A program made the translations under genes and the position numbers. From a virus (lineage: Duplodnaviria > Caudoviricetes), in IMG/VR virus record IMGVR_UViG_3300035672_000002, positions 1 through 62,787 of that record: 62,787 nucleotides of DNA; one strand, 5' to 3'. Every line of letters begins with the position of its first letter. The stretch's first letter is position 1. The notes below the pieces were generated by a model. The model had not been told where the DNA came from and searched no databases. It worked only from the letters and a program-made list of their open reading frames with translations. Shown here piece after piece: positions 1 to 62,787 of this stretch.

Positions 1-25
1 ACATCTCAACCACCACTGACTCTCG
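1..25. repeat. Terminal direct repeat (assembly overlap), left copy
   Basis: ACATCTCAACCACCACTGACTCTCG at 1-25 is identical to 62763-62787. Confidence 0.95.
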
Positions 26-399
26 ACGATATCAACGACCCCACCGGTCAGCGTCTGCACACTTACCTCCGCACCCTCTCCTCGCGTCTCGTAGCCACGG
101 AGACGGAGCTTGCCGCGGTGAAATCCGCTCCGACCACCAAACTCGATAACAAACTAGTCGACCAGTTAACCGCACACGTCTCGCAGCAGTTGTTGTCGAC
201 CGGAGCCCACCCGCTGTCACTCACCGGACTCACTGGACTCACCGGGCAGTCGCAACGCGCCGCCGTCGTCGTATTTACTACCGACCCGACGACAACGGTC
301 AATGCTAACCTGTACGACGTCGGGACGATGGCTACGTTCGGAGCGCATATCTACTACGTAGCCGCAGGGAATCCGCATACATGGGTGACGATCATATGA
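1..399 (+). CDS. Hypothetical virion-module protein spanning the contig junction (starts at ATG 62757)
   Basis: ATG GCT at 62757-62762 continues in frame into ACA TCT CAA at position 1 (MATSQPPLTLDDIND...); open to TGA 399; ATGA overlap with the next gene. Confidence 0.8.
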   Translation, partial: TSQPPLTLDDINDPTGQRLHTYLRTLSSRLVATETELAAVKSAPTTKLDNKLVDQLTAHVSQQLLSTGAHPLSLTGLTGLTGQSQRAAVVVFTTDPTTTVNANLYDVGTMATFGAHIYYVAAGNPHTWVTII

Positions 400-872
400 A
401 CGAGAACGGGTTAGATTCAGTAGAAGACTCAATAGAAAACTCAGTAGAAGAGCCGGAAACAGCGTCAGCGGAAGCAGCGTCAGCAAACTTGCTCGTCTAT
501 CGGTTGCTCCCTACTGACGAGTGGCCCCGCGCCCTCCCGTTTCTCTCTTACTGTTCACCCGGCGGGACTGTCAGCCTCGATCCGGACTCGCAGTCGATCA
601 TCGTGGCTGAAGATCACGACGGGAACATTATCGGCGCAGCCATCGTATCAGGTGTTTTCCACGTCGCGTATTTGCTTCCGTTGGCGAAAGAGGTCAATAT
701 ATTGACTATGCAGCGCGAGGTAGAGGCTCTCCTACCCGTTGGTATCCTGTATTACGTGATGACGAGGAACGGGAAAAACGTAGAAAGCGGGGTCAATCCG
801 GTACTCGGTGCTGATCTGGGAATGGTTCGATGCGATGGAACAATTTACGTTGCGAAGGTAAAGCATGAATGA
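396..872 (+). CDS. Putative GNAT-like protein
   Basis: YRLLPTDEW...IIVAEDHDGNIIG resembles the GNAT N-terminal strands; lies just before the internal virion genes. Confidence 0.45.
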   Translation: MNENGLDSVEDSIENSVEEPETASAEAASANLLVYRLLPTDEWPRALPFLSYCSPGGTVSLDPDSQSIIVAEDHDGNIIGAAIVSGVFHVAYLLPLAKEVNILTMQREVEALLPVGILYYVMTRNGKNVESGVNPVLGADLGMVRCDGTIYVAKVKHE

Positions 873-1383
873 ACTGATGACTACTACCGGCCCCACAGTA
901 GTGGACGGGGACGTTCATGCGAAGATCGATCAACTTGAAAACGCAATCCGTTCGCAGCTTCCACCTGTAGAATTAGAGACAATTCATCACTTTGCGCCTG
1001 GCGTGTACGCGCGGGAACTGCACATCTCAGCAGGCGTCCTCCTCACGGGCAAGATTCACCGTACTCGTCACCTCAATATTGTATCCAAAGGCCGTATCGC
1101 CGTATGGTCCGAAGCGACCGGATCAACAATTATGGAGGCTCCGGCGGCATTCGTTTCAGATCCAGGGACACGTCGTGTCGGTTTCGCCTACGAAGATACA
1201 GTCTGGACCACGATCCACCCAACTGACGAGACTGATCTGGTCAAACTCGAAGAACTACTGATTGAGCCACATACACCGATACAGGTTACCGGTGCGGATG
1301 TACCGAATTTCGTACTCGAATCACTGATTCACGCACTAGTAGACGGGGGTGAGGTAGCGGGGAAGAGTGAGGTAGAGCCATGA
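865..1383 (+). CDS. Cupin-fold protein
   Basis: HHFAPGVYARELHISAG...GKIH..RHLNIVSKG...PGTRR, a pattern typical of phage cupin-like proteins. Confidence 0.7.
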   Translation: MNELMTTTGPTVVDGDVHAKIDQLENAIRSQLPPVELETIHHFAPGVYARELHISAGVLLTGKIHRTRHLNIVSKGRIAVWSEATGSTIMEAPAAFVSDPGTRRVGFAYEDTVWTTIHPTDETDLVKLEELLIEPHTPIQVTGADVPNFVLESLIHALVDGGEVAGKSEVEP

Positions 1384-2090
1384 GTTGGGTCGTTGTTGCT
1401 GGATCGGCAATCAGCGCGATCGGCGGTTACGTCGCGTCAAAGAACGCGAGTAAGAAGTCATCGGCTACGAAGCAACTCGAACAGCAGCAGCTCGATGCTT
1501 CGAAGTTCCTCATACCGTTCGGTCAGAACGCACTCTCACAAGGGACTGATGCCCTTCAGGCCCCGTTAGGATTCTATTCTCAACTGGCGCATGGAGACCG
1601 CAACTCCCTGCTTCAGTCCCTTTCTCCTCAACTCCAGTCCACCGCTGCGTCCGACCGCGCCACCCTCTCTTCAGTATCGGAGATGGGCGCACGCGGCGGC
1701 GGTTCTTCCGACTTTCTCTCCAAACTTCCATTCCAGCGCAACACTGACACCGCGAACGCACTCTTCGGCGCCCGCGTAGCCGGTAATCAAGGGGAAGCGG
1801 GAATCGGCTCCAGTCTCGCCTCCATCGGTGCGGGGGCGTTAGGATCGGGCGCGGGAATTGGAGCGCAGCAATTGAACTTCGGACTCAGCCAGAACAATCA
1901 GCAGTTCCAACAGGGTTCCGCTACCGGTCAGAGCATCTTCCAACTCCTCAAAGCATTTACTGATGCACATCCAAATAACACGAATACGAGTCCGTGGGGC
2001 CTGCCCACAGGCAGTGCTGTCTACGGACAGAACGGTGCGTGGACTCCGGGCTCCTCTACTCTGACTCCAGGAACTGGGGGTGGTGGGTGA
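1380..2090 (+). CDS. Putative internal virion/DNA ejection protein
   Basis: Gly/Ala/Ser/Gln-rich with hydrophobic N-terminus (MSWVVVAGSAISAIGG); position after the tail genes. Confidence 0.6.
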   Translation: MSWVVVAGSAISAIGGYVASKNASKKSSATKQLEQQQLDASKFLIPFGQNALSQGTDALQAPLGFYSQLAHGDRNSLLQSLSPQLQSTAASDRATLSSVSEMGARGGGSSDFLSKLPFQRNTDTANALFGARVAGNQGEAGIGSSLASIGAGALGSGAGIGAQQLNFGLSQNNQQFQQGSATGQSIFQLLKAFTDAHPNNTNTSPWGLPTGSAVYGQNGAWTPGSSTLTPGTGGGG

Positions 2091-3850
2091 GTTTCGGACT
2101 CGGAGTTCTCGCCGGCTACGGGAGTGCGCAACGTGAAGTAAACGTACGCACTCATGAAGAAGGTCTCGCCGCGGAGAAAGAGAAAAACGAGCACACCGCG
2201 ACCATCCTTCACGACTTCATGCTCCGTCCCGACATCACCCCGGAGATGGGTCAGGCCGCCCTCGGCTCTCTAATGGAGTTTTCCTCGACTCCAGGCATTC
2301 CCGGTGCGAAGGAGCGTTCTAAAGCGTTTGAGGGGCTTACTGGGGCGATGGCACAGCAGCGACAGTTCGTCTCACCGGACGTTCAGGCGAAGCGCGCCCA
2401 AGGTCAGGCTGACCAGTCTGCGGGCGCCGGAATGACCGCTACCGCCGCTGGACCAGCCGGAGGCGGCGGAATGACGTCAGTCCCAGCGATCCCTGCATTC
2501 GGAGCGCCGGGGGTGGCGATGAGCACCCGAGGGGCTGCGGAGTCGGCGACGCCGATGCCGGGTGGTGACACACGTAGGGGACTACTCTCGAAAGAGGAAC
2601 AAGCCGTCATCGCTGGTCATGCAATGGGAGCGCAGACACAGGCGATGTACGGATCAATGGGTAACCTTCCGGGATTCGGCGGTGGGAGTGCGGGTCCGGG
2701 AACTGGGGATGGTACACACATCATGTACGTCCCGAACGGTAAGGGCGGTGTCAGTCCGCACTTCATTAACGATACGGAGCAGCTTCAACAGACTCAGTAC
2801 GTCGACTCCAATGGAGATACGCAGATTGGAGCAACTAATTTCAACCGTAGGACAGGTACGTCTACTGATGGGCGAGGACGACCGGTCACAGTGCTTAAAA
2901 AGTTAGGACCAGACGGTTGGATGACCATGACCGGTGTCGGACCAGACAACACTCCGACCAAGACAGAGGAGCTGAAAAGCAACGCTGCGGGTGCTGGATC
3001 GACTCCGCAGTACGTCCCCAACAAGTTTATCAATGTCAGAGGTGCTGACAACACAGTATCAACAGTGCCCGTCAGTCCCGCCACGGGTCGCGTCACGGGT
3101 CCGGCCGCGGCCACGGGTGTAGTGCAGACGGATACGCAACTCGCGGCACAGAACGCCCGCACAGCCTCCACCGAGGTCAATACAGATCTCAAGCAGCGTA
3201 TGTACAAGGCGAATTACGACCCGACGTACCGACCTGATCTACCCACTCCAGCCGGTCAGATTCTCCTCAACATCGACAACAAACCTACGCTCGTAGGTAT
3301 GAAACAGTATCTCGCCTCCAAAGAGCCTGCTTCTGCTATCCAGCGAGCCTCTACTGCACATGTTGCACTGCCTTTGATCGACGACGCAATCTCGATGATC
3401 GAAGACCCGAAAAACGCTGAATTCTACGGGAAGATTGCTGGACGGTGGTCCGAACTTCAGACTGAAGGTCCGACTGCATTCGGAAAGAAAGTATTCGGTC
3501 CAATCGGTAGCAATGATCCACGACTATCAGCACTGCATGCAGCGGGTAAATCTATCTCTGCTTTACTGATGACCGTTCATGGAAGTCGTGCTATCGGGTT
3601 GATCGAGGATTACGAACGGTCGATGTCGATGGCAAACAGTCCCTCTGCCGCTGCCGCTGTGCTGCGTCAATACCGTAAAGTAGCTGTAGGAGCCGCCGCG
3701 GAAGCGGGACGTACTACTGTGCCGGTTACAGGCGCTTCAGGTGTTGCGACTCCGGCCTCAGGAGCCGGATCAGCAGCTGCGACACACGTCTACATCCCCG
3801 GTAGAGGTGCTGTGCCTATCACCTCTACTGTCCCCGCCGGACCACCGTAA
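2087..3850 (+). CDS. Putative internal virion/ejection protein
   Basis: GTGA overlap start; long Gly/Ala/Thr-rich ORF in the ejection module. Confidence 0.6.
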   Translation: MSFGLGVLAGYGSAQREVNVRTHEEGLAAEKEKNEHTATILHDFMLRPDITPEMGQAALGSLMEFSSTPGIPGAKERSKAFEGLTGAMAQQRQFVSPDVQAKRAQGQADQSAGAGMTATAAGPAGGGGMTSVPAIPAFGAPGVAMSTRGAAESATPMPGGDTRRGLLSKEEQAVIAGHAMGAQTQAMYGSMGNLPGFGGGSAGPGTGDGTHIMYVPNGKGGVSPHFINDTEQLQQTQYVDSNGDTQIGATNFNRRTGTSTDGRGRPVTVLKKLGPDGWMTMTGVGPDNTPTKTEELKSNAAGAGSTPQYVPNKFINVRGADNTVSTVPVSPATGRVTGPAAATGVVQTDTQLAAQNARTASTEVNTDLKQRMYKANYDPTYRPDLPTPAGQILLNIDNKPTLVGMKQYLASKEPASAIQRASTAHVALPLIDDAISMIEDPKNAEFYGKIAGRWSELQTEGPTAFGKKVFGPIGSNDPRLSALHAAGKSISALLMTVHGSRAIGLIEDYERSMSMANSPSAAAAVLRQYRKVAVGAAAEAGRTTVPVTGASGVATPASGAGSAAATHVYIPGRGAVPITSTVPAGPP

Positions 3851-6069
3851 TGCCGAAAATTGTCAAGATCGAGGGCGTAGGGAACGTCGCCTTCCCGGAT
3901 ACGATGGACGACGCTGCGATCTCGCGTGCGATCGAGACAGACATACTGTCGCAACCTGGTGTCGCGAAAAACGTCCCCGGCACCGTTGCCAACACCGCAG
4001 CGGGACGCATTGCAGCCCGTTCAGCCCAATCATCCGTTCCTCAATCTGAAGGTCCGGGGCCGGTCCGTCGATTCTTGCGGGGTGCTGGTGTCCCGACGTC
4101 GGTCCCCGAAATACAGATGATGGGTGAGAGTCTAGATCCAGTCCTCCAGCTTACCCGCGGCAATCCGCTGGCACTCGCTGGGCCTGTCGGGCTGGCGGCG
4201 GGATCGACTCTGCATGCCATCGGAGCGGGTATGGGCGATCAGGCAGGGCAGGCGATCGATGCTGCGCAGCAGCGCGACTTCAAAGGTGCTCTGCGTCACT
4301 CTCTTGGAGCCGCAGTACCGCTCATCGGTCCGCAGCTCGCTGAAGGGAACGTCGCGGGGGCGATGGGGACCGCGACGGCTCTTCTCGCCCCTATGGGCGT
4401 GGGAAAATTGGCGAGACTCCGAAGTGCTATCCCACCCCCACCCGAACTACCCGAGGTCTGGAATGGCGGTGAACCGTCGGGCTCCATGCCTGTTCACGGA
4501 GAACCCGTCACAATCCCTCCGTCCAGAATCAGTAGAGTAGGTGAATACGCGGCGAGAGAGGTGGCCGGTAAGCTGCCTGTTGTCGGTACTCACGTCGGAG
4601 ATTTGATCAAAGGGTCGATCGCTACGCGCCGGACGTCTGTCCCGGTAATAGGTACGATGGATTTATCGCAGCCAGCTGCGTACGGGAACGCTCCCGTGCA
4701 GCCCCTCATCCAACCGAATACGATCGGACCCGAATACGATCCGCGTACTCCCACCGGTACGTTCATTTCCCGTAAATCCATCCCGCTGGTCGGCGATCGT
4801 CAGTCTACAGTCCCGATCGATGGTTTCGGCCCATCGTCAGCCCCTGAAACTACCACTCCGACAACTCCGACTACACCAGACGCTTCTACTCTGCCACGTG
4901 TTTTCCGCACTACGAACGGCGTAACGCGTGAAGTTCCTAGCCCTCAATGGATCGATGAGCACCGGTCGAAGATGATCAATGAGGCTACCGATGCTGGCCG
5001 GATATCGGTGTCATCAACCGTCCCGACGTTAGAATCCCCGACTACATCCGCCGCACCTTCCTCGTCGCCACCGTCGTCTCCACCGTCTCCATCTATTACC
5101 TCGGACGGCCTAGTGGGCGAGACAGTCCGTTTCTCCCGCGGGGCGTCCCGCTCGCACGGCACAGTCCTCTCCGTAAAAGGAGATACCGCCCGTGTAGCTA
5201 CAAATAGTCTCGGAGCGTCAGTACGCGTTCCGATCTCACAGCTGACTATACTCAAGAAGCCGGTGTCCTCTGCTCCACCCACCCCGTCGGTACCTACCTC
5301 CGCCCTCGCTCCGTCTAATCCGTCTAGTCAGTCCTCTACTGTACCGACTGCATCGACTGCATCGATACAAAACGAACCGCCGTCACTCTACCGTCGTCCC
5401 GGCCCTGCCGTCGAGTTCCCGCCCGAAGGTCAACTCGACGAAAACGATTCAATGTTTATGCATCGTGAAGACGCGAACGGCAACGACTTGGAGTTCCCTA
5501 CACCCGTCCCGCCGAATCGGTTACTCCCCGCCCATTTCAAGAATGCGAGCAGTATCCAATGGGGATCGCCGTTATCGGGAAGCTTCCCTGAACGCCCGTC
5601 AGCGTTGGGTAAATTCGGGCAGGATTTCGAACACCCCGACGCTGAGCATGGACCGGGAGACTTCGCGAACACGGCACAGATAGCGAAGAGCGGAACAGAA
5701 GAACCGGCGACGTACGCACACGAGTTGAACCACGCTGTCTACGAACGCGATCTGACATCAACGCAAAAGCAGGAATTCAAGCAGGCCGTTGCCGCGGTTT
5801 GGGAAAAGGGCCACGAAGCATTTCGGAAGGACTACGACAGCGGTAAGTCGGACGCGCAAGATGCGTTCGACTCTTGGTCGGGCGCTCACGTTCCAAAGGC
5901 GGTGCGTGTATACGTGAGTGGAAAGAACGATGAACTCGGAACTCACGAAGCCTTCGCTGAACTTGGCGCGCAATACATGCTCAACCCGAGCGCGTTTAAA
6001 GCGAAATATCCAGACTGGTACGGGATGATCAAGAGGTTCTACGGCGGCAAAGAGTACATCCGCAGGTAG
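3850..6069 (+). CDS. Large putative ejection protein with C-terminal zincin (lethal-factor-like) metallopeptidase domain
   Basis: HELNH (HExxH), downstream EAFAE and KAKYPDWY; Pro/Ser linkers; N-terminal MPKIVKIEGVGNVAFPD. Confidence 0.65.
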   Translation: MPKIVKIEGVGNVAFPDTMDDAAISRAIETDILSQPGVAKNVPGTVANTAAGRIAARSAQSSVPQSEGPGPVRRFLRGAGVPTSVPEIQMMGESLDPVLQLTRGNPLALAGPVGLAAGSTLHAIGAGMGDQAGQAIDAAQQRDFKGALRHSLGAAVPLIGPQLAEGNVAGAMGTATALLAPMGVGKLARLRSAIPPPPELPEVWNGGEPSGSMPVHGEPVTIPPSRISRVGEYAAREVAGKLPVVGTHVGDLIKGSIATRRTSVPVIGTMDLSQPAAYGNAPVQPLIQPNTIGPEYDPRTPTGTFISRKSIPLVGDRQSTVPIDGFGPSSAPETTTPTTPTTPDASTLPRVFRTTNGVTREVPSPQWIDEHRSKMINEATDAGRISVSSTVPTLESPTTSAAPSSSPPSSPPSPSITSDGLVGETVRFSRGASRSHGTVLSVKGDTARVATNSLGASVRVPISQLTILKKPVSSAPPTPSVPTSALAPSNPSSQSSTVPTASTASIQNEPPSLYRRPGPAVEFPPEGQLDENDSMFMHREDANGNDLEFPTPVPPNRLLPAHFKNASSIQWGSPLSGSFPERPSALGKFGQDFEHPDAEHGPGDFANTAQIAKSGTEEPATYAHELNHAVYERDLTSTQKQEFKQAVAAVWEKGHEAFRKDYDSGKSDAQDAFDSWSGAHVPKAVRVYVSGKNDELGTHEAFAELGAQYMLNPSAFKAKYPDWYGMIKRFYGGKEYIRR

Positions 6070-6091
6070 TGATGTACTGCTGTACTATGGC

Positions 6092-6496
6092 ATGGCAATA
6101 TATCCGTCGACAAGAGAGGACCGTGGAATGCCCGGTGAGCGCGAAGAACGACGAAGTGGGGAAAATGATCGACGTGAAGATTTGGTCAAGCTGAGTCCGT
6201 GGCAGAGCCCCGGCCTCTGGGTATCGATTCTAGGATTCTTGCTCTCCCTTTCCGTCGTAGTCGGGGGGGTAGTCTCCAAGCAACTCGCAGACCTTCACAG
6301 CGACATGACTGCCTTGACGATTTCGACCACGCGGACGAACACGCAACAAGCGGCCGAGATCAAACAGCTCCAAGACGAGTTACACGAAGAGAAAGAAAAA
6401 CGTGACAAAGAATCCGGAGACCAGAGCGCGTACAATTACGATCTCAGCGGTAAATTGATCAGAATTCAAACTCGAATCGAAGATGGCAAGCCGTAA
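6092..6496 (+). CDS. Single-TM coiled-coil membrane protein (lysis cassette?)
   Basis: TM segment LWVSILGFLLSLSVVVGGVV followed by a heptad-rich C-terminus. Confidence 0.6.
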   Translation: MAIYPSTREDRGMPGEREERRSGENDRREDLVKLSPWQSPGLWVSILGFLLSLSVVVGGVVSKQLADLHSDMTALTISTTRTNTQQAAEIKQLQDELHEEKEKRDKESGDQSAYNYDLSGKLIRIQTRIEDGKP

Positions 6497-6506
6497 GGAG
6501 AACGCG

Positions 6507-6845
6507 ATGGACCCTAGTGTAAAGAAGATCATCAACAACGCAGCGTTCATCGCGTCCCTCGCACCGGAGTTGGCAATCGTGACGGCAGACGGTCGAATGC
6601 GTGTCGCAGCACAGACTCTAGGTCGCGTCGCAGCGATTTATGCGAAGATGCTGATCAGCTACAAGCCTACGGTAATCGAAGAGGAGTGGGAGGGTTGCGA
6701 GCAGGCTCAGTTGCTCATCAAGTGGATTGCTGCCGAACCAAACTCGATCGCGCCAGTATCCAACAAGGTAGTCCTGATGGATGAATGGACGTCCGAGATT
6801 TGGTCTGCTATCACCAACCTCGCAGACGGCAAGCTGCCGGCGTAA
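6507..6845 (+). CDS. Hypothetical protein
   Basis: TAAGGAG RBS before ATG 6507. Confidence 0.6.
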   Translation: MDPSVKKIINNAAFIASLAPELAIVTADGRMRVAAQTLGRVAAIYAKMLISYKPTVIEEEWEGCEQAQLLIKWIAAEPNSIAPVSNKVVLMDEWTSEIWSAITNLADGKLPA

Positions 6846-6856
6846 TCCCCCTTCTG

Positions 6857-7495
6857 ATGCCAGCCCCGCCTGACTGGTACGGCCCCGTCGCCGCGCTGGT
6901 TGGCGGGAGCACGGTCGCGTCGCTCATTACTCTTTGGTGGCAACGTCGGAAGAGTACGGCCGACGCCATCGCTGCGGATGCCGGCACCTCGGAGAAGCTG
7001 TTCGATCAGATCCGGGAACTTCGGGTCAATTACCTGAAGGCCGATGCAGCGCGTGAGGAGTGCGATCGGCAGTGCGCCGGAATGCGCACCGAACTTCAGA
7101 CGCTTCGGTCGCTACTTCCAGCGGCGATGCTTTCTGAGCGCGTCGAACGACTGTCTCCGTCCCTCTTGGCTGTGCTGGACGGTGCCTCGGACGGGTGGGT
7201 GATCTCGACGCCATCGGACGGAGCGACCTGGCTATTTGCGAACTCCGTGATCTGTAGGGCGCTCAAGATGCCTCTGGCTGACGTGCTGGCAAAAGGGTGG
7301 AGGGGACTCATCGCTCCGGAAGATCTGGAGGTTACGACCACCGTTGAAAGCGGGCAGTGGGGCGAGACAGTGACGTGCGTGAACGTCTACGTTGCGGTCG
7401 ACGGAACGAGGGTCAAGCTGCGTTGGCTTGGGATGCGGTACGCTGGCGGGATGGCGTTATCGCTTGCACGAGTAGTACCATTGCTCCCACCATGA
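6857..7495 (+). CDS. Membrane-anchored coiled-coil PAS-domain protein
   Basis: N-terminal TM and coiled coil, then LLAVLDGASDG.VI...FANSVIC...DVLAKGW..LIAPED...AVDG, matching the PAS pattern. Confidence 0.7.
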   Translation: MPAPPDWYGPVAALVGGSTVASLITLWWQRRKSTADAIAADAGTSEKLFDQIRELRVNYLKADAAREECDRQCAGMRTELQTLRSLLPAAMLSERVERLSPSLLAVLDGASDGWVISTPSDGATWLFANSVICRALKMPLADVLAKGWRGLIAPEDLEVTTTVESGQWGETVTCVNVYVAVDGTRVKLRWLGMRYAGGMALSLARVVPLLPP

Positions 7496-7746
7496 CTTCC
7501 GAACGTCGCGCCTACATCGTCGTCATCGCCCTGACCATCGGCGGGATGTGCTTTTACGGACAGAACGTGGAGCACTGGACCGTCCAAGCTATCTTCGGCA
7601 TCATTGGTGCCGGCGCCACAGCTTTTATTGCCGGCATGACCAAATCGCCAAGGGACGGCGCACTGAGCGACCTTGCCACCCCTCCAGTGACCGAAGTCCA
7701 GCAGGCCACAGATACGACCGTCAAGACGCATACGGAAGCTGTGTAA
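7492..7746 (+). CDS. Putative holin (2 TM)
   Basis: 84 aa, two hydrophobic helices, polar C-terminal tail, ATGA-coupled to the PAS gene. Confidence 0.5.
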   Translation: MTSERRAYIVVIALTIGGMCFYGQNVEHWTVQAIFGIIGAGATAFIAGMTKSPRDGALSDLATPPVTEVQQATDTTVKTHTEAV

Positions 7747-7809
7747 GAAGCTGACACGGCATCGAAGCCGCATTGACGGCTTCCCGCCGGTGTATACTCC
7801 CTCTCAATC

Positions 7810-8178
7810 ATGAACTGCTGCCGCCGACACTATCGCCCCGACTGCCTTGAACACGACTGCCGGTTCGACCGGATCGACGACACTCTCGCACTCATTCTTC
7901 ATAAACTCACCTACATCGAACTAAAACAGGAGACTCTCATGGCTAACCTCGATAAACTCACCGATGCCATCGCCCGTGAAGTTACAGTCGACAACTCGAT
8001 CATCACCCTTCTGAACGGCCTCGCCGCGCAGCTCAAAGCCGCAAACGGCGACCAGGCCGCAATCGACGCCGTCGTCGGCCAGATGACTTCCAACGCCGAT
8101 GCCATCGCCGCGGCGGTCAGCGCCAACACGCCGACCGACCCGACCTCATCCCCGGCACCTTCTACCCCGTCTACCTAG
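7810..8178 (+). CDS. Ala-rich helical protein; second in-frame start with RBS at 7939
   Basis: MANLDKLTDAIARE...AAAVSANTP; AGGAG upstream of ATG 7939. Confidence 0.65.
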   Translation: MNCCRRHYRPDCLEHDCRFDRIDDTLALILHKLTYIELKQETLMANLDKLTDAIAREVTVDNSIITLLNGLAAQLKAANGDQAAIDAVVGQMTSNADAIAAAVSANTPTDPTSSPAPSTPST

Positions 8179-8279
8179 TTCAAGCTATGGGTGTGGCGGA
8201 CCTAATCCGCTCGCCGCCCGGTCAAGTCGTGAGGACTCACCGGGCGGTACCACCTCGATCCGAAAGGAGAATCACTCCC

Positions 8280-8429
8280 ATGAATCTCAGCTCAGTCTCA
8301 CTTATCATCGCGATCGTTCTCTTTGTCGTCTCCGGCTCGTTCGTCCCCGAACCGCACCCGTGGCACAATCGGCTGATCTGTTGGGGATTGGCGTTCTTCG
8401 CAGCCAGCTTCCTTCTACTGAAGATGTAA
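8280..8429 (+). CDS. Small 2-TM membrane protein (49 aa)
   Basis: AAAGGAG RBS; two hydrophobic segments. Confidence 0.65.
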   Translation: MNLSSVSLIIAIVLFVVSGSFVPEPHPWHNRLICWGLAFFAASFLLLKM

Positions 8430-8440
8430 AGGAGTACCAC

Positions 8441-8836
8441 ATTTCACAGCTACCCTCACCGTCCGCCGTGTCCCGTCTCCTTTTTCCGCTCCTCGCCTTT
8501 GTGATCGTTGCCTCTTTCGCCGTCTCGCCGTCTCTCCACGCAGAATGCTTCTGGGTCGATCATCTCGACACGGACCCGACGTACGTCTGCGTGCCTGACC
8601 TCTACTACGTCACGATCACTCCGTCTGACACATCTGCCGCCCCTGACTGGTGCTCCTACACGCAGGGTGACCACGTCTTCCTGAAGTTCGACCACAACAT
8701 CCCCAACGCCCCGATCGAGTCCTACTACTTCATCCCGGCGTACGACACGACTACGGCGGCTCCTACCGGATTCGATTCGAGCCGCTTCTGGGTCTATAAC
8801 AACTCGGTATCAGGTTGCGGCTTCTCGATCTTTTAG
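8441..8836 (+). CDS. Secreted protein (start uncertain, possibly ATT)
   Basis: Signal peptide RLLFPLLAFVIVASFAVSPSLHA; AAGGAG 6 nt upstream of in-frame ATT 8441. Confidence 0.55.
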   Translation: MSQLPSPSAVSRLLFPLLAFVIVASFAVSPSLHAECFWVDHLDTDPTYVCVPDLYYVTITPSDTSAAPDWCSYTQGDHVFLKFDHNIPNAPIESYYFIPAYDTTTAAPTGFDSSRFWVYNNSVSGCGFSIF

Positions 8837-8843
8837 CGCTCTT

Positions 8844-9158
8844 TTAGTGCCCTGACGTCGGAACAACTTGTAGTTCCGGCGGGCGCTTCGGCTGGTTGAT
8901 GATCTTCGACTCGATCAGTCCAAGCCTCTGTACACCCGTCAGTCCGAGCCACGGCACGCACTCAGGCCCCGGACGTTCGACCATCTCATGCACAGTCTCC
9001 ACCGCTTCGTCTCCACTGACGGCCCAGACGTGAACGCCGATCTTCACCTCTTGGCCGGACGCATCGACAACCGGTGAGCCGGGGATACGTTTGAAGATCC
9101 GCGAATCGAACTCCACCAGCCACAGTTCCCTGACTTCTTCACCGTTAACGATCATCAA
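8844..9158 (-). CDS. Hypothetical protein
   Basis: Last gene of the minus-strand arm; AAGGAG RBS; overlaps the upstream gene's stop. Confidence 0.6.
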   Translation of the reverse strand: MMIVNGEEVRELWLVEFDSRIFKRIPGSPVVDASGQEVKIGVHVWAVSGDEAVETVHEMVERPGPECVPWLGLTGVQRLGLIESKIINQPKRPPELQVVPTSGH

Positions 9159-9463
9159 CTTTTCTCCTTCGCAGGTGTCTGCTCGCGTAGTCGTGCCGAC
9201 ACGCGGAGCAGGATCAAATACCCGATGAGATCCAGTACGGTATCTTCATCAGGAGTACCTACGCGGCCCATCGTCTCAATCCTACCTAACTTATCGTCGA
9301 TACGAATGCATAGTTGTTCAACGGGGCTGGCTTTACTGAAAATACGTCGAGGCTCGAACGCTGTGTTGCCGTACATCGCATTTTTCTTCAACAGCAGATT
9401 GCGGATGGCACTACATTCGAGTACGATCAATTCTGCTACCGATAATTCTGCTACTGATGACAT
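9155..9463 (-). CDS. Nucleotide modification associated domain 1 (DUF1599-like) protein
   Basis: KKNAMYG...RIDDKLGRI...EDTVLDLIGYLIL signature; GGAGG RBS. Confidence 0.75.
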   Translation of the reverse strand: MSSVAELSVAELIVLECSAIRNLLLKKNAMYGNTAFEPRRIFSKASPVEQLCIRIDDKLGRIETMGRVGTPDEDTVLDLIGYLILLRVSARLREQTPAKEKS

Positions 9464-9740
9464 GCGACGTGCCTCCACCCTTGCCGCAGACTGAACGTCC
9501 AAACGTCCGGGTTCGGTGCTACTGAATCGAAGTACGTGACGTGACAGACGTGGCATTGGATGTGCGGACTCGCGGTGCAGTGCGGACACGCAGGGTGTCC
9601 GCGAATCAACGCATGGTCGTTACTTCCGTAGCACATGCAGCGCGAAGTCATCGCACTGCCTGAAACGTTCGGTGTGGCGTAGCGGCAATAGAAGTAAATA
9701 GGGAGGCCGAGGAGGGTGCGAAGCCAGTACGTGAAGTTAC

Positions 9741-9929
9741 TCACCGCTGACCTGCCAACTTCGCCATACAGAAGCAGAATAGATAGAACAGCAGTAGACA
9801 GGTCACCGGAGCCCACAACGGCGCTGTTACCCACCACCACGACCACGCAATAACGTGAACGAGTTTCAGTACTAAGAAGATCATAAACAGAATGGTTGTG
9901 CAGCCTACTGAGTTCGATGTGTCACTCAC
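9741..9929 (-). CDS. Small phage membrane protein
   Basis: IFLVLKLVHVIAWSWWWVTAPLW, a motif common in small phage TM proteins. Confidence 0.7.
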   Translation of the reverse strand: MSDTSNSVGCTTILFMIFLVLKLVHVIAWSWWWVTAPLWAPVTCLLLFYLFCFCMAKLAGQR

Positions 9930-10362
9930 CGTCGTCTTCCCCTTCCACCTGACCATTCTTCTCTTTGATCTTTTTCACGCTCACCGTGGGCCGCGGCTCC
10001 TTCCCGAGCTTGTAGAACGAGTCGACGACCTTCGCAGGTACCGTGATGCGTTCTTTCCCGCGGCACTTCGAGCATGGACACGCGAACGTCTTCGTCACGG
10101 CGAGTTTCTGATCGAACGTCCGACGCGCGGACCCGATGAGTGTCGTCACCTGGAAGCCGTAGAACTCTACTGACTTCACGTCTTCTGGTAGGACGCTGCG
10201 CAGTTCACCGAACAGCTCGAAGTTCAGATCATCGAGCCGTTTCTTGATCCGCTGCTGCTCTTCGTAGAGTGCGACCCGCTCGGCGAGCAGAGTGCGCTCA
10301 CGCCGGCGTTTAAGTTGCGGGAAATCGGTGTAAGGACGTAAGGGTGTCGTGACAGTAGGCAT
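9922..10362 (-). CDS. Hypothetical protein with coiled coil and Cys cluster
   Basis: TGATG-coupled start; CPCSKC motif. Confidence 0.6.
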   Translation of the reverse strand: MPTVTTPLRPYTDFPQLKRRRERTLLAERVALYEEQQRIKKRLDDLNFELFGELRSVLPEDVKSVEFYGFQVTTLIGSARRTFDQKLAVTKTFACPCSKCRGKERITVPAKVVDSFYKLGKEPRPTVSVKKIKEKNGQVEGEDDGE

Positions 10363-10598
10363 CAGACAGTCCCTCTGATGAACGTTTCCTCGATGATCAT
10401 CAATTCTTCGTTGATCGAATCGCACAGCAGGAGCAGCGCCTGCTCTATCTTCTCGTACATGACGTTTGCGGTACGTTGCTCCCCTGTGAATGGATCGGCG
10501 GTACCGTAGTAGCGATTCCACATCGCTCTAACCGATTGGCCTACTTCAATCACCGCCATTCTGCGTACCTGCTCTACCGTCACCTTAGGCATCGTCAT
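10362..10598 (-). CDS. Hypothetical protein
   Basis: GGAGG RBS; coupled to neighbours. Confidence 0.6.
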   Translation of the reverse strand: MTMPKVTVEQVRRMAVIEVGQSVRAMWNRYYGTADPFTGEQRTANVMYEKIEQALLLLCDSINEELMIIEETFIRGTV

Positions 10599-10843
10599 AC
10601 TGACCTCCCTTTCCTCTTCCAGATCATCCGATCTCTCTTCAACTCGTATTCTCCACGCAGCTCCAGATCCGTGCTACCACATGTCGGACACGTCGGCGTC
10701 TGCCGGAACCGCAGCGCGGCGTTGTACCGGCGTCTACTGCATCCGTGGCCCTCGGGGCAGAGGATGACACCGCCTGGAGATCGACGTCGTTTCGGAACTC
10801 GCTTCGCGACTACTGACGCTACTGATGACTGACGCTTCTTCAT
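10595..10843 (-). CDS. Small zinc-ribbon protein
   Basis: CPEGH...CPTCGS; directly downstream of a promoter. Confidence 0.6.
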   Translation of the reverse strand: MKKRQSSVASVVAKRVPKRRRSPGGVILCPEGHGCSRRRYNAALRFRQTPTCPTCGSTDLELRGEYELKRDRMIWKRKGRSV

Positions 10844-10851
10844 GGACGTGA

Positions 10852-10880
10852 AGGGTAGTAGATAGTTGACTGGGAGTCAA
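10852..10880 (-). promoter_or_regulatory. Sigma70-type promoter with palindromic operator
   Basis: TTGACT-17 nt-TACCCT on the minus strand; palindrome TTGACT-GGG-AGTCAA at 10866-10880. Confidence 0.65.
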
Positions 10881-10947
10881 GCACGTAATCAGGAGGGGGC
10901 TCTCGCGTACCAATCTCTCAACTCCGCGCAACCTCTCCGTCGATAAT

Positions 10948-11358
10948 TCACACAATCGCTCCTGATACTCCGATACTGTGCTTGAGTCTCAGTTCTCGTT
11001 CGACCTTCCAGCGGAAAGACATAGGAGTCTGACGTAGCTCAATAATCAGGTCACGGTCTGCTGTCCAATCTCGTGTGTTTAGGGACGTGTTGATCTGTTG
11101 AGTTCTTATGCTCCACGAGACGAGCATGATGATCCCTCGAAACCACACAAAAAACTTAGGTTCCCTGAAGCCGGTGACGGCATACACACCTAGCCGATCG
11201 CTGTCTTCGAGGCCATCAGCAAACGTCCACACTCGATCACATAGATGGATATAATCCTTCAATGTCAACTCTATCCCATAGCGTTCCTTACATCGCTTCA
11301 TGGCATGGTTCCGCTGTCGAATACGGAGGCCGGCTCTAGTTCGCCTAATCTTTATCAT
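10948..11358 (-). CDS. Hypothetical protein
   Basis: HAMKRCKERYG motif; coupled to the polymerase stop. Confidence 0.6.
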   Translation of the reverse strand: MIKIRRTRAGLRIRQRNHAMKRCKERYGIELTLKDYIHLCDRVWTFADGLEDSDRLGVYAVTGFREPKFFVWFRGIIMLVSWSIRTQQINTSLNTRDWTADRDLIIELRQTPMSFRWKVERELRLKHSIGVSGAIV

Positions 11359-14345
11359 TTACACTCTGACCATCTTTTTGCAGTCTTCCACTCCGCCAGA
11401 ATCGGCACCTTCAACTTCATCACTCCCGTCATCGCCTCCACAATCCTCTTTGCTAACCGTTCCTCCCCTCCCACCTTCACCTGGCTGACAACTTCGTCAT
11501 GCACCGTCAGTAGAGGATCACAGTCCCACCCGCTCTTCCGCACCTCCGGATAGACTTCGTCCATCAGCACCGGACACGACATCCGCATGATCTCCGCCGC
11601 CGTACCCTGCACCGGAGCATTGACCGCCATCCGTTCCGCTTCCATCCTCACGCCGTCAAGATCACTATGGACCCCCGGCAGATACCGTCTCCACCCCATT
11701 AGCGTTTCAACGTACCCGTACCTCCGTGCCTTCGAACACTGCTCGTCCATGAAGTCTTCGATCCCCGGATACGCGACCTTGAGGTACGCGTCGATATACG
11801 TCTGTGTCTCCTCTACTGTGACTTCAATCCCTTCGAGGCGCAACTCAGCCCTCAACCTCATGGCACCTCCGCCGTACAGGATGAGGAACGTGATCCTTTT
11901 CGCGATCGTCCTCTGCTTCTTCGTCACGCGCTCGATCGTCGTCCTGAAGATGTGTGACGCGGTAATAATGTGGACGTCGACTCCCGACTTGATGCCGGCG
12001 ATCAGGTTCTTGTCTCCACAGAGATGCGCCATCACCCGCACTTCGATCTGCGAGAGGTCTACTGATACGAGCGAATAACCATCAGGTGCAGCGAAGGCGC
12101 CGCGGACCAGCATCCCGAGGTCAGAACGTGCTGGGCAGTTGCCGGTCACCATCGTCTTCCCGTTCCGACGTACTAGCAGATATGAGGATGGAACGGAGCA
12201 GCAATACACCTTCCCCCGTTCACTCTCTTCTACCTTCCGATTCGTTGTCAGCGAATAATTCCGGTGCGTTACATCCACCTGCCAACTGATGGATCCTCCA
12301 CCCGATACGTACTTTCGTACGTTCGCCCGCACTCCACTGAGCGTGAACAGCGTAGCGATCACGTCTGCATTATGCTTATGCTTAGATGCGTAGTGATTCT
12401 TACGTGTCCAGCACCCGTCCCAGAACATCACTTCTGCGAGGATCACATCGATCTGCCCGCGCGACAAAGCTAAAAAGAAGCTCCAGTTGAAGAGTTTCTG
12501 CGGACCTAGAACGGCGTACTGGCGTTTCGTGATTACACCGGCTTGGATGTAAAAACGTGAAGCCCCTCCGATTCGCAGCGTCTCGCGATGAGGCACGTTG
12601 CAGGATGCTAGCAGTGCTCGGAAACGCTCAATCTTCCGCAGTTTCTTGGATGTGAAGTCAGCTCGTTGATTTGACGCCCAACTACCATCGGCCTGCATCG
12701 CCACCAGAAGTCGGAGTTCATCATCAGACCACGGCACCCCATCCCCGCCTGCGTAATTTCCTGCGTTCAGCTGTCGCCAATCCTCGGGATAGTCCTGTGC
12801 ATCGATTACACGCCGTTCACCCGTCTTCCGGTGCTCGATCAGGCAGCGATGAGTCGGGGTTACTTGGAGGTCAATGTGCTCACTGTGGATACGGATGAGA
12901 TTATCAGTCTTCCTCACGTAGTCCGTGGGAACAACGAATTCTACGACTCCGTCTTCGCGCCATTGCGCGACGTGAATTTCTCTACTGAGTTCATCGAAGC
13001 GTGTCCACCCTTCGTACGTCAACACCTCAGTATCGCCCGAAAAGCAGTTCTGAAGATTCGGGTTAGCCGAAGACAGTCGGTTGGTTTCTGTCCTAGTGGA
13101 CTTGAACGTCGTGTGTATTCTGCTGTTCTTGTCGACCATGCGTGGCAACGCGAGCGTGTACGTCCCTCGCAACTTCATCCTCTCTCTGTGGTCCGTGATG
13201 TTCCCTAGGATCGTCAGTGCCCGTCTCGTGCGCTTCGAGTCCTCCATCGCGGCCACTTGCAGCTTCAGATCCTCTAACACCTTGTCCTGTGTACTCGCGT
13301 CACCCGTCTTCGTCTCTTTGACGATCGGGAGATTGAGTTCATCGAACAGTAGCTCCGCAACCTGCTTCGGGCTCGCAGGGTTGACGTAGTGTCCGACTGT
13401 CTGTTGCAGTTGGTAGAGGATCTGATCGCACTCTACCTCTAACCGCGCATCTAGCTTCCTTGCGTACGGCACATCGAAGTACGTCCCGACTTCCATCATC
13501 CGGACAAGCAGGGGGATGGTGTCGCGGTCGATCTCGTAGATCCGTGTCAGCCCTTCTGCTTCGAGTTGCTGTTTCAGTATAGGATATATCCGCATAGTTC
13601 CGTCTGCATCCTCTGCGGAATAGGTAACTGCCGCGGACTGCGGTACAACGTCGTCCAGTGTCACCTCAGGCATCGGACCGATGGCGTCCTCGATCTTCAC
13701 CCGGTAGTCGTAGTCGACCTGTTTCATCCACCACGCACGCAGACCCGTAGCTTTACGATCTTCCCCGGCTGACGCTTCATTTTCTACTGTGTCGTCGTCA
13801 ACATCTTCCTCGTTTGACGCATCGTCAACATGTTGGCTATCCTTAGTATAGGTAGTAGAGGTTACGACTAGCCGGCGTAGAGCAGTACGGACCCGCGTCC
13901 CGATCTTCTGGCCGCGTCTGACCTTCACTTCCCCGTTGACATACTCCAGATACTCGTCAGGTGGTGGCCACGACGTACCGTCGCCATCGCACTCGTCACA
14001 CGTCACCGGCCGCGGAGACAGACGCACACCGCGCGCCCCGATGGGCTCTACGATCATCGATCCGTCTCCGCTACATGCAGAGCACTTGAAGGTCAGGATG
14101 CGTCGCAGGTAGTCAGCGGCGAGCTGACGATCGGCCTCCCGTGTGACCTCGACGTACGACTGACGCTTCCGTCCGTTGTAGCGACGTTCGAGCGGTTTGA
14201 GACCCTGTGGGATGAGACGGAGGACGTACGACATGACCATCGTGTCCTCGAAGGTGATCCGACTCATCAGCTCTTCGGACGTGACGTCGAAGAGTTCTGC
14301 AAGGATGGGGATATCGTGGGCAGCGTTATGGAGAATAATATGCAC
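11355..14345 (-). CDS. polA: DNA polymerase family A, C-terminal part (ExoII/III plus polymerase) with intein
   Basis: HNAAHD (ExoII), YSAEDA (ExoIII), RLSSANPNLQN, DLSQIEVR (motif A), RTIAKRITFLILYG (motif B), TVHDEV (motif C). Confidence 0.95.
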   Translation of the reverse strand: MHIILHNAAHDIPILAELFDVTSEELMSRITFEDTMVMSYVLRLIPQGLKPLERRYNGRKRQSYVEVTREADRQLAADYLRRILTFKCSACSGDGSMIVEPIGARGVRLSPRPVTCDECDGDGTSWPPPDEYLEYVNGEVKVRRGQKIGTRVRTALRRLVVTSTTYTKDSQHVDDASNEEDVDDDTVENEASAGEDRKATGLRAWWMKQVDYDYRVKIEDAIGPMPEVTLDDVVPQSAAVTYSAEDADGTMRIYPILKQQLEAEGLTRIYEIDRDTIPLLVRMMEVGTYFDVPYARKLDARLEVECDQILYQLQQTVGHYVNPASPKQVAELLFDELNLPIVKETKTGDASTQDKVLEDLKLQVAAMEDSKRTRRALTILGNITDHRERMKLRGTYTLALPRMVDKNSRIHTTFKSTRTETNRLSSANPNLQNCFSGDTEVLTYEGWTRFDELSREIHVAQWREDGVVEFVVPTDYVRKTDNLIRIHSEHIDLQVTPTHRCLIEHRKTGERRVIDAQDYPEDWRQLNAGNYAGGDGVPWSDDELRLLVAMQADGSWASNQRADFTSKKLRKIERFRALLASCNVPHRETLRIGGASRFYIQAGVITKRQYAVLGPQKLFNWSFFLALSRGQIDVILAEVMFWDGCWTRKNHYASKHKHNADVIATLFTLSGVRANVRKYVSGGGSISWQVDVTHRNYSLTTNRKVEESERGKVYCCSVPSSYLLVRRNGKTMVTGNCPARSDLGMLVRGAFAAPDGYSLVSVDLSQIEVRVMAHLCGDKNLIAGIKSGVDVHIITASHIFRTTIERVTKKQRTIAKRITFLILYGGGAMRLRAELRLEGIEVTVEETQTYIDAYLKVAYPGIEDFMDEQCSKARRYGYVETLMGWRRYLPGVHSDLDGVRMEAERMAVNAPVQGTAAEIMRMSCPVLMDEVYPEVRKSGWDCDPLLTVHDEVVSQVKVGGEERLAKRIVEAMTGVMKLKVPILAEWKTAKRWSECK
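12138..13046 (-). mobile_element. Intein (303 aa) with LAGLIDADG-like endonuclease region in polA
   Basis: Starts CFSGDTEVLT after NPNLQN; VTPTH block B; AMQADG and MFWDG motifs; ends VRRNGKTMVTGN with Cys+1. Confidence 0.9.
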
Positions 14346-14363
14346 GGAATTAATTCTCTACAA

Positions 14364-14897
14364 CTACTGGAGAAGTTCCGATCTTACCTGCGTCAGTAGT
14401 TGCCCGAGTACATTCTGCCCTTTACCCCGGAACATTCCCCAATAGACATCTCCCCAATAATTCCCTTCGATCATAATGGTTCCGTCAGTGGCAGTCAGTA
14501 ATCCTTTGTAAGGATGATCGCGGAACTTCAATCGCAGTAACTCCAGCATTACGCTTCTTTTGATCTGATCCCAATCAGGCCGGATCGTTAGACGACGGCC
14601 CATGCGTTTCGCGTCGCCCGGTGTACGGCAAGCCTGTATTAGGGCTGCTTCTCTATCGCTCAGCGTCTTTGCTGCTTGATATGCATGCTCCACTGTGGGA
14701 TAGATATTGCCCTCATAGGCGATTGACACGGGGGCGAAGTTTGAAAGCCATCGGTACTCGCGTGAGATATCGATGAAGTAGTTCAGCGCATGATCGCGGA
14801 CACTGAGATAGATTCTAAACTCAGTAGCAGTGTCCTTAATCCCTACAGTGAGTTGAGCCTCACTATTACTGTACGTAAATAGAGTTACTGTACTCAT
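14364..14897 (-). CDS. NADAR family protein
   Basis: LSNF...YPTVEHAYQAAK...AKRMG...W...M...LRLKF...EGN.WGDVYWG...GQNVLG.LL. Confidence 0.92.
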   Translation of the reverse strand: MSTVTLFTYSNSEAQLTVGIKDTATEFRIYLSVRDHALNYFIDISREYRWLSNFAPVSIAYEGNIYPTVEHAYQAAKTLSDREAALIQACRTPGDAKRMGRRLTIRPDWDQIKRSVMLELLRLKFRDHPYKGLLTATDGTIMIEGNYWGDVYWGMFRGKGQNVLGQLLTQVRSELLQ

Positions 14898-15100
14898 CGG
14901 AACAGTTGCTCCTTCATCCCCACTGCCACCTTCAGTACTCGTTTCTGCCTTTTGAAGCAGCGCCAGTGCTCGAGTTCTTCTTCAGGTGGTTTCACATCGA
15001 AAGGCCCACCGTTCGGCTGATAGTAGTGAATTTTCTCGCTATAGCCGATGAATCGTCCACAGATCTCACAACGTAGGGGTTTAGTCTTCCGTTTAGCCAT
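14894..15100 (-). CDS. Small zinc-binding protein
   Basis: CEICG...HWRC; overlaps both neighbours. Confidence 0.65.
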   Translation of the reverse strand: MAKRKTKPLRCEICGRFIGYSEKIHYYQPNGGPFDVKPPEEELEHWRCFKRQKRVLKVAVGMKEQLFR

Positions 15101-15941
15101 TCAGTAGTTGTTCCTTCATCGACTGTATCGTCCGCTTGTTCGTCTTCCTCACGACTCCAGCACTCCCTGCGAACTGACTGAATGACAACCCCCACACCCT
15201 CCCCGCCAGTCCTTCAGTATCAACAGCCACCGGGAGACTCTTCACCAGTTTGATACTGCTACGCGGTTCATAATAGTCAGGATCAGGATAGATGTCTCGC
15301 GGGGTGACGCACGGCAACGTTCCACGGACGTACTTCCCGAGCGTCATGAAGTCTGAGTAGATTACTGGTTGTTGCTCTGGACTGTGGAGGCCGGCTGCCG
15401 GATGATAGCAAGGCACGCACGTGAAATGCGCTATACGAACCAAGGACTCGGTCCTGACGTCGGCGAGTAGGCGTGATGGACCCTCTCCACGCCCTCGATC
15501 CAACGCCCGCCAGTTCGCCGTGGCATATGGGAAACCGTGGCACGATTCCATGTCCGTAAAAATACTGCGACCAAGCAACCAACGAGAAGCCACAGCACCC
15601 ACCCCGACGATGAACGTCGGACGAACTCTTTCAATCTCACCTATCAGCTCTCCCTCGTCCCGCTTGATGCCCGCAGCGGTCGGTTTCACGTTCCCACTCT
15701 TCGCTCTCGTCGTCGGCCGATGCTTCACCAGATTCGTCAGCCAGCAGTCTCGGAGTTCGATCCCCGCCTGCCGTGCGTATCTCGTGAGTTCCTTCCCGGC
15801 CTTCCCGACCCAACATTTCCGCATCTGCTCTTCCTGCACTCCGGGTGCCTCGCCGACGAACATGACGTCAGCATCAGGACGTCCGCGGCCTGGAACGTAG
15901 GGTCCGAGTGGAGCCGGAGATGTAGACGACTTCAACGTCAA
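15093..15941 (-). CDS. Family-4-like uracil-DNA glycosylase domain fused to the ExoI part of the DNA polymerase (N-terminal part)
   Basis: FVGEAPG..EE, VGKAG, TNLVK.RP and YHPAA motifs, then VAVDTEG (ExoI DxE). Confidence 0.85.
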   Translation of the reverse strand: MTLKSSTSPAPLGPYVPGRGRPDADVMFVGEAPGVQEEQMRKCWVGKAGKELTRYARQAGIELRDCWLTNLVKHRPTTRAKSGNVKPTAAGIKRDEGELIGEIERVRPTFIVGVGAVASRWLLGRSIFTDMESCHGFPYATANWRALDRGRGEGPSRLLADVRTESLVRIAHFTCVPCYHPAAGLHSPEQQPVIYSDFMTLGKYVRGTLPCVTPRDIYPDPDYYEPRSSIKLVKSLPVAVDTEGLAGRVWGLSFSQFAGSAGVVRKTNKRTIQSMKEQLLNG

Positions 15942-16432
15942 TGTCCTTTCTCCATCCCCTTCATCGGACTGCCGCTGAACTTCTGATGCGGATGATGTGC
16001 GCTCTGCTGATCGAGCTTCGACTTCGACTCCATCACAACCGCCGCCTCTTCCGCCTCTTCATACCCCGCTTCCCGCTCGCATTGCTTTACAAATAGTTCG
16101 GTCATCGCCGCTGTAATCAGTATCGCTTCCCCGAGTTCAGTCACACCCATCTCCGTCAGCGCAGTTTCCATCTTGTCAACGATCCCGTCGAGCCGCGTCA
16201 GTTTCTCTTCCGCCTCATCCTCGGGAATCTCCGACGACTTCAGTATCAACCGCGTCAACTTATCCAACGACATCTCCGCGGAGATCAAGACGGCATGCGA
16301 CGGGTTCTTCGCTGCGAGGAGACGTTGCAGAAACTGAACGTTCGAACCTTCACAGTGCTTACACATACTGACTACTCCGTCGCCTCGATCACGTATGACG
16401 AGATGTTCATCCCTAGAGGCACCACGATCCAT
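15938..16432 (-). CDS. Hypothetical protein
   Basis: ORF filling the operon; start uncertain. Confidence 0.55.
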   Translation of the reverse strand: MDRGASRDEHLVIRDRGDGVVSMCKHCEGSNVQFLQRLLAAKNPSHAVLISAEMSLDKLTRLILKSSEIPEDEAEEKLTRLDGIVDKMETALTEMGVTELGEAILITAAMTELFVKQCEREAGYEEAEEAAVVMESKSKLDQQSAHHPHQKFSGSPMKGMEKGH

Positions 16433-16608
16433 TCGTGCGCTCCGGCTGAAGACATGACGTCGTAGAGGACAGCGCCCGCAGGTACTCTCGCAAGATCGTC
16501 GACGGGGAGCTGCGGCCCCTCGTACGGTTTGACACTGAAAATGTTCGCTACGACGAGTGTCACCGGATTACCTGCAAGCGTCTTGAACTTGTCAATTGTC
16601 TTCGCCAC
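16372..16608 (-). CDS. Hypothetical protein
   Basis: GGAGG RBS before GTG. Confidence 0.6.
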   Translation of the reverse strand: MAKTIDKFKTLAGNPVTLVVANIFSVKPYEGPQLPVDDLARVPAGAVLYDVMSSAGAHEWIVVPLGMNISSYVIEATE

Positions 16609-16611
16609 TGA

Positions 16612-17529
16612 CTACCTCCGTCTCTCTCTGATCTGTTTAAACAATGTCTCCGCCACTTTCTCCCCCACTCCGTCCTTCTTTCCCCTCCCACTCGCCTTCA
16701 TCCTCAACTCCTCTACTGTAGCATGAACCATATCCTCGATGCTACTGAATTTCGTACTCGCGTTGGCCGCCCGGTCATATCCCATGCCGTCGAAGATATT
16801 GGCGAACATCATCCGCCTCTTCCGGGCCTCGCTCATGAACCCCACACCGCGTCTGCCTTTTTCGTGCAACGCAGTATTGAAGAGTTGCATCGACTTATGC
16901 GCCTCAAACTTCTTGTCCGTCCAGAACCGATACTGACTGACGATCCACTGCGCCGTCTCATCAGGTGTCTTCGTATTCCAGACGAACAGCGGCTTCCCGT
17001 ACTTGTAGATCGAGCCCGCTTGCAGCGATGTCAGCCACTTCATGACCGTTGCGTACGTCACCGTCCGGGACGATCCGTAGAGCGCCGGGACGAACCGGCC
17101 GTCAGAAGTCACAGCGGTAGCAGCGCCAGCGGCGGTCCCTCCTCTGGTCTTCGATCGTCTTTTCGCCGCCCCTCGCTGGAACCTCGCAGACTGCAACCGC
17201 TTCATCAGTATCCCCGAATCGTGGTCCGGCCGCAGCTCGTCTTCCACCACGAGCCACGACAGGTCGTAGTCGCGGTGCATCCCCTCAAGTTGCCCGTCGA
17301 GCCCCGCCAGCCGGCCGTCATCCATGCAGGCGAGTACGTCCCCGACACGTTTGACCTCGATCCCGATCCGCAGAGCAGAACCGTTCGGCCCGTTCCCGAT
17401 GATGAGGATGTCTCCGTGGTCGAGACGTTGATCGACGACGAGCGACGATGGTACGAGGTAGCGTCGGAGGAGCGAACCGAGGTCACCGGAGTGTCCGGGA
17501 CCGTGCTGCGTGTCGACGAAGAGCGTCAC
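16612..17529 (-). CDS. ERCC4-domain nuclease (resolvase-like)
   Basis: LDHGDI...GIEVKRVGDV...DGRL...Q...LVVE and a C-terminal HhH-like GVGEKVA. Confidence 0.8.
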   Translation of the reverse strand: MTLFVDTQHGPGHSGDLGSLLRRYLVPSSLVVDQRLDHGDILIIGNGPNGSALRIGIEVKRVGDVLACMDDGRLAGLDGQLEGMHRDYDLSWLVVEDELRPDHDSGILMKRLQSARFQRGAAKRRSKTRGGTAAGAATAVTSDGRFVPALYGSSRTVTYATVMKWLTSLQAGSIYKYGKPLFVWNTKTPDETAQWIVSQYRFWTDKKFEAHKSMQLFNTALHEKGRRGVGFMSEARKRRMMFANIFDGMGYDRAANASTKFSSIEDMVHATVEELRMKASGRGKKDGVGEKVAETLFKQIRERRR

Positions 17530-18053
17530 TTCGTTTGTACTTCTTCTTTCTTTACCGCTTCTACTTGTTTCTTCAGATCGTAGTTCTCTTTACGCAATTT
17601 CCGGCTGAACTCCCGCTCATCAGCTATCTGTCTAGACAATTCCCCCAGAACTTGATCATCGTCAGCGACCTCCAGTAGAGGCATCCACGCAGATCGCACA
17701 ATACGACGAGGAGAGATGACAGATTCGGGGTAGTTACCCGCCTGATTGAGTTCGCGTATGAATGCGATCTGCATCCTTGCCGACAGCAGTCTATTATAAT
17801 AGCGGGCGCCGCGTTGAACACGTAGAGGATGGGAGTAAGCTATGGCGGATCGGAAGGGCCATCCAAGAAAAAACACACGTACTCTCCATGCGTACAAATC
17901 CCGCAGCAATGTGACCGGGGACGGAGTGTACTGTCCGGCTATAGTACCGTACTGGTAAGCTGTTCTACGGTGAAAGACGGACCAGTATCTGCCAAAGAGT
18001 TTAAAACCCTTACCTACGCCGATGTGCAGTGTGTTTAGAAAACCCGATGTCAT
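17526..18053 (-). CDS. Hypothetical protein
   Basis: Overlap-coupled ORF. Confidence 0.55.
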   Translation of the reverse strand: MTSGFLNTLHIGVGKGFKLFGRYWSVFHRRTAYQYGTIAGQYTPSPVTLLRDLYAWRVRVFFLGWPFRSAIAYSHPLRVQRGARYYNRLLSARMQIAFIRELNQAGNYPESVISPRRIVRSAWMPLLEVADDDQVLGELSRQIADEREFSRKLRKENYDLKKQVEAVKKEEVQTK

Positions 18054-18412
18054 TTTACCCTCTCTTCCGTTTTTGTTTGCTGTTCTTTCTCTGCTTCATT
18101 GATTCGTATCTTCGCCAGTCCTTCCGTCGACTCGACGAACCGGATCTCCCCCGTGAATACCAGCCACACCGCGTTCTCATCAGCCGCTACCAACGCAGAC
18201 TCTAACGCGCAGTCACGATCCGTCTTCGGCGGCAGGAGTTCTAACTCGTAGTTCGCGAACCGCGGGTCGTACTGGCCGTATGGATCGAGCTTCGTCCGCA
18301 AGAGGACGTACCGGACATCAGATCCGTCAATAGATGGTTCAGTAGTAGCGTGAAGTTCTTCATCAGGCATCGACCTTTTCCTCCTTCTCCTTTTGGTACT
18401 CGTCCGGTGCAT
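18050..18412 (-). CDS. Hypothetical protein
   Basis: Overlap-coupled ORF; probable start at MPDEE. Confidence 0.55.
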   Translation of the reverse strand: MHRTSTKRRRRKRSMPDEELHATTEPSIDGSDVRYVLLRTKLDPYGQYDPRFANYELELLPPKTDRDCALESALVAADENAVWLVFTGEIRFVESTEGLAKIRINEAEKEQQTKTEERVK

Positions 18413-18668
18413 ACATCGACGATTGGGTTATCTCCGGATGAGCATCTCGGAAACGCATTGCAGCTCGCCAAACCAACAGAACGATAGTAAAGAGTACATC
18501 AGGAGGCAGGCCATATCGGGCAATTTCCTCCAAACTCAACTCACACTTTTCGATCGCTGCCAACTCCTCAGAGTTGCGTTTCATCATCGTCACCACTCCT
18601 TCTCGTCGTTGTCGATATACAGTCCGAAATCGGTCCCCTTGATAACAATCCTCCGACCATATGAGCAT
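18363..18668 (-). CDS. Hypothetical protein
   Basis: Probable start MMKRNS after AAGGAG. Confidence 0.5.
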   Translation of the reverse strand: MLIWSEDCYQGDRFRTVYRQRREGVVTMMKRNSEELAAIEKCELSLEEIARYGLPPDVLFTIVLLVWRAAMRFRDAHPEITQSSMYAPDEYQKEKEEKVDA

Positions 18669-18877
18669 ACGAAACAGTCCGATGCACTGTGACCAGCATC
18701 CACCTTCGTGTACATGATCGCCAGCGAATCGGTATCCATCTCCACGTCATGGATCGTCGCACCAATAAGAGCATTACGAATTCGTCCTAGCCGCGCAGCA
18801 TTTTCCGCCTCTGCCTTCTCTTTACGTTTTCGTTGAAGCTCTAAGCTGATCCTGCGGTTGCTCCCCGGATAGTACAT
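18590..18877 (-). CDS. Hypothetical protein
   Basis: AAGGAGGT RBS before ATG. Confidence 0.6.
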   Translation of the reverse strand: MYYPGSNRRISLELQRKRKEKAEAENAARLGRIRNALIGATIHDVEMDTDSLAIMYTKVDAGHSASDCFVCSYGRRIVIKGTDFGLYIDNDEKEW

Positions 18878-18891
18878 TCCCACCTCCTTCC

Positions 18892-19731
18892 CTAACTCCA
18901 TACGTCCGGATCGGTCCCCGGATAGTTCTCCATACATCCCCACACAAACGGCCCTAACCCGTCCTGCCCGCCCCAGTCGTCTTCAGTATAGACATTCCCG
19001 AGAATACTGATATCAATTCCCGCTTTCGTTACTTCCATCTCGAATACCGGCTCCTTCCCCCGATCCTTCACTGACCGCTTCTTCTGAATCCTGATATGCG
19101 CCGCCCAGTCAGCGTCGTACTCCATCGTGTCCGGCCCTTGGTACGTGAACTTCCCTGTAGGCTTCCCGTCCTCCCACACTTCCTTCGCCCGCGCCAGCAT
19201 GATCAGATTCGCAGACGACTCGCGCGTCGACTTGATCATCTGACTCAGCTCAGCTTTCACCTGCCCTGACGACTTCCCGTAATCCTTCTCGATCCTCTTC
19301 CCCGCGTGTCCGGTGAACTTCATCTTCAGGATCTCCGCGTATTCGGTTGTCGTGTCGAACACGATCGTACGGACGTTCCCCTTCAGTGATTGTTCAAGGA
19401 CGCCGTCGAAGTTTCGACGCAGGACGTCAGTAGACTTGGTGGTGGCGGATACGATCTGCTCCGGTGTCAGCCTGTTGAGCCCCTTCGGATAATCGATCCC
19501 GAGATAGTGGATCACCTTCCCGGCACGTTTCGCTTTCTGTGCGGCGTGCAGTCCGCGGCGGTCGATGTCGAAGAACGCTACCGGCCCTGGAGCGTGCAGA
19601 AGACCGAATGTGGTTTTCCCTTGACCAGCGATTCCGAAGCCAAGCATGATCGCCTGCTCTTTCGGTTCCGGTGGCTCTGTAAAGTCGAGACCTTGAAGCG
19701 TCGTACGCAGCTTCTTCTCAGACATTGTCAT
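18892..19731 (-). CDS. AAA/RecA-like ATPase (Sak4/AAA_24-type recombination protein)
   Basis: Walker A GIAGQGKT, FDID, Walker B IVFDT; adjacent to exonuclease and SSB genes. Confidence 0.8.
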   Translation of the reverse strand: MTMSEKKLRTTLQGLDFTEPPEPKEQAIMLGFGIAGQGKTTFGLLHAPGPVAFFDIDRRGLHAAQKAKRAGKVIHYLGIDYPKGLNRLTPEQIVSATTKSTDVLRRNFDGVLEQSLKGNVRTIVFDTTTEYAEILKMKFTGHAGKRIEKDYGKSSGQVKAELSQMIKSTRESSANLIMLARAKEVWEDGKPTGKFTYQGPDTMEYDADWAAHIRIQKKRSVKDRGKEPVFEMEVTKAGIDISILGNVYTEDDWGGQDGLGPFVWGCMENYPGTDPDVWS

Positions 19732-20420
19732 AACAACCCCTCCGCTACTGCATTTGAAACGATAAGTGCCTTCACCCTCCGAAGGTCACTCTCCAGAAAC
19801 TCAATGTCGATCACCTTCGCATCCACCTTCGGTCTCCCACTCGTATAGTCCCCTCTACTGAACATCACCTGAATCTGCGCCAACCTCGTTCCGAAGCACG
19901 GACACGCCCACCCGAGCTGCCACACCCATTTCTGAAGTCCGTCGAGATGCACGATGAGCTCTCCGTCAGGCATGACGTCGTACGCGCGCTTCGACGACAT
20001 CCACGTGTACTTCCACTCGATGACCCGCGGTCCCGGAGTCAACAACGCGTCGGGGGTGAAGTAGATGCCTCGATGCCCCGTCTCCGCGCAGTGCTCGCCG
20101 GCCGGATTACGTCCGTCTTCATCGACACCGTTCAGGTAGTCGTCACACTCACGACACCAGAACATCTCGCCGGGATACACGAGATCGAGATCCGTATTGA
20201 CCTCTCTCGCGTGCTCACCCATGGCACGCTCCCAGATGAAACCGGGTGTCCGCACACCTTCCAGCTCGTCCTTGTCCCACTCATCGCGCTTCGTCTTCGG
20301 ATCGCGCTCCACGATCTTCTGTATAACCGACGACAAGTGACACCCTTCTGAGCGTGGGACAGCACGCTCACGCGAGTACGCAGTAGATGTGATTATTAAA
20401 TCCCGTACTGTTAGTTTCAC
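19728..20420 (-). CDS. PD-(D/E)XK exonuclease
   Basis: HLSS...GFIWE...TPD...VIEWK...WQ. Confidence 0.75.
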   Translation of the reverse strand: MKLTVRDLIITSTAYSRERAVPRSEGCHLSSVIQKIVERDPKTKRDEWDKDELEGVRTPGFIWERAMGEHAREVNTDLDLVYPGEMFWCRECDDYLNGVDEDGRNPAGEHCAETGHRGIYFTPDALLTPGPRVIEWKYTWMSSKRAYDVMPDGELIVHLDGLQKWVWQLGWACPCFGTRLAQIQVMFSRGDYTSGRPKVDAKVIDIEFLESDLRRVKALIVSNAVAEGLL

Positions 20421-20666
20421 TTACTACTGCTACTGTCTTGCCGATATCCGTCCGATGCCCATGTCTGCTTTCAGAGTTCCGCGAACGCGGATTGAAGGTG
20501 GGATCATGAGGACTAGTTGGTGCGGGGGCATTCGGTCAATCAGTTAAGACAGAAGTAGAAGTAAATCGCCCCGAATCTGCACAGCTCGGGGCCACACTGC
20601 CAGTAAAGCAGCTCGCCAGAGAGTAGGGCTTTGAAGCCGGTGACGAATTGCCCGCGCAGACTGAAA

Positions 20667-21578
20667 CTAGTCGTTCGGTGTAATAACGCCCGTTTTCTTT
20701 GAGAACTTGTAAAGCTGCTCGGCGGCGTTCTCCGTGTGGAACGACGCGTCGTTGATCAGGTTGCTCGCCGGGCCTTTGATATCCTTGCCCTTCAGAATAC
20801 CGAAGCTCGCGGTGTACGCCTGCTTGATGGTGATTCCACCGCCAGCAGCGTCCTCGTCGAAGTTCTTCACGAGCGGCGTCTTTGTTGCGAGTGACGTGAG
20901 GATCGCGTCCATTGCCTGAACAGCAGCGGCGTGGATCGGATCTTCGGTACCTTCTTCAGTATCATCATCGGCCGATGCTTCGTCATCGTCGTCATCATCA
21001 TCGTCAACCGCAGCCGCTTTTTTCTTCCCGCTCGCCGTCGTCGCCGTTCCAGCAGCAGTCTTCCCTGACGTCTTCTTCCCTGCCGACTTTCCATCCGGTG
21101 CGTCGACCAACTCGTCGACAAGCAGATCCGTGAACGGGGTACCGTCATCCTTCGGCTTACCAGTTCCCGCGACTGACTTCAGTTTCACCCACAGTCCATC
21201 AAGTCCGCTCGCATCTTCGATATCATCGAGAATTTTGAAAACACGCAGGCGTTCCGACTTTGCTACTTCATCCGCTCCGGCCGCATCTTCGATCGATGCA
21301 AGCAGTTTGCCGGCTGCGAAATCCGCACTGATCGTGCAGTCCCGTGACTGATCAACGCTCTTGATAATTCCCCCATCGACACGTGTGAAACGCTGATCGC
21401 CCATGTAGAATTTTTTCAAGTACTCCGTGCCATCAATGTCCAGAAAAACTGTCTGAAGATTGACAATGTCTTTTCCCCGACTCGATTCGTCCTCCTTCCA
21501 CTGCGTATCGCTGAACTGTACTACCGCTCCATCCAACATCCCTTTGGTCATCTTGCTCTTACGTCCCGATACTGACAT
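20667..21578 (-). CDS. Putative ssDNA-binding protein
   Basis: Beta-rich N-terminal domain, Lys-rich and poly-Asp linker; first gene of the recombination operon; AAGGAG RBS. Confidence 0.5.
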   Translation of the reverse strand: MSVSGRKSKMTKGMLDGAVVQFSDTQWKEDESSRGKDIVNLQTVFLDIDGTEYLKKFYMGDQRFTRVDGGIIKSVDQSRDCTISADFAAGKLLASIEDAAGADEVAKSERLRVFKILDDIEDASGLDGLWVKLKSVAGTGKPKDDGTPFTDLLVDELVDAPDGKSAGKKTSGKTAAGTATTASGKKKAAAVDDDDDDDDEASADDDTEEGTEDPIHAAAVQAMDAILTSLATKTPLVKNFDEDAAGGGITIKQAYTASFGILKGKDIKGPASNLINDASFHTENAAEQLYKFSKKTGVITPND

Positions 21579-21662
21579 ACGTTGTTGCTCCTTTCGTTAG
21601 TACGACGCCTAGTTTAGATTTAGTAGAAGACTCCGCCACCACAAACAAACATCAGTAACGGA

Positions 21663-21691
21663 AGAGTAGGATAAAGTTGACTGAGAGTCAA
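21663..21691 (-). promoter_or_regulatory. Sigma70-type promoter with palindromic operator
   Basis: TTGACT-17 nt-TACTCT on the minus strand; palindrome TTGACT-GAG-AGTCAA at 21677-21691. Confidence 0.7.
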
Positions 21692-21706
21692 GTCCGAAGA
21701 TCACAC

Positions 21707-22207
21707 TCACAACGGCAATATGCCACCGAGGAGCACGTTCAACGGTCGGAACACTTGGCCGATGTTGAACACGGCGCCGCAGCGATCTTTCACGTTGTAC
21801 CATAGCGGCAGATTGGTGATCGTCGCGCGCTGCTTCACCCGCAGCGCCTCTGCACCAGAGATCAGGCCGGTGACCGTCACTGCCGGAGACAACAGCGCGT
21901 CGAGGAAGAGTAGGTTTGTGGTGAAGCACTGCACGCCGATGTCGTCCTTCGCGGCGGTCGCGCCGACAAGAGCATTCTGCGTATCGACGCGTACGAACTG
22001 GATGGCGTTCGCGAGATCTTCCTGCGGGTGACCGGTGAGCGCGATCGAGCCAGACGACTCGGGAATGGGCGGTGGGATCGACTGAAGATTGTCGGGTGCA
22101 GCGACCGGTTGCGGAGTGTTGATGGTGGTGGGTGCGCTAAACGGGTGAGTGCCGGTTGCGCATCCGGTTGCGATGATGAGAATCAGCATGAGACCTACGT
22201 GCTTCAT
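21707..22207 (-). CDS. Lipoprotein
   Basis: MKHVGLMLILIIATG-C lipobox; AAGGAG RBS. Confidence 0.7.
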   Translation of the reverse strand: MKHVGLMLILIIATGCATGTHPFSAPTTINTPQPVAAPDNLQSIPPPIPESSGSIALTGHPQEDLANAIQFVRVDTQNALVGATAAKDDIGVQCFTTNLLFLDALLSPAVTVTGLISGAEALRVKQRATITNLPLWYNVKDRCGAVFNIGQVFRPLNVLLGGILPL

Positions 22208-22254
22208 TTCTTCGCTCCTTTTTTTAGCTGTCTGGGGGTCTCGGGCTCGTCTCA

Positions 22255-22617
22255 TCAAAACTTACCCCGATGAGTGATTGCCGCGTTGGCGATCATGCGC
22301 GCATCAAACAGGCCATCGATGGCGCGAGTCCTCAGCGGAGACTCCGGTACCATGCGGAATACCACCTCGGCAGCGGCTATAAATGCCTCGGTAACTTCTC
22401 TGCCCGCGGCAACTTGAGATTGATCCCACGGCGCGTAGGTGAAAGCCTCGCGAACGTTGCCGAGAATCATGCGAGCATCTACCGCTCTCTGACTGCCCAC
22501 CCCCGCAGAAGCCTTGGCGAGCCCGCCGATTTCCGATTCGAGGTTCTTTCTCAATTCTGGATTGGACTCCATCTGTGTGATTCTCCTCTCGATTTCTGCC
22601 AAATCAGGATTGCTCAT
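22255..22617 (-). CDS. Acb2/Tad1-like helical-hairpin protein (possible cyclic-nucleotide sponge)
   Basis: FTYAP...Q...REV...P.SP.RT.AI..L.DARMIANAAI resembles the FxYHxP...CPxSRExSxAxTxLEEAxMWANAxI family pattern. Confidence 0.6.
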   Translation of the reverse strand: MSNPDLAEIERRITQMESNPELRKNLESEIGGLAKASAGVGSQRAVDARMILGNVREAFTYAPWDQSQVAAGREVTEAFIAAAEVVFRMVPESPLRTRAIDGLFDARMIANAAITHRGKF

Positions 22618-22696
22618 CGTCTTCTCCTTCGAAGGTGGGAACAAATTGAGGATCACTGATGCAACCGCACTCCTCGCATGCGTCTTCACGTTTCAT
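22604..22696 (-). CDS. 30-aa acidic CxxC peptide (MKREDACEECGCISDPQFVPTFEGEDDEQS)
   Basis: AAGGAG RBS; not in the ORF track; overlaps the start of the next gene. Confidence 0.45.
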   Translation of the reverse strand: MKREDACEECGCISDPQFVPTFEGEDDEQS

Positions 22697-22718
22697 CCGG
22701 TTCTCCTTGTTCTATTCA

Positions 22719-22864
22719 TTGAAAGATTCCGCGACCGCCCGAGATCCGATGTTTACCGCATCCCGTGGGCGACCCCGTAGGGTATCGAATGCCAGCCACC
22801 CCCGATGTGCTATCCGTTTGGTGTAGGTGTTGGACCTGGTTTCGAGCGGTCGCGCAGCCTTCAA
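22719..22864 (-). ncRNA. Candidate structured RNA (long irregular hairpin, 6S-like architecture)
   Basis: 13-bp stem 22730-22742/22842-22854 plus outer UUGAAGG/CUUUCAA, central A/C-rich bubble, apical cUACGg tetraloop. Confidence 0.5.
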
Positions 22865-22880
22865 ACCTCGTTCTACCACT

Positions 22881-23933
22881 TTACCCCCTCCTCCCCGGCG
22901 TTCTACCCTGCCTCGGCGTGGGGATTGCGGGAATCACTGGCGCAAACACCGCCGCCAACCTCTTACCGCTCTCACTCATCTCCGGCGTCCCGTGCGTGAA
23001 CGTGCTCCAGGGATCTGGGGCAGGTTTGCGTGTGAAGAATACTTCGGCCGATTCGAACGTGACCACCGGCGCGTGGAGTTCGTCCCGCATCCGAACGGAG
23101 AATGTGGTCAACCGGTCGACCTCTTCATCGGTGGCGATCGAGCGTGCCGTGCGGCCTGCATCTTCAGCAGCAGCCTGCGTCATACCCTTCGCTAGACACT
23201 CAGCGATCGTGTCGTCGCGGCGTTTCTTAGCACTGCCCATCTCTTGGTGGTTGATCTCGCTGATGATGAGGGGTCGTCGCGCCCGATCGTCGGTAACGCT
23301 AAACCGAGATATCGATATGTCCACGAATCCCGGCTCGCTATTACTGCCAGTCATCCTCGCATAGTGGAGTCCTTCGCCGTCCGAAACCTCGCGCTCTCCA
23401 TACGGATGGACGAACCACTGATTGACATCAACAAGGTTAACGAAGCGCTGCAACGTGTCCGCTGACTCTGCGTCTGGTCCGCCGATGGTGATGCTCGGAT
23501 TCGCCCGGCGCACTCCGCGGATGAACGGGAGCCAGAAGTTGTCCACGTACTCCTGCATGTAGTCACGCGAACCGACCTTTGAAATGTCGTCATCGCCGAA
23601 CGTGTATCCGGGTTCGTTGCCGAAGGATACGGATGTCATCTGCTTGCCCCAGCGCATCATCCAAACGAACGCACTTTCCTCAATCTGAGATTGCGTAATA
23701 GGATTCATGCCGTCATCGGGCGCACAGAAGTTACCGTGAATCTGCATGCCGCCGTCCAATGCACCAGCGAAAGCGTCTGGCCACCAACGAGCGTCTGAAT
23801 AGAGGTATTGAAGTCTGACGCCCGTCACGTTGCATTGTTCGCGCAGGAAGCGCCACGATGCGGCCGATGGAGGTTCTGGGCGCCACGGAACAGGCTGGAA
23901 GGGGACGAAACAGATTCGCGCTTCGACGGTCAT
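22881..23933 (-). CDS. Glycoside hydrolase-like TIM-barrel protein (clan GH-A-like)
   Basis: SFGNEP (acid/base), IGGP, VHPY, IISEI (nucleophile). Confidence 0.65.
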   Translation of the reverse strand: MTVEARICFVPFQPVPWRPEPPSAASWRFLREQCNVTGVRLQYLYSDARWWPDAFAGALDGGMQIHGNFCAPDDGMNPITQSQIEESAFVWMMRWGKQMTSVSFGNEPGYTFGDDDISKVGSRDYMQEYVDNFWLPFIRGVRRANPSITIGGPDAESADTLQRFVNLVDVNQWFVHPYGEREVSDGEGLHYARMTGSNSEPGFVDISISRFSVTDDRARRPLIISEINHQEMGSAKKRRDDTIAECLAKGMTQAAAEDAGRTARSIATDEEVDRLTTFSVRMRDELHAPVVTFESAEVFFTRKPAPDPWSTFTHGTPEMSESGKRLAAVFAPVIPAIPTPRQGRTPGRRG

Positions 23934-24103
23934 TTGACCTCCTTGGGCGTAAACAGATGTGAGTGGTCTTCCGGATTACAGAGATAATCCTTCTCCGATT
24001 CGCTCGTTCCATAGTCCCACGGATCTAACGTGTCGTGATGCACCATTCCCTCGCGGTCGCACCATACGTAGCCGTGGATCTTCTCCATCAACGATTCAGC
24101 CAT
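23930..24103 (-). CDS. Hypothetical protein
   Basis: AAGGAGG RBS; overlap-coupled. Confidence 0.55.
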   Translation of the reverse strand: MAESLMEKIHGYVWCDREGMVHHDTLDPWDYGTSESEKDYLCNPEDHSHLFTPKEVK

Positions 24104-24392
24104 TCGCAGCCTCCTTCGGCGCGAGACCCATCTCGGTAGCACCTTCGTCGCCGTCTGGTAGGCCACGTCTGCGTGTAGAGTCGTTGATCGCGATCTGCTC
24201 GATCTCGAAAATCGCCATGTTGGTATCGAGGCGCACTCGAAATGCTCTTGCGCGCATTTCTTCGACGACATCGATCTCCGTAAGCAATTTTGCCTTTGCT
24301 TCAGTGAGGTGGGCAATCGCAGTTTCGCGCCAATCGGCGTAGTTGAACTGCTCGCCATCGATGACTGCTTGAATTCTGTCGATTAAATTCAC
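24096..24392 (-). CDS. Hypothetical protein
   Basis: ORF in operon. Confidence 0.55.
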   Translation of the reverse strand: MNLIDRIQAVIDGEQFNYADWRETAIAHLTEAKAKLLTEIDVVEEMRARAFRVRLDTNMAIFEIEQIAINDSTRRRGLPDGDEGATEMGLAPKEAANG

Positions 24393-24395
24393 TGC

Positions 24396-25568
24396 TCAAT
24401 TCCCCCTCTTACGATCGTTCTCAACATCTCTCTCCGTGATCGCCGGAGCCTCACCGCCGATCATCTTCCGAGCCTGTGATTCCGCAAGTCCGACGTTGAC
24501 TCCCCTACAAGCTAAAAGTCGTGATCGATACAAGTAATAGAGCGCCGCATCGTCAGCCCCCTGCTTCATCGCCAGAGCGTTCGCGGTCAGTGAAGCCAAC
24601 GCATCAGTCCGGAGCGCCATAGCGAGAACGGTCCGCTGCACAGCACTCTGCGCCAATTGTTTGCTCTGATCGGGGATCAACCAATGCGCAGGAATCGTCA
24701 TCGCCGCGCCACTCGGCAACGTCATCACTCCGAGCGCCAAGAACGCAGGACACGCATCGCCAACCGGACACCCCTCCGTGACCTTCACACTATTCGTCTG
24801 CTCGATGACAAAGTACGGACTATCGAGCGGCGGGAGACGGTTCGCCCGGTTGATCGCGAATACGGGGAAATACTGTGCGACATTTACAATCGCGCTCTCC
24901 AGTGGACCTAGCGTGTCGGAGATCCCGCCTTGGCGAACGCCGAAGCGATCGTACAGCGTGAGCAGCACGGTCGTTCGGCTGTACTGACTGGCGTTCGCGA
25001 TGTAGATCGAGAAGTGAGTGACGCCATCTTCACGCACCGCATCGATCTCCAATCGGTCCCGGCCTGGGTAGTCGCTCGACGCGTAATCGAACCACGGAAT
25101 CCCGTTTACCGTCTGTCGGTGCGTGCCAGACTTCCCGTTCACCGCGATCTCCACTTCCGTCTCCACGAGGAATGAACTCTCTAGGTCATTGCTCGTCTGG
25201 TCGTGCTGTAACCACGGTGCGACATCCGTTCGGTAAGCGTTGAACACTACTATGCCGATCCCTTGAGCGGTCAGCTTCTCTGCGAATCCTGACGGCTCGA
25301 AGCCGATCTGATGCGGTGCGAGTCGGATGACGTTCCCGTGTTCGATCGACAGTGGATAGGCCGGGTCGTTGTCCGTCTGGCCGGCTGGAATGAACGTCGC
25401 GCTGATCGACAGCTCGTGGCTGGTCAGGTTCGTCAGCCGTACGTGCGAGTAGTACGTCTTAGCTCCGGTGTTCAGGTTTGCGAAGCTGAGGAGGTAGGAC
25501 TGGTCAGCGCCGGATTGGGCGAAGGCTGAAGTTGCGGCTAGGAGGAGGGTGAAGATGATTTTCTTCAC
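24396..25568 (-). CDS. Secreted beta-rich protein
   Basis: Signal peptide MKKIIFTLLLAATSAFA-Q; two repeated beta-sandwich-like segments. Confidence 0.7.
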   Translation of the reverse strand: MKKIIFTLLLAATSAFAQSGADQSYLLSFANLNTGAKTYYSHVRLTNLTSHELSISATFIPAGQTDNDPAYPLSIEHGNVIRLAPHQIGFEPSGFAEKLTAQGIGIVVFNAYRTDVAPWLQHDQTSNDLESSFLVETEVEIAVNGKSGTHRQTVNGIPWFDYASSDYPGRDRLEIDAVREDGVTHFSIYIANASQYSRTTVLLTLYDRFGVRQGGISDTLGPLESAIVNVAQYFPVFAINRANRLPPLDSPYFVIEQTNSVKVTEGCPVGDACPAFLALGVMTLPSGAAMTIPAHWLIPDQSKQLAQSAVQRTVLAMALRTDALASLTANALAMKQGADDAALYYLYRSRLLACRGVNVGLAESQARKMIGGEAPAITERDVENDRKRGN

Positions 25569-25954
25569 GGCTCGTTCGCCTTCTTTTCGTCGAGCCATGC
25601 GGCCCGCTCGTTCTTCTCTTCTACGGAGGTTTCGGGACTGAACGTTAGTTCGTCAACGATCGCACGGACGCAGTCTTCGATTCCCGTGTCGTACTCCGGC
25701 GACGGATTCTCGCCAGGAAAGTTGCGGCTGCCCTTCAACTCGCGCATGCTGCGAACGAGACTCACGATCGCGGCGATCATCTCATCAGTGCGTGCGCGGA
25801 GGTAATCAGCGTCTGACGATGACGCAAATTCAGGCTGATTGTTTGAAGCAAACACGACTCTGCCAGCCCCCTCGTTAAAACACTTGCCGAGAACCGGATT
25901 GATCTTGTCGCGTACGAAATTGAAGTCAGTCATCCGTTCATCCTTTCCGCGCAT
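25565..25954 (-). CDS. Hypothetical protein
   Basis: ORF in operon; probable start MTDF. Confidence 0.55.
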   Translation of the reverse strand: MRGKDERMTDFNFVRDKINPVLGKCFNEGAGRVVFASNNQPEFASSSDADYLRARTDEMIAAIVSLVRSMRELKGSRNFPGENPSPEYDTGIEDCVRAIVDELTFSPETSVEEKNERAAWLDEKKANEP

Positions 25955-26101
25955 TCATGGAGGGTTGGGAGTTGATCGACACGGTGATGTGACACGATTC
26001 GTCGACGCACGAAACCATCGCGACAAGTAGAAACGCAATAAATATCCGAAGTGGATCGTCCATGAACCAAGTAATCACACCCTTGAAAGTTCTCACCATG
26101 C

Positions 26102-26353
26102 TCATGACGCATGCCCCGGTAGCGCGCATGGCTTGCGGTTGATACAGCGGCCCATCGGCTTCGTGATCCCCGGAGGAACCGTGACGAGCAGGATGACGTC
26201 ACACCGATCTTCGAGTGGAGGAAGATCTGCTATGGAAGAGCCAGATGCTCCATTCGCGCAGACGATCGCTAATAGATAACCAATGACTGTGCCAATGCCT
26301 GCGCCAAAGAAGACGTAAAGGAAGGCGGTCAGGAAGACGTCAGAGAACTTCAT
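26102..26353 (-). CDS. Membrane protein
   Basis: GGGGAG RBS; N-terminal hydrophobic helix. Confidence 0.6.
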   Translation of the reverse strand: MKFSDVFLTAFLYVFFGAGIGTVIGYLLAIVCANGASGSSIADLPPLEDRCDVILLVTVPPGITKPMGRCINRKPCALPGHAS

Positions 26354-26418
26354 GATGTTGCTCCCCCTTGTGTCTCATTCGCATCAGTATAGGTCACTCC
26401 TCGCCCCACAGTCAACTA

Positions 26419-28083
26419 TTAATACTTCAAAGGTCTCGGAGCAGTTTTCACGTACGTGATAGCCTGCCGTATATACTTCGCCAGATTCCTCCACTTCTCT
26501 CCCCCTGTCAGTCCGCCGAACGCTGCATCAGTGACAATCGTCTCCCCCCAATCCGTCTCCGACCTCACGTGCCTCCCTACCGTCTGACTAAACTCAGTAG
26601 CGGCGTACACATCCTGGTACGTATGGTCGCTCGCGATCCTCGCCTGCATCACCGCGCTCTCTCTCGACGGATACGGAGTCTTCGCTACGATGATCGTCCT
26701 CACGTCGTCGTCAGGGAAGTCCCACCCTGTACTCACTGACGGCGAAACCAGCACTGCGGGAGGAGACATTCTTCGAAACCTTTCTACGGCATCCTTTGTC
26801 GACTTCGGGTCGTGCATGACGAACGATCCGGCGCGCTTCGAGAGCTGTTGGAGTTCCCGCGCGCGCTTGTAACTCACAGTGGGGATCAGTACCTTGCGAT
26901 CAAGTCGCGCCGCCAGTAAGCTGTCAGTAGCTTCCGCCCACTTCACCTTCGCCTGGTCTGACATCGTGTAATTCATTCGAACGATCGGCCAGACGTAGAT
27001 CGGCCGGCGTCGGATGTCGAACGGACTCGCGTACTCGAAGAAGTCATACGTTCCCTCTTCGATTCCGAGATACCGAAGCGTCGCGGGTACGACAGTAGCG
27101 GACATACCCACGACTACCGGGATGCCGCGGAACAGCAACTTCTCGGCGTACCTGTCAGTCCACACCGGGTCGAACGACAACTTGCTGTCCGAGATTCGTT
27201 CTACGATCCACCGTCCGTACATCTGCCCGAGGTCGGAGAGGTCGCGATCGAGTCCTCGCAGCGTACTCAGCTCGTCGATCAACTCTCTTCGCACGCCTCC
27301 GTCTTCATGAGCGAGTCGCAGTTCTCGTGAGATCCGATCGAGCTTCGACGCCAACGCGACCCGTAGCATTCTTCCCCACTCACGCCACTCTTCTACTGAC
27401 GCCGACGTGGAGATCGGATCGTGCCCTAGAATACGTCTGGTCATCGAGACATCGAGGTCGACGTGCAGAGCCTTCGCGACGTGCGACTCCGCGGCGTGCA
27501 GCTCGTCGAGAATAATGTAGTCGAACTCACCGAGCCCTTCGTCAGCATCCGTCTCGCCACGACGTTGCATCGACTTGCCGGTGGTCAACCAGTAGTCGTA
27601 GTTGGAGATGACGATGTCGGCGGATCGAGCGGCGCGCAGAGCGTCGTACCGGGGACATCCGCCGGACTTGAGACTGCATTGTGCACCAGTGAGACATGGT
27701 CCACGATCGGCCATGGCGGTCACTTTAAACGGACCAGGCTTCCGAAGATACGCATATTCACCGTGCGGACGGAGTGCGGGGCAGACGTAATTAGAAGCTC
27801 CGCGGATATCGGCGACTCCGATGTCCCGTCCGACTTTTACGTAAACGTCTTGGAGAGCTTTAGTAGACGTGAGAATCAGTCCACGTGCCTGTTCGAGTAC
27901 GAGTGTAGTGAGAGCGATGAGAGTCTTGCCGACGCCGGTCGGCGCATTAAGGATACGGAACCGGTGGGATGCATCAGTAGCGTCGAAGATCGCTTCGGTC
28001 TGAGTAGGACGGAAGGAAGGGAAGCGTGCAGCGGGGAAGCCGAGGGCTGAAGGGGGAGGGAGGATGCGACGCCGTGAAGTCAC
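26419..28083 (-). CDS. DinG/Rad3-like SF2 helicase with Fe-S-type Cys cluster
   Basis: FRPTQ Q-motif, APTGVGKT, NYVC...C...C...C, DELH, MSAT, TGWDF, QTVGRHVRSETD. Confidence 0.9.
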   Translation of the reverse strand: MTSRRRILPPPSALGFPAARFPSFRPTQTEAIFDATDASHRFRILNAPTGVGKTLIALTTLVLEQARGLILTSTKALQDVYVKVGRDIGVADIRGASNYVCPALRPHGEYAYLRKPGPFKVTAMADRGPCLTGAQCSLKSGGCPRYDALRAARSADIVISNYDYWLTTGKSMQRRGETDADEGLGEFDYIILDELHAAESHVAKALHVDLDVSMTRRILGHDPISTSASVEEWREWGRMLRVALASKLDRISRELRLAHEDGGVRRELIDELSTLRGLDRDLSDLGQMYGRWIVERISDSKLSFDPVWTDRYAEKLLFRGIPVVVGMSATVVPATLRYLGIEEGTYDFFEYASPFDIRRRPIYVWPIVRMNYTMSDQAKVKWAEATDSLLAARLDRKVLIPTVSYKRARELQQLSKRAGSFVMHDPKSTKDAVERFRRMSPPAVLVSPSVSTGWDFPDDDVRTIIVAKTPYPSRESAVMQARIASDHTYQDVYAATEFSQTVGRHVRSETDWGETIVTDAAFGGLTGGEKWRNLAKYIRQAITYVKTAPRPLKY

Positions 28084-28382
28084 AGAGTATGTATCTCGTA
28101 TCGATCATCGTCCTGACCGCAGATGATGAGCTGGACGTTCTCCGGTTCTTCCCACTTGACGGATCGGAGGTGCACTATCAGGCCGTCGAAGTCGAGATGG
28201 TTGAAAGCAGCAACGAACGTAGGATGCTCCAGATGCTTCGACCCACCCGTCCACTCTTCATCACTATGCCATGTCCACATGAAGCCGGAACGGTCGGTAA
28301 AGAACGTGTTCACCTCTTCGAATCGAGATCGTACATCTTCAATGATCGAGAACGCGAGAATCGTGTTTGTGACGTAGCTCAT
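28080..28382 (-). CDS. Hypothetical protein
   Basis: Overlap-coupled; GGSKHLE...AFNHL...W..PENVQL. Confidence 0.65.
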   Translation of the reverse strand: MSYVTNTILAFSIIEDVRSRFEEVNTFFTDRSGFMWTWHSDEEWTGGSKHLEHPTFVAAFNHLDFDGLIVHLRSVKWEEPENVQLIICGQDDDRYEIHTL

Positions 28383-28723
28383 GGATGCACCCGTACGATT
28401 GAGTATTCTTCGACGAACCGGTCAGCCATCAGTAACGGGAGGTGAAGAGTGCAGTAGACGAATGATTCACCGGTAGGACACAGATCCTGCGTCATCTTCG
28501 TTTTCACGACGGACCACAGATCCCTCACACACTCTTGTTCGGTCCCACGCTGACGGACGTACGAACACCTCTCCCCGGTAGTCTCTACCGTCATCGCGAC
28601 ATCTACTGTCACGAACCTCGGAGTGGATTGCACTGCTCCATAAGCATCAGGCACAGCGCGCTCATTCTCATCCAGCCATCGCGCCAGCGTATCGCTCGCT
28701 GCCGCCGGGAATAGCCCTGTCAT
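28379..28723 (-). CDS. Hypothetical protein
   Basis: GAGGAG RBS; ATGA-coupled. Confidence 0.55.
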   Translation of the reverse strand: MTGLFPAAASDTLARWLDENERAVPDAYGAVQSTPRFVTVDVAMTVETTGERCSYVRQRGTEQECVRDLWSVVKTKMTQDLCPTGESFVYCTLHLPLLMADRFVEEYSIVRVHP

Positions 28724-29439
28724 CGTCCTGCTCCTCGTTTCATCTTCACCGGTTTCCCTTCTCCCTCTACTAACCATCCGTACGCTCTCTGCATATCCTT
28801 CAACAGATCGTCCCTCCACCCCTTCTGCGGGATCTCTTTGATCTCCGCGATCTGTGACGCGATGAACTCCGCAGCCGCAGCCTTCTTCCCGGCTCCGATC
28901 AGCTTGTCCGCCACTTCATGCATCCGTTGCCGCGACTGATCGAAGCGAAGCATCTCCTCGTACTTCAGGCTTGTACGGTTGATGGCCTCCAGTCGTGCGA
29001 TGTAGTTAGGCACCCCACCCACACGTTTTTCGATGTCCTGGCACTTGCGCAGGTAATCGAGGATGGCACACCTCACAATGTCGTGCGGTGTGTCCCACGG
29101 GAAGGTGCCGCGATGGAACATCATCATGATCTCGTTCGCCATCGACGGGTGCATCCGAATCCCCGCGACCTTGACGTCGTTCCCGAGTTCGTCGGAGATA
29201 GCGACGTGGAAGTCGTCAGGGTGTGGATGCAGTATCGAACGGGCGTGAGATTCTAACTCATCGTCGTCGAGGTAACGATCGATGCCGCGACGATCAGATG
29301 GATTCTTCGCACGGGATGGTGGGGGTGAGTGGTGCAGAGCGTCATCTACTGAGATACCGCCACGTTGAGGACGACCGAGCTTCGCAGTCACGCTTCTACT
29401 CCCGTTTCCGTTAGCAGTAGACGGGCAGAACGCCAGCAC
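28720..29439 (-). CDS. Possible ribbon-helix-helix DNA-binding protein
   Basis: GIRMHPSMANEI...FPWDTPHDIVRCAI resembles an RHH fold; start uncertain. Confidence 0.45.
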   Translation of the reverse strand: MLAFCPSTANGNGSRSVTAKLGRPQRGGISVDDALHHSPPPSRAKNPSDRRGIDRYLDDDELESHARSILHPHPDDFHVAISDELGNDVKVAGIRMHPSMANEIMMMFHRGTFPWDTPHDIVRCAILDYLRKCQDIEKRVGGVPNYIARLEAINRTSLKYEEMLRFDQSRQRMHEVADKLIGAGKKAAAAEFIASQIAEIKEIPQKGWRDDLLKDMQRAYGWLVEGEGKPVKMKRGAGR

Positions 29440-29623
29440 CCAGCAGCGGCTTCCTTAGCTTGTCGTAGGCATGCTGACTGCTGCGCTCTCGACGATGCGA
29501 GCCTAGCAAACCGCAGGTACTGTCTGACTCTACCAATCCCGAATTCAATCTCCGCCTCTCTGTTTCTACGTTTACCCGATCTGATCATCATCAGTCGAGT
29601 AGACGGCTTTGAGTTTTGCATAC

Positions 29624-29652
29624 TCGACATTCTATCCCACTCCTTCTACACT
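29624..29652 (+). promoter_or_regulatory. Probable promoter for a leaderless HTH gene
   Basis: TCGACA-17 nt-TACACT, 6 nt before ATG 29659. Confidence 0.5.
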
Positions 29653-29658
29653 CCGCTC

Positions 29659-29988
29659 ATGAAGAAATCAGACCCTAAAACCGAAAGACCTAATAACCTA
29701 AAGACCGATGACTCGAAGTCGTGTACCAGAGACTTATCCTCAGTAGAGCTGCGCGATCTAGCGCTTGCCGCCGACTGCACGGTCTCGTACGTCTCTCGTG
29801 TCTTCAGCCACGATCCGAAGCAGTCTCGCGGGCTTACGCTCGTCCGCGCCCACTTGTTTGCTGACTACCTGGGCGTGACGCTCGACGACCTGTGGAAGAT
29901 TCTTCACGGGTCTGCGTCTACTGACGTGAATGGAAGTAAACGATCCGCGAAGCCGGTAGATAAGACACGAGTGCGGAAGGATCACTGA
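29659..29988 (+). CDS. XRE-family HTH transcriptional regulator
   Basis: LRDLALAADCTVSYVSRVF...LTL..A..FADYLGVTLDDL; the only + strand gene in the minus arm. Confidence 0.8.
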   Translation: MKKSDPKTERPNNLKTDDSKSCTRDLSSVELRDLALAADCTVSYVSRVFSHDPKQSRGLTLVRAHLFADYLGVTLDDLWKILHGSASTDVNGSKRSAKPVDKTRVRKDH

Positions 29989-30128
29989 CGAGCGGACGCC
30001 GGATGGACGGAGAATGTCGATCTGGCAGGCGTGACAGTCGACACGCAGGAGGGACAGGATGTAATGGCCGATGTGAACGAGCACACACGGCAGGATGATG
30101 AAACCTGTGACTGCGTAGACTAGAATCA

Positions 30129-30425
30129 TCATCGGCCCTTCGGGGAATCTTCCACTACGGACCATTGCTCGTTCGGATCGGGCACGTACGTCTCGCTCAT
30201 CGAAACGTGCACTGTCGTCCCATCGAAGAACTGGTGGAAGGTTCGTACGAGGTAACCGCGGTCGATGCGTTGACGTTCTGACAGAAGGGAAGAAACGCAC
30301 CGTCCACTGCCCTTCTTATACTCTTCGACAATCTCCCACACGCTCCCATGAAGCCGCTGAAGTTCCAACCCACTTAACTCTACTGATACGACATCTTCAA
30401 TCTTCCTCGTCGTTGTCCCCACCAC
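30129..30425 (-). CDS. Hypothetical protein
   Basis: AAGGAG RBS before GTG. Confidence 0.55.
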   Translation of the reverse strand: MVGTTTRKIEDVVSVELSGLELQRLHGSVWEIVEEYKKGSGRCVSSLLSERQRIDRGYLVRTFHQFFDGTTVHVSMSETYVPDPNEQWSVVEDSPKGR

Positions 30426-30568
30426 TCTCCTCCTTCTCTTTCCGCTTCTGCTTCTGCTTCTGTCTCTTCCTCGCTTCTGCTACTGACCGTCGCAAGAGGA
30501 AGTCGAGTCCGTCAGTGCACGACGGACCCGACTCGGACTCCGCTTTACCCGTTTCCGGGTTGAGCGAA

Positions 30569-31090
30569 CTAGGCGGTGACTTCATCACTCGATGACTCGG
30601 CTTCAGTAGCAACAGCCGGCGGAACGTCAGTATGCTCAGGCTTCGACTTCGATGCTGCCTTCGACACCTTCGATGTCTTCGGTGTCTTCTCCGTTTTCAC
30701 CTTTGCTACTTTCTTCACGGGCTTCACGGGCTTCACCGGCTTCACAGCTTCCTTCTTCGCCGATTTCGGAGGCGCCCCGATGCGCACACCCAACTTTTCA
30801 GCGACTGCGGCGAGAATCCATGTAGACATCTTCACAGCAGCTTTATCAGCGGCCACGCGGATCTTGTCACGTGTCGCTTCTGGGCCCCAGATGACAATCT
30901 GTTTGAGACCGCGTTTCTGCGCCCATGCCGTCGTCGAATCGACCGTCTTACCGCTCGTATCGGCCTTCTTCTCGGCGACTTTCTTGCTTGACTTCTTCGT
31001 TGCCGGTTTCGACGCCGACTTCGGCTTCGCTTTTACTTTCGTCTTCGCTGCTGTGGGCTTCTTTTTCGTTTTCACGCTCTTATCTTTCAC
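30569..31090 (-). CDS. RHH DNA-binding protein with histone H1-like Lys-rich arms
   Basis: KQIVIWGPEATRDKIRVAADK...MSTWILAAV flanked by K/A/P-rich repeats (KPVKPVKPVKK). Confidence 0.7.
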   Translation of the reverse strand: MKDKSVKTKKKPTAAKTKVKAKPKSASKPATKKSSKKVAEKKADTSGKTVDSTTAWAQKRGLKQIVIWGPEATRDKIRVAADKAAVKMSTWILAAVAEKLGVRIGAPPKSAKKEAVKPVKPVKPVKKVAKVKTEKTPKTSKVSKAASKSKPEHTDVPPAVATEAESSSDEVTA

Positions 31091-31374
31091 TGATCGTTAC
31101 TCCTTGAGTCGAAGACAGTAGCAGAGTCAGTAGTCGGATGCAAGCCCCGTGCAGTAGCCATGACGTAACCAGCGTGTTTCTCGTACATAGCAGCAAGACG
31201 ATCACCGAACGCATACAGGTTTGGGAGCGTCTGTTCCTCGACTAACTCTGACGCAATGAACTCTCCGTCGATATTCGTTTGACAAGCTAGAACGAGAAGA
31301 CGTTCCGCCTCCTCTGCTGTATTAACACTGAACACCGGCAAGAATCCACGAGGGCACTTCGGACCGAAGCGCAC
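31087..31374 (-). CDS. Hypothetical protein
   Basis: LPVFSVNT..EA..L.VLAC. Confidence 0.6.
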   Translation of the reverse strand: MRFGPKCPRGFLPVFSVNTAEEAERLLVLACQTNIDGEFIASELVEEQTLPNLYAFGDRLAAMYEKHAGYVMATARGLHPTTDSATVFDSRSNDQ

Positions 31375-31424
31375 GATGACTGCTCAATAGATTTTGATAG
31401 GTCGTGTGAAATACTCCGACTTCT

Positions 31425-32006
31425 TCATTCCGACGCCCCCCTTTCTTCGATCGCCACTTCATTCTCCAGATAGATCCTCGTCGACTCCAACCGTCCCACC
31501 CCCGCCGCTTCCGCCCTCAGTATAAACCGTCTCACCGCATCCAACTCCTTCACCCTCTCCGCTCCGTACAACGAGTGCGCCCTCTCGCCCCACCGCCACG
31601 CCTCGCGATTGATCTCCCCAAGCGGCATCGAGTCTACTAACTGATTCCCCTCGGGTATCCTCCAGTCCGCCGGCCGTCGTACGAATCCGATCGGTGCGGG
31701 CCTGAATTGCACTGACGGGATGAAATGGGCGTCACATGACACCGGAGCGTGGACAAACTTCCCCGCTTTCGCACGATCGACGTAATCAGGTGGGTAGCGG
31801 TCGTGACTGATCCGACGCGAGCCGGAACAGTCGATGAGGTAGTAGTCGGGCATGATCGACGAGGAGTTATGGTTCGCACACCAAGGGCATGTCCAGTGCA
31901 ACGTGCCGTGGAAGCAGGCGCGGATGTTGTAGCGCTGGACGCGGAGGAAGCCGAGAGACGGTGCGTCGATCTTACCCTTCGTTGATACTGATGCCGACTT
32001 CTTCAC
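31425..32006 (-). CDS. Zinc-ribbon protein
   Basis: CPWC...C...C. Confidence 0.55.
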   Translation of the reverse strand: MKKSASVSTKGKIDAPSLGFLRVQRYNIRACFHGTLHWTCPWCANHNSSSIMPDYYLIDCSGSRRISHDRYPPDYVDRAKAGKFVHAPVSCDAHFIPSVQFRPAPIGFVRRPADWRIPEGNQLVDSMPLGEINREAWRWGERAHSLYGAERVKELDAVRRFILRAEAAGVGRLESTRIYLENEVAIEERGASE

Positions 32007-32393
32007 TCAGAAGCCTCCATTAGATGCCCACTGCGTTTCCGACATCACACGGATATCGAACGGTGCCACAATCATCCTCAACTTACCGGAGATTAGCTGA
32101 TCACGGACCCCCCACGCCCTATGCGGTTCGTGATAACGGCCGGTCTCGCCGTTGTAATCACGTTCGCAACACTCATCGAGGGCAGCACGCACTCGCAACT
32201 TTGCATGCTCCTCGTCACGGGCGAAGACAACCGTATTAATCGGGATGTACGAACTGTTACTGACGCGGACGACGAACGGACGGGCCTCCTGCGGTGAAGG
32301 TGGATCAGGGTTGGCCTCGACGTACGTACTATTGTCGGTCCAGTACGTGAACATGGATGAGTTGAGCTGCCTCTGTTTCGCTGACTTTCTCAT
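32007..32393 (-). CDS. Hypothetical protein
   Basis: GAGGTG RBS. Confidence 0.6.
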   Translation of the reverse strand: MRKSAKQRQLNSSMFTYWTDNSTYVEANPDPPSPQEARPFVVRVSNSSYIPINTVVFARDEEHAKLRVRAALDECCERDYNGETGRYHEPHRAWGVRDQLISGKLRMIVAPFDIRVMSETQWASNGGF

Positions 32394-32671
32394 TCGATCA
32401 CCTCACCTGCTAGTCCGCCTCTCGTCACGTCCCGCAACCAATACGTCCTCACCCTCACACCTTCCTCGACTCGCGGCGCACCCTCACGCAGTCCGAACGT
32501 CACCACCGACTGACGGACCGGTGTGGCCTCACAATGTGGATGGTCGCAGCATCGTGTCGCAGCCGGGTCGTAGTCGTCGTGCTCTACGATCGCCTGTCCG
32601 TACTTGTTGCGCCCGACGATACGTCCTGTACGTTCATGGAGTCGTGCCATCGTCAGGTCCTCTTCGACCAC
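32390..32671 (-). CDS. Hypothetical protein
   Basis: Coupled ORF. Confidence 0.5.
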   Translation of the reverse strand: MVEEDLTMARLHERTGRIVGRNKYGQAIVEHDDYDPAATRCCDHPHCEATPVRQSVVTFGLREGAPRVEEGVRVRTYWLRDVTRGGLAGEVIE

Positions 32672-32880
32672 AGAGTGACCACAAATTCGTTCTCACCTCT
32701 GCCGTGTGTAACTGCGATCTTGTCCAAATATCCATTACGTCGCTTACCGCCAATGATGCGCAGTTCGTTACCGTCCATGATCAGATCGAATGATGCTAGC
32801 CAGTTGTTTGGGACAACCGAATCCGGGTTAAAATCGCCATCCAACGTTTCCATCTTCGCTTTCTTCTCACGCTTCGCCAT
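32653..32880 (-). CDS. Hypothetical protein
   Basis: AAGGAGG RBS. Confidence 0.55.
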   Translation of the reverse strand: MAKREKKAKMETLDGDFNPDSVVPNNWLASFDLIMDGNELRIIGGKRRNGYLDKIAVTHGRGENEFVVTLWSKRT

Positions 32881-33397
32881 CTTCCCCTCCTTCGTCCTCT
32901 TTCAACACCGCGTATCCATGCTCCACGATCTCCCGTAACTTCCGTCCCACCACGCTCCCCGCCTTCATCTCATTCTCCAATTGCTCTACCCTTCCGATGA
33001 TCCCCCGCACTCCGGCGCGTAACCACATCACACTCGGATGCGATCTACCCTGCATTCTATCATACAACTCTACTAATGCGCGCACATCTTCTCGATGCAA
33101 CCTTACTTCCTCACGGTCCTCAGCGAACGCCCTTCGCAACCTATTCTCCAACGCTGCACGTACACCGGCCGGCCGTCCACCCCGCAGCTTCCTCCGGTGG
33201 AACTCTTGGGGAGCTGCGAGGTACGGGAGGGGCGGAAGCTTCCGATGGCCACGCCGCGCTCGCGTCTCCGCGATCGTCGGTCCCCTCTCCAACCATTCGT
33301 ACGGCTTCACGCCCGTTCCACGTCCGCCGAAGTCCTCAGACTTCACACGTCGCTTCGTCTTCGCACGTCCCGGTTTCCGATCGATCTTCAGAGCCAT
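32867..33397 (-). CDS. Basic hypothetical protein
   Basis: GGAGGT RBS. Confidence 0.6.
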   Translation of the reverse strand: MALKIDRKPGRAKTKRRVKSEDFGGRGTGVKPYEWLERGPTIAETRARRGHRKLPPLPYLAAPQEFHRRKLRGGRPAGVRAALENRLRRAFAEDREEVRLHREDVRALVELYDRMQGRSHPSVMWLRAGVRGIIGRVEQLENEMKAGSVVGRKLREIVEHGYAVLKEDEGGEDGEA

Positions 33398-33616
33398 TCT
33401 TCAACCTCCGTAGAACCCTCACTACTAGTACTAGTATTAGACTCTATACTGCATTATGTTCCTCGCCGGGCGCGTGGGGGCCTAAGTCGTAACTATATCC
33501 CCAACTCGTAACTGTCTCATTTCGTTCAACTTTAAGTCAAAAGATGACTACGTAGATTTTCGTATTGGGTGCGGAAGAATGAGGTGTACGATGCCGTACG
33601 TTTTGCTTCGTAGACG

Positions 33617-33799
33617 TTATGTTAAATTGCAGGTTCTACCGCCTTTTTTAGGCCTCTTTAGGCCTCTTTCGGCCTCCGATCGCGTGAAAACTTCGTGCGC
33701 CGGGTGCAGGTCGATAGGAACCGTCATCTCGCGAACGATCTCAGCGACGACGGATTCCATGCTCGGGTACGGGACGCCTTTGTACGTGTACGCGCTCAT
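33617..33799 (-). CDS. Hypothetical protein
   Basis: ATGA-coupled. Confidence 0.5.
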   Translation of the reverse strand: MSAYTYKGVPYPSMESVVAEIVREMTVPIDLHPAHEVFTRSEAERGLKRPKKGGRTCNLT

Positions 33800-34206
33800 G
33801 AGTTCACCTGCCGCAATCGCGCCTCTCGTTCGACATCCCGCCGGAGCAGTTGATCACCATAACGCTCTACCCATGCCTTAATAGCAGGTATTCTCCATCC
33901 TACGGCATCGAGACCGAGACTCAGTTTGACGTTTGTGAGCGTGCGGCTCGCGGATTCAAGTTGTTCGAAGGTCTCCGGCCAGTTTACGCACCAGCTGCAA
34001 ACATAACAGCCTCCGCAGCCGCTCTGATCCTCGTATAACTCCTTAACGCGGCAGTCATATGCTTCCTGCGCCTCTTTCAGCTTCAGTGTTTGTTGTTCGA
34101 TCGTCACACCGACCGGCGTAAGGCAGTTGTCAACATCGACAAAAAGGTCAAGGCCGATGCGCTTCCGTGCTGCTTCCTCGATGGTGATCATAAGTTGGCT
34201 CTCCAT
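33796..34206 (-). CDS. Hypothetical Cys-rich protein
   Basis: AAAGGA RBS; CGGCYVCSWC. Confidence 0.6.
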   Translation of the reverse strand: MESQLMITIEEAARKRIGLDLFVDVDNCLTPVGVTIEQQTLKLKEAQEAYDCRVKELYEDQSGCGGCYVCSWCVNWPETFEQLESASRTLTNVKLSLGLDAVGWRIPAIKAWVERYGDQLLRRDVEREARLRQVNS

Positions 34207-34251
34207 TCTGATTTATCCTTTCAGTACTGACGCGGCCGTTTCGGCACGTCC

Positions 34252-34665
34252 TCACGACTCGCGCGATTCAGCCTCTTCTCCATCAGGCTCCCGCCACGCA
34301 TGATCTGCTCCATCGACGGCATACTCACACTCCGTCCGCGCATCTCCGTACTCGTCCGGAAATGCCGCTTCATAGTCCGGATGCAGCCGGTAATGATCGT
34401 AGATAGAACAGAATGCGCTGTCCCCAGCGGCCAGTTCGATCGCGTCATCCAACGCACCGCTCAGACTCTTCATGAGAACGATGACCTGCCGCATACGTTC
34501 CGGGCTCATTCGATCCAACGCCTTCGACGCTTCTGCGATCAGTCCGTTGTTATACGCCTCGATAGTGAGATCAGCTTCCTCAGCCTCTTTAACGTGTAGC
34601 ATTTTGGTTCTCCTGTTTTTGTTGACACTGATGCGTCCACGTCGGCGCGTCTTCACGACTGACAC
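34252..34665 (-). CDS. Hypothetical protein
   Basis: AGGAG RBS before MLHVKE. Confidence 0.55.
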   Translation of the reverse strand: MSVVKTRRRGRISVNKNRRTKMLHVKEAEEADLTIEAYNNGLIAEASKALDRMSPERMRQVIVLMKSLSGALDDAIELAAGDSAFCSIYDHYRLHPDYEAAFPDEYGDARTECEYAVDGADHAWREPDGEEAESRES

Positions 34666-34735
34666 GTACGCGTTCTACCAGTAGTAACTTCGAACTCCCA
34701 TGCCATCGAACGTGCATGTACGTAGGGCGTACGTC

Positions 34736-35041
34736 TCACGACATCACCTCGCGGATGACAGCTTCGACTTCAGCGGCCAGCTGGACAGCGAGTACCGTCG
34801 GGTCGCCTTTGCGCGCGACGTCCGCGTGCCAGAAAGTACTACTGCGCAACTCAGGGTTACTCACCAGGTAGAGCATCACCTCTTGCCGAACGTACGGCAC
34901 GCTGCCCGGCATCGATACTGTGACGACGACGTTGCGGTACGGCTCGATGCCACTGAGCTTCGCGGTCACGGGTCCGTGAGGCGACGGGGCGGTTGCAAAC
35001 TTACCGGTTTCTGTGATGAGTTGCAGTTCGCGAATGGTCAT
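34736..35041 (-). CDS. Hypothetical protein
   Basis: ATGA-coupled start MTIREL. Confidence 0.55.
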   Translation of the reverse strand: MTIRELQLITETGKFATAPSPHGPVTAKLSGIEPYRNVVVTVSMPGSVPYVRQEVMLYLVSNPELRSSTFWHADVARKGDPTVLAVQLAAEVEAVIREVMS

Positions 35042-35502
35042 GACTGACCACCTTCTTCCACAAGTTGCGCTGCGTACTCTTCCCGCTCCTCGTCCCACGT
35101 CCAGACGTACTCTGCGGCAAGAGCGCCGTTGAACACATCCGTGAGGTAGTCTTTGACGTTGTTCTGGTTGCGCCCTTTTACATCCACCGTAAACCCGTGA
35201 ACGAGTGACGCCTTGATGATGACGGGATGATGTGTCCAACCGTCGTACACTCCGCTTTCGTGCATGTGATGGAATGACGTGTCGATGACGACGCGTTCCG
35301 GCGTTGCCGACTCCGCGATGTGGCTCCCCGAGTCGATTCCGTTCCCTGATGGTAGAAGTGAGTTGATGACGTCCAATCGCTGTTCGTACCTTTCAATCCA
35401 CTCAATCCACGTGGCAGCGTTGATGCCATCGTGCCTCCGGCAGTTCGCCAATGCTGCCAGTGTCTCGGAGATAGTGGTGATAAGGCGCTGACGATATTCC
35501 AT
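35038..35502 (-). CDS. Early hypothetical phage protein
   Basis: LPSGNGIDSG...FHHM.E.G.YDGWT motif; AAAGGA RBS; first gene of the minus arm. Confidence 0.75.
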   Translation of the reverse strand: MEYRQRLITTISETLAALANCRRHDGINAATWIEWIERYEQRLDVINSLLPSGNGIDSGSHIAESATPERVVIDTSFHHMHESGVYDGWTHHPVIIKASLVHGFTVDVKGRNQNNVKDYLTDVFNGALAAEYVWTWDEEREEYAAQLVEEGGQS

Positions 35503-35509
35503 AAAACGA

Positions 35510-35872
35510 ATCCTTTCACTGCGCTGAGCACTCCATCAACACATGCAATCTGTGGAGTGCTCAACTCAGCGCAGCATCGCGCGTGCTTTCACACGTCTAC
35601 CTTGGCGATGCTGATACTGAATCGGTCGTATGGCTCGCATCCCGTGCTCCGTGACCGCGTACGTTCGACAACCTAGTAGGCTCCCGCCGCCCACGCTATC
35701 AAGTCACTCGCGGGGGAGTATCGTCGTCGTTCACGCCGTCATCCTAGCTACTCGAATGCCGTCCTGACCGCAGATTGTCAAACGAACCTACCGGTTTGCG
35801 CTATCGTCAGGGTCGCGTCGTCCCGACGTTGACCCCACCGTTCCCGACCGCGCTCCGTACTGCACCTCTACT
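35510..35872 (-). ncRNA. Candidate ~360-nt structured leader/ncRNA
   Basis: Between a consensus promoter and the first gene; stems include UGAGCACUCCA/UGGAGUGCUCA, GCAUCGC/GCGAUGC, CCUGAC/GUCAGG, CAAAC/GUUUG. Confidence 0.45.
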
Positions 35873-35878
35873 GAAGAC

Positions 35879-35907
35879 AGTATATGTCTGACCTCTACTG
35901 ATGTCAA
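35879..35907 (-). promoter_or_regulatory. Near-consensus sigma70 early promoter
   Basis: TTGACA-17 nt-TATACT; TCAGTAGAGGT in the spacer and again near +1. Confidence 0.85.
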
Positions 35908-36525
35908 CAGATTTCACATCTATTTCATGAAGATTCTTCCAGGTCGTATCCCCGTTTCTCTACCTTACTGTCCTCTCTCACGTATCACCCTCACTCGAAT
36001 ATCGCTACTTGAGTATCGAAACTCCGGTATCGTTAATCGAAATGCGTAGTTCCACCCCCGAATTCTACCGACTTCCACCGACTTTCCACCGGGCTTCCCG
36101 CCCGAATTCCGCTCTCCCTCCCTCGCTCCCCAACACACTTGTCACGTCCGTCACTACGTTAGTACGTCAGTAGTTAGTTCCGTCACGACGTCACTCCATA
36201 ACGTGCCACCACTACGTGCGCCGCGAAGTACTAGAACGCATCACGTACTCCGTACCGCAAAGTACTTCGTACTCGCGTGCTGAATGTCGAACGTCGGATG
36301 TCGTGTCTGCGGTCCGCGCGTGTGTGTGCTCGAACAGGTGCGGACGCTACTGACTACTGACTACGCACCCACACGCCTCTACTGATGTACAGACCTGCAC
36401 CTCTACTGATGTAGTTACTTACGGAAGTAATTGTCCGCGGCTGTACGGTAGGGAGTGGGGAGTCGGGCGCGCGGGAGGACGCACGGCGAAAAAATAAATC
36501 ACCCAAAATAGTTACTTCGACGGAC

Positions 36526-36554
36526 TTGACTGTGAGTCAACTAACGTGTAGGCT
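36526..36554 (+). promoter_or_regulatory. Sigma70-type promoter with palindromic operator
   Basis: TTGACT-17 nt-TAGGCT; palindrome TTGACT-GTG-AGTCAA at 36526-36540; A-rich upstream tract. Confidence 0.7.
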
Positions 36555-36580
36555 CCGCACGTTGAAGAGGAGGTCAGTAG

Positions 36581-36961
36581 ATGATTGAGGGACAGTGGGC
36601 AGGATCGTCAGGATCGTCATGGTCAGCAGAGTCAGAACGCACACGCGCGGGTGAAGTAACACGGATGGAGCGGACGGGCACGCGAGGGAACCGCTCAATG
36701 ACCCGAAGCGCGCGGCAACGAGTGAACCGGAACGCGCGCCGACTGGTAGAGCACATCACGTGTGACATGGGGCTGCGGCGGTGGATGATCAGTCTCCTGA
36801 CTGACGGCGGGCTCGATGCGGCGACACTCCGGCAGTGGGCGGACCGCAGGCCGCAAGTCATCGGTAGGGGTGGGGTAGTGGGTGTGCTCGGAGACGCGTC
36901 AGTAGCGGCGGAGATCAACTGGGAGTATGCTGCGGAGATGGTGAACCGGAGGATACGATGA
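36581..36961 (+). CDS. Hypothetical protein
   Basis: GAGGAGG RBS; first gene of the + arm. Confidence 0.6.
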   Translation: MIEGQWAGSSGSSWSAESERTRAGEVTRMERTGTRGNRSMTRSARQRVNRNARRLVEHITCDMGLRRWMISLLTDGGLDAATLRQWADRRPQVIGRGGVVGVLGDASVAAEINWEYAAEMVNRRIR

Positions 36962-37317
36962 TCGCCGCCGACGCGCTGCCACTACTTGTTGTCGGATTCA
37001 CCCTCGGCGCGTGCGCGTATCCGTTCGGATCGTGGCTCCGCGATCGGGTCGAACGCATCAGGCCCGTGAGATGGAAGTATCGTGATGTGTGCGGACGTCA
37101 GTGTAGGATCAGATCGTGAGTTACTTTTCAATCATCGAGTTGGACACGAAACGGCTCTTACCCGTCCGACTCGCTCCGAAAGCTCTGCCGCCGTGCAGTC
37201 ACCGGCAGGTGTACTACACTCCGCGTGGTGGTATTAGATGCGCAGACTGCTGCGAAACTGTTGGCGAGTGGTCAGACTGACGGCGGATGGCTGTAGGGTT
37301 ATACTCTCCAATCACTG

Positions 37318-38193
37318 ATGAAGAAGAAGCGCACGAACGACCACGACGACTCTTCGAACGGACGTCGTCGTCGCAGATTCATCCGCAAGGTGGCTGAGCG
37401 CCCTGGCCGTCGTCCCCGCGCGAAACGCGATCCGTCTCTCGGGCCACCTGCCCCTCCCGTCCCACCTGTCCTCCGTGAGCGGGCGTCGTCGAAAAGCCGT
37501 CAGGTCGGGCAGAACCTGTACGACCTTCTCGGTGGCCGTGACGAGATCGTCAACCTGCTGCCTGTCGATCCGAAAGACTTGAAAGCATCTGCTCTGCGGG
37601 ACGCGCTGATGGACACGAGGCACGTAGACACTGACGGAGGGTTGAAGAGGCGTTTCGATACGCTCTACCTCTCCGCCGGCTACTCCGCGAAGGATCTGTT
37701 CGAACTCTTCGACAACCGGCAGCAGGCGCACGCGTTAGTAGTAGCGTCAGCTGCGAAGCCGCGACTCGTGGGCGAGCTGGTTGACGCGGCATCGGTGAAG
37801 TTTGTGCCGTGTGACGTCTGTGGTGGTGAGATAAGAGTGGCACGAACGGACGAGGACGGGGAGTTCGTGCGATGGGACGTATGTCCCGTCGAGCATGCGG
37901 ATGAGCGAGGACGTGTGACGGTCGACGGGAACAGAGCCGCGCGGGAACTCTACTTCGAGCAGTTCGGCTTCAAGCAGTCCGCGCCGCTCGTCAGTATCGA
38001 TTCGCGTCAGGATAACAGGCGGGTGTCGTTCGTCATGGGGATGCCGGGGACGAGTCCGTCTCCGCTGGCATTGATTAAAGCATTGGAGCTGGTGCCGGAC
38101 GTAGGGGCGTCAAACAGACAGTTGACAGAAGCTACTACTGAAGGTACGATGCATGCGATGAGTACAGTAGATGCGGAGATAGTCGAACAATGA
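37318..38193 (+). CDS. Possible terminase small subunit / Zn-finger protein
   Basis: CDVC...C motif, helical core, upstream of TerL; inferred from position only. Confidence 0.4.
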   Translation: MKKKRTNDHDDSSNGRRRRRFIRKVAERPGRRPRAKRDPSLGPPAPPVPPVLRERASSKSRQVGQNLYDLLGGRDEIVNLLPVDPKDLKASALRDALMDTRHVDTDGGLKRRFDTLYLSAGYSAKDLFELFDNRQQAHALVVASAAKPRLVGELVDAASVKFVPCDVCGGEIRVARTDEDGEFVRWDVCPVEHADERGRVTVDGNRAARELYFEQFGFKQSAPLVSIDSRQDNRRVSFVMGMPGTSPSPLALIKALELVPDVGASNRQLTEATTEGTMHAMSTVDAEIVEQ

Positions 38194-38459
38194 ACGGGCT
38201 GATGCTTGACGAGCGGTTCTACCGTCCTGCCTTCGCGCCGATCAAGCCGACGACTGCCGACGATTCACGCTGTCCGGACTGCGGTCGCCCCACCACTAGT
38301 AAGCCTGTTCGTCGCTGCGCTGCCTGCGGTAAGGGGATGAGTGGGCACGACAAGTGGTACTTCCGTGACGACGGAAGAATCCAACACAAGAACTGCAACG
38401 ACCCCACGGCACACCAGCCGACGGGCTTTCGTCCCGATACGCTAGAAGGAGTTACTTAA
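38190..38459 (+). CDS. Zinc-finger protein
   Basis: CPDC, CAAC, HKNC. Confidence 0.6.
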   Translation: MNGLMLDERFYRPAFAPIKPTTADDSRCPDCGRPTTSKPVRRCAACGKGMSGHDKWYFRDDGRIQHKNCNDPTAHQPTGFRPDTLEGVT

Positions 38460-38710
38460 TGACGTACCCCGGATGGTCTCAAGCTGATACTGACCAATAC
38501 ACTTCAATCGTCCAGTCTGTTACTGACGATCCGAAGTACAAAGGGTATTCGCACGATCGTGTGCAGAAGCTCGCTGCGTCGATCGTAAACAAGAAACGCG
38601 CGGCGGCAGGCAGGACGAGGCGGCAGTTGAAGAGTGAAGAGACTGCTACTGCTCCTACTACCACCACTGCTACGACATCGACGGCGGGCACGTCAGGAGC
38701 TGTGAAGTGA
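38459..38710 (+). CDS. Hypothetical protein
   Basis: AAGGAG RBS; TAATG coupling. Confidence 0.6.
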   Translation: MTYPGWSQADTDQYTSIVQSVTDDPKYKGYSHDRVQKLAASIVNKKRAAAGRTRRQLKSEETATAPTTTTATTSTAGTSGAVK

Positions 38711-38925
38711 GTAATCTCGAAGTTACTCCTGAAGAGTTCTCCGTGATTCACGATCGGGCTGCCTCATTGCCTGATTCCGAGTTCGCTCGCTGGATGATCG
38801 AGCATTTCGGAGATCGCTGTCCTGATCTCCGCTACGGATTACCGACCGAGGTTCATGTAGTAGGGCCGATCAACGTCAAGAGTCCGCGCAGCTTCACGAC
38901 GCTCGAAGTGTGGAGGATCGACTGA
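38707..38925 (+). CDS. Hypothetical protein
   Basis: AGGAG RBS; GTGA coupling. Confidence 0.55.
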   Translation: MSNLEVTPEEFSVIHDRAASLPDSEFARWMIEHFGDRCPDLRYGLPTEVHVVGPINVKSPRSFTTLEVWRID

Positions 38926-38926
38926 C

Positions 38927-39232
38927 GTGGATGTCTTCTCTGGTGATTCCGGCTTCTTCGTTTTTCGTGATATTCGGGGTCAGAGCTGGCGGATGGTACA
39001 AAGGCCGATGACGTGGAAGGAACGTATTAAGACTCTATTGAAGATGGATCTTCTTAACTCCACGTACCGGACGTTGAGCTGGCAAGCATTCAAACGCGGG
39101 ACCGTGTATTGCTTCCAACTGGTCACGCTGGCCGCGGACATGGGTGATCCGAAGAAGCAGGTCGGCTTCGGTGACGTACAGATAGAGAATCTCATCCGAG
39201 TTCACGAGAAGTTTCCGTACACCGTCCGATGA
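38927..39232 (+). CDS. Hypothetical protein
   Basis: GGAGG RBS. Confidence 0.55.
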   Translation: MDVFSGDSGFFVFRDIRGQSWRMVQRPMTWKERIKTLLKMDLLNSTYRTLSWQAFKRGTVYCFQLVTLAADMGDPKKQVGFGDVQIENLIRVHEKFPYTVR

Positions 39233-39579
39233 GCCTCTTCTCCGACATCCGTGACTTCCGTGACTCGTTCCGCGTCATGCGTGTCTTCGTCCGCATGTCC
39301 CGTGACCTCTCGTCGATCGCATCGACCCTCGAAGCCTTCCGCTTGCACTTCGACATCAAGTCAGTATCGGAGCGTGAGACCGAGATGCAATTCGCAGAGT
39401 CTGAAGCTGCGAAGATCGACAAGAATCCCGAACTCGCGCGTATACCGTCGCAGCTCGAACTCGCACTCGAAGACATACGGGATAGGAAGCGTCAAGGTCA
39501 GACGATCGACGAAGAAGAGATCCTCGCGGCAGCACAGGCGATGGACGATGACGAAGATCGAAGCAAGTCGGTTTGGTGA
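39229..39579 (+). CDS. Hypothetical protein
   Basis: ATGA-coupled. Confidence 0.6.
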   Translation: MSLFSDIRDFRDSFRVMRVFVRMSRDLSSIASTLEAFRLHFDIKSVSERETEMQFAESEAAKIDKNPELARIPSQLELALEDIRDRKRQGQTIDEEEILAAAQAMDDDEDRSKSVW

Positions 39580-39625
39580 TACTATACTGAAGAGATTCAA
39601 GCTTTAAGGTCTTTGACAATTTCAT

Positions 39626-39933
39626 GGGGGCGTACTGGTTTCGACGGAATAGTACGACCTCGATTAGCACGCCGGTAAGGAGCGACCGCAACAGCCCAAA
39701 AACGCACAAACGCCAACACTGATAATGTCGTGTACGCGAACTTCGGCGAGGGTGTCTCCGACGCCCCGACCCAGATGAGCGAACCCACTCCGTGGGCGCC
39801 CATGGCAATCGCAGCATAAGTAGTTCTCACTTTCCGCCCAACAGCAGACAGCCACTGCGCAAAGGGTAAGCGTGTAAAGCAGATCGAGGAAGTCTAGTTT
39901 CGGACGCGGGTTCGACTCCCGCCGCCTCCACCA
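39626..39933 (+). ncRNA. ssrA: tmRNA (308 nt); tag reading frame 39712-39819 ANTDNVVYANFGEGVSDAPTQMSEPTPWAPMAIAA*
   Basis: 5' GGGGGCG pairs with CGCCUCC-A-CCA including G3:U; GGTTTCGAC 5' motif; GGACGCGGGTTCGACTCCCGC T-arm; GCACGC/GCGTGT and CCTCGAT/ATCGAGG helix 2; tag ends in AA. Confidence 0.95.
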
Positions 39934-39994
39934 ATTCGTCGTACGGTCGTATGATCGTACGATCCTGTGAGATACTCTGTGAAGGAGCTAGCCG

Positions 39995-40204
39995 ATGAGC
40001 AAGTCGTCCGCACCCGTACCCGCCCCAACATTCGAACTCCCGAAACCCGTCCTCCCGTGTCCGACCTCTCCGCTCCAGCAGACTGAGGGTGAATCGTGGG
40101 AGCACACCCGTGACATGCCGTCGTCGTACGATCGCTACCGCAACGATCACATTACGGATCGCGTCGACAGTGAAAATACGGAGATGGGTGACAATGACGA
40201 TTGA
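39995..40204 (+). CDS. Hypothetical protein
   Basis: AAGGAG RBS. Confidence 0.5.
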   Translation: MSKSSAPVPAPTFELPKPVLPCPTSPLQQTEGESWEHTRDMPSSYDRYRNDHITDRVDSENTEMGDNDD

Positions 40205-40676
40205 AGTGTTTCTGTTCCCTCCACTGATCGGCGGATCGTACGATGGCCCGAAACGCACCCTTCCGATGATGACTATTACCGTAGGTTTCTCGGAGGAAAG
40301 TTCAGCCGAAGACCGGACGAACCTAAAGTATAACGCCACGATTGCTTACACCGAAAAAGCCATCCGACGTTTCCTACTGTCCGATGAATATCAACAAGGG
40401 AAGATCAAAGCAGCGCTGTCACGTGGGACCGAGGGGACAAATGTTGCGATCGGTGATCCTCCTTCATGGGTGTTGGTGGAGAAGTCGAATGCGCGTCTAT
40501 GTTTCGGCCGTATTCGACCGGAACGCGGCTTGGTGAGTCCGAAAACGTACGATGGACTGCGTGATCTAGGTTCACCGGGGTATCGTACGAATCCTCTTCG
40601 AATATGCGGTGCTACGATCGTTATGGATGACGATGTTCCCGACGGGTTCATTCGTTGGTTCTACGGACGTGTCTGA
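40194..40676 (+). CDS. Hypothetical protein
   Basis: ORF coupled to neighbours. Confidence 0.55.
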   Translation: MTIEVFLFPPLIGGSYDGPKRTLPMMTITVGFSEESSAEDRTNLKYNATIAYTEKAIRRFLLSDEYQQGKIKAALSRGTEGTNVAIGDPPSWVLVEKSNARLCFGRIRPERGLVSPKTYDGLRDLGSPGYRTNPLRICGATIVMDDDVPDGFIRWFYGRV

Positions 40677-41307
40677 TCCAATGCCGTCTATTCTTCAGAC
40701 ATCCTTGATCTACGGCCATCTCGTTGTGCTCTCGTCATTCCTCTCTCCGACCATCCATCGCCGCGTGTGCGTCTGCCGTTGCGTCTGCGGCACCATGAAG
40801 ACCATCCGCCTCTCCGACCTCGTACGTCCTGACCGTCCTACCAGCTCTTGCGGCTGCAAAGCTCACGAGAAGAAGCACAACGGCCGGAACACCCCGACGT
40901 GGTGGACTTGGAAAGCGATGCGGCGCCGATGCTCCGACCCGAATCATCGCGACTTCAAACACTATGGAGGCCGTGGTATCCGGGTCTGTGACGAGTGGAA
41001 TGACCCGCAGAGCGGATTCGTCAGGTTCTTGGCAGATATGGATGAACGGCCGGCGGACCGGACGTTAGATCGTAGAGACGTCAATGGGAACTACGAGAAG
41101 TCGAACTGCCGGTGGAGTACTGCTACTGAACAAGCGTTCAACAAACGTCGGTGGACCCGCGTGAATGAGCGACGGAAGGTACTGCGAGACGAACGTCAAT
41201 CCGAGCTTGCACACTGGGATGAAGAAGAAGCTGCGTACCTCGCGTCTGCTACTATGACCGGCGAATGTACGCAGAGTCCATCGTCGATCGCAGGGTCCAG
41301 TCAGTAG
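40669..41307 (+). CDS. HNH-like homing endonuclease
   Basis: CRCVCG, SCGC, W.AM.RRC, YGGRGIRVC.EW, TLDR.DVNGNYE..NCRW.T..EQ..N. Confidence 0.88.
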   Translation: MSDPMPSILQTSLIYGHLVVLSSFLSPTIHRRVCVCRCVCGTMKTIRLSDLVRPDRPTSSCGCKAHEKKHNGRNTPTWWTWKAMRRRCSDPNHRDFKHYGGRGIRVCDEWNDPQSGFVRFLADMDERPADRTLDRRDVNGNYEKSNCRWSTATEQAFNKRRWTRVNERRKVLRDERQSELAHWDEEEAAYLASATMTGECTQSPSSIAGSSQ

Positions 41308-43448
41308 AACGTGCCTACAACGTCCGCCTCCACCGCTACCCCGTCTCCGACTCCGTCTCCATCTCGAACTTCATCTCCACGGACGCGTTCGACGACCGCG
41401 GACGTCAGGTCCGTCCCCTAGTCAGTTCGGAATCCGACTTCGTCTGGAACGAACTCGCACTCAGTAGAAGCGACTTCCGCTACTTCTCCGAACGCTACGT
41501 CCGCATCATCCTCGACAACGAATCCGGCTCGCGCGGGAACATCGTCCTCACGCCGGCCCAAGAGACAATCCTCAATCGGATGTCTGCTACTGAAGAACGT
41601 ATGTGGACCGAACGTGACTCCGGACGTACGCGTTTCGACGGGCAGTGTTACTTCCTGCATAAATCCGGGCAGATGGGCATCTCGACGCACTGCGCGATGG
41701 TCGGTGTCCATAGATTGAATTTCTACCCCGACACGATGGGCCTCATGGCGTCGTCGAACGATCAGATGACCCAGAAGTTGTACACCGACTACTTCCTCTC
41801 GGTCTACGACTCCCTCCCGCCGTGGATGCGTTCGCCTCTGAAATCCAAGGTGAAAGATCGCGGACTCGATTTCCTCTCCGAGTCCCGTTGCGTCCTCCAG
41901 GATGCTTCCCAGCGTGCCGCAGTCGGTCAGGGGTCGAAGTGGCATTACGTCCACCTCTCCGAGGTTGCTACATGGCCCGACCCTGTGAAGTCTTTTGAAG
42001 GATCTGACGGCGTCCTACCGCGTATCTCGCGCTCGATCAAGGCCGTTGCGTTCTTAGAATCTACATCAGCAGGTATGCACGACTGGTGGCACGAACGGAC
42101 CGAAGCCGCACGTAAGGGTGAGTTCGACCGCTGGCAGTACATATTCGTCGGCTGGTGGATGGTTCCGCTCTTTAAGCACGACTATCCGCCTGACGGGTGG
42201 GTTCCGCCGCCGGAAGCGTTAGAGGAATGTGCGCTGATCGAGCGTGTCTCCCATCTGTACACGGAGAGGGGTCAGACCGTGCGTCTGACAGTAGAACAAC
42301 TCTACTGGTGGTCCCGTGAGCGTGCCGACTACCAGAAAAAGGGCATCCTCAACGAGTTCTACAAAGCGTATCCGTCGATCCCCGAACAGTCGTTTACGCA
42401 CTCCGGTCAGTCCTCGTTCGAGTACGAGGTGCTGGAGAGTCTGCAACGCACGGTCACGATGCCGATTCCGTACGAACTCGCTACGGAGACGATCCCATCA
42501 GAACTCGTCATGTCCGATGCTGATATCCGAAGCATCGATCCACGCTTCCGCGAGATTTACACTGTAGGCAACTACGACATCGTAGCCATGCGCGTCCCGA
42601 TGGAGCAGCAGCACGATCCGCGCGGACTCATCCTGCTCTGGGAACCACCGTCAGCACAGCACGACTTTTTCGGTGGTGCCGATCCCGCTGTCGGTATCGC
42701 CAATTGGACCCGCTACACGAGGGCGCGCGCGGATACTCGTCGGGACAACTCTGCCATAGAGATCATCCGCCGCGGTTTCTATGGCAAGCCCGACGTCCAA
42801 GTCGCTGAGTTCGCCGCACCGATCTTCCCGCAGGACTTCGCCCTCTACCTCTACCTGCTCGGCAAGCTGTTCAAGGGCAGGGCAGAGGACAGACAGATGC
42901 TGTGGACGATCGAGGTCAACTTCCACGGCATCTTCTGCCAGCAGGAACTCGTCCAGCGGTACAACTACTCGAACCTCTACCAGCGCCGCAAGACTACTGA
43001 TGGAGCATCAGTAGACTTCATGGACAAGCTCGGGTGGTGGACCACGCCACAGACACTATCGGAACTATGGACATCAGGAAAAAAACACGTCAGCGCCGGA
43101 CAGTACGAGGCCCGTTCGAACTGGCTGGTGACGGAGATGCGCGATTGCCAGGACGAGGACATGCGGAGGAAGACGTCGCATAATCTACTGATCCGTGGTA
43201 GTGCGGAGGGGAGCAACAAGCACGATGATCGTGTGTACGCGAACCTATTCGCGTTAGAAGGGGCGCACTCGTGGACCCACGGGATGTTGCAGGCTCCGTC
43301 CCCGGTGATCGCGTCGGTCAGAGTCGAGGGTGGGCCGAAGACACGTGATAGCGCCTTCGTGCGGGACTTTACAGCGGCCGAGTACGACGATTTCGTACGT
43401 GATTGGGAAGCGACGATCGGAGAGTTGACAGACGGATTGGGGTACTGA
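41265..43448 (+). CDS. terL: Terminase large subunit
   Basis: KSGQMGIST (Walker A-like), VHLSEVA, LESTSAG, FVGWW, RNase H-like GADPA, DNSA, IEVN, HDDRV. Confidence 0.9.
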   Translation: MYAESIVDRRVQSVERAYNVRLHRYPVSDSVSISNFISTDAFDDRGRQVRPLVSSESDFVWNELALSRSDFRYFSERYVRIILDNESGSRGNIVLTPAQETILNRMSATEERMWTERDSGRTRFDGQCYFLHKSGQMGISTHCAMVGVHRLNFYPDTMGLMASSNDQMTQKLYTDYFLSVYDSLPPWMRSPLKSKVKDRGLDFLSESRCVLQDASQRAAVGQGSKWHYVHLSEVATWPDPVKSFEGSDGVLPRISRSIKAVAFLESTSAGMHDWWHERTEAARKGEFDRWQYIFVGWWMVPLFKHDYPPDGWVPPPEALEECALIERVSHLYTERGQTVRLTVEQLYWWSRERADYQKKGILNEFYKAYPSIPEQSFTHSGQSSFEYEVLESLQRTVTMPIPYELATETIPSELVMSDADIRSIDPRFREIYTVGNYDIVAMRVPMEQQHDPRGLILLWEPPSAQHDFFGGADPAVGIANWTRYTRARADTRRDNSAIEIIRRGFYGKPDVQVAEFAAPIFPQDFALYLYLLGKLFKGRAEDRQMLWTIEVNFHGIFCQQELVQRYNYSNLYQRRKTTDGASVDFMDKLGWWTTPQTLSELWTSGKKHVSAGQYEARSNWLVTEMRDCQDEDMRRKTSHNLLIRGSAEGSNKHDDRVYANLFALEGAHSWTHGMLQAPSPVIASVRVEGGPKTRDSAFVRDFTAAEYDDFVRDWEATIGELTDGLGY

Positions 43449-43586
43449 TAGTATTCTTCATGTGGGTTCTCCTCGGACACCACACCCCTCCTATCCACGT
43501 GGGGACTTCAGGGAGTCGCGACCTTGAAGTCCTCGCACCTTTTCCTTTACTGACCCTCCTGCCTGTGTTAGACTCCTTTAGGGCTT

Positions 43587-44282
43587 ATGACTGCGGAGTC
43601 CTTGCTCTTGGAAACTGTGGAGGGCTCTGAATCTGACTCGGAGCCTTCCCTTTCCGACCACCTTCCACGCCGGATCGTCGGTCAACTAGTTGACGGATCA
43701 GTGTCGGTCAAGATACCCTCCCGACCCATGAAGAAAGCAGTAATCGGTAAGACAGTCAGTAAGACAGCTTTTCGACAGGCTCCGAAGCCGCAACCGCCGC
43801 AACCTACGCAACCTACCCAACCTCCGTTGAACGTCGTTCCGATCGACGACGTGACGCGTCTACTGATGGATGGGTTCAAGGCAAACCTCGACGAGGTCCG
43901 CGAGCTATGCGAAGCTGCGAAGCATCCGATGGTGACCGTCCATAAACCTAAGAGTGCAAACACCACCTTCCCTCCCGGTACTACTGTGTTTTCCGCTGCC
44001 AACGATATCAAACCCATCCTCCTCAACGACTCTGACCGCGTCACCCTCGAAGCTCTCTTCGGCGGCGAACCGTTGTCGTCCCCATCCGACGTCCTCCGTC
44101 TCTCCCTTCGTCTCTCCATCGTCCGTCTCCTCGGACCTTCCGGCGAGGCGTGTTCCACCACCATCCCGCTCGATACGCTCGAACGGCTCGAAGCCCGTCG
44201 TCCCGTCGACACCACCCTCAAGGAGATGATCGAGCGTGGGTTCGCAGACTACCTCGAAGGTCTCATCAACGGAGTCTTCTGA
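43587..44282 (+). CDS. Hypothetical protein
   Basis: Long ORF between terL and the portal gene. Confidence 0.6.
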   Translation: MTAESLLLETVEGSESDSEPSLSDHLPRRIVGQLVDGSVSVKIPSRPMKKAVIGKTVSKTAFRQAPKPQPPQPTQPTQPPLNVVPIDDVTRLLMDGFKANLDEVRELCEAAKHPMVTVHKPKSANTTFPPGTTVFSAANDIKPILLNDSDRVTLEALFGGEPLSSPSDVLRLSLRLSIVRLLGPSGEACSTTIPLDTLERLEARRPVDTTLKEMIERGFADYLEGLINGVF

Positions 44283-44551
44283 TGCCATCACCACTGACAG
44301 TTGAGCCGCGTCATATTCAGCGACAGCGCACTCTTTCCACTATCGCCGATCCGGAAATCGTGATCGAGAAGTGGAGGGAATCCGATCGTTACGAACAGGA
44401 GTCGTGTGCACGAAAGATCGAGCAGGATATTGAGCCGATCTGCGTTGATAGGACTTTCGGGGAACTGGTGGCTGAGCAGCGTAACGTAGACGAGAAGTCG
44501 CGAATCTGGTGGGAGACTCACTTCCCGGATTTCCGTGAGAAGGGTGTCTAA
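44282..44551 (+). CDS. Hypothetical protein
   Basis: TGATG coupling. Confidence 0.55.
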   Translation: MPSPLTVEPRHIQRQRTLSTIADPEIVIEKWRESDRYEQESCARKIEQDIEPICVDRTFGELVAEQRNVDEKSRIWWETHFPDFREKGV

Positions 44552-44557
44552 CTCATC

Positions 44558-45121
44558 ATGGCGTACGGTCGTGGTGTCTTTCGCTCACTCGAATGTCTCA
44601 CCTGCGGAGCGCAGTTCCGTCGTCTGCTTTTCTCCTGGTCAGACCCTGACGACCCGCGCAACGAACTCCACCAGAACTTATGCCCCAACCTTAATTGCCT
44701 TAACCCTCACATCCGCATCCGCCCGTCTTCTAACTCTACTGTGATGCAAGTCCGCGCATCCCAACGCGCCGTCGTCTACCAGTTCCCTGACGGTACATGG
44801 TCCCAACCAGGGACGAACGACCCGAACGACCCTGTGGCGCAAGAGTGCATCCGTGACGGCGCCGTCCGCCGCGAGTTCTACCACACGCGTGAAATGACGG
44901 ATTTCCAACGTTCCATGCGCAAGTCCGCCACTGACGAATCCTCAGGCTATAACGACGTCATAGACATGGACGAATCGTCCCGCCGCGACCGCGGCGCTGA
45001 CACGCGTGACATGCAGGATCTTCACCGTCGTGAGGATCGTCTCCGCACGGCCTTCGACCACTTCCAGGGACGACTCGGCGGCGAGCGGTACGAGCAGCTC
45101 CTCAAGCGTCTGAACCGGTAA
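44558..45121 (+). CDS. Zinc-ribbon (FmdB-like) protein
   Basis: CLTCG...CPNLNC; precedes the portal gene. Confidence 0.6.
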   Translation: MAYGRGVFRSLECLTCGAQFRRLLFSWSDPDDPRNELHQNLCPNLNCLNPHIRIRPSSNSTVMQVRASQRAVVYQFPDGTWSQPGTNDPNDPVAQECIRDGAVRREFYHTREMTDFQRSMRKSATDESSGYNDVIDMDESSRRDRGADTRDMQDLHRREDRLRTAFDHFQGRLGGERYEQLLKRLNR

Positions 45122-45141
45122 GAGTGTAAAGTGTCGGGTTG

Positions 45142-47436
45142 ATGAGCACGATCGACTACGGCTCCGGCGTTACTTCTCACTCCGGACCCGCCCCGGATTT
45201 CACCAACTACAACGTCCTCGCGAAGTCCGACTACACCCCACCGTCAGACATTCCAAGGTTAGTATTAGGGTGGGCGATTGAAGCGCTACAAGAGTCCGAC
45301 TTCTACATCCGCAACCAACCCGGCTACGGACGCTCGAAAGAACTCGCTCGGCTCATCACCGGTGACGACCGTCCATTCCGCGAAGGTTCTCTATCCACCA
45401 CCTCCGATAACGAAACCGGCCGTCTCTTCGGCGTCCAATCCGCGGACCTCACCGACCTCAAACCTTACTGGCAGTACGAATCCTTCAACTCCGACCACGA
45501 ACAACAGGTCCGGATTCAATCTAATATCCTGACATCGTGGTTCCCGAAGTACGGCGAACGTGCTACTGAACTCGCGATCAAACGTTCTCTCATCGCCGGC
45601 GCATCAGTCCTCAATCTCGTCTGGGACCCGAACCGTCAGGACATCGCCCTCTCCTCCCGTCACATCCATGACGTCCGTCCCATCCGCCCATTCGGTGACA
45701 CTGGTTCCTTCCAGGACTGCTTCGCGGTTATCGACCAACGTGAGATGCCTGTCAATTACGTGAAGTCGATGTTCCCCCACGCTGCCGCGTACATCCGCGC
45801 CGAACGTGATGCGTCGCTCGCATCCGCCCTCAATCAAGCATCCGCGCGCGTCTTCCGCGGCTCTCCACTGATGATGCAGAATCAGCTCGCATCGTTGCCA
45901 TCGTCGAAGCTCGGTGCTCTGCCCGTCGTGGACCTCTACCGCTTATACGTCGATGACCGGTCGATCAACGAGTCTGACGGACCGGTGGAGATGGGCGACT
46001 GGGGCGATGCCGCAGATGGAAGTGGTCGTCGCATCCCGCTCAACGACTGGTCGTACACGGTAGAGCCCAACGACCCGCTCTACCCTCTCAAGCGTCTCAT
46101 CATCTTCACACGTGAGGTCATGCTGTACGACGGTCCGTCGAACTACTGGCACGCGATGTTCCCGTACGTCAAGCTCTGTCTCGACACGATGCCCGACTCG
46201 TGGTTCGGTACATCCGCGTTCTGGCGTCTCATCCCGTTACAGCGCTCATTGGACAGACTCTACCGCGCGGTCGACGATCACGTCGCGAAGATCCTCCATC
46301 CCGGAAAGCAGGCGCCTAAGATTGGCGTCGCCGCGTCGGAACTCGCCCGCTTCAAGACGAACATGCCCGGTCAATCCGTCCGTTACGGCCCCGCCGGCAA
46401 GATCGAAATCACCGAGATCCCTGACCTCGATGCGATCGTCCCGATGCAGATCGATAAGATCCTCGCGCGTATGGCCGCGCACGTCGGTGTTCAGCAGGCG
46501 GTGAACATGGCGGCACTCGCGGGATTGTCTGAAGATCCGAAGATCGAGCAGATCCTCGGCACCCTGCAACCCGAGGTGCGTTCCCGTTCCCGTTCGATCG
46601 AAGCCTCGCAGCGGGAGATCGGGACGATGTTCGCATACGATGTCGCGGAGTTCTACCCGATGGGCCGCAGAGTGGCAATGCTCGGAGATGACGGCGTCAC
46701 CACCGAGGACTACGATATCGACCGCTACTCGCTCATCCCCGCGTACGTCGGTTCCGACTACGGACCTGATGGACGTGTCCGCCCCGAGGTGCACGGCAAT
46801 CCGCGTCCCCGCTTCGATCGTGGCCGCGAGTTCTACCGTCAGTTCAGTTTAAACATCAAGCCGGCGTCGATGCTCCAGTCGGCTGAGACGAAAGAGCAGC
46901 TGATGACGTTGACTCTACGTCGGCAAGGCGACATGCCGCTCCACCGCACCTTGAAGAAGATCGGCATCGAAGGTCTCGGACCAGAGCCGAAGGGATCTCT
47001 GATCGATCAGATCACGATGGAGAAGGCCGGGTTGCCTCCTGCGGGCTCGACGCTGAACGCACAGGTGATGCAGACCGCAAAGACAGTGCTCGCCAGCCCG
47101 CAGCTCTCGCAACTCGTGCAGATGGTGTCGACCGATCCCGCCCTCATAGGACCGCTGATGCAGGTGGCGCAGGCGATGGTGCAGGCGGCACAGGGTGGTG
47201 GCAGTGGTGGTGGTGTAGAAGGTGGACCACCCGGAGGGATGGGAGCGGGAGGTGGGGCGGGAGGAGGGACACCACCGCTTGATGGTGCCGGTGGCGGACT
47301 TCCGAATCCCGGCGTCGCCACGTCGACCAACTCTTCGTCTCAATCGTTCGGTGCCCACCGCGGCCCCGGACATCCGCCGTCCGCAGCTCAACCACCGTCG
47401 CAACGTCCTGACGGTCGTCTCGAAGAATCGAAGTAG
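45142..47436 (+). CDS. Portal protein
   Basis: About 765 aa after terL; LYDGPSNY...FPY...WFG......LIPLQ..LD, typical of podovirus-type portals; Gly/Gln-rich tail. Confidence 0.8.
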   Translation: MSTIDYGSGVTSHSGPAPDFTNYNVLAKSDYTPPSDIPRLVLGWAIEALQESDFYIRNQPGYGRSKELARLITGDDRPFREGSLSTTSDNETGRLFGVQSADLTDLKPYWQYESFNSDHEQQVRIQSNILTSWFPKYGERATELAIKRSLIAGASVLNLVWDPNRQDIALSSRHIHDVRPIRPFGDTGSFQDCFAVIDQREMPVNYVKSMFPHAAAYIRAERDASLASALNQASARVFRGSPLMMQNQLASLPSSKLGALPVVDLYRLYVDDRSINESDGPVEMGDWGDAADGSGRRIPLNDWSYTVEPNDPLYPLKRLIIFTREVMLYDGPSNYWHAMFPYVKLCLDTMPDSWFGTSAFWRLIPLQRSLDRLYRAVDDHVAKILHPGKQAPKIGVAASELARFKTNMPGQSVRYGPAGKIEITEIPDLDAIVPMQIDKILARMAAHVGVQQAVNMAALAGLSEDPKIEQILGTLQPEVRSRSRSIEASQREIGTMFAYDVAEFYPMGRRVAMLGDDGVTTEDYDIDRYSLIPAYVGSDYGPDGRVRPEVHGNPRPRFDRGREFYRQFSLNIKPASMLQSAETKEQLMTLTLRRQGDMPLHRTLKKIGIEGLGPEPKGSLIDQITMEKAGLPPAGSTLNAQVMQTAKTVLASPQLSQLVQMVSTDPALIGPLMQVAQAMVQAAQGGGSGGGVEGGPPGGMGAGGGAGGGTPPLDGAGGGLPNPGVATSTNSSSQSFGAHRGPGHPPSAAQPPSQRPDGRLEESK

Positions 47437-47494
47437 TTAGAGTAATCAGAATTAGAATAGTCAGAGTACTCTTACGTAAGGAGCCTCAATCGTC

Positions 47495-47839
47495 ATGGCC
47501 TTCACGCCTTTAAACTCCACCCACCCGATCGTCGTCTACACGTTCGCCGGGATCGCTACTGTAAACCTCGGAGTCGACGTTCTCGGCCTGCCTGATCCCA
47601 CAACGTCGGGTCAAGGTCGCGGTCTCGTCGGACAGTGCGCATGGTTCGGTATTCAGAACCAGACCGGGAGCGACCTGCTCCTCACGCAATCCGCCGTTGC
47701 TACGAAGGGTGTGCTTATTCTCGATCAGCAGACGTATCGCACTCCGCCCGATCAGAACGGAAACGGTTTCGATGCATTCGAATATTGGTTAGTCAGTGCA
47801 GCGGCGGGTGACGTAGTAGTGGAGAGGAAGATTTTGTGA
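47495..47839 (+). CDS. Hypothetical beta-rich structural protein
   Basis: TAAGGAG RBS. Confidence 0.65.
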   Translation: MAFTPLNSTHPIVVYTFAGIATVNLGVDVLGLPDPTTSGQGRGLVGQCAWFGIQNQTGSDLLLTQSAVATKGVLILDQQTYRTPPDQNGNGFDAFEYWLVSAAAGDVVVERKIL

Positions 47840-49035
47840 AGAAACTATCGCTACTACCGCTACTGCCGCTACTGCTGCTACTGACGTTTCTATACGCTAC
47901 TACTCTGTGGGGACAACAAGGCGGAATCTCGTCTCCATACGCCGACCGTTTCCGTCACGTCGTTTTCCTCAATCTGGGGACTCCGCTCGCAGGCCGCGTC
48001 TACTACTGCGATAACTGCTCTTCTACTTCTCCATGTACGAGCGGAGGCACCGGCGCGGTAGCCTTCAGGATCGGGACGGCGTGGAACTGCTCAAATGGTG
48101 GAAGTGGGGTAGCAACACCCGTGAGTGCGGCCAACGGGGGGACGGGGCAATCGACCTACACGAAGGGCGATCTGTTGGCCTCACCGGGTGGAGCAGTACT
48201 CAATAAGTTGGCCGTAGGCTCAGATACCCAAGTCTTGACCGCAGACGCGGCTTCGCTGAACGGGATGAAATGGGCAGCGGCAGGCGCTGGCGCGAGCGCT
48301 CCATTTTCCGACGGCACCGCGCTCATAAAGAATAACGCTGACGCCACCAAGCTGGCGATTTTGAGCACCGCCTCTATTTCTACAGCCACCACGAGGACCT
48401 TCACTCTACCTGATGTGTCCTCCACGCTGTTGACGAGCGACGGCTCCGTGATCGCGGCGGATACGACAACTCAGAAGTTCACCAACGGCGTATCGCTTGG
48501 AGCAACTGCTACGACTCAGGGCGCTCTTCAATTTTTCGACACATCCGGCGCACACTCTGTGACGTGGAGAGTAACGACCGCGAGCACGTCACCGCGGCAG
48601 TGGCAACACGTCGCGAACTTCACCGCCAACCGAACGTTCACCTGGCCGGACGCCACCGTTACCTTAGTTGGTGATACCAATACTCAAACGCTCAGCGGGA
48701 AAACATTCACCTCGCCAACCATCAATAATCCGACCATCAGTCAGCCGACGATCAACACGGGGATCACCTCTGGGACCGGCTTCCAGCACATCCGTGTCGC
48801 ATCGTGCACGACAGCTATCACGATCAACGCCTCATGCGACACGACGATCACCTGGCCGGTCGCGTTCGCGGACACGAACTACACGACCAGTGCGACGCTC
48901 GATACTCCATCCGGGGGTCTTGTATTCGTCCTCAGTACAAAATCAAAAACGACTACCACAATGGTGGTCACGTTGGTCACGTTGACGGCAGCCGCGTCCT
49001 CGGGCACGGTAAACGCCATCGCAATACACGACTGA
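47836..49035 (+). CDS. Tail-fiber-like protein with N-terminal signal peptide
   Basis: GGTG...KGDLL, VLTAD, RTFTLPD, TQTLSGKT fiber motifs; WPVAF.DTNY C-terminal domain; MKKLSLLPLLPLLLLL N-terminus. Confidence 0.7.
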   Translation: MKKLSLLPLLPLLLLLTFLYATTLWGQQGGISSPYADRFRHVVFLNLGTPLAGRVYYCDNCSSTSPCTSGGTGAVAFRIGTAWNCSNGGSGVATPVSAANGGTGQSTYTKGDLLASPGGAVLNKLAVGSDTQVLTADAASLNGMKWAAAGAGASAPFSDGTALIKNNADATKLAILSTASISTATTRTFTLPDVSSTLLTSDGSVIAADTTTQKFTNGVSLGATATTQGALQFFDTSGAHSVTWRVTTASTSPRQWQHVANFTANRTFTWPDATVTLVGDTNTQTLSGKTFTSPTINNPTISQPTINTGITSGTGFQHIRVASCTTAITINASCDTTITWPVAFADTNYTTSATLDTPSGGLVFVLSTKSKTTTTMVVTLVTLTAAASSGTVNAIAIHD

Positions 49036-49046
49036 ATGGAGAAATC

Positions 49047-49352
49047 ATGAACCTCTACGTCCGCAACTTCTCGTCCGCCTTCACCGGAAACGTCGAAATC
49101 TACCTCGAAGATCCTTCAACTTCTACGCCGTGGCCGATATCGCCAACGTACGCAGGCGTCGCCACGACAGCGAACACGGTTCTCCCATGGCCGCGTTCTC
49201 CGCAGGGCGATGTGATCCCGTTCTGGTGCGGCACGAACGACGGTACCGGCCCGCAGAACATCACTGCACACACGCCGTCCGGATCATCGAGCATCCAGGT
49301 CAGATTGCTGGACGATGGGACCGGCGGTCTGGCCTTCACCTTCGTCGGCTGA
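49047..49352 (+). CDS. Hypothetical structural protein
   Basis: GGAG RBS. Confidence 0.6.
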   Translation: MNLYVRNFSSAFTGNVEIYLEDPSTSTPWPISPTYAGVATTANTVLPWPRSPQGDVIPFWCGTNDGTGPQNITAHTPSGSSSIQVRLLDDGTGGLAFTFVG

Positions 49353-49377
49353 TGCAGCGTTCCGACACTCATCGCCA

Positions 49378-51063
49378 ATGAATAGACTGTCCGGTTTCGT
49401 CGAGCGTGGTGACGCCCTCGTCATCCAGAACCTTTCCGGTTCTCAACTCCCCGTCCAGGGATCGTATCCGCTCGCCACCGTCACCGTTTACCTCCCGTCG
49501 ACTCTTACCCCCGCGGCGATCTACTCCGACTCTTCCGGCACTTCAAAACCCAATCCGTTCACCGCCGCTACTGATGGCTCCTACTTCTTCTACACCGCCG
49601 AACCGGTCGTAGACATCACGTTCTCCGGCGGCGGTCTCTCCACTCCGTTCACTCTCTCCAACGTCACGGCAGGCGGGTCACTCCCGTTTCTTATAGCCAC
49701 GACCGCGTCCGAGCTGATCGCCTCGATCACCGCCCTCAATGCCACTTCCGGCGGCACCATCTACTGTGCCCCCGGTACGTACGATCTTCCCGCAGGCGCC
49801 GGTCCCACCGTCACGAAACCGATCAACATTATCGGACCCGGAGCGTCGGCCGGGACGATTGTCTTCCATCCCACAGGACACGACCAGGCCGCGTTCTCGT
49901 TCGATAACGCCGGCGCGGGCGGAACACTCAACTACTGCTCGATCAGCGGCTTCAGTTTCTCTTCTCCGGATACATCGTTCCGCAAAATCATGATCTACCA
50001 CGTCGATACGTGGGGATTCCAAGTATCGAGAATAGCCGCTGCGGATAGTCTATGGAGCGATGCTTCGTTCCTCAGTGAAGGCGTCCGCAGTAAAGGTCGT
50101 TTCCGCTGCCACATGCATGACAGCTCGATCCATACCGACATCCCGCTGCACATCATGCCGAATCCGCGCTTCGCCGCCCTCGACGCCGATCACTTCTGGT
50201 TTGGTCCCGCCCTCGATCTCGCGTCTACAAACGGCAATCCGTGCATCAAGGTCGATGCCACCGTCGTGCTCTCTAACACGACGTTCAGCGGTGTAGCGCT
50301 TCAGAAAGGCGGGTTCGAGTGGGCCGGAACGAGCGCCACCGCTTCACTCCACCTGAGATTCGCTGACTGTCGCTTCGAGCAGATGACAGCCGGTAAATGG
50401 TGTGTGGACATTAGCGGCACGACCTCGATGCAGGCGCTGTCGTTCGACAACATTCGGGTAAGCCCGACTGGAAAAGGTATCCGCTGCCGCAACGTCACGC
50501 AGCTTAATCTCACAGAAGTATTCGACGGCGGGTCGACGGTAGCGCTGGATATCGACGGTACGGTCTATAACACGAAAGGTGACAATATCCGTGTCGGCGG
50601 TTCTACTAGTGTCTCTCTGGTCAATCAAAAGCTCGTCCGCGCCGGTTCGACTTCCGAGGAGACCGGGGCGCTCCCTTCGCCGTTCTTCGAGTACCAGAGC
50701 ACACTATCGGCGAACGGGGTCAGGACAGTAGAATTGGGACTATTGAAGTCCACCTTCCTAGGCAACGGGCTCGCGAACAACGGTCAGGTGCAGCTCGCTG
50801 CTACGTTCGACGGTACTGAGAAGAGCATAGAGTTCCGCGTGTTCGCCAGAAACGCCTCCACTGGTGCAGCGGTGGGCGGTGTGGTGTACGCCACCGGGGG
50901 CGCGAGCGGGACCGCGGTATGTCCTGGGTCGTCGACGACGTTTGACGCCGGAAATATCGGAGGAAAGCTCACGATCCTCTGGCAGTCATCGTTGAACATC
51001 ATTCTGCTCAATCAGCTCGGTGTCGCTGTCGACTACGCGGTTAAGATGACCATCTACAAGTAG
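49378..51063 (+). CDS. Tail spike with beta-helix (pectin lyase-like) domain
   Basis: N-terminal ATVTVY...AIYSD...NPF...DGSYFFY anchor; GGTIYCAPGTY beta-helix start. Confidence 0.75.
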   Translation: MNRLSGFVERGDALVIQNLSGSQLPVQGSYPLATVTVYLPSTLTPAAIYSDSSGTSKPNPFTAATDGSYFFYTAEPVVDITFSGGGLSTPFTLSNVTAGGSLPFLIATTASELIASITALNATSGGTIYCAPGTYDLPAGAGPTVTKPINIIGPGASAGTIVFHPTGHDQAAFSFDNAGAGGTLNYCSISGFSFSSPDTSFRKIMIYHVDTWGFQVSRIAAADSLWSDASFLSEGVRSKGRFRCHMHDSSIHTDIPLHIMPNPRFAALDADHFWFGPALDLASTNGNPCIKVDATVVLSNTTFSGVALQKGGFEWAGTSATASLHLRFADCRFEQMTAGKWCVDISGTTSMQALSFDNIRVSPTGKGIRCRNVTQLNLTEVFDGGSTVALDIDGTVYNTKGDNIRVGGSTSVSLVNQKLVRAGSTSEETGALPSPFFEYQSTLSANGVRTVELGLLKSTFLGNGLANNGQVQLAATFDGTEKSIEFRVFARNASTGAAVGGVVYATGGASGTAVCPGSSTTFDAGNIGGKLTILWQSSLNIILLNQLGVAVDYAVKMTIYK

Positions 51064-51090
51064 TACTTCGGTAGTGTGATGGTCAATATG

Positions 51091-51120
51091 TTGACAATCT
51101 GCCTGGAAGCCGTGTACTCT
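51091..51120 (+). promoter_or_regulatory. Promoter of the capsid module
   Basis: TTGACA-18 nt-TACTCT. Confidence 0.55.
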
Positions 51121-51131
51121 CCGCCCAATAG

Positions 51132-51641
51132 ATGGCATTTCCCGTAGGATCACCCGGCTCAAACATCGGAACACAGCTCGGTTCCGTTAGTGGTAGCGCA
51201 GGTGTGCTCGACGGTCCTCCCCCTCATACCCCTCCTCGACCCGCAGGCGCTGACACACACGCGCTCCTCGGTAACCGCCCCGACTCTGACGTCTCCGGCG
51301 GGTCCGACGCCATGTCCCCGTTCGCTCGTGGCATAGCCGGAGTCGCAGCACTCTTACAGGGCGCTCAGACGATCGAATCCCTAACCCCCGGCCGGCTGTC
51401 TCCGCAGTTTCTGACAGAACTCGACCAGCTTCAATCCTCCTACCCCGCCGAGCTTCAGTCCATGCAGGAGATGCAGAGTCCGCACGGACTGCTGGCTATG
51501 GCGTCGTCGATCAATCCGGGTGGCGGTATCGGCGGGCCGGTACCTCCGAACTCCGGTGGGATGGGCATGGGGATGCCGATGATGCCTGGTATGCAGCAGT
51601 CTTCGGGTATGCCTTCGTCTTCAAGTGTTCCGATGCGTTGA
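51132..51641 (+). CDS. Gly/Pro/Met-rich hypothetical protein
   Basis: ORF upstream of the scaffold gene. Confidence 0.6.
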   Translation: MAFPVGSPGSNIGTQLGSVSGSAGVLDGPPPHTPPRPAGADTHALLGNRPDSDVSGGSDAMSPFARGIAGVAALLQGAQTIESLTPGRLSPQFLTELDQLQSSYPAELQSMQEMQSPHGLLAMASSINPGGGIGGPVPPNSGGMGMGMPMMPGMQQSSGMPSSSSVPMR

Positions 51642-51788
51642 TGTATCGGGATTCAGTAACAGTAGTAACAGTGCAGTAGAAGTCCAACGCAACTAGGAGC
51701 CTCAATTCGTTATCGGGACGATCTCGATTCGTCGGATCTCAGCCTTGTTAACGAACGGCACCGCAAGCTACGAAAGGACAACACGCCC

Positions 51789-52601
51789 ATGGCAATCGAC
51801 GCCCGTTCGTTCATTGACAAACATAAAGATCATCTTACGGCTGAAGAGGTCGCCGAGATCGAAGACACTGCTCGCGGCTACATGTCCGGTCAGGATTACA
51901 ACCGCAACTTCAATCGTCTTAAAACAGAGACGGCTGAGGAAAAGCGTCTTGCCGCTGCTGAGATGCAGGCAGCCAAGGATCATGAAGCTAATCTCCGCGA
52001 TTGGGAGAGAGAACACATGTTCGGCTCTACTGCTGTAGCACAGGCACCTGCCGGTGACTTCATCAGCAAAACCGATTTTCAAGCAGCCCTCAAAGCACAG
52101 GAAGATCGTATCCTCGGACAAGTCGCACCGGCGGTTGGCGGTCTCTACGCTCTCTCGACGGTGATGCCGCAGTTCTACCATGACTACGCCAAGGCGTACG
52201 ACAAGCAATTCCCCGCACAAAAGTTCATCGACTTCTGTAATGAGAACAAGATCGCCGATCCTGCCCTCGGCTACAAGCTATTCACGACGGAAGACGAGAA
52301 AGAACGTCTGACGAAGTCGCACGCCGCTGACATCGTAAAGGCTGGTGAAGACGCAGTACGGGCATTTCGTACACAGAATCATCTGCCCGAAACTCCGATC
52401 AACCGTGTTTCAGTCCCATCCCCGCTCATGCGTACGCCCCGTCCGATCGCACCGGTCGCACCTGCACAGGCGCAGGCTCCCACCGTTGCTGCACTGAATC
52501 AAGTCGCACCGACGCTGACGCAGCCTGTAATCCCTGCTGCGATGTCGCCGGAAGGTCAGCAAGCCATGCAAGCGAACTTCACGCAGGCGTTAGAGAAGTA
52601 A
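51789..52601 (+). CDS. Putative capsid scaffolding protein
   Basis: YMSGQDYNR, helical and charged; directly upstream of the capsid gene. Confidence 0.7.
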   Translation: MAIDARSFIDKHKDHLTAEEVAEIEDTARGYMSGQDYNRNFNRLKTETAEEKRLAAAEMQAAKDHEANLRDWEREHMFGSTAVAQAPAGDFISKTDFQAALKAQEDRILGQVAPAVGGLYALSTVMPQFYHDYAKAYDKQFPAQKFIDFCNENKIADPALGYKLFTTEDEKERLTKSHAADIVKAGEDAVRAFRTQNHLPETPINRVSVPSPLMRTPRPIAPVAPAQAQAPTVAALNQVAPTLTQPVIPAAMSPEGQQAMQANFTQALEK

Positions 52602-52712
52602 CAGTCCGAATCGTCCCACGACCTCCGGGTCAGTAACGGTTCGGGTGTGCAGCACGTAACACACTTGAATTTTTACTGACTTTTTACTGACTATGACTAT
52701 GGAGGTCACATC

Positions 52713-53813
52713 ATGTCTCTCGTAGACGCCCTCAACGTCGCGCAACGCGACTACATCGCTGATATGGGCGAGTCCGCCACTCTGTCTGACAACGTGTCCC
52801 AAGGTTCGGCGATTTCGACGAAACTTCGCCCGAAAGCCCGCCCGTTCCCTGGTGGCACGAAAATCACAGAGAACTTTCAGTACAACGTAATGCCGGGCGG
52901 CGGTCATGCCCTCGGCGTGCGTCACACCAACACCCAGCGTCAGACCGCCAACCGCGGCCAGTGGGATATGAAGTACGTCAAGGTCGACGTCGTTTTCAAC
53001 AAGACGCAACTGGCCGTCCTCAATGGCGGACGGATGATGGTCTACCCGCTCCTCAAGAAAGAGCTGGAATGGGCGTACACCACGCTCGGGATGTTCATGG
53101 AGATCGCCTGCTATCTCCCCGGACAGAACGTCGGCTCGATGCCATTCCTCAACAACATCAACGGCCTCTCCGAAATCGCCAACGACAACTCCACCGCGTC
53201 ATTCGACGGCAATACGTATCCTACGTATGCAGACGCCTCCCGCACGGACGCGAACGTAGGCAATCGCATCAAAGGCCAGATTGCTACAGTCGGTGGGCCG
53301 ATCTCGTACGCCGCCCTCGAAGCATCGTACGCGTCCGCGAAAGTCGGGAACATGCAGCCCGACCTCGGCCTCACCACCGAGAAGTGCTACTCGTACATCA
53401 AGAACAAGTTCCAGACTCAACAGCGCTTCCAGGACACAGTCGAGCCGACCATCGGATTCACGGGTCTCAAGTTCAACAAGGCGACGATCATCGCCTCGAA
53501 CTACTGCCCCGGCACGTACATCAGCGGGTCGAACGATCCCGCCGCTGTCGAGTACGTGACAACCACCACGGCCGACCAGCCGGGCGCCATCACCGCCTAC
53601 CCCACGATGACCGCCGAGAGCTTTTTCTGGGCGAATACGGACGACCGCGTGATGCACTTCTACATCTCCGACTCCGAGCCGTACAACGGCGGATTCGACC
53701 CGTTTATCGCCGACCCGTGGTCGGACGACATTGTCGGTCGCGTGCGTCTGGGATGGAACCTCACTGCGATCAACCCGCGCTTTCAAGCGCAGTTGACGAA
53801 CATCCAAGCGTAA
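52713..53813 (+). CDS. Major capsid protein
   Basis: 366 aa; GGAGGT RBS; strong codon bias; GG..I, NGL, PD...TT, GF..LKF...I, NPRFQ pattern. Confidence 0.85.
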   Translation: MSLVDALNVAQRDYIADMGESATLSDNVSQGSAISTKLRPKARPFPGGTKITENFQYNVMPGGGHALGVRHTNTQRQTANRGQWDMKYVKVDVVFNKTQLAVLNGGRMMVYPLLKKELEWAYTTLGMFMEIACYLPGQNVGSMPFLNNINGLSEIANDNSTASFDGNTYPTYADASRTDANVGNRIKGQIATVGGPISYAALEASYASAKVGNMQPDLGLTTEKCYSYIKNKFQTQQRFQDTVEPTIGFTGLKFNKATIIASNYCPGTYISGSNDPAAVEYVTTTTADQPGAITAYPTMTAESFFWANTDDRVMHFYISDSEPYNGGFDPFIADPWSDDIVGRVRLGWNLTAINPRFQAQLTNIQA

Positions 53814-53826
53814 AGGACTGACGACC

Positions 53827-54480
53827 ATGACTACGATCCCCAATCCCGTCTCCCCCGTTCCTCCCGTCCACCCACTTCTCGACGCTTTCCGCGCGGCAAC
53901 CGACAACCTCGCTGCTCGTGTCGTTGCACACAACAAGGCCATCATCGCCGCCGGCCAGATGACGCCGGCGCAGGCCGAAGAGGGGTCGGCGATCGTTTCG
54001 ACGCTCTACGCCCTCGCCGTATCCGCGACGAATCCGATCCCCGATCCGATGGTCACGAAGGTCACGCCGGCGACGATCGAGAATGTCCCGCCGATCCCGC
54101 CTGATACGTTCGTCTCACCCGTCTCACCCGTCGCGTCGAGTTCACCGGACTTCGGTCCCTTTGAAGTCGTACGGGGCGGTACGCTCGACGTCGATGTATC
54201 CGAGGGTCTGCTTTCCCGTTCGATCGCCCCGAAGGGCACCGATGAGCTGCCTGCGGTCCCTCTCACAGTCTCTACCCTCAACGGACCGGCCCACTCTGCG
54301 GGCTTCGTCCTCAACCCTGACGGGTCGTTCCACTACATCCACGACGGCTCCGACTCCACTTCTGACAGCTTTACGTACCACACGAACGACGATCTTCAGA
54401 CGGACCCGGTACGCACCGTCAATATCAGTATCGTCGCCATTGCCGTTGTCGAGAAGTCGAGCAAGAAAGCCGGTAAGTAG
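53827..54480 (+). CDS. Ig/cadherin-like domain protein (possible capsid decoration)
   Basis: GPAH..FVLNPDGSFHY.HDGS...SDSFTY. Confidence 0.7.
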   Translation: MTTIPNPVSPVPPVHPLLDAFRAATDNLAARVVAHNKAIIAAGQMTPAQAEEGSAIVSTLYALAVSATNPIPDPMVTKVTPATIENVPPIPPDTFVSPVSPVASSSPDFGPFEVVRGGTLDVDVSEGLLSRSIAPKGTDELPAVPLTVSTLNGPAHSAGFVLNPDGSFHYIHDGSDSTSDSFTYHTNDDLQTDPVRTVNISIVAIAVVEKSSKKAGK

Positions 54481-54584
54481 TCAGTTGCAGTTGCAGTTGC
54501 AGTCACAGTACGTGTACGTGTAGCAGTTTCCCGATACACCCTTCGACTATTCATCATTCATCTCACTACTGAAGGAGCTACATC

Positions 54585-55100
54585 ATGGCTACGAAACGTT
54601 TCTTCTCTCTCGGTGCTGGCGGGTCCGCCATCGGATTCGTCGTCGACACTCTCCCCCTCGGCGGACAGATCGGCGGCGTCTTCGAAGACAACTCGCAGAA
54701 CCGCTTCCAATGCTTCCAGGTCGTGGACGCGAACGTCGCTACGAAGTCGATCGTCTTTGCGAAGTCGCACACCGGCTCGTGGACCGCAACGCCGACTGTC
54801 GCCAACTCGTCCCGCAACGAAGCCTGCGGCGTTACTACCGTCGCCGTCACGGCTAACCAGTTCACCCTGCTTCAGCAGGGCGGTGTCCTCGCCGTCACGT
54901 ATACCGGAACAGCGGCTCTCACGCTCGCCCGCGGCTCTCTGATCGTTCCTGATTCTGTCGCTCCGAACACCGCAGACGGCAAGAACGCCGGCACTGCCGT
55001 AGTTCTCGCGGGCAATCAGAACATCCAGCACATCGGCGTCGCGCAAGCCGCCGCTTCCGGTGGCTTCGTCTCCACGTTCCTGAACATCCAGCCGCTGTAA
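54585..55100 (+). CDS. Putative capsid cement/decoration protein
   Basis: AAGGAG RBS; small Ala/Gly/Thr beta-rich protein after the capsid gene. Confidence 0.6.
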   Translation: MATKRFFSLGAGGSAIGFVVDTLPLGGQIGGVFEDNSQNRFQCFQVVDANVATKSIVFAKSHTGSWTATPTVANSSRNEACGVTTVAVTANQFTLLQQGGVLAVTYTGTAALTLARGSLIVPDSVAPNTADGKNAGTAVVLAGNQNIQHIGVAQAAASGGFVSTFLNIQPL

Positions 55101-55118
55101 CTTTCACCTCTACCTAAC

Positions 55119-55165
55119 GGGGAGCCGTCACGCGCTCGTCTGTATCTGAACGCTGACGGCTCCCC
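55119..55165 (+). other. Intergenic stem-loop
   Basis: GGGGAGCCGTCA / TGACGGCTCCCC perfect 12-bp inverted repeat; no U-tract. Confidence 0.6.
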
Positions 55166-55180
55166 ACGGAGACTACTGAC

Positions 55181-55444
55181 ATGGCCGCTGCTTCCGTCAC
55201 CGCCCTCGATCCGATCGTCGTCACCGGAAACATCCGGTTGCGTACATACAACGTCACTTCAGTCGCCGACACCAACACGTTCGCCGTCATCGAATTCAGC
55301 ACTGTTATCGGCGCGTGGCTTCAGCCCGAGGTTGCGTTGACCTCCATGCCGGGCATCGCACTTTCCGGCGCCGGTAACAAGACTCTCACCTTCGCGATGT
55401 CTGCCACCATCACCGCCGGGAAGCTGTTCATCCTCGGTCTCTGA
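55181..55444 (+). CDS. Small structural protein
   Basis: GGAG RBS. Confidence 0.65.
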   Translation: MAAASVTALDPIVVTGNIRLRTYNVTSVADTNTFAVIEFSTVIGAWLQPEVALTSMPGIALSGAGNKTLTFAMSATITAGKLFILGL

Positions 55445-55461
55445 TACTGACGATTCGATAA

Positions 55462-56706
55462 ATGCGCGACGACTTCGTCACGATCGCCTCGCAGGTTTAC
55501 GCTGCGACCGGTCAACAGATTGACTACGGCCTCTGTGAGATGGCCGTACGGGACTCGTTTCGCGAACTCTGCGAGCGGGTCAACTGGTCGTGGCTGCTGA
55601 AGCGTGGCGTTCTCACCCTGCCCGCTCCTTACTCTACGGGCCTCGCGTCGTTCACCCAATACAGCTCTTCAGTCACGGGTTCCGGTACATCGTGGACCGC
55701 CTCGATGATCGGTCGTCAGATCCGCGCGGGTATTGGTGATCCGTACTACACGATCACGTCAGTCGCGTCGTCAACCTCTCTTACGATCGATCCTCCGTGG
55801 GCGGACAGTAGTAGTCTCGCTCCGTCTGCGTACTCAATCTTCACGGGCTACATCGTCCCACCTGACGACTTCTTCTCTTTCGTCGTCGTCAAAGACCCTC
55901 AACGTACCCGCCGCCTGCATCTCAACATCGATCAGTCGGCGCTCGACCTCTACGATCCGCGCCGCTCTTCCACCGGTCAGCCGATCCTACTCTCACCGGT
56001 CGACTACGCTCCGTCATATTCAGGTCGCGTCTATGGCACAGTCCCTGTTCTTCAATCGTCAGTATCGAACCCGTACCCTACCGCCGCGGGTACGTACGCC
56101 GGATCTGCCGACGCGCTCTTCGTCGTACAGATTCTTCTCGGTGGTGCCGTCGACACCGCGACGTTCCAATGGAAAAAGAACTCAGCTTCGTCATGGACCT
56201 CCGGCGGTGTCTGTTCGTCTCTCGGTAACATCCTGCCTGAAGATGTTGGACTCTCATGGCCTGCGGGCGTCTACGTCACGTCAGACACGTTCGTAATCCG
56301 GACGTCCGCGGTCTCGAATCCCGGCCTCCCTCGTTTCGAGCCGTGGCCGAAACCGTCCACACAGATCGTCCTCCAGTTTCAATACCTCTCCCGCTATCCA
56401 GACCTCGACGAACCCGGCACCGTCCTCCCTCGCTTCATCCCCGGTAACGTCGTCAAAGAGGGGGCGTACGCGAAGGTCGCCCGTCTCCCCGGTACCGACG
56501 CCAAGCCCAATCCGTTCGCGCAGATCGCACGTGCTGAGAACTATGAGAACCGGTTCGATTCCATGATCATAGAACTCATGCGTCAGGACGAAGAAGTATT
56601 CGTCCAGTCCATACAGGACGACATTATGTTGCCGTTGTTCCCGTTACCATGGGCATACGGTGCACGGCCAATTGATTTCGACTATCCTTTTGATCCGTTA
56701 TATTAA
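55462..56706 (+). CDS. Head-tail adaptor / tail tubular-like protein
   Basis: WSWL near the N-terminus, P.P....L.FQY near the C-terminus, with beta-rich inserts. Confidence 0.6.
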   Translation: MRDDFVTIASQVYAATGQQIDYGLCEMAVRDSFRELCERVNWSWLLKRGVLTLPAPYSTGLASFTQYSSSVTGSGTSWTASMIGRQIRAGIGDPYYTITSVASSTSLTIDPPWADSSSLAPSAYSIFTGYIVPPDDFFSFVVVKDPQRTRRLHLNIDQSALDLYDPRRSSTGQPILLSPVDYAPSYSGRVYGTVPVLQSSVSNPYPTAAGTYAGSADALFVVQILLGGAVDTATFQWKKNSASSWTSGGVCSSLGNILPEDVGLSWPAGVYVTSDTFVIRTSAVSNPGLPRFEPWPKPSTQIVLQFQYLSRYPDLDEPGTVLPRFIPGNVVKEGAYAKVARLPGTDAKPNPFAQIARAENYENRFDSMIIELMRQDEEVFVQSIQDDIMLPLFPLPWAYGARPIDFDYPFDPLY

Positions 56707-56726
56707 GAAGAGAAGGAGACTACATC

Positions 56727-56915
56727 ATGCAAGATCAGCTCGGAAACGAGAACGCAGTCCAGTCACCCCCACCGCCGACTCCCGATCCGTCAGATGCAGT
56801 CGGGTCCGTGACGTCCATCCAAGGGACGGAAGTTATCAACACGGTGGACATCCCGTCAGGTATTCCGGCGGGTCCGATGGGGAAGATCCCGTCAGGACTT
56901 CCGTTCGATTCGTAG
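56727..56915 (+). CDS. Small hypothetical protein
   Basis: AAGGAG RBS. Confidence 0.6.
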   Translation: MQDQLGNENAVQSPPPPTPDPSDAVGSVTSIQGTEVINTVDIPSGIPAGPMGKIPSGLPFDS

Positions 56916-56931
56916 ACTCTACTGATGTTCA

Positions 56932-58404
56932 ATGACGACTTCGTACCAGCATACGACTCTGGGTGACTTCAAGTCCGCCCTCGCGTTGCGTCTCGGAGAC
57001 ACTTCTAAGACCCACTGGTTGGATGATGAACTCGGACTGATGACCATCGAGACGATCCGTCTCTTTAACGTCCTCTCGTTCGGCTATCACCGTGCCACTG
57101 TCAACTTTAACACCACCACGGGGACTCCACTTTACGACCTCACGTCAGTGGCAATAGTAGTTCCGAGTCTCCGCGCGTATACCGTACGCGATCAGGATGT
57201 CATCGCGCTCTTACAGTATCAATTCATGGAGCCGAAGAGTGTCCTCGCGTGGACCGGTTCGGAGATGTGGACGCTCGCAGAGGTTGTCAGTGCTCTCCAG
57301 CGGCGGCGCGATCAGTTCCTCGCCGATACCGCCTGCGTCGTTACTCCACACTCTTACCCTATCGGACCTGTCAACTTCTTCGACCTTCCCGACTCGGTGA
57401 CCTCGATCCGCCGCGTTGTCTGGCGATCATCTACCGGAGCCCCATTCAATCTTTTCGGCTCTGATGAGACGACATTCTCGATCAATCCACAGTGGCGTCA
57501 GTCCGTCTCCGTCCCGACGTTATACTCCGTCGTCTCGTCGGCACCTCTGCGCATCCAGTTCAATTCAACCTTCCCGACCTCCGGTACGCTCGATCTTCTG
57601 ACCGTCGAATCAGGCGCCGTATTGAACCCTGCGGCGAACGCGAACACCGGTACGGTTCTCGGCGTCCCCGACGACTTAGCATGGGGCGTCAGGTTCGGAG
57701 CCATGGCGGACCTCCTACGTAAGGAAGGGCCGGCACGCGACATCGTCCGCGCTGACTACTGCGATGCGATCTATTCGATGGCCGTCAGTCTCACCAACGA
57801 ATCGTCAACTGTGCTCGCAGCCTCGATCCGCGACGCGTCGGTCCCTATCCAGAGTCTAGCGCAGCTCGACGCTCTCCGTCGCGGCTGGCAAGGACAGAAC
57901 ACATCCACCCCGTCAGTTGTAGCTACAGCTTCGATGAACCTCGTAGCCGTGTACCCGCTCCCTGATGCGTCCTACCCCGTCAGTCTCTCAATCGTACGCA
58001 ACGCGATCGTCCCATCATCCTCTACTGACGACTCTGCGTATCTGCAAGTCTCTCGTGACGATCTTCCCGGTTTACTTGCATGGGCAGAATGCCTAGCGGC
58101 GTTCAAGTCGCAGGGAGCTTCGCTCGATTCCGCCAAGTCCGCCTCACAGCTTCTACTCGAACGCGCTTCGGCCTTCATCGGCCGTCGTCTGTCCGAGTCG
58201 TCATTCGGCCGCAACGTCTTCGGTTTCTCCCGCGACGACTTCTCCATCCGTCCCCTCGTCAGTAAAAGTATGACCGCGCAAGTATCTACGCAGGGAACAG
58301 CGTCTGACTCATCGTCGTCTAACGCACCTGATAGCGCCTCACGCCATCAGTCCCGCGGACGCTCCAATGCCACCCGCGGCGCTCGCCGCCTGGGAGGGCG
58401 TTAA
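56932..58404 (+). CDS. Head-tail adaptor-like protein (duplicated domain)
   Basis: Two W.D.E / WT..E adaptor-like repeats; position in the tail module. Confidence 0.55.
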   Translation: MTTSYQHTTLGDFKSALALRLGDTSKTHWLDDELGLMTIETIRLFNVLSFGYHRATVNFNTTTGTPLYDLTSVAIVVPSLRAYTVRDQDVIALLQYQFMEPKSVLAWTGSEMWTLAEVVSALQRRRDQFLADTACVVTPHSYPIGPVNFFDLPDSVTSIRRVVWRSSTGAPFNLFGSDETTFSINPQWRQSVSVPTLYSVVSSAPLRIQFNSTFPTSGTLDLLTVESGAVLNPAANANTGTVLGVPDDLAWGVRFGAMADLLRKEGPARDIVRADYCDAIYSMAVSLTNESSTVLAASIRDASVPIQSLAQLDALRRGWQGQNTSTPSVVATASMNLVAVYPLPDASYPVSLSIVRNAIVPSSSTDDSAYLQVSRDDLPGLLAWAECLAAFKSQGASLDSAKSASQLLLERASAFIGRRLSESSFGRNVFGFSRDDFSIRPLVSKSMTAQVSTQGTASDSSSSNAPDSASRHQSRGRSNATRGARRLGGR

Positions 58405-58409
58405 TCGTC

Positions 58410-61400
58410 ATGGTCGATTTCACGCGTCCTGGCCGCTTCTCCTTCTCTGCCCGCGGCGTCGACCTCAACACCCCTGTCGACCAGCTCCGCGACTCCGGCT
58501 ACTTCTACTATCTCAAGAACGTAGACACTCTCACAGACGGTTCCATCGAACCCCGTGCGGGCCTCACTGAACGCTACAGTTCCGGCGGCGCGTACATGCC
58601 GATCTTCGGTAAAACCCCCCATCACACCTTTCTCCGTTTAAACGATACATCCTCCGGCTCGTCGGCGTGGACACTCATCCATGGTATCGGAGACGCTCTT
58701 GCCGTCGAACGCTCGTCGACGATCGGGACGCTGATCCTTCTCGACTCCGGCTATTCGACTCACCCACTGTCGATCTCTATCTATCGTCCACCTCGCGCCG
58801 TCCAACCGTGGGCGTACGTCGGCGACTCATCCCGAATGCGCAAGCTGCGTCAGGACGTCACTACCCCGGCCGTCCATCTCATCGGTCTCCCTGCTCCGAC
58901 TTTCGAGCCCGTCGCGTGGCCGTCAACCGGCGTTTTCAAGACGATCGATCTATTTGAACCTACCGGCGGCGGGAGCGGTTACACCCGTTGGACAGCTGCG
59001 GGGACGGGTGCAGTCATTGGAGCAGTCGCCGGCAAGCGTGTCAACTCCGCGCAGATCGGTGTCACTCCGTTCGAGACCGTCAGCGGTGCCGATGAAATCT
59101 CACTGATCGCCCCCGCGTCGATGGCTAACATCGGCGTCGGCATGGTGCTCAACATCCTCGAAGCCGGACCAGGGAACGAAAACGTTCTGGTCACACAGGT
59201 CAACAAAGGCTCTTCGACACTCACCGTATCGTCAATCATCTACGACGCCGGTACGTCAGGTCTCGCCGCGGTCGTACTCTCTGCCGCCGTCCGCGAGATC
59301 ACGACGAATTCGATGCTCTTCAATTCCACCCGTTCCGAGTACGTACGCGTCCGTTCCATCAATTCCGCTACTGACGGGACCTTTTCCGTTCGCGTTTCCA
59401 CGAACACCACGTGGGCCGCTACCGACAGCGTAACCGCCCAACCGTCCTTCGTCTGCCATCCTCTGGGCGCCGCACCCGTGGCCGCCGGAAGCGCTATCTC
59501 CGAAGCTCTCAACGTCACTGCTACTGCCGGTACCGCGACGTTCACGCAGACGATCGCCCTTGACCTCTCTCAGCTCTCTTATCTATCCACCGTCTCTCCG
59601 TCCTCGCTCGACGACTTCATGCACATCTCGATATTTGTCGACCATCCCGAGCTGATCACATCACTCCGGCTCCTGCTCGACATCGATTCGCTCATTCCCG
59701 ACTTCACTCAGAACTACTACTTCCGCGACATCACCCCGTCCGATCTCACCCCCGTTGCCCACAATTCTCAATCCGTCCTCGACAATCGTGCCGCCCAGGT
59801 GACGAATCGAATTCTCGATCGAGGTAACCGCCTCGACAGTCGGACATTCATTGGCGAGAGCGATCAAGGAAATATCAACGAAGACCCAGCCGGGATCGGA
59901 CTTACTGGAGCCGGAGATGGTGGAGTCGGAACAACACCCGCCGAGCCTCCCCGTACTCAGGCCACTTCCGGCGACAACCAATGGTCGGAAATAATCTTCC
60001 CGCTCAACGCCATGGAAAAGATCGGAGCGGACGATTCGCGCGGATTCAAGAACATAAGCAAGATCCGCATCCAAGTCATCTGTACCGGCACTGTCAGTAT
60101 CAGTTTCGATTCGTGGTTGATCGAAGGAGGATTCGCCCCGGTTATCGAGCCGGAGAACGGTGAGTTCGGCTATCTCTACACGTATCGTGCCCGCGCGTCG
60201 TCGACCGGCGCCGTCAGTGACCTCTCGCCCCTGTGCCGCGGCGAGTCGAATGCCCGCCGTCAGCGCGTCGCCGTTCAGTTGCAGCAGTACGTCGCGGCCA
60301 CAGAAGTAGACTACCTTGACGTTTTCCGCATCGGCGGTCCGTTACCTGTACCCTGTTTCGTCGGTTCAGTAGCAAACACCGCCACTCCCGTCTTCTTCGA
60401 TACCTTCGACAACACGTCTGTGTTCAACAACCAGACGGCCGGCGGAACGTTTGACTCTGCCGATCCCGATCTCCAGCCGTGGCCGGAGACGGACATTCCG
60501 CATTCCGGCACCGCAACGTTCGTTTCCGGTACGACCGTCCAATCGTCAGCACAGTTCAACGCGTCATGGCTCCCCGGCACGATCATCGTTGTTGACGGTA
60601 TTGCTACGACGATCTACCGGATGATCAGCACGTCGAAGCTCGAAGTCAACGACTCGCTAGGTTCGCGTACGAACGTCGCATGGAACATCAATGAACCCGT
60701 CATCGGCGGTCAGCCGTTCGAGATCCTATGGGGAGACTTCCACGATCATCTGCTGGCTGTAGGATCGAAGAAGAACCCAGGCTCCCTCTACTGGACGAAG
60801 CCGAAGAATCCTGACAGCACGTCACGCTCCCGACGATTGGAGGTCACCTCGAACTCCGATCCGCTTCTCAACGGATTCATATTCAACGGCCGCGCAGGAA
60901 TCTTCAGTAGTAAGAATCTGTACTATCTCGACTACAACCCGTCAGATCCAGAAGGAATCATCTTCGCGGCGAACGTTTCGCCGAACGACAAGGGGCTGTA
61001 TGCGCGGTGGGCCATGGCTGTGGGACGACGTGGCGTCGCATGGCTAGCATCCGATGGCATCTACATCATGCAAGGTTCCGGGGCTGTGAGTTTGACGGAT
61101 AAGAGGCTGCGTCCGCTCTTCCGACACGGAGACCGCCCAGGTGTCGACACGAACGGCATCCCTGCGCCTCTCATGCCCAACCCCGTGGGAGCGGAAGAGG
61201 TCTATCTGCGGCTCTTCTTCGACCATAACGACAACCTCCGCTTCATCTACCGCGACGCGTCCGCAAACATGCAGTGTCTGTTCTACGACTTTGCCTCCGA
61301 AGGATGGCGTCCGTTCACGTACGGGAAATCCATCACCGACTTCTACGCTGAAGAGGGTCCGGGCGTCATAAACACGATCGCGGGCTCGGCGGAGACTACT

Positions 61401-62729
61401 GCGCACATTTATACCGTCGGCGGATCTGCTGACAACGGCACCGACGCCGGTACTGCAATCGCGTGCCAGTTCACGACCTACGCGTACGACGCCAATGATC
61501 CACGAGCGCAGAAACAGTTCGGTGACACCGACGTAGACATTAACCCCGGTGGAGCGTCAGTAGCAGTCGCGGCGAAGTTCGACAACCTGAACGTCTCCGT
61601 TACTCCGTCAGCATCTCCGCTCACCGGTGCTTCGAGGACTCTGACGGTCCTCGACTTCAGTAGCGGCTCCGGTCAGTTCGCCCGCAACATGGCGTTGGAT
61701 TGCTCATGGTCGAATGGAGCGAACCAACGTCCGCGCTTCTATCTCTGGGAACCGGCGTACATCATCCACCCTGAAGACACGCTTCGACGCGCCACTGATT
61801 ACGATTTCACGGAAAGCGGTCTCGGCTATGTCCGCGGTCTCTGGGTGGATGCTGACACAGCGGGTGTCAGCCGTACGATCGATCTCAACTACATCGACTA
61901 TCTCGGCACCGCGCAGACATACACGATCCACGTCAACCACCCCGTGAAGAGCAGAATCTTCTACCCCGTCAGTCCGACTCCCTTCTACTGCTCCACGCTA
62001 CGTCTTCATCCGAACGACGCGTCGTCGTGGAAACAGTATTCGTACCACCTCGTAACTGATCCTGCGCCACCCTTTTCTACTGATCTCACCGCCTTTACTG
62101 ATGGCGGTGACCAACGTAATAAGTTCCTTCAAGGCGCACGCGTGAAGATCGATACACACGGGACGTCAGTAGGATTAGAGGTTCAAGGAGACGCTGGTGC
62201 GGTCCTCGGGACGTTCACAGGTCTCTCGTCCGTTCTCCCGACTGTCGTCCCGATCGTCCTCAACCCCGCCGTCCGCACTCACCTCGCGCGCATCCGCCCG
62301 CTCAACAGCGTCCATCTCTTCGAGGTCACGTGGGACTGGCAGTCGGATGCGGAGCTAGTCTCGTACTATGAAGGTCAGGAGTCGTCGTTCGACATCCCTG
62401 GATTCAAGCACGCGCGGGAAGTCTACGTCGCGTATTCGTCAGCGTCGGCACCACTCACACTCACACTCATCGCGGACGGCGTCGCCATCGCAGGCATTCC
62501 GCCGCTTCCGATCTCTGCTTCCTATACTCGCGTGCGTATCGTCATACCGGCGAGGAAGTGGAAGGCCGTCAAACCGTACCTGACGTCAGCGTCACCGTTC
62601 ATGCTGTACTCGCGCGACTCGAACATTCTCGCGAAGCCGTGGGGTGACATGGGTGACGGTGGCGGGGACTACCGGTCGTTTGAACTCTTCGGGACGTTGC
62701 ATCGAGACAGAGGGATTGCCGTCGTCTAG
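58410..62729 (+). CDS. Tail nozzle / DNA stabilization-like large structural protein
   Basis: 1439 aa beta-rich; LKNV...GSIEPRAG start; LYWTK, WLASDGIY, LTD..L.PLF propeller-like motifs. Confidence 0.65.
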   Translation: MVDFTRPGRFSFSARGVDLNTPVDQLRDSGYFYYLKNVDTLTDGSIEPRAGLTERYSSGGAYMPIFGKTPHHTFLRLNDTSSGSSAWTLIHGIGDALAVERSSTIGTLILLDSGYSTHPLSISIYRPPRAVQPWAYVGDSSRMRKLRQDVTTPAVHLIGLPAPTFEPVAWPSTGVFKTIDLFEPTGGGSGYTRWTAAGTGAVIGAVAGKRVNSAQIGVTPFETVSGADEISLIAPASMANIGVGMVLNILEAGPGNENVLVTQVNKGSSTLTVSSIIYDAGTSGLAAVVLSAAVREITTNSMLFNSTRSEYVRVRSINSATDGTFSVRVSTNTTWAATDSVTAQPSFVCHPLGAAPVAAGSAISEALNVTATAGTATFTQTIALDLSQLSYLSTVSPSSLDDFMHISIFVDHPELITSLRLLLDIDSLIPDFTQNYYFRDITPSDLTPVAHNSQSVLDNRAAQVTNRILDRGNRLDSRTFIGESDQGNINEDPAGIGLTGAGDGGVGTTPAEPPRTQATSGDNQWSEIIFPLNAMEKIGADDSRGFKNISKIRIQVICTGTVSISFDSWLIEGGFAPVIEPENGEFGYLYTYRARASSTGAVSDLSPLCRGESNARRQRVAVQLQQYVAATEVDYLDVFRIGGPLPVPCFVGSVANTATPVFFDTFDNTSVFNNQTAGGTFDSADPDLQPWPETDIPHSGTATFVSGTTVQSSAQFNASWLPGTIIVVDGIATTIYRMISTSKLEVNDSLGSRTNVAWNINEPVIGGQPFEILWGDFHDHLLAVGSKKNPGSLYWTKPKNPDSTSRSRRLEVTSNSDPLLNGFIFNGRAGIFSSKNLYYLDYNPSDPEGIIFAANVSPNDKGLYARWAMAVGRRGVAWLASDGIYIMQGSGAVSLTDKRLRPLFRHGDRPGVDTNGIPAPLMPNPVGAEEVYLRLFFDHNDNLRFIYRDASANMQCLFYDFASEGWRPFTYGKSITDFYAEEGPGVINTIAGSAETTAHIYTVGGSADNGTDAGTAIACQFTTYAYDANDPRAQKQFGDTDVDINPGGASVAVAAKFDNLNVSVTPSASPLTGASRTLTVLDFSSGSGQFARNMALDCSWSNGANQRPRFYLWEPAYIIHPEDTLRRATDYDFTESGLGYVRGLWVDADTAGVSRTIDLNYIDYLGTAQTYTIHVNHPVKSRIFYPVSPTPFYCSTLRLHPNDASSWKQYSYHLVTDPAPPFSTDLTAFTDGGDQRNKFLQGARVKIDTHGTSVGLEVQGDAGAVLGTFTGLSSVLPTVVPIVLNPAVRTHLARIRPLNSVHLFEVTWDWQSDAELVSYYEGQESSFDIPGFKHAREVYVAYSSASAPLTLTLIADGVAIAGIPPLPISASYTRVRIVIPARKWKAVKPYLTSASPFMLYSRDSNILAKPWGDMGDGGGDYRSFELFGTLHRDRGIAVV

Positions 62730-62762
62730 AGGACTAGGTTAGGACTAGATACTGATATGGCT

Positions 62763-62787
62763 ACATCTCAACCACCACTGACTCTCG
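62763..62787. repeat. Terminal direct repeat (assembly overlap), right copy
   Basis: Identical to 1-25; indicates a circular or circularly permuted contig. Confidence 0.95.

Follow-up and report, generated by a model that had tools for sequence, protein, structure and literature searches.

Support for a selected, orientation-free DNA word in a soil phage genome and a candidate RHH-like protein that may read it

Introduction

Why does one short sequence, CTACTGA or its complement TCAGTAG, recur throughout a phage genome, on either strand and mostly inside genes? The question is raised by a stretch of Caudoviricetes DNA of 62,787 nucleotides, analysed here in its entirety and referred to as the window, which belongs to a soil phage that is otherwise unexplored. 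Its genome is matched in one soil-metagenome run, as contigs at a depth of about 8–10. To our knowledge, no known phage signal behaves quite like the TCAGTAG word, and we know of two forms of dispersed recognition word in phage genomes, stoperators and Chi, both of which are orientation-dependent. In the published literature, nothing linking the heptamer with a bacteriophage was found, nor anything relevant on an over-represented heptamer in phage genomes. The word in question is the following.

417..62172, both strands: dispersed word D-CAGTA-D (best form TCAGTAG), occurring 66 times as the heptamer, 118 times as the hexamer and 230 times as the five-letter core

Abundance of the word and selection at silent sites

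An initial annotation, made by eye, had estimated about 65 copies of the heptamer and about 110 of its core; counting gives 66 and 118, and all 24 core positions that it offered as examples are found in the hexamer list. The heptamer occurs 40 times on the plus strand and 26 times on the minus strand of the whole window, a density of 1.05 copies per kb. At a G+C content of 57.0%, dinucleotide-preserving shuffles (n = 100) yield 5.25 ± 2.36 copies and never more than 13, which bears out the roughly tenfold excess over composition that had been claimed from an expectation of about 6, and the hexamer CTACTG/CAGTAG is expected 17.9 ± 4.3 times against its actual 118. The comparison with Markov models that the initial annotation had proposed places the heptamer at the top of all 7-mers at orders 0–3, with expectations of 6.2, 5.3, 8.6 and 17.2 copies, respectively.

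When synonymous codons are shuffled within genes (n = 150), 17.0 ± 2.5 copies are obtained, with a maximum of 23, and shuffling of codon order gives 13.6 ± 2.2; in both nulls, which use simple ORF calls made for this analysis, the 9 intergenic copies are left unshuffled. The enrichment survives a codon-preserving null, under which its loss had been named beforehand as the outcome that would speak against a signal, and when all 7-mers are scored on the synonymous null the heptamer ranks first (z = 11). Among the 184 amino-acid contexts able to encode it, 56 do so where 4.0 are expected, an enrichment of about 14-fold at silent opportunities and an occupancy of about 30%. The permitting contexts are not themselves enriched (183 versus 180.5 ± 11.7), and the proteins are not bent to fit the heptamer. 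Because the word exceeds the synonymous null and fills silent sites, without any enrichment of the contexts, selection is shown to bear on the DNA itself, and the earlier proposal that the heptamer is a selected DNA-level signal is supported.

Form, orientation and spacing

The core CAGTA is strict, and any single change within it reduces the enrichment to 0–3 fold. The flanks are graded: on the 5' side T is enriched 12-fold, A and G about 5-fold and C 1.7-fold, and on the 3' side G is enriched 12-fold, T 6-fold, A 4-fold and C 1.9-fold, both flanks being "not C" (D). Constraint is limited to CAGTA and these two positions. Further out, 53% of the 66 copies have C at -2, 44% have A at +1 and 53% have G at +3, preferences that do not exceed 0.36 bit and that match the extended copies of the control region, ACATCAGTAGAGGT.

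Copies had been described on both strands, in several frames and between genes, and this is what is found: 57 of the 66 lie inside ORF calls, 30 in sense and 27 in antisense orientation and in four frames, with 9 intergenic, and the cores are divided 125 to 105 between the strands. Inverted pairs occur about as often as expected; on the same strand, 42 pairs lie within 60 bp versus 25 expected, and clusters of at least three copies number 3 versus 0.58 expected (P = 0.02). The copies show no bias toward either genome end, and no periodicity of spacing was detected at 3, 7, 10.5 or the other periods tried. They read as acting singly, on either strand and without link to the direction of transcription, and the word as a whole reads as a double-strand signal. 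Two known motifs were considered and rejected, the LexA half-site, as TACTG..CAGTA at SOS-box spacing never occurs, and the cyanobacterial HIP1 palindrome, of which the phage has 0 copies.

Relatives and host

Homologues of the terminase were found at 94, 85, 65, 65 and 62% identity, and scans of IMG/VR and metagenomes returned relatives at no more than 42% identity; the phage collection contained no near match. Three complete distant relatives have 3 to 11 heptamer copies, and the conservation among related phages that the initial annotation had proposed to test does not extend to the distant relatives examined. At six sites of the word in the terminase gene, the context still permits the heptamer at 5 in the 94% relative, at 2 in the 85% relative and at 1 in a 65% relative, and, as far as these sequences indicate, sites appear to turn over rather than stay conserved. 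A search of IMG/VR with the extended 14-mer gave single matches, with no phage relative among them.

Equal abundance in the host, the other outcome that had been held to speak against a signal, is not observed in the likely host phylum: across 151 genomes of Acidobacteriota, the highest density of the heptamer is 0.27 per kb, about a quarter of that of the phage, and the heptamer is mostly rarer than its reversed control. With the host taken to belong to this phylum, the word is not a copy of host composition. Bacterial genomes scanned for three close copies gave more than 120 matches in many phyla, mostly tandem heptamer arrays, none of which shows genome-wide spread; in some soil bacteria, tandem and inverted heptamer arrays lie between genes.

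Control regions and word-free blocks

The stretch at 35.8–36.6 kb, which had been singled out as the densest, indeed holds 8 copies at 35868–36580. The features of this region and of a second promoter are as follows.

35864..35904, minus strand: two extended copies, similar to ACATCAGTAGAGGT, 27 bp apart, one within the spacer and the other immediately past the -10 of a leftward early promoter
35879..35907, minus strand: sigma-70-like promoter TTGACA-17-TATACT, 11/12 matches, reading into the minus-strand gene block
36166..36361, no strand assigned: inverted repeat built from the word, with arms 36166–36184 and 36343–36361 of 19 nt, 84% complementary
36347..36412, minus strand: four same-orientation copies, two contiguous (36347–36360) and two extended, 24 bp apart
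38122..38170, plus strand: second sigma-70-like promoter, TTGACA-17-TACGAT, with a copy in the spacer at 38135 and a hexamer after the -10 at 38165

There are four extended copies, at 35864–35904 and 36375–36412, and the earlier report of an extended form near the early promoter is confirmed by its position within the spacer and immediately past the -10 of TTGACA-17-TATACT (35907..35879, minus strand). The two best sigma-70-like sites (TTGACA-17) bear two copies each; taken over all promoter-like sites, the overlap is small, with a hexamer in 4 of 24 versus 2.1 expected. The heptamers at 36347–36360 are the one contiguous pair, other clustered copies being 11–36 bp apart. In this placement the word resembles an operator.

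Other parts of the genome lack the word, the largest being an island.

20436..26594, minus strand: island of about 6.2 kb with zero hexamers and its own promoter-like site at 26415

The island is flanked by genes whose homologues in a related genome, G003, sit 2.4 kb apart. Its two large proteins were considered as a possible primase and rejected; they resemble glycosyl hydrolases and Acidobacteriota hypothetical proteins. Other word-free gene blocks lie at 31.2–34.7 kb and 5.3–8.4 kb, and a binding-word model alone leaves these blocks, together with that at 20.4–26.6 kb, unexplained.

A candidate reader

The initial annotation had pointed to three putative DNA-binding proteins, two of them of the ribbon-helix-helix (RHH) type (30569–31090 and 28720–29439) and one helix-turn-helix protein (29659–29988). 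The first looks RHH, on the basis of a dimer model and of fold matches with E > 1; the second gave no RHH-fold evidence, and a Pfam HTH_3 match at E = 0.19 is the only basis for the third. The relevant features are these.

30569..31090, minus strand: gene for the candidate reader of the word, a protein of 173 aa that contains 24% lysine and whose core models as an RHH dimer
31116..31157, minus strand: three CAGTAG copies spanning 42 bp, immediately ahead of the RHH gene start
29659..29988, plus strand: small gene for a possible helix-turn-helix regulator (weak, HTH_3 E = 0.19), on the opposite strand within the minus-strand block

The copies upstream of the RHH gene form one of the three clusters of at least three copies. 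The protein has a core of about 50 residues (51–100), nearly invariant in 6 homologues, and variable tails, which in this phage are rich in Lys, Ala and Pro. The contigs that encode two of the homologues measure 63,044 and 65,610 bp, lengths identical to those of the contigs carrying the closest relatives of the terminase. No relative was found in IMG/VR and no match among Pfam families or PDB sequences, and among four related genomes compared, this phage alone has a lysine-rich protein of such a kind. PHROGs matched 0 of 10 orphan early proteins, and Pfam gave nothing useful on 56 further ORFs.

The monomer is modelled as a coil followed by two helices, with a core pLDDT of about 70. The homodimer model scores 0.44 versus 0.00 for the best of three controls; of the proteins with structures solved as same-chain pairs, 20 of 30 attain the mark for this score, and of those solved as single chains, 1 of 23 does. 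At least 92% of contacts recur between the dimer runs, with a partner pLDDT of at least 70, the predicted contacts being 66:66, 68:63–65 and helix 92–100 with itself, and residues 62–69 are modelled as an antiparallel strand pair. The top Foldseek rows are Arc, ParG, CopG, PutA and AmrZ, all with E > 1. The product of 30569–31090 is thereby modelled with an RHH-like fold that forms a dimer; the dimer pass may, however, only mirror likeness to solved structures, in which RHH dimers are plentiful.

Comparison with known dispersed signals

DNA uptake sequences of Neisseria and Haemophilus occur about once per kb, in both orientations, mostly in genes and in tolerant frames; they are 9–12 bp long, form inverted pairs between genes, belong to bacterial chromosomes and are tied to competence. 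The phage word resembles them in its copy number of about one per kb, its two orientations, its mostly genic location in frames that tolerate it and its inverted pairs between genes, but it is a phage-specific word of 5–7 bp. Omega, an RHH protein of inc18 plasmids, and the ParG-type RHH centromere binders recognize a 7-bp non-palindromic unit, which is read in either orientation by a symmetric dimer, and their sites stand before promoters and before their own gene, in a few arrays of contiguous heptads; they are not known to have dispersed copies. The likeness lies in a non-palindromic 7-bp unit that occurs in either orientation, in copies before promoters and before the gene of the candidate protein, and in the RHH-type dimer modelled for that protein, and the difference in that the phage has one contiguous pair, most of its copies being single and genic.

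Mycobacteriophage stoperators had been named as the nearest precedent, with the reservation that they are oriented with transcription. The stoperators of cluster A mycobacteriophages are described as 13-mers conserved over their full length, present in more than 20 copies per genome, located at promoters and in short intergenic gaps, and oriented with transcription (PMC9283540). The two systems share many asymmetric sites over the genome, some promoter copies that serve as operators and a reading as single, non-palindromic units, whereas in this phage conservation covers 5–7 bp, genes contain 57 of the 66 copies, and sense and antisense copies number 30 and 27, which upholds the reservation. 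A stoperator system is rejected, with no full-length consensus of about 13 bp, no orientation with transcription and sites mostly in genes. Stoperators are sites for the immunity repressor of a temperate phage; as regards lysogeny genes, the ORFs scanned in this phage yielded neither an integrase nor a partition family.

Proposed model

The reading that we hold, tentatively but as a plausible one, is that D-CAGTA-D serves as a binding word, selected for its density, of a phage protein, probably the RHH protein of 30569–31090. In this model, a phage-encoded protein that binds DNA sequence-specifically would recognize D-CAGTA-D as its unit, the lysine-rich protein being the most likely reader. 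Clustered and extended copies would act as operators in the early control region, at the two promoters and before the RHH protein's own gene, and single copies in silent codon positions would serve as low-affinity landing sites. By way of these landing sites, phage DNA would be preferentially loaded with the RHH protein, whose basic tails are histone-like. Selection would act on copy number and not on the place of any one copy. Such loading may serve for coating, compaction, silencing or marking of the DNA as the phage's own. The link between protein and word is suggested by placement and plausibility.

Several observations count against this reading, as most copies stand alone, clusters are few and the overlap with promoters is small. 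RHH proteins that read 7-bp units are known to need adjacent units.

Alternative explanations

It could be argued that the word is the site of a replication or recombination enzyme, namely a primase start, a position for nicking (TACT/G, like that of phage tf) or a topoisomerase-like target, additional copies on either strand having been selected for frequent initiation; we consider this unlikely. A strict, asymmetric five-letter core with graded flanks that acts singly on either strand would suit such an enzyme, and phage tf is reported to be nicked at TACT/RTGMC, which has TACTG in common with the word, at 14 sites of 9 bp that are all on one strand (PMC3517423). Localized single-strand nicks are reported for tf, T5 and phiKMV (PMC3517423), and the phage resembles these in the TACTG core of the tf site and in encoding PolA. 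On the other hand, its word stands on both strands in hundreds of copies, with cores at 125 to 105 where the tf sites are one-stranded, and TACTRTGMC is not enriched (36 versus 29.1 at no more than one mismatch), so that a tf-type nick site is rejected. Among four related genomes, stand-out words, CGAAG in G003 (769 versus 433) and CAGTA in this phage, are found only in the two that share a module of PolA, UDG, NADAR, nuclease, AAA_24 and helicase, which again favours an enzyme site. However, the ORFs scanned yielded no primase, nickase or topoisomerase family; close opposite-strand pairs (within 15 bp) are not avoided, with 5 seen and about 6 expected, as they should be if every site bore a standing nick; and the operator-like placement at promoters is left without explanation.

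Less likely still is a Chi-like or host-factor signal, read by a host nuclease-helicase or another host protein, whose copies would accumulate for self-treatment or recruitment. The Chi-rich lambdoid phages LLS and MD8 also have a short asymmetric word as the most over-represented of the genome, at one per 1–2 kb, with number selected over place (PMC12315714), and both the apparent turnover of terminase sites and the heptamer arrays between genes of some soil bacteria are in keeping with such a role. In LLS and MD8, Chi nevertheless lies almost wholly in one orientation, the one active from the packaging end, at 20/23 and 32/32, crowded toward one genome end, and it is the host's own Chi (PMC12315714), whereas here the heptamers are divided 40 to 26 and the cores 125 to 105, and the heptamer never exceeds 0.27 per kb in the 151 genomes of the candidate host phylum, where it is not enriched. 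On orientation, the genome is rejected as a Chi-rich phage. A Chi-rich phage is also marked by the lack of a recombination module of its own; this phage may not lack recombination functions, given its AAA_24 gene (E = 2e-9) and an ERCC4-like gene (weak, E = 0.007).

There is a slim prospect that the word is a base-modification target, and a self mark, of a host enzyme or of an unrecognised phage enzyme. An asymmetric site of 5–7 bp is typical for many methyltransferases, and many early genes are orphans unmatched in libraries; against this, no methyltransferase or modification family was found in the ORFs scanned, a role as modification target would not obviously lead to enrichment, and six 6-bp palindromes are almost wholly avoided, as for DNA that relies on lacking sites and not on modification. 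Slimmest of all is the prospect of a functionless word, produced by context-dependent mutation or repair bias, by a very-short-patch-like drive or by avoidance of other words, which could draw on the near absence of those six palindromes, the depletion of CCAG, the enrichment of GATC and an accessory island without the word, as if enrichment accrued slowly, but which is opposed by transition neighbours that are not depleted, by the roughly 14-fold enrichment at silent opportunities, far above what known repair drives give, and by the extended and tandem copies at promoters.

Implications

The binding-word reading may be carried further, to a possibility that we regard as more doubtful than the reading itself, namely a sequence-coded phage chromatin. 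The histone-tailed RHH protein would nucleate on phage and not on host DNA by means of the 7-bp word and would coat, compact or shield the genome, the word doubling as an early-promoter operator; related lineages may use other words.

An orientation-free, mostly genic word at about 30% silent occupancy implies a strong, density-dependent use of DNA sequence that is unnamed in current phage biology, and in uncultured phages signals of this sort can be detected by comparing whole-genome word statistics with codon-preserving nulls. If the RHH protein is the reader, the proposal is directly testable with one protein and one genome, and it would represent a simple means for a virus to distinguish its own DNA from that of its host by sequence alone.

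A heptamer selected at the DNA level

The heptamer CTACTGA/TCAGTAG, which the initial annotation had described as over-represented genome-wide and taken for a selected DNA signal, has 66 copies where dinucleotide shuffles give 5.25 ± 2.36, and its hexamer CTACTG/CAGTAG has 118 where 17.9 are expected; of the example positions quoted then, 24/24 were found. The heptamer ranks first among 7-mers at Markov orders 0 to 3, and again when all 7-mers are compared with synonymous-codon shuffles (66 against 18.0, z = 11). The enrichment also survives the codon-preserving null that had been proposed as a check, with 66 copies against 17.0 ± 2.5, a null figure that includes the nine intergenic copies unshuffled. 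The signal is genuine, and selection for it acts strongly on the DNA itself.

The proteome holds 184 amino-acid contexts that permit the heptamer, and 56 of them are occupied, compared with 4.0 expected from codon usage; by frame, occupancy is 17/33 and 9/49 for TCAGTAG, and 8/56 and 22/46 for CTACTGA. The number of permissive contexts is not raised (183 versus 180.5 ± 11.7 with amino-acid order shuffled). Therefore, the word is written by synonymous codons, rare ones included, and the proteins are left untouched.

Within the word, the five-letter core CAGTA is strict, any one-letter change lowering the enrichment to 0-3 fold, and its flanks on both sides are "not C", with T and G favoured. 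Weak outer preferences surround the heptamer (C at -2, A at +1, G at +3), and they agree with the extended form ACATCAGTAGAGGT, of which four lie in the control region. The copies act singly: inverted pairs of cores are as numerous as expected, and no periodicity was found in the spacing of copies. Same-strand pairs at most 60 bp apart number 42 against 25 expected. Orientation is free, with 30 sense and 27 antisense copies within genes, and 125 and 105 cores on the two strands.

Genome layout and distribution of the copies

The window, a whole virus record (62,787 bp, G+C 57.0%) assembled from one soil-metagenome run, falls by our own ORF calls into three strand blocks: a plus block up to 8.8 kb, a minus block spanning 8.8-35.7 kb and a second plus block beyond 36.6 kb. 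Its recognisable genes are the following:

11355-14345, minus strand, family A DNA polymerase, 996 aa
14364-14897, minus strand, NADAR-domain protein (E = 2e-22), adjoining the polymerase
UDG-superfamily protein
AAA_24 ATPase
XPD-like helicase
large terminase
SU10-adaptor-like protein

Nearly all remaining genes are orphans; PHROGs matched 0/10 early proteins, Pfam gave nothing useful among 56 further ORFs, and no primase, integrase or partition families were seen among the ORFs scanned. Only about half of the polymerase can be aligned to other phage polymerases, in two pieces, and in the distant relative G003 the polymerase and a UDG-like protein are fused in one ORF. The NADAR gene, with a homologue in G003 at 51% identity, is where word density peaks (13 cores per kb, the highest of all genes).

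Clusters of at least three hexamers number three against 0.58 expected (P = 0.02), and eight copies lie in 35868-36580, where the best promoter is also found:

36347-36408, hexamer cluster
47860-47883, hexamer cluster
31116-31157, hexamer cluster immediately upstream of gene 30569-31090
35907..35879, minus strand, best sigma-70-like promoter (TTGACA-17-TATACT), with an extended copy in the spacer and another just past the -10 element
38122, plus strand, other TTGACA-17 site with the same layout, a copy in the spacer and a copy past the -10

Genome-wide, 4 of 24 promoter-like sites carry the hexamer against 2.1 expected, so that the promoter argument rests on the two best sites only. Between the divergent blocks, 35920-36340 contains many short direct repeats, such as TTCCACCGACT-like units 10 bp apart, and is also rich in GTAC/ACGT words; this stretch may be a replication origin.

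No copy of the hexamer occurs in the 6.2-kb stretch 20430-26595, and shorter word-free gaps span 31.2-34.7 kb and 5.3-8.4 kb. On either side of the long gap is a replication gene; in G003 the homologues of this pair are separated by 2.4 kb. The gap has a promoter-like site of its own, and its two largest proteins resemble, as Atlas leads only, glycosyl hydrolases and hypothetical proteins that are most frequent in Acidobacteriota. We read it as an accessory island acquired later, in which the word is yet to be taken up.

Other words are biased as well. Six 6-bp palindromes are nearly absent (both-strand count/order-1 expectation: CTCGAG 2/79, GAGCTC 2/52, GGATCC 2/46, CCCGGG 0/35, CTGCAG 0/26, GGGCCC 2/23), a scarcity that looks like heavy restriction avoidance, and CCAG is also depleted in the window. 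GATC is enriched (both-strand 1058 versus 782, z = 9.8, synonymous-shuffle null); CGATCG occurs 160 times versus 95, and the 8-bp palindrome GTTTAAAC three times versus 0.3 expected (at 16635, 46847 and 58636).

Relatives and host

Among complete distant relatives, the heptamer has 4 copies in G001, 11 in G002 and 3 in G003; G004 (72% complete) has 6, and four partial relatives (terminase identity 33-42%) have 0 to 2. Structural genes are all that G001 and G002 have in common with the phage, and neither has a stand-out word. G003 (an IMG/VR record of 66,322 bp; loci L180-L183) also shares the replication module, and its stand-out word, YGAAG/CGAAG (769 copies versus 433 under synonymous shuffling; ACCGAAG 102 versus 40), is found in every frame and on either strand, with an even spread over the genome. 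This may be a parallel case, or else an effect of codon context; as CGAAG is less strict and words of the GAAG type are frequent in this group, the parallel is taken as a lead only. Closer relatives are known by their terminases, at 94 to 62% identity. For six terminase sites, the amino-acid context permits the word at 5/6, 2/6 and 1/6 in the 94, 85 and 65% relatives, which, judged from protein-level contexts rather than the relatives' DNA, suggests that individual sites turn over.

Four clues point to Acidobacteriota as the likely host. One is a tmRNA gene:

39626-39933, plus strand, full-length tmRNA gene (Rfam RF00023, 99.5 bits, E = 1e-37)

Its 3' end matches 136/151 Acidobacteriota genomes sampled, often at 36/36 letters (134/149 without G033 and G058, flagged unpublished and counted as ordinary rows); five genomes of five other phyla gave two weaker matches. 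The sample source is soil, and the terminase finds its best matches within the phage collection in Tunturiibacter phages (20.5% identity). The last 36 tmRNA letters recur unchanged at the ssrA ends of many Acidobacteriota genomes. One reading frame of the tmRNA ends in ...PMAIAA and a stop, an unusually long tag, if real; the tag given by ARAGORN is different and implausible.

Across these 151 genomes, the reversed control mostly outnumbers the word, which by our reading of the table is the commoner of the two in about a dozen. The phage has 1.05 copies per kb, and the three densest of the bacterial genomes have 0.27, 0.17 and 0.135, so that, within the limits of this phylum, the word has not been taken over from the composition of the host. 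The Acidobacteriota genome G008 (loci L195, L304-L313), with 859 heptamer copies versus 507 for the reversed control, carries dozens of intergenic elements in which the heptamer and its near variants form inverted tandem arrays, about 60-100 bp apart and often just upstream of a start codon or just downstream of a stop. Arrays of this kind are also present in Planctomycetota, Gemmatimonadota and filamentous cyanobacteria. As these genomes were found by searching for such arrays, their link to the phage may be coincidental.

A candidate reader of the word and rival readings

The statistical pattern of the word is closest to that of bacterial DNA uptake sequences, which are not known as a phage feature. 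Stoperators (PMC9283540) are full-length 13-mers that follow the direction of transcription and are placed in promoters and short gaps; of three of their features tested on the word, none was found. That the word is an enzyme recognition site is unlikely. It has TACTG in common with the tf nick site, which is on one strand only (PMC3517423); the tf nick consensus is not enriched in the window, and the word shows no avoidance of close opposite-strand pairs, a point against every site bearing a standing nick. A host-factor or Chi-like signal is rather less probable: in the Chi-rich lambdoid phages (PMC12315714), nearly all sites have one orientation and are crowded at one end, a layout that the word does not show. 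A modification target is slightly less probable again, and no methyltransferase family was seen among the ORFs scanned. A mutational by-product is the least probable of these readings.

The candidate reader is the protein of gene 30569-31090 (minus strand; 173 aa, 24% lysine), whose six homologues hardly vary over a core of about 50 residues, flanked by variable tails rich in Lys, Ala and Pro. The monomer is modelled as coil and two helices. As a homodimer, residues 45-105 score 0.44 (best of three controls, 0.00), a mark reached by 20/30 solved one-chain pairs and 1/23 solved single chains; contact agreement between runs is at least 92%, partner pLDDT is at least 70, and the modelled contacts comprise an antiparallel strand pair and a helix-helix core. 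Many ribbon-helix-helix (RHH) dimers have been solved, so that the dimer result may reflect that likeness only. The best fold rows are Arc, ParG, CopG, PutA and AmrZ, none significant. RHH dimers read short units through a two-stranded sheet, and one RHH protein, omega of inc18 plasmids, recognises 7-bp units that are not palindromes, whatever their orientation. The reading that we tentatively favour is a density-selected word for the putative binding of a phage protein, probably this lysine-rich RHH protein.

Follow-up and report, generated by a model that had tools for sequence, protein, structure and literature searches.

Several phages encode an essential replication enzyme in two pieces. 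Passages of a review describe the B-family polymerase gene 43 of Aeromonas phages 25 and 44RR, split into 43A and 43B, and the nrdA gene of phage Aeh1, split by mobE (PMC2988022, citing Petrov et al. 2010); they also raise the invasion of an already split gene by a seg endonuclease (PMC2988022). The B-family polymerase of PhiKZ is divided into DNAP-N and DNAP-C, which form a stable 1:1 core complex described by cryo-EM (PMC13648687). Split family A polymerases are described in OM43 phages MEP401 and MEP402 (PMC10580990) and in an uncultured cyanophage lineage (bioRxiv 10.1101/325100).

The locus described here lies in the window, which is the whole stretch of phage DNA that was analysed (62,787 nt). 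As with split gene 43 and Aeh1 nrdA in the passages cited (PMC2988022), an essential replication enzyme that is contiguous in relatives was encoded by two cistrons with an additional gene in the seam, and the products would have to reassemble. The invasion of a gene already split, raised there for seg, is also the order of events that seems to apply to the window. Unlike the B-family gene 43 and the ribonucleotide reductase gene nrdA, the window encoded a UDG-fused family A polymerase; the cut separated ExoI from ExoII within the fold of the exonuclease active site, and the seam ORFs were not homing endonucleases by Pfam or PHROGs. The two polymerase subunits resemble those of PhiKZ, whose complex was determined by cryo-EM while the present one was modelled; the window polymerase is of the other family, and the PhiKZ passages cited mention no seam cargo (PMC13648687). 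A phage PolA encoded as two genes is shared with MEP401/402 and the cyanophage lineage, and a small ORF between the halves and a split conserved in a group of genomes are shared with the MEP401-like phages (PMC10580990). Neither a UDG domain nor a seam NADAR is reported in the passages cited for these split PolA genes (PMC10580990; bioRxiv 10.1101/325100). The domain order, UDG-like, 3'-5' exonuclease and family A polymerase, is that of the Microcystis phage Mel-JY34 DNA polymerase (PP438425.1, 810 aa), which, unlike that of the window, is one gene and is only ~26% identical to the window's halves. Split replication enzymes of phages are thus already known; here the cut passes through the proofreading active site, and therefore two catalytic carboxylates would come from each chain. 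The best reading, which we regard as probable, is that the two-chain polymerase is conserved, that its proofreading site is composite and that the cargo in its seam is recent.

Organization of the split polymerase locus

The polymerase was encoded on the minus strand by two ORFs separated by 747 nt, which contained two further ORFs. The main features, in the order of transcription, were as follows.

15093–15941, minus strand: N-half of the polymerase, 282 aa, TTG start, TAA stop; family-4-like UDG and the first exonuclease (3'-5') strands and helix, with ExoI
15210–15230, minus strand: ExoI motif VAVDTEG, residues 238–244 of the N-half; D241, T242 and E243 invariant
14894–15100, minus strand: 68-aa Cys/His ORF (CEIC...HWRC); ATG overlaps the N-half stop (ATGGCTAA); no Pfam or PHROG match
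14364–14897, minus strand: NADAR ORF, 177 aa, YbiA subfamily, PF08719 match 1.7e-22; ATG overlaps the 68-aa ORF stop (ATGA)
14346–14363, minus strand: AT-rich spacer of 18 nt (TTG TAG AGA ATT AAT TCC) from the NADAR TAG to the C-half GTG; no Shine-Dalgarno-like site
11355–14345, minus strand: C-half of the polymerase, 996 aa; ExoII, zinc-finger insertion, ExoIII and family A polymerase domain with an intein-like interruption
14313–14330, minus strand: ExoII motif HNAAHD, residues 6–11 of the C-half; H6, H10 and D11 invariant
13602–13622, minus strand: ExoIII motif YSAEDAD, residues 242–248 of the C-half; Y242 and D246 invariant

The original prediction had placed ExoI in the UDG ORF, ExoII at the opening of the downstream ORF, and about 750 nt with a 68-aa protein and a NADAR protein between them, all of which was confirmed. 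The N-terminus of the N-half is predicted to be a UDG superfamily (family-4-like) domain by its profile match (Pfam UDG PF03167, 7.9e-21, residues 17–188), and this part carried GEAPG and HPAAGLH. The C-half ORF began with GTG-CAT. Pfam DNA_pol_A_exo1 matched the C-half at profile positions 78–131 of 173 only, and therefore the ExoI part was absent from this ORF; no exo1 match was obtained on the N-half. The polymerase domain of the C-half matched Pfam DNA_pol_A (PF00476, 4e-99) and contained DLSQIEVR, KRITFLILYG and VHDE, which we take to be polymerase motifs A, B and C. The exonuclease carboxylate motifs are presumed here to correspond to ExoI D-x-E, ExoII x-x-x-D and ExoIII Y-x3-D. The DnaQ-type carboxylates were all present, with D241 and E243 on the N-half and D11, Y242 and D246 on the C-half. 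The family A polymerase and its DnaQ-type exonuclease were not on a single polypeptide, and those of the relatives were also called as two proteins.

The successive cistrons were joined by the ATGGCTAA overlap, the ATGA overlap and the 18-nt spacer. The NADAR ORF and the C-half shared a frame and were separated by TAG TTG TAG, as had been noted originally, and by a further 12 nt; no GGAG-like site preceded the GTG of the C-half, though many genes of this phage have a Shine-Dalgarno-like site. A scan of 13800–16600 for promoters and terminators returned four promoter-like sites (1.4 expected), of which none was convincing, and the minus strand of the cassette contained no terminator. The four cistrons, with their overlapping or near-abutting stops and starts, would most likely be carried on one mRNA with translational coupling, and translation of the C-half would begin at the GTG, 18 nt past the NADAR stop.

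Position of the cut in related phages

The C-halves of seven relatives (P0153–P0158 and P0160; 688–693 aa, without the UDG domain) were 50–90% identical to that of the window over the first 432 residues. Each started M-[H/K/R]-[L/I]-[I/L]-L-H, at the same residue as the C-half of the window; the start of an eighth, P0161, was 14 residues earlier. The N-halves P0002 (84% identical), P0003 (79%), P0389 and the fragment P0038 ended no more than two residues from the end of the window's N-half. P0002 and P0155 both came from a 63,044-nt contig, and P0003 and P0156 from a 14,788-nt contig, a pairing that rests on the equal size of the source contigs, since the relatives were known here as proteins.

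Both parts were present in 22 more distant loci, on 19 distinct contigs, and in all 22 a single open frame extended from the UDG part through ExoII. No match to the NADAR or 68-aa ORF was found in the 24 more distant loci searched. The fused relatives had 7–9 residues between the helix QL and the H-N/H-H of ExoII, and the window halves, when juxtaposed in the alignment, had 8; the two halves appear to abut without loss of residues. In the tree, nine split rows fell inside a 97/95 clade together with three fused rows (P0159, P0005 and P0162). The distribution of split and fused rows needed two changes, of which the starred branches force only one. Judged from these alignments, the cut seems to be old, common to a clade of related soil phages and placed exactly at the loop of the fused relatives, and the two-chain state would have persisted through divergence to ~50% identity.

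Searches in other collections returned only remote relatives. Near and distant DNA searches of GenBank phages with 11355–15941 gave no match, and scans of IMG/VR with single proteins as queries (the N-half, the start of the C-half, P0157 and P0160) gave no close relative. Two scans of GTDB genome contigs found no relative. The alignment-based scans returned relatives of at most 36% identity in IMG/VR and a best match of at most 48% identity, on a 1.2-kb contig, in the JGI metagenomes.

Predicted assembly of the proofreading site

Residues 195–282 of the N-half and 1–300 of the C-half were modelled as a complex with an ipSAE of 0.67 (0.65–0.68 between runs), compared with 0.00 for the best of three controls; the split domain resembles solved single-chain exonucleases, and this pass may stem from that likeness. 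The ipSAE mark was attained by 58 of 80 solved complexes and by 2 of 110 mismatched pairs. The runs agreed in at least 89% of contacts, with a partner pLDDT of at least 74. The ExoI strand (residues 237–263) contacted C-half residues 1–6, 10–11 and 243–252, and the exonuclease fold is predicted by the model to be rebuilt from both chains.

If the chains did not reassemble, the N-half would act just as a UDG-like protein, proofreading would be missing from the C-half polymerase, and the segment with ExoI would be a relic. A free C-half does keep a complete polymerase domain, and the association of the chains is itself a prediction. However, the last 80 residues of the N-half were its best-conserved part, with the invariant columns concentrated at 204–265. 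Residues D241, T242 and E243 were invariant in all 15 aligned rows, split and fused, and residues H6, H10, D11, Y242 and D246 in all 16 aligned relatives, split C-halves included. Moreover, the exonuclease fold at the N-terminus of the C-half would be incomplete without the central ExoI strand, which the model puts at that fold. Loss of reassembly is therefore considered unlikely. A two-chain polymerase that reassembles its exonuclease, one of the options in the original prediction, is supported because the split and all catalytic residues are conserved and the complex model passes its controls.

On this two-chain reading, the replicative family A polymerase would be made as two polypeptides. 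Chain N (282 aa) would supply the UDG-like domain together with the ExoI strand, and hence two of the four carboxylates that form the catalytic site for proofreading. Chain C, which counts 996 aa while the intein-like insert is still in place, would start at the next β-strand and bring ExoII, ExoIII and the polymerase domain. Docking would complete a single DnaQ-type exonuclease fold, and the proofreading site would be composite. The locus may thus offer a natural system for studying how two polypeptides fold into one DnaQ-type exonuclease, and it raises the question of whether proofreading is tunable by subunit supply.

Origin of the genes in the seam

The GC content of 14346–15100 was 48.7%, the lowest of any 750-nt segment of the genome (mean 56.9%, s.d. 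2.6), and the composition of the cargo was foreign. No homolog of the 68-aa ORF was found; in the ESM Atlas it matched just unnamed 69-aa viral clusters (feature score 0.95), and the structural rows were weak and below the naming bar. Neither seam ORF matched HNH, GIY-YIG or LAGLIDADG in Pfam or PHROGs, in agreement with the expectation that the insert held no homing endonuclease. The locus accordingly differs from genes in pieces of the Aeh1 nrdA/mobE type, in which a homing endonuclease occupies the seam.

A 15-nt direct repeat, overlooked in the earlier description of the locus, was present on the minus strand.

15106–15120, minus strand: left copy, 15 nt, encoding the MKEQL tail of the N-half
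14904–14918, minus strand: right copy, 15 nt with one mismatch, encoding MKEQL in frame; 3'-terminal in the 68-aa ORF

A repeat as good as this one occurred in 9 of 300 shuffles. The last seven residues of the 68-aa ORF, MKEQLFR, were those of the tail of the N-half of relative P0003. The cassette carries a duplicate of the N-half tail, and since this tail is duplicated, the 68-aa ORF would have entered an N-half that already ended there.

The original prediction described one polymerase gene interrupted by the cassette, that is, an intact gene cut by the NADAR/68-aa ORF cassette itself in this lineage. The cassette is exactly at the cut, the more distant relatives are uninterrupted there, and its foreign composition also fits such an event. 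Against it, the seven relatives, down to 50% identity, were cut at the same residue, and the source contigs of the split-polymerase relatives did not match in size those of close NADAR homologs (among the best 120 of 1090 matches). Relatives without a close homolog of either cargo gene thus encode two separate genes, the observation that the prediction itself had named as counting against interruption. With the duplicated N-half tail pointing the same way, the cassette is a very unlikely cause of the split. The 68-aa ORF and NADAR are more probably later arrivals specific to this phage, which would have entered the seam, a site at which inserted DNA breaks no gene any more; the seams of the close relatives may contain cargo of another kind or a mobile element. 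This history would imply two or more recombination events, one of which duplicated the 3' tail of the N-half. An extra gene within a split gene need not have caused the split.

Possible rejoining of the halves

The two halves might be rejoined by RNA splicing, by a ribosomal bypass of ~750 nt, by read-through of two TAG codons to give a NADAR-polymerase fusion, or by protein trans-splicing; the first two were suggested originally. The shared frame of NADAR and the C-half across TAG TTG TAG and 12 nt, the AAT codons on either side and the 10-nt inverted repeat bracketing the insert (14360–14369 and 15102–15111) are the features in favor of rejoining. The in-frame state has a probability of 1/3 by chance. 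The inverted repeat exists as predicted, but when the 1.5-kb region was shuffled 300 times, 204 shuffles contained at least one exact 10-nt inverted pair (mean 1.6), and the repeat was rejected as a boundary signal because it stands at chance level.

Rfam gave no intron on 11000–16500 at E values up to 10, nor anywhere in the window at gathering scores, and no covariance-model core of a group I or group II intron was present. The two ORFs, with overlapping starts and stops, filled the insert except for 18 nt, which leaves no room for an intron core. Recoding of TAG was rejected, since 18 of the 85 long ORFs end with this codon and tRNA genes were absent. In the bypass of T4 gene 60, the ribosome skips a short untranslated gap of 50 nt; the codons for take-off and landing match, and a stop codon follows the take-off site. 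The window has matched AAT codons, but the gap is ~750 nt and contains two ORFs, each with a start of its own.

In a split intein, of the "fractured gene" kind (PMC2677866), the N-extein is followed by an N-intein, and a C-intein precedes a Cys, Ser or Thr residue of the C-extein. At the homolog junction, the N-half ended LLNG and the C-half started VHII, with no extra residues, no nucleophile (Cys, Ser or Thr) and no space for intein halves. Moreover, the C-halves of the relatives were called as separate proteins from the same residue. Rejoining is therefore extremely unlikely, by any of these routes. Among the sequencing runs listed, none of RNA contained the stretch; one DNA run did and may be the source sample.

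An assembly artefact, whether through a chimeric contig or through misjoining at the repeat, is scarcely credible. The window is a metagenome-derived virus record, and the sole run containing the stretch may be the one from which it came. However, another assembly of this run (Logan contig, 9,763 nt) covered 11000–15628 with 0 differences and without a joint, and among the contigs of the run at 80% likeness neither a joint nor a variant without the insert was found. The split state also occurred in at least seven other contigs from other sources.

The NADAR protein

The PF08719 match spanned profile positions 1–162 of 163, and the catalytic Glu and Lys were present, which placed the protein in the NADAR superfamily. 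Two motifs were located.

14667–14693, minus strand: E...K motif VEHAYQAAK in the NADAR ORF
14460–14477, minus strand: last-strand Glu in IMIEGN, aligned with the Glu of E. coli YbiA

The nearest protein of known structure was E. coli YbiA (2b3w, 9.2e-21), with 8bau far behind (4.4e-6). The closest homolog was 64% identical among the best 120 of 1090 matches, in a search that covered proteins of 97–310 aa sharing five-residue words with the query. The roles of the catalytic Glu and Lys in NADAR, including E36 and K43 mutated in AdfN, are given in part of one study (PMC11257639). As with AdfN and T4 gp30.3 there, the window protein is a stand-alone phage NADAR with the C-terminal helix present, and the seven-residue Glu...Lys spacing in VEHAYQAAK is that of E36 and K43 (PMC11257639).

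The residue of the last strand distinguishes the NADAR families, with Asp in the DarT1-linked family, Glu in the YbiA family and His in gp30.3-type phage NADARs, according to the passages cited (PMC11125620). The window protein, unlike the DarT1-linked and gp30.3-type proteins, has the Glu that marks YbiA, and no DarT gene adjoined it. It is accordingly not a DarT1-associated (BC4488/DarG1-like) antitoxin. The same passages report that E. coli YbiA hydrolysed ADP-ribosyl-guanosine in vitro, yet gave no DarT1 protection in cells, and that YbiA-YarT is a toxin-antitoxin pair (PMC11125620). The original prediction of a counter-defence gene embedded in an essential locus held as far as the NADAR domain is concerned. 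Because the protein is of the YbiA type and not DarT1-linked, any counter-defence role is one that we infer.

The seam as a probable insertion site

A gene seam would be a safe insertion site for accessory genes, which bears on how phages gain counter-defence genes without harm to those that are essential. In a distant relative (L016) the cut is unrelated and separates the exonuclease domain from the polymerase domain; of the three ORFs in that seam, one encoded a DUF4326 protein. In one comparative study, DUF4326 is found fused to NADAR, Macro and replication proteins, according to the part cited (PMC7824862). Because a YbiA-type NADAR lies between ExoI and ExoII here and DUF4326 in the seam of L016, the seams of split phage polymerases might be landing pads for ADP-ribose/NAD conflict genes, co-expressed with the replisome and perhaps working beside it. 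This idea is doubtful, with some small chance of being right. If it were true, NADAR would remove ADP-ribosylated guanines from the template at the fork, and the two-chain state of the exonuclease would be no scar but one that is tolerated and perhaps regulated.

Intein-like insertion in the polymerase domain

A PDB sequence search with the intein-like insertion of the C-half gave no match, and Pfam gave just a sub-threshold match to LAGLIDADG_3 (0.0096). The insertion was missing from the relatives. It had the following position and ends.

12138–13046, minus strand: in-frame intein-like insertion, 303 aa, within the NLQN motif of the polymerase domain; first residue C, last residue N, followed by C

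Organization of the polymerase locus

The polymerase locus was composed of four successive open reading frames (ORFs) on the minus strand:

15093–15941, minus: N-half, 282 aa; UDG domain (Pfam, 7.9e-21) and ExoI motif VAVDTEG (residues 238–244)
14894–15100, minus: 68-aa ORF with CEIC...HWRC
14364–14897, minus: NADAR ORF, 177 aa (Pfam NADAR, 1.7e-22; phrog_1017)
11355–14345, minus: C-half, 996 aa; ExoII motif HNAAHD (residues 6–11) and polymerase domain (DNA_pol_A, 4e-99)

The C-half covered positions 78–131 only of the Pfam exonuclease profile, and the 68-aa ORF had no match in Pfam or PHROG. The ATG of the 68-aa ORF overlapped the stop codon of the N-half (ATGGCTAA), and the ATG of the NADAR ORF overlapped the stop codon of the 68-aa ORF (ATGA). 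The TAG of the NADAR ORF was separated from the in-frame GTG of the C-half by 18 nt (TTG TAG AGA ATT AAT TCC), which was the only non-coding part of the insert. The feature is real, and the original prediction, although right only in part, described these ORFs and the shared frame of NADAR and C-half correctly. The 10-nt inverted repeat that it reported around the insert also exists but carries no meaning: when the 1.5-kb region was shuffled 300 times, 204 of the shuffles had at least one such pair. The 9–10-nt word of this repeat was located at 15101–15110 and 14361–14369 and, in direct orientation, a third time at 14393–14402, where it forms QLL codons close to the NADAR 3' end; this may be recombination microhomology or chance.

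Position and age of the cut

The N-half was queried against 1.84 billion representative proteins, which returned fused and split relatives. The fused relatives (P0004, P0005, P0159, P0162, and others) were continuous between the ExoI strand and ExoII, which are linked by a helix that ends in QL. The spacing between QL and the H-N/H-H of ExoII was 7–9 residues in these uninterrupted homologs and 8 residues when the N-half tail was joined to the C-half start. The alignment places the junction in the loop between this helix and the next strand of the exonuclease, with nothing lost. A single open frame extended from the UDG part through ExoII in all 22 more distant loci having both parts (L001 and L003–L025, minus L005 and L019, which reach the contig edge; 19 distinct contigs, three fetched twice). 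No match to NADAR or the 68-aa ORF was found in the 24 distant loci.

Relatives of the C-half were collected with its first 432 residues as the query. Seven of them (P0153–P0156, 82–90% identical; P0157, 66%; P0158, 59%; P0160, 50%) were each 688–693 aa in length, lacked a UDG domain, and started at the same residue as the C-half of the window, and P0161 (46%) started 14 residues earlier. Six of the seven were on contigs of 49–68 kb, and P0156 was on one of 14.8 kb. The N-halves P0002, P0003, P0389, and P0038 ended within 2 residues of the N-half of the window. P0002 and P0155 were both on a 63,044-nt contig, and P0003 and P0156 on a 14,788-nt contig; each pair was taken as one contig on the basis of equal length. 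In the tree, six split rows including the window formed a clade (100/99), and all nine split rows fell within a clade (97/95) with three fused rows, whose internal branching was unresolved. A single origin of the split is compatible with this tree, which lends it no positive support. The cassette had been proposed as the interruption of one gene; relatives at 50–90% identity were cut at the same residue, which argues against that proposal and indicates that the cut predates the cassette.

The N-half P0003 (396 aa) contained a low-complexity insertion of ~150 residues in the UDG domain (residues about 140–285), absent from the N-half of the window, which may represent a further insertion element that the gene caller included in the ORF. 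Two distant IMG/VR loci, L016 (7953–12177) and L008 (7758–11544), were cut elsewhere, between the exonuclease and polymerase domains. The seam of L016 held three small ORFs, one encoding a DUF4326 protein (1.7e-14), and L008 had, on that strand, two open frames of 80 aa or more that overlap each other. Excerpts of a comparative study describe DUF4326 domains fused to NADAR and Macro domains (PMC7824862).

Probable composite exonuclease site

Residues Asp241, Thr242, and Glu243 of the N-half were invariant in 15 of 15 aligned rows, and residues His6, His10, Asp11, Tyr242, and Asp246 of the C-half in 16 of 16; the catalytic set is kept on both chains. The complex model of N-half residues 195–282 and C-half residues 1–300 scored 0.67 (runs 0.65–0.68), and the best of three controls scored 0.00. 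The 0.67 mark was attained by 58 of 80 solved complexes and 2 of 110 mismatched pairs. Contact agreement between runs was at least 89%, partner pLDDT was at least 74, and the ExoI strand contacted the first C-half strand and ExoIII. Since the two halves of a single domain look like the single-chain exonucleases already solved, the model shows fold likeness and not binding. With this limit on the model, the reassembly suggested originally is retained, and we conclude from the sequences and the model that the polymerase is probably built of two chains, which together form a composite proofreading site.

The four cistrons are tightly packed, which suggests that they would share one mRNA and be translationally coupled. 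The GTG of the C-half lacked the Shine-Dalgarno-like site that is seen in many genes of this phage; reinitiation is plausible because this GTG follows a stop codon by 18 nt and is set in an AT-rich spacer.

Rejoining of the halves into one chain, the other possibility raised originally, was not supported. Ribosomal bypass would have to cross two translated ORFs, a distance of about 750 nt, for which we know of no precedent; the bypass of T4 gene 60 skips 50 nt. Read-through of the TAG is opposed by its use as a normal stop codon in this phage (TGA 50, TAG 18, and TAA 17 in 85 long ORFs) and by the lack of a suppressor tRNA, no tRNA gene being found in the window. As to splicing, only 18 nt of the insert are non-coding, and the Rfam covariance-model search matched no intron. 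No intein halves for protein splicing were present at the junction.

Within the C-half, 12138–13046 (minus) encoded a 303-aa in-frame insertion inside the NLQN motif of the polymerase domain. It is intein-like in sequence, with Cys first, Asn last, and then Cys, and had PHROG matches to intein-bearing families, a sub-threshold LAGLIDADG_3 match, and no PDB sequence match. It was absent from the C-halves of 8 aligned relatives (consensus NLQNIPAR, uninterrupted). In the fused relative P0004 (1256 aa), an intein containing an HNH domain (PF13392, PF14890) lay upstream of this site by a few residues; therefore, the polymerase of this group was invaded repeatedly. Another insertion, between ExoII and ExoIII (13977–14084, minus), contained two CxxCxGxG motifs, CSACSGDG and CDECDGDG, which we take to resemble a DnaJ-type zinc finger. 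Across 16 relatives, split and fused, their Cys and Gly columns showed little or no variation.

Origin of the seam genes

The cargo appears to be specific to this phage. The closest NADAR homolog was 64% identical, and none of the best 120 of 1090 matches was on a contig of the same size as that of a polymerase relative. No homolog of the 68-aa ORF was found among proteins of 37–119 aa. The GC content of 14346–15100 (755 nt) was 48.7%; all 750-nt windows across the genome were higher, averaging 56.9% (sd 2.6). A 15-nt direct repeat, its two copies (14904–14918 and 15106–15120) differing at one position, encoded MKEQL at the end of the N-half and again at that of the 68-aa ORF; among 300 shuffles, 9 had a repeat of equal quality. 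The tail of the N-half P0003 was identical to the final seven residues of that ORF, MKEQLFR. The N-half may originally have ended in MKEQLFR and a stop codon overlapped by the ATG of the next gene, and a later gain of about 200 nt carrying the 68-aa ORF would have duplicated this tail; we infer this direction and number of steps from the repeats. The N-terminal 45 residues of the NADAR protein (14763–14897, minus) had no counterpart in most homologs (about 140 aa, covering 72–79% of the query) and were encoded by the most AT-rich part of the cassette (GC 41.5%).

NADAR subfamily

The best solved relative of the NADAR protein was E. coli YbiA (2b3w, 9.2e-21), and 8bau matched at 4.4e-6. The Glu of IMIEGN was aligned to the last-strand Glu of YbiA. 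According to excerpts of PMC11125620, this residue is Glu in the YbiA family, Asp in the DarT1-linked family, and His in gp30.3-type phage NADARs; in vitro, ADP-ribosyl-guanosine in DNA is hydrolysed by YbiA proteins; in cells, E. coli YbiA gave no protection against DarT1; and a myxobacterial YbiA acts as antitoxin to YarT, another ADP-ribosyltransferase. Excerpts of PMC11257639 report that several unrelated phage NADARs counter DarTG1 and note a single phage NADAR as distantly related to the YbiA group. The Pfam match confirms the NADAR assignment, but with a YbiA-type Glu the DarT1-reversing activity originally proposed is not established. From the cited reports, it is a fair guess that the protein acts against a host DNA ADP-ribosyltransferase.

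Comparison with known split enzymes

Split phage polymerases are a known kind, and the variant found here is new. Gene 43A/43B of Aeromonas phages 25 and 44RR and nrdA of Aeh1 are likewise split replication enzymes with a seam gene. PhiKZ has a two-subunit B-family polymerase (PMC13648687). Split family A polymerases are described in OM43 phages, where a small uncharacterized ORF separates the two parts, and in a cyanophage lineage. In contrast to these enzymes, the present cut divides the exonuclease active-site fold of a UDG-fused PolA and is maintained across a clade, and the cargo in its seam is non-endonuclease. A limited search of the literature on split phage polymerases turned up no description of a cut that separates ExoI from ExoII, which leaves its absence unproven. 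The modestly interesting twist is that the seam of a split polymerase houses recently acquired accessory genes.

The window was a complete virus record of 62,787 bp with direct terminal repeats and a GC content of 57%, and the single sequencing run containing it was labelled soil metagenome. A tmRNA gene was located at 39626–39933 (plus) by the full Rfam model RF00023 (99.5 bits, gathering score 47, E 1.1e-37) and was also called by ARAGORN.
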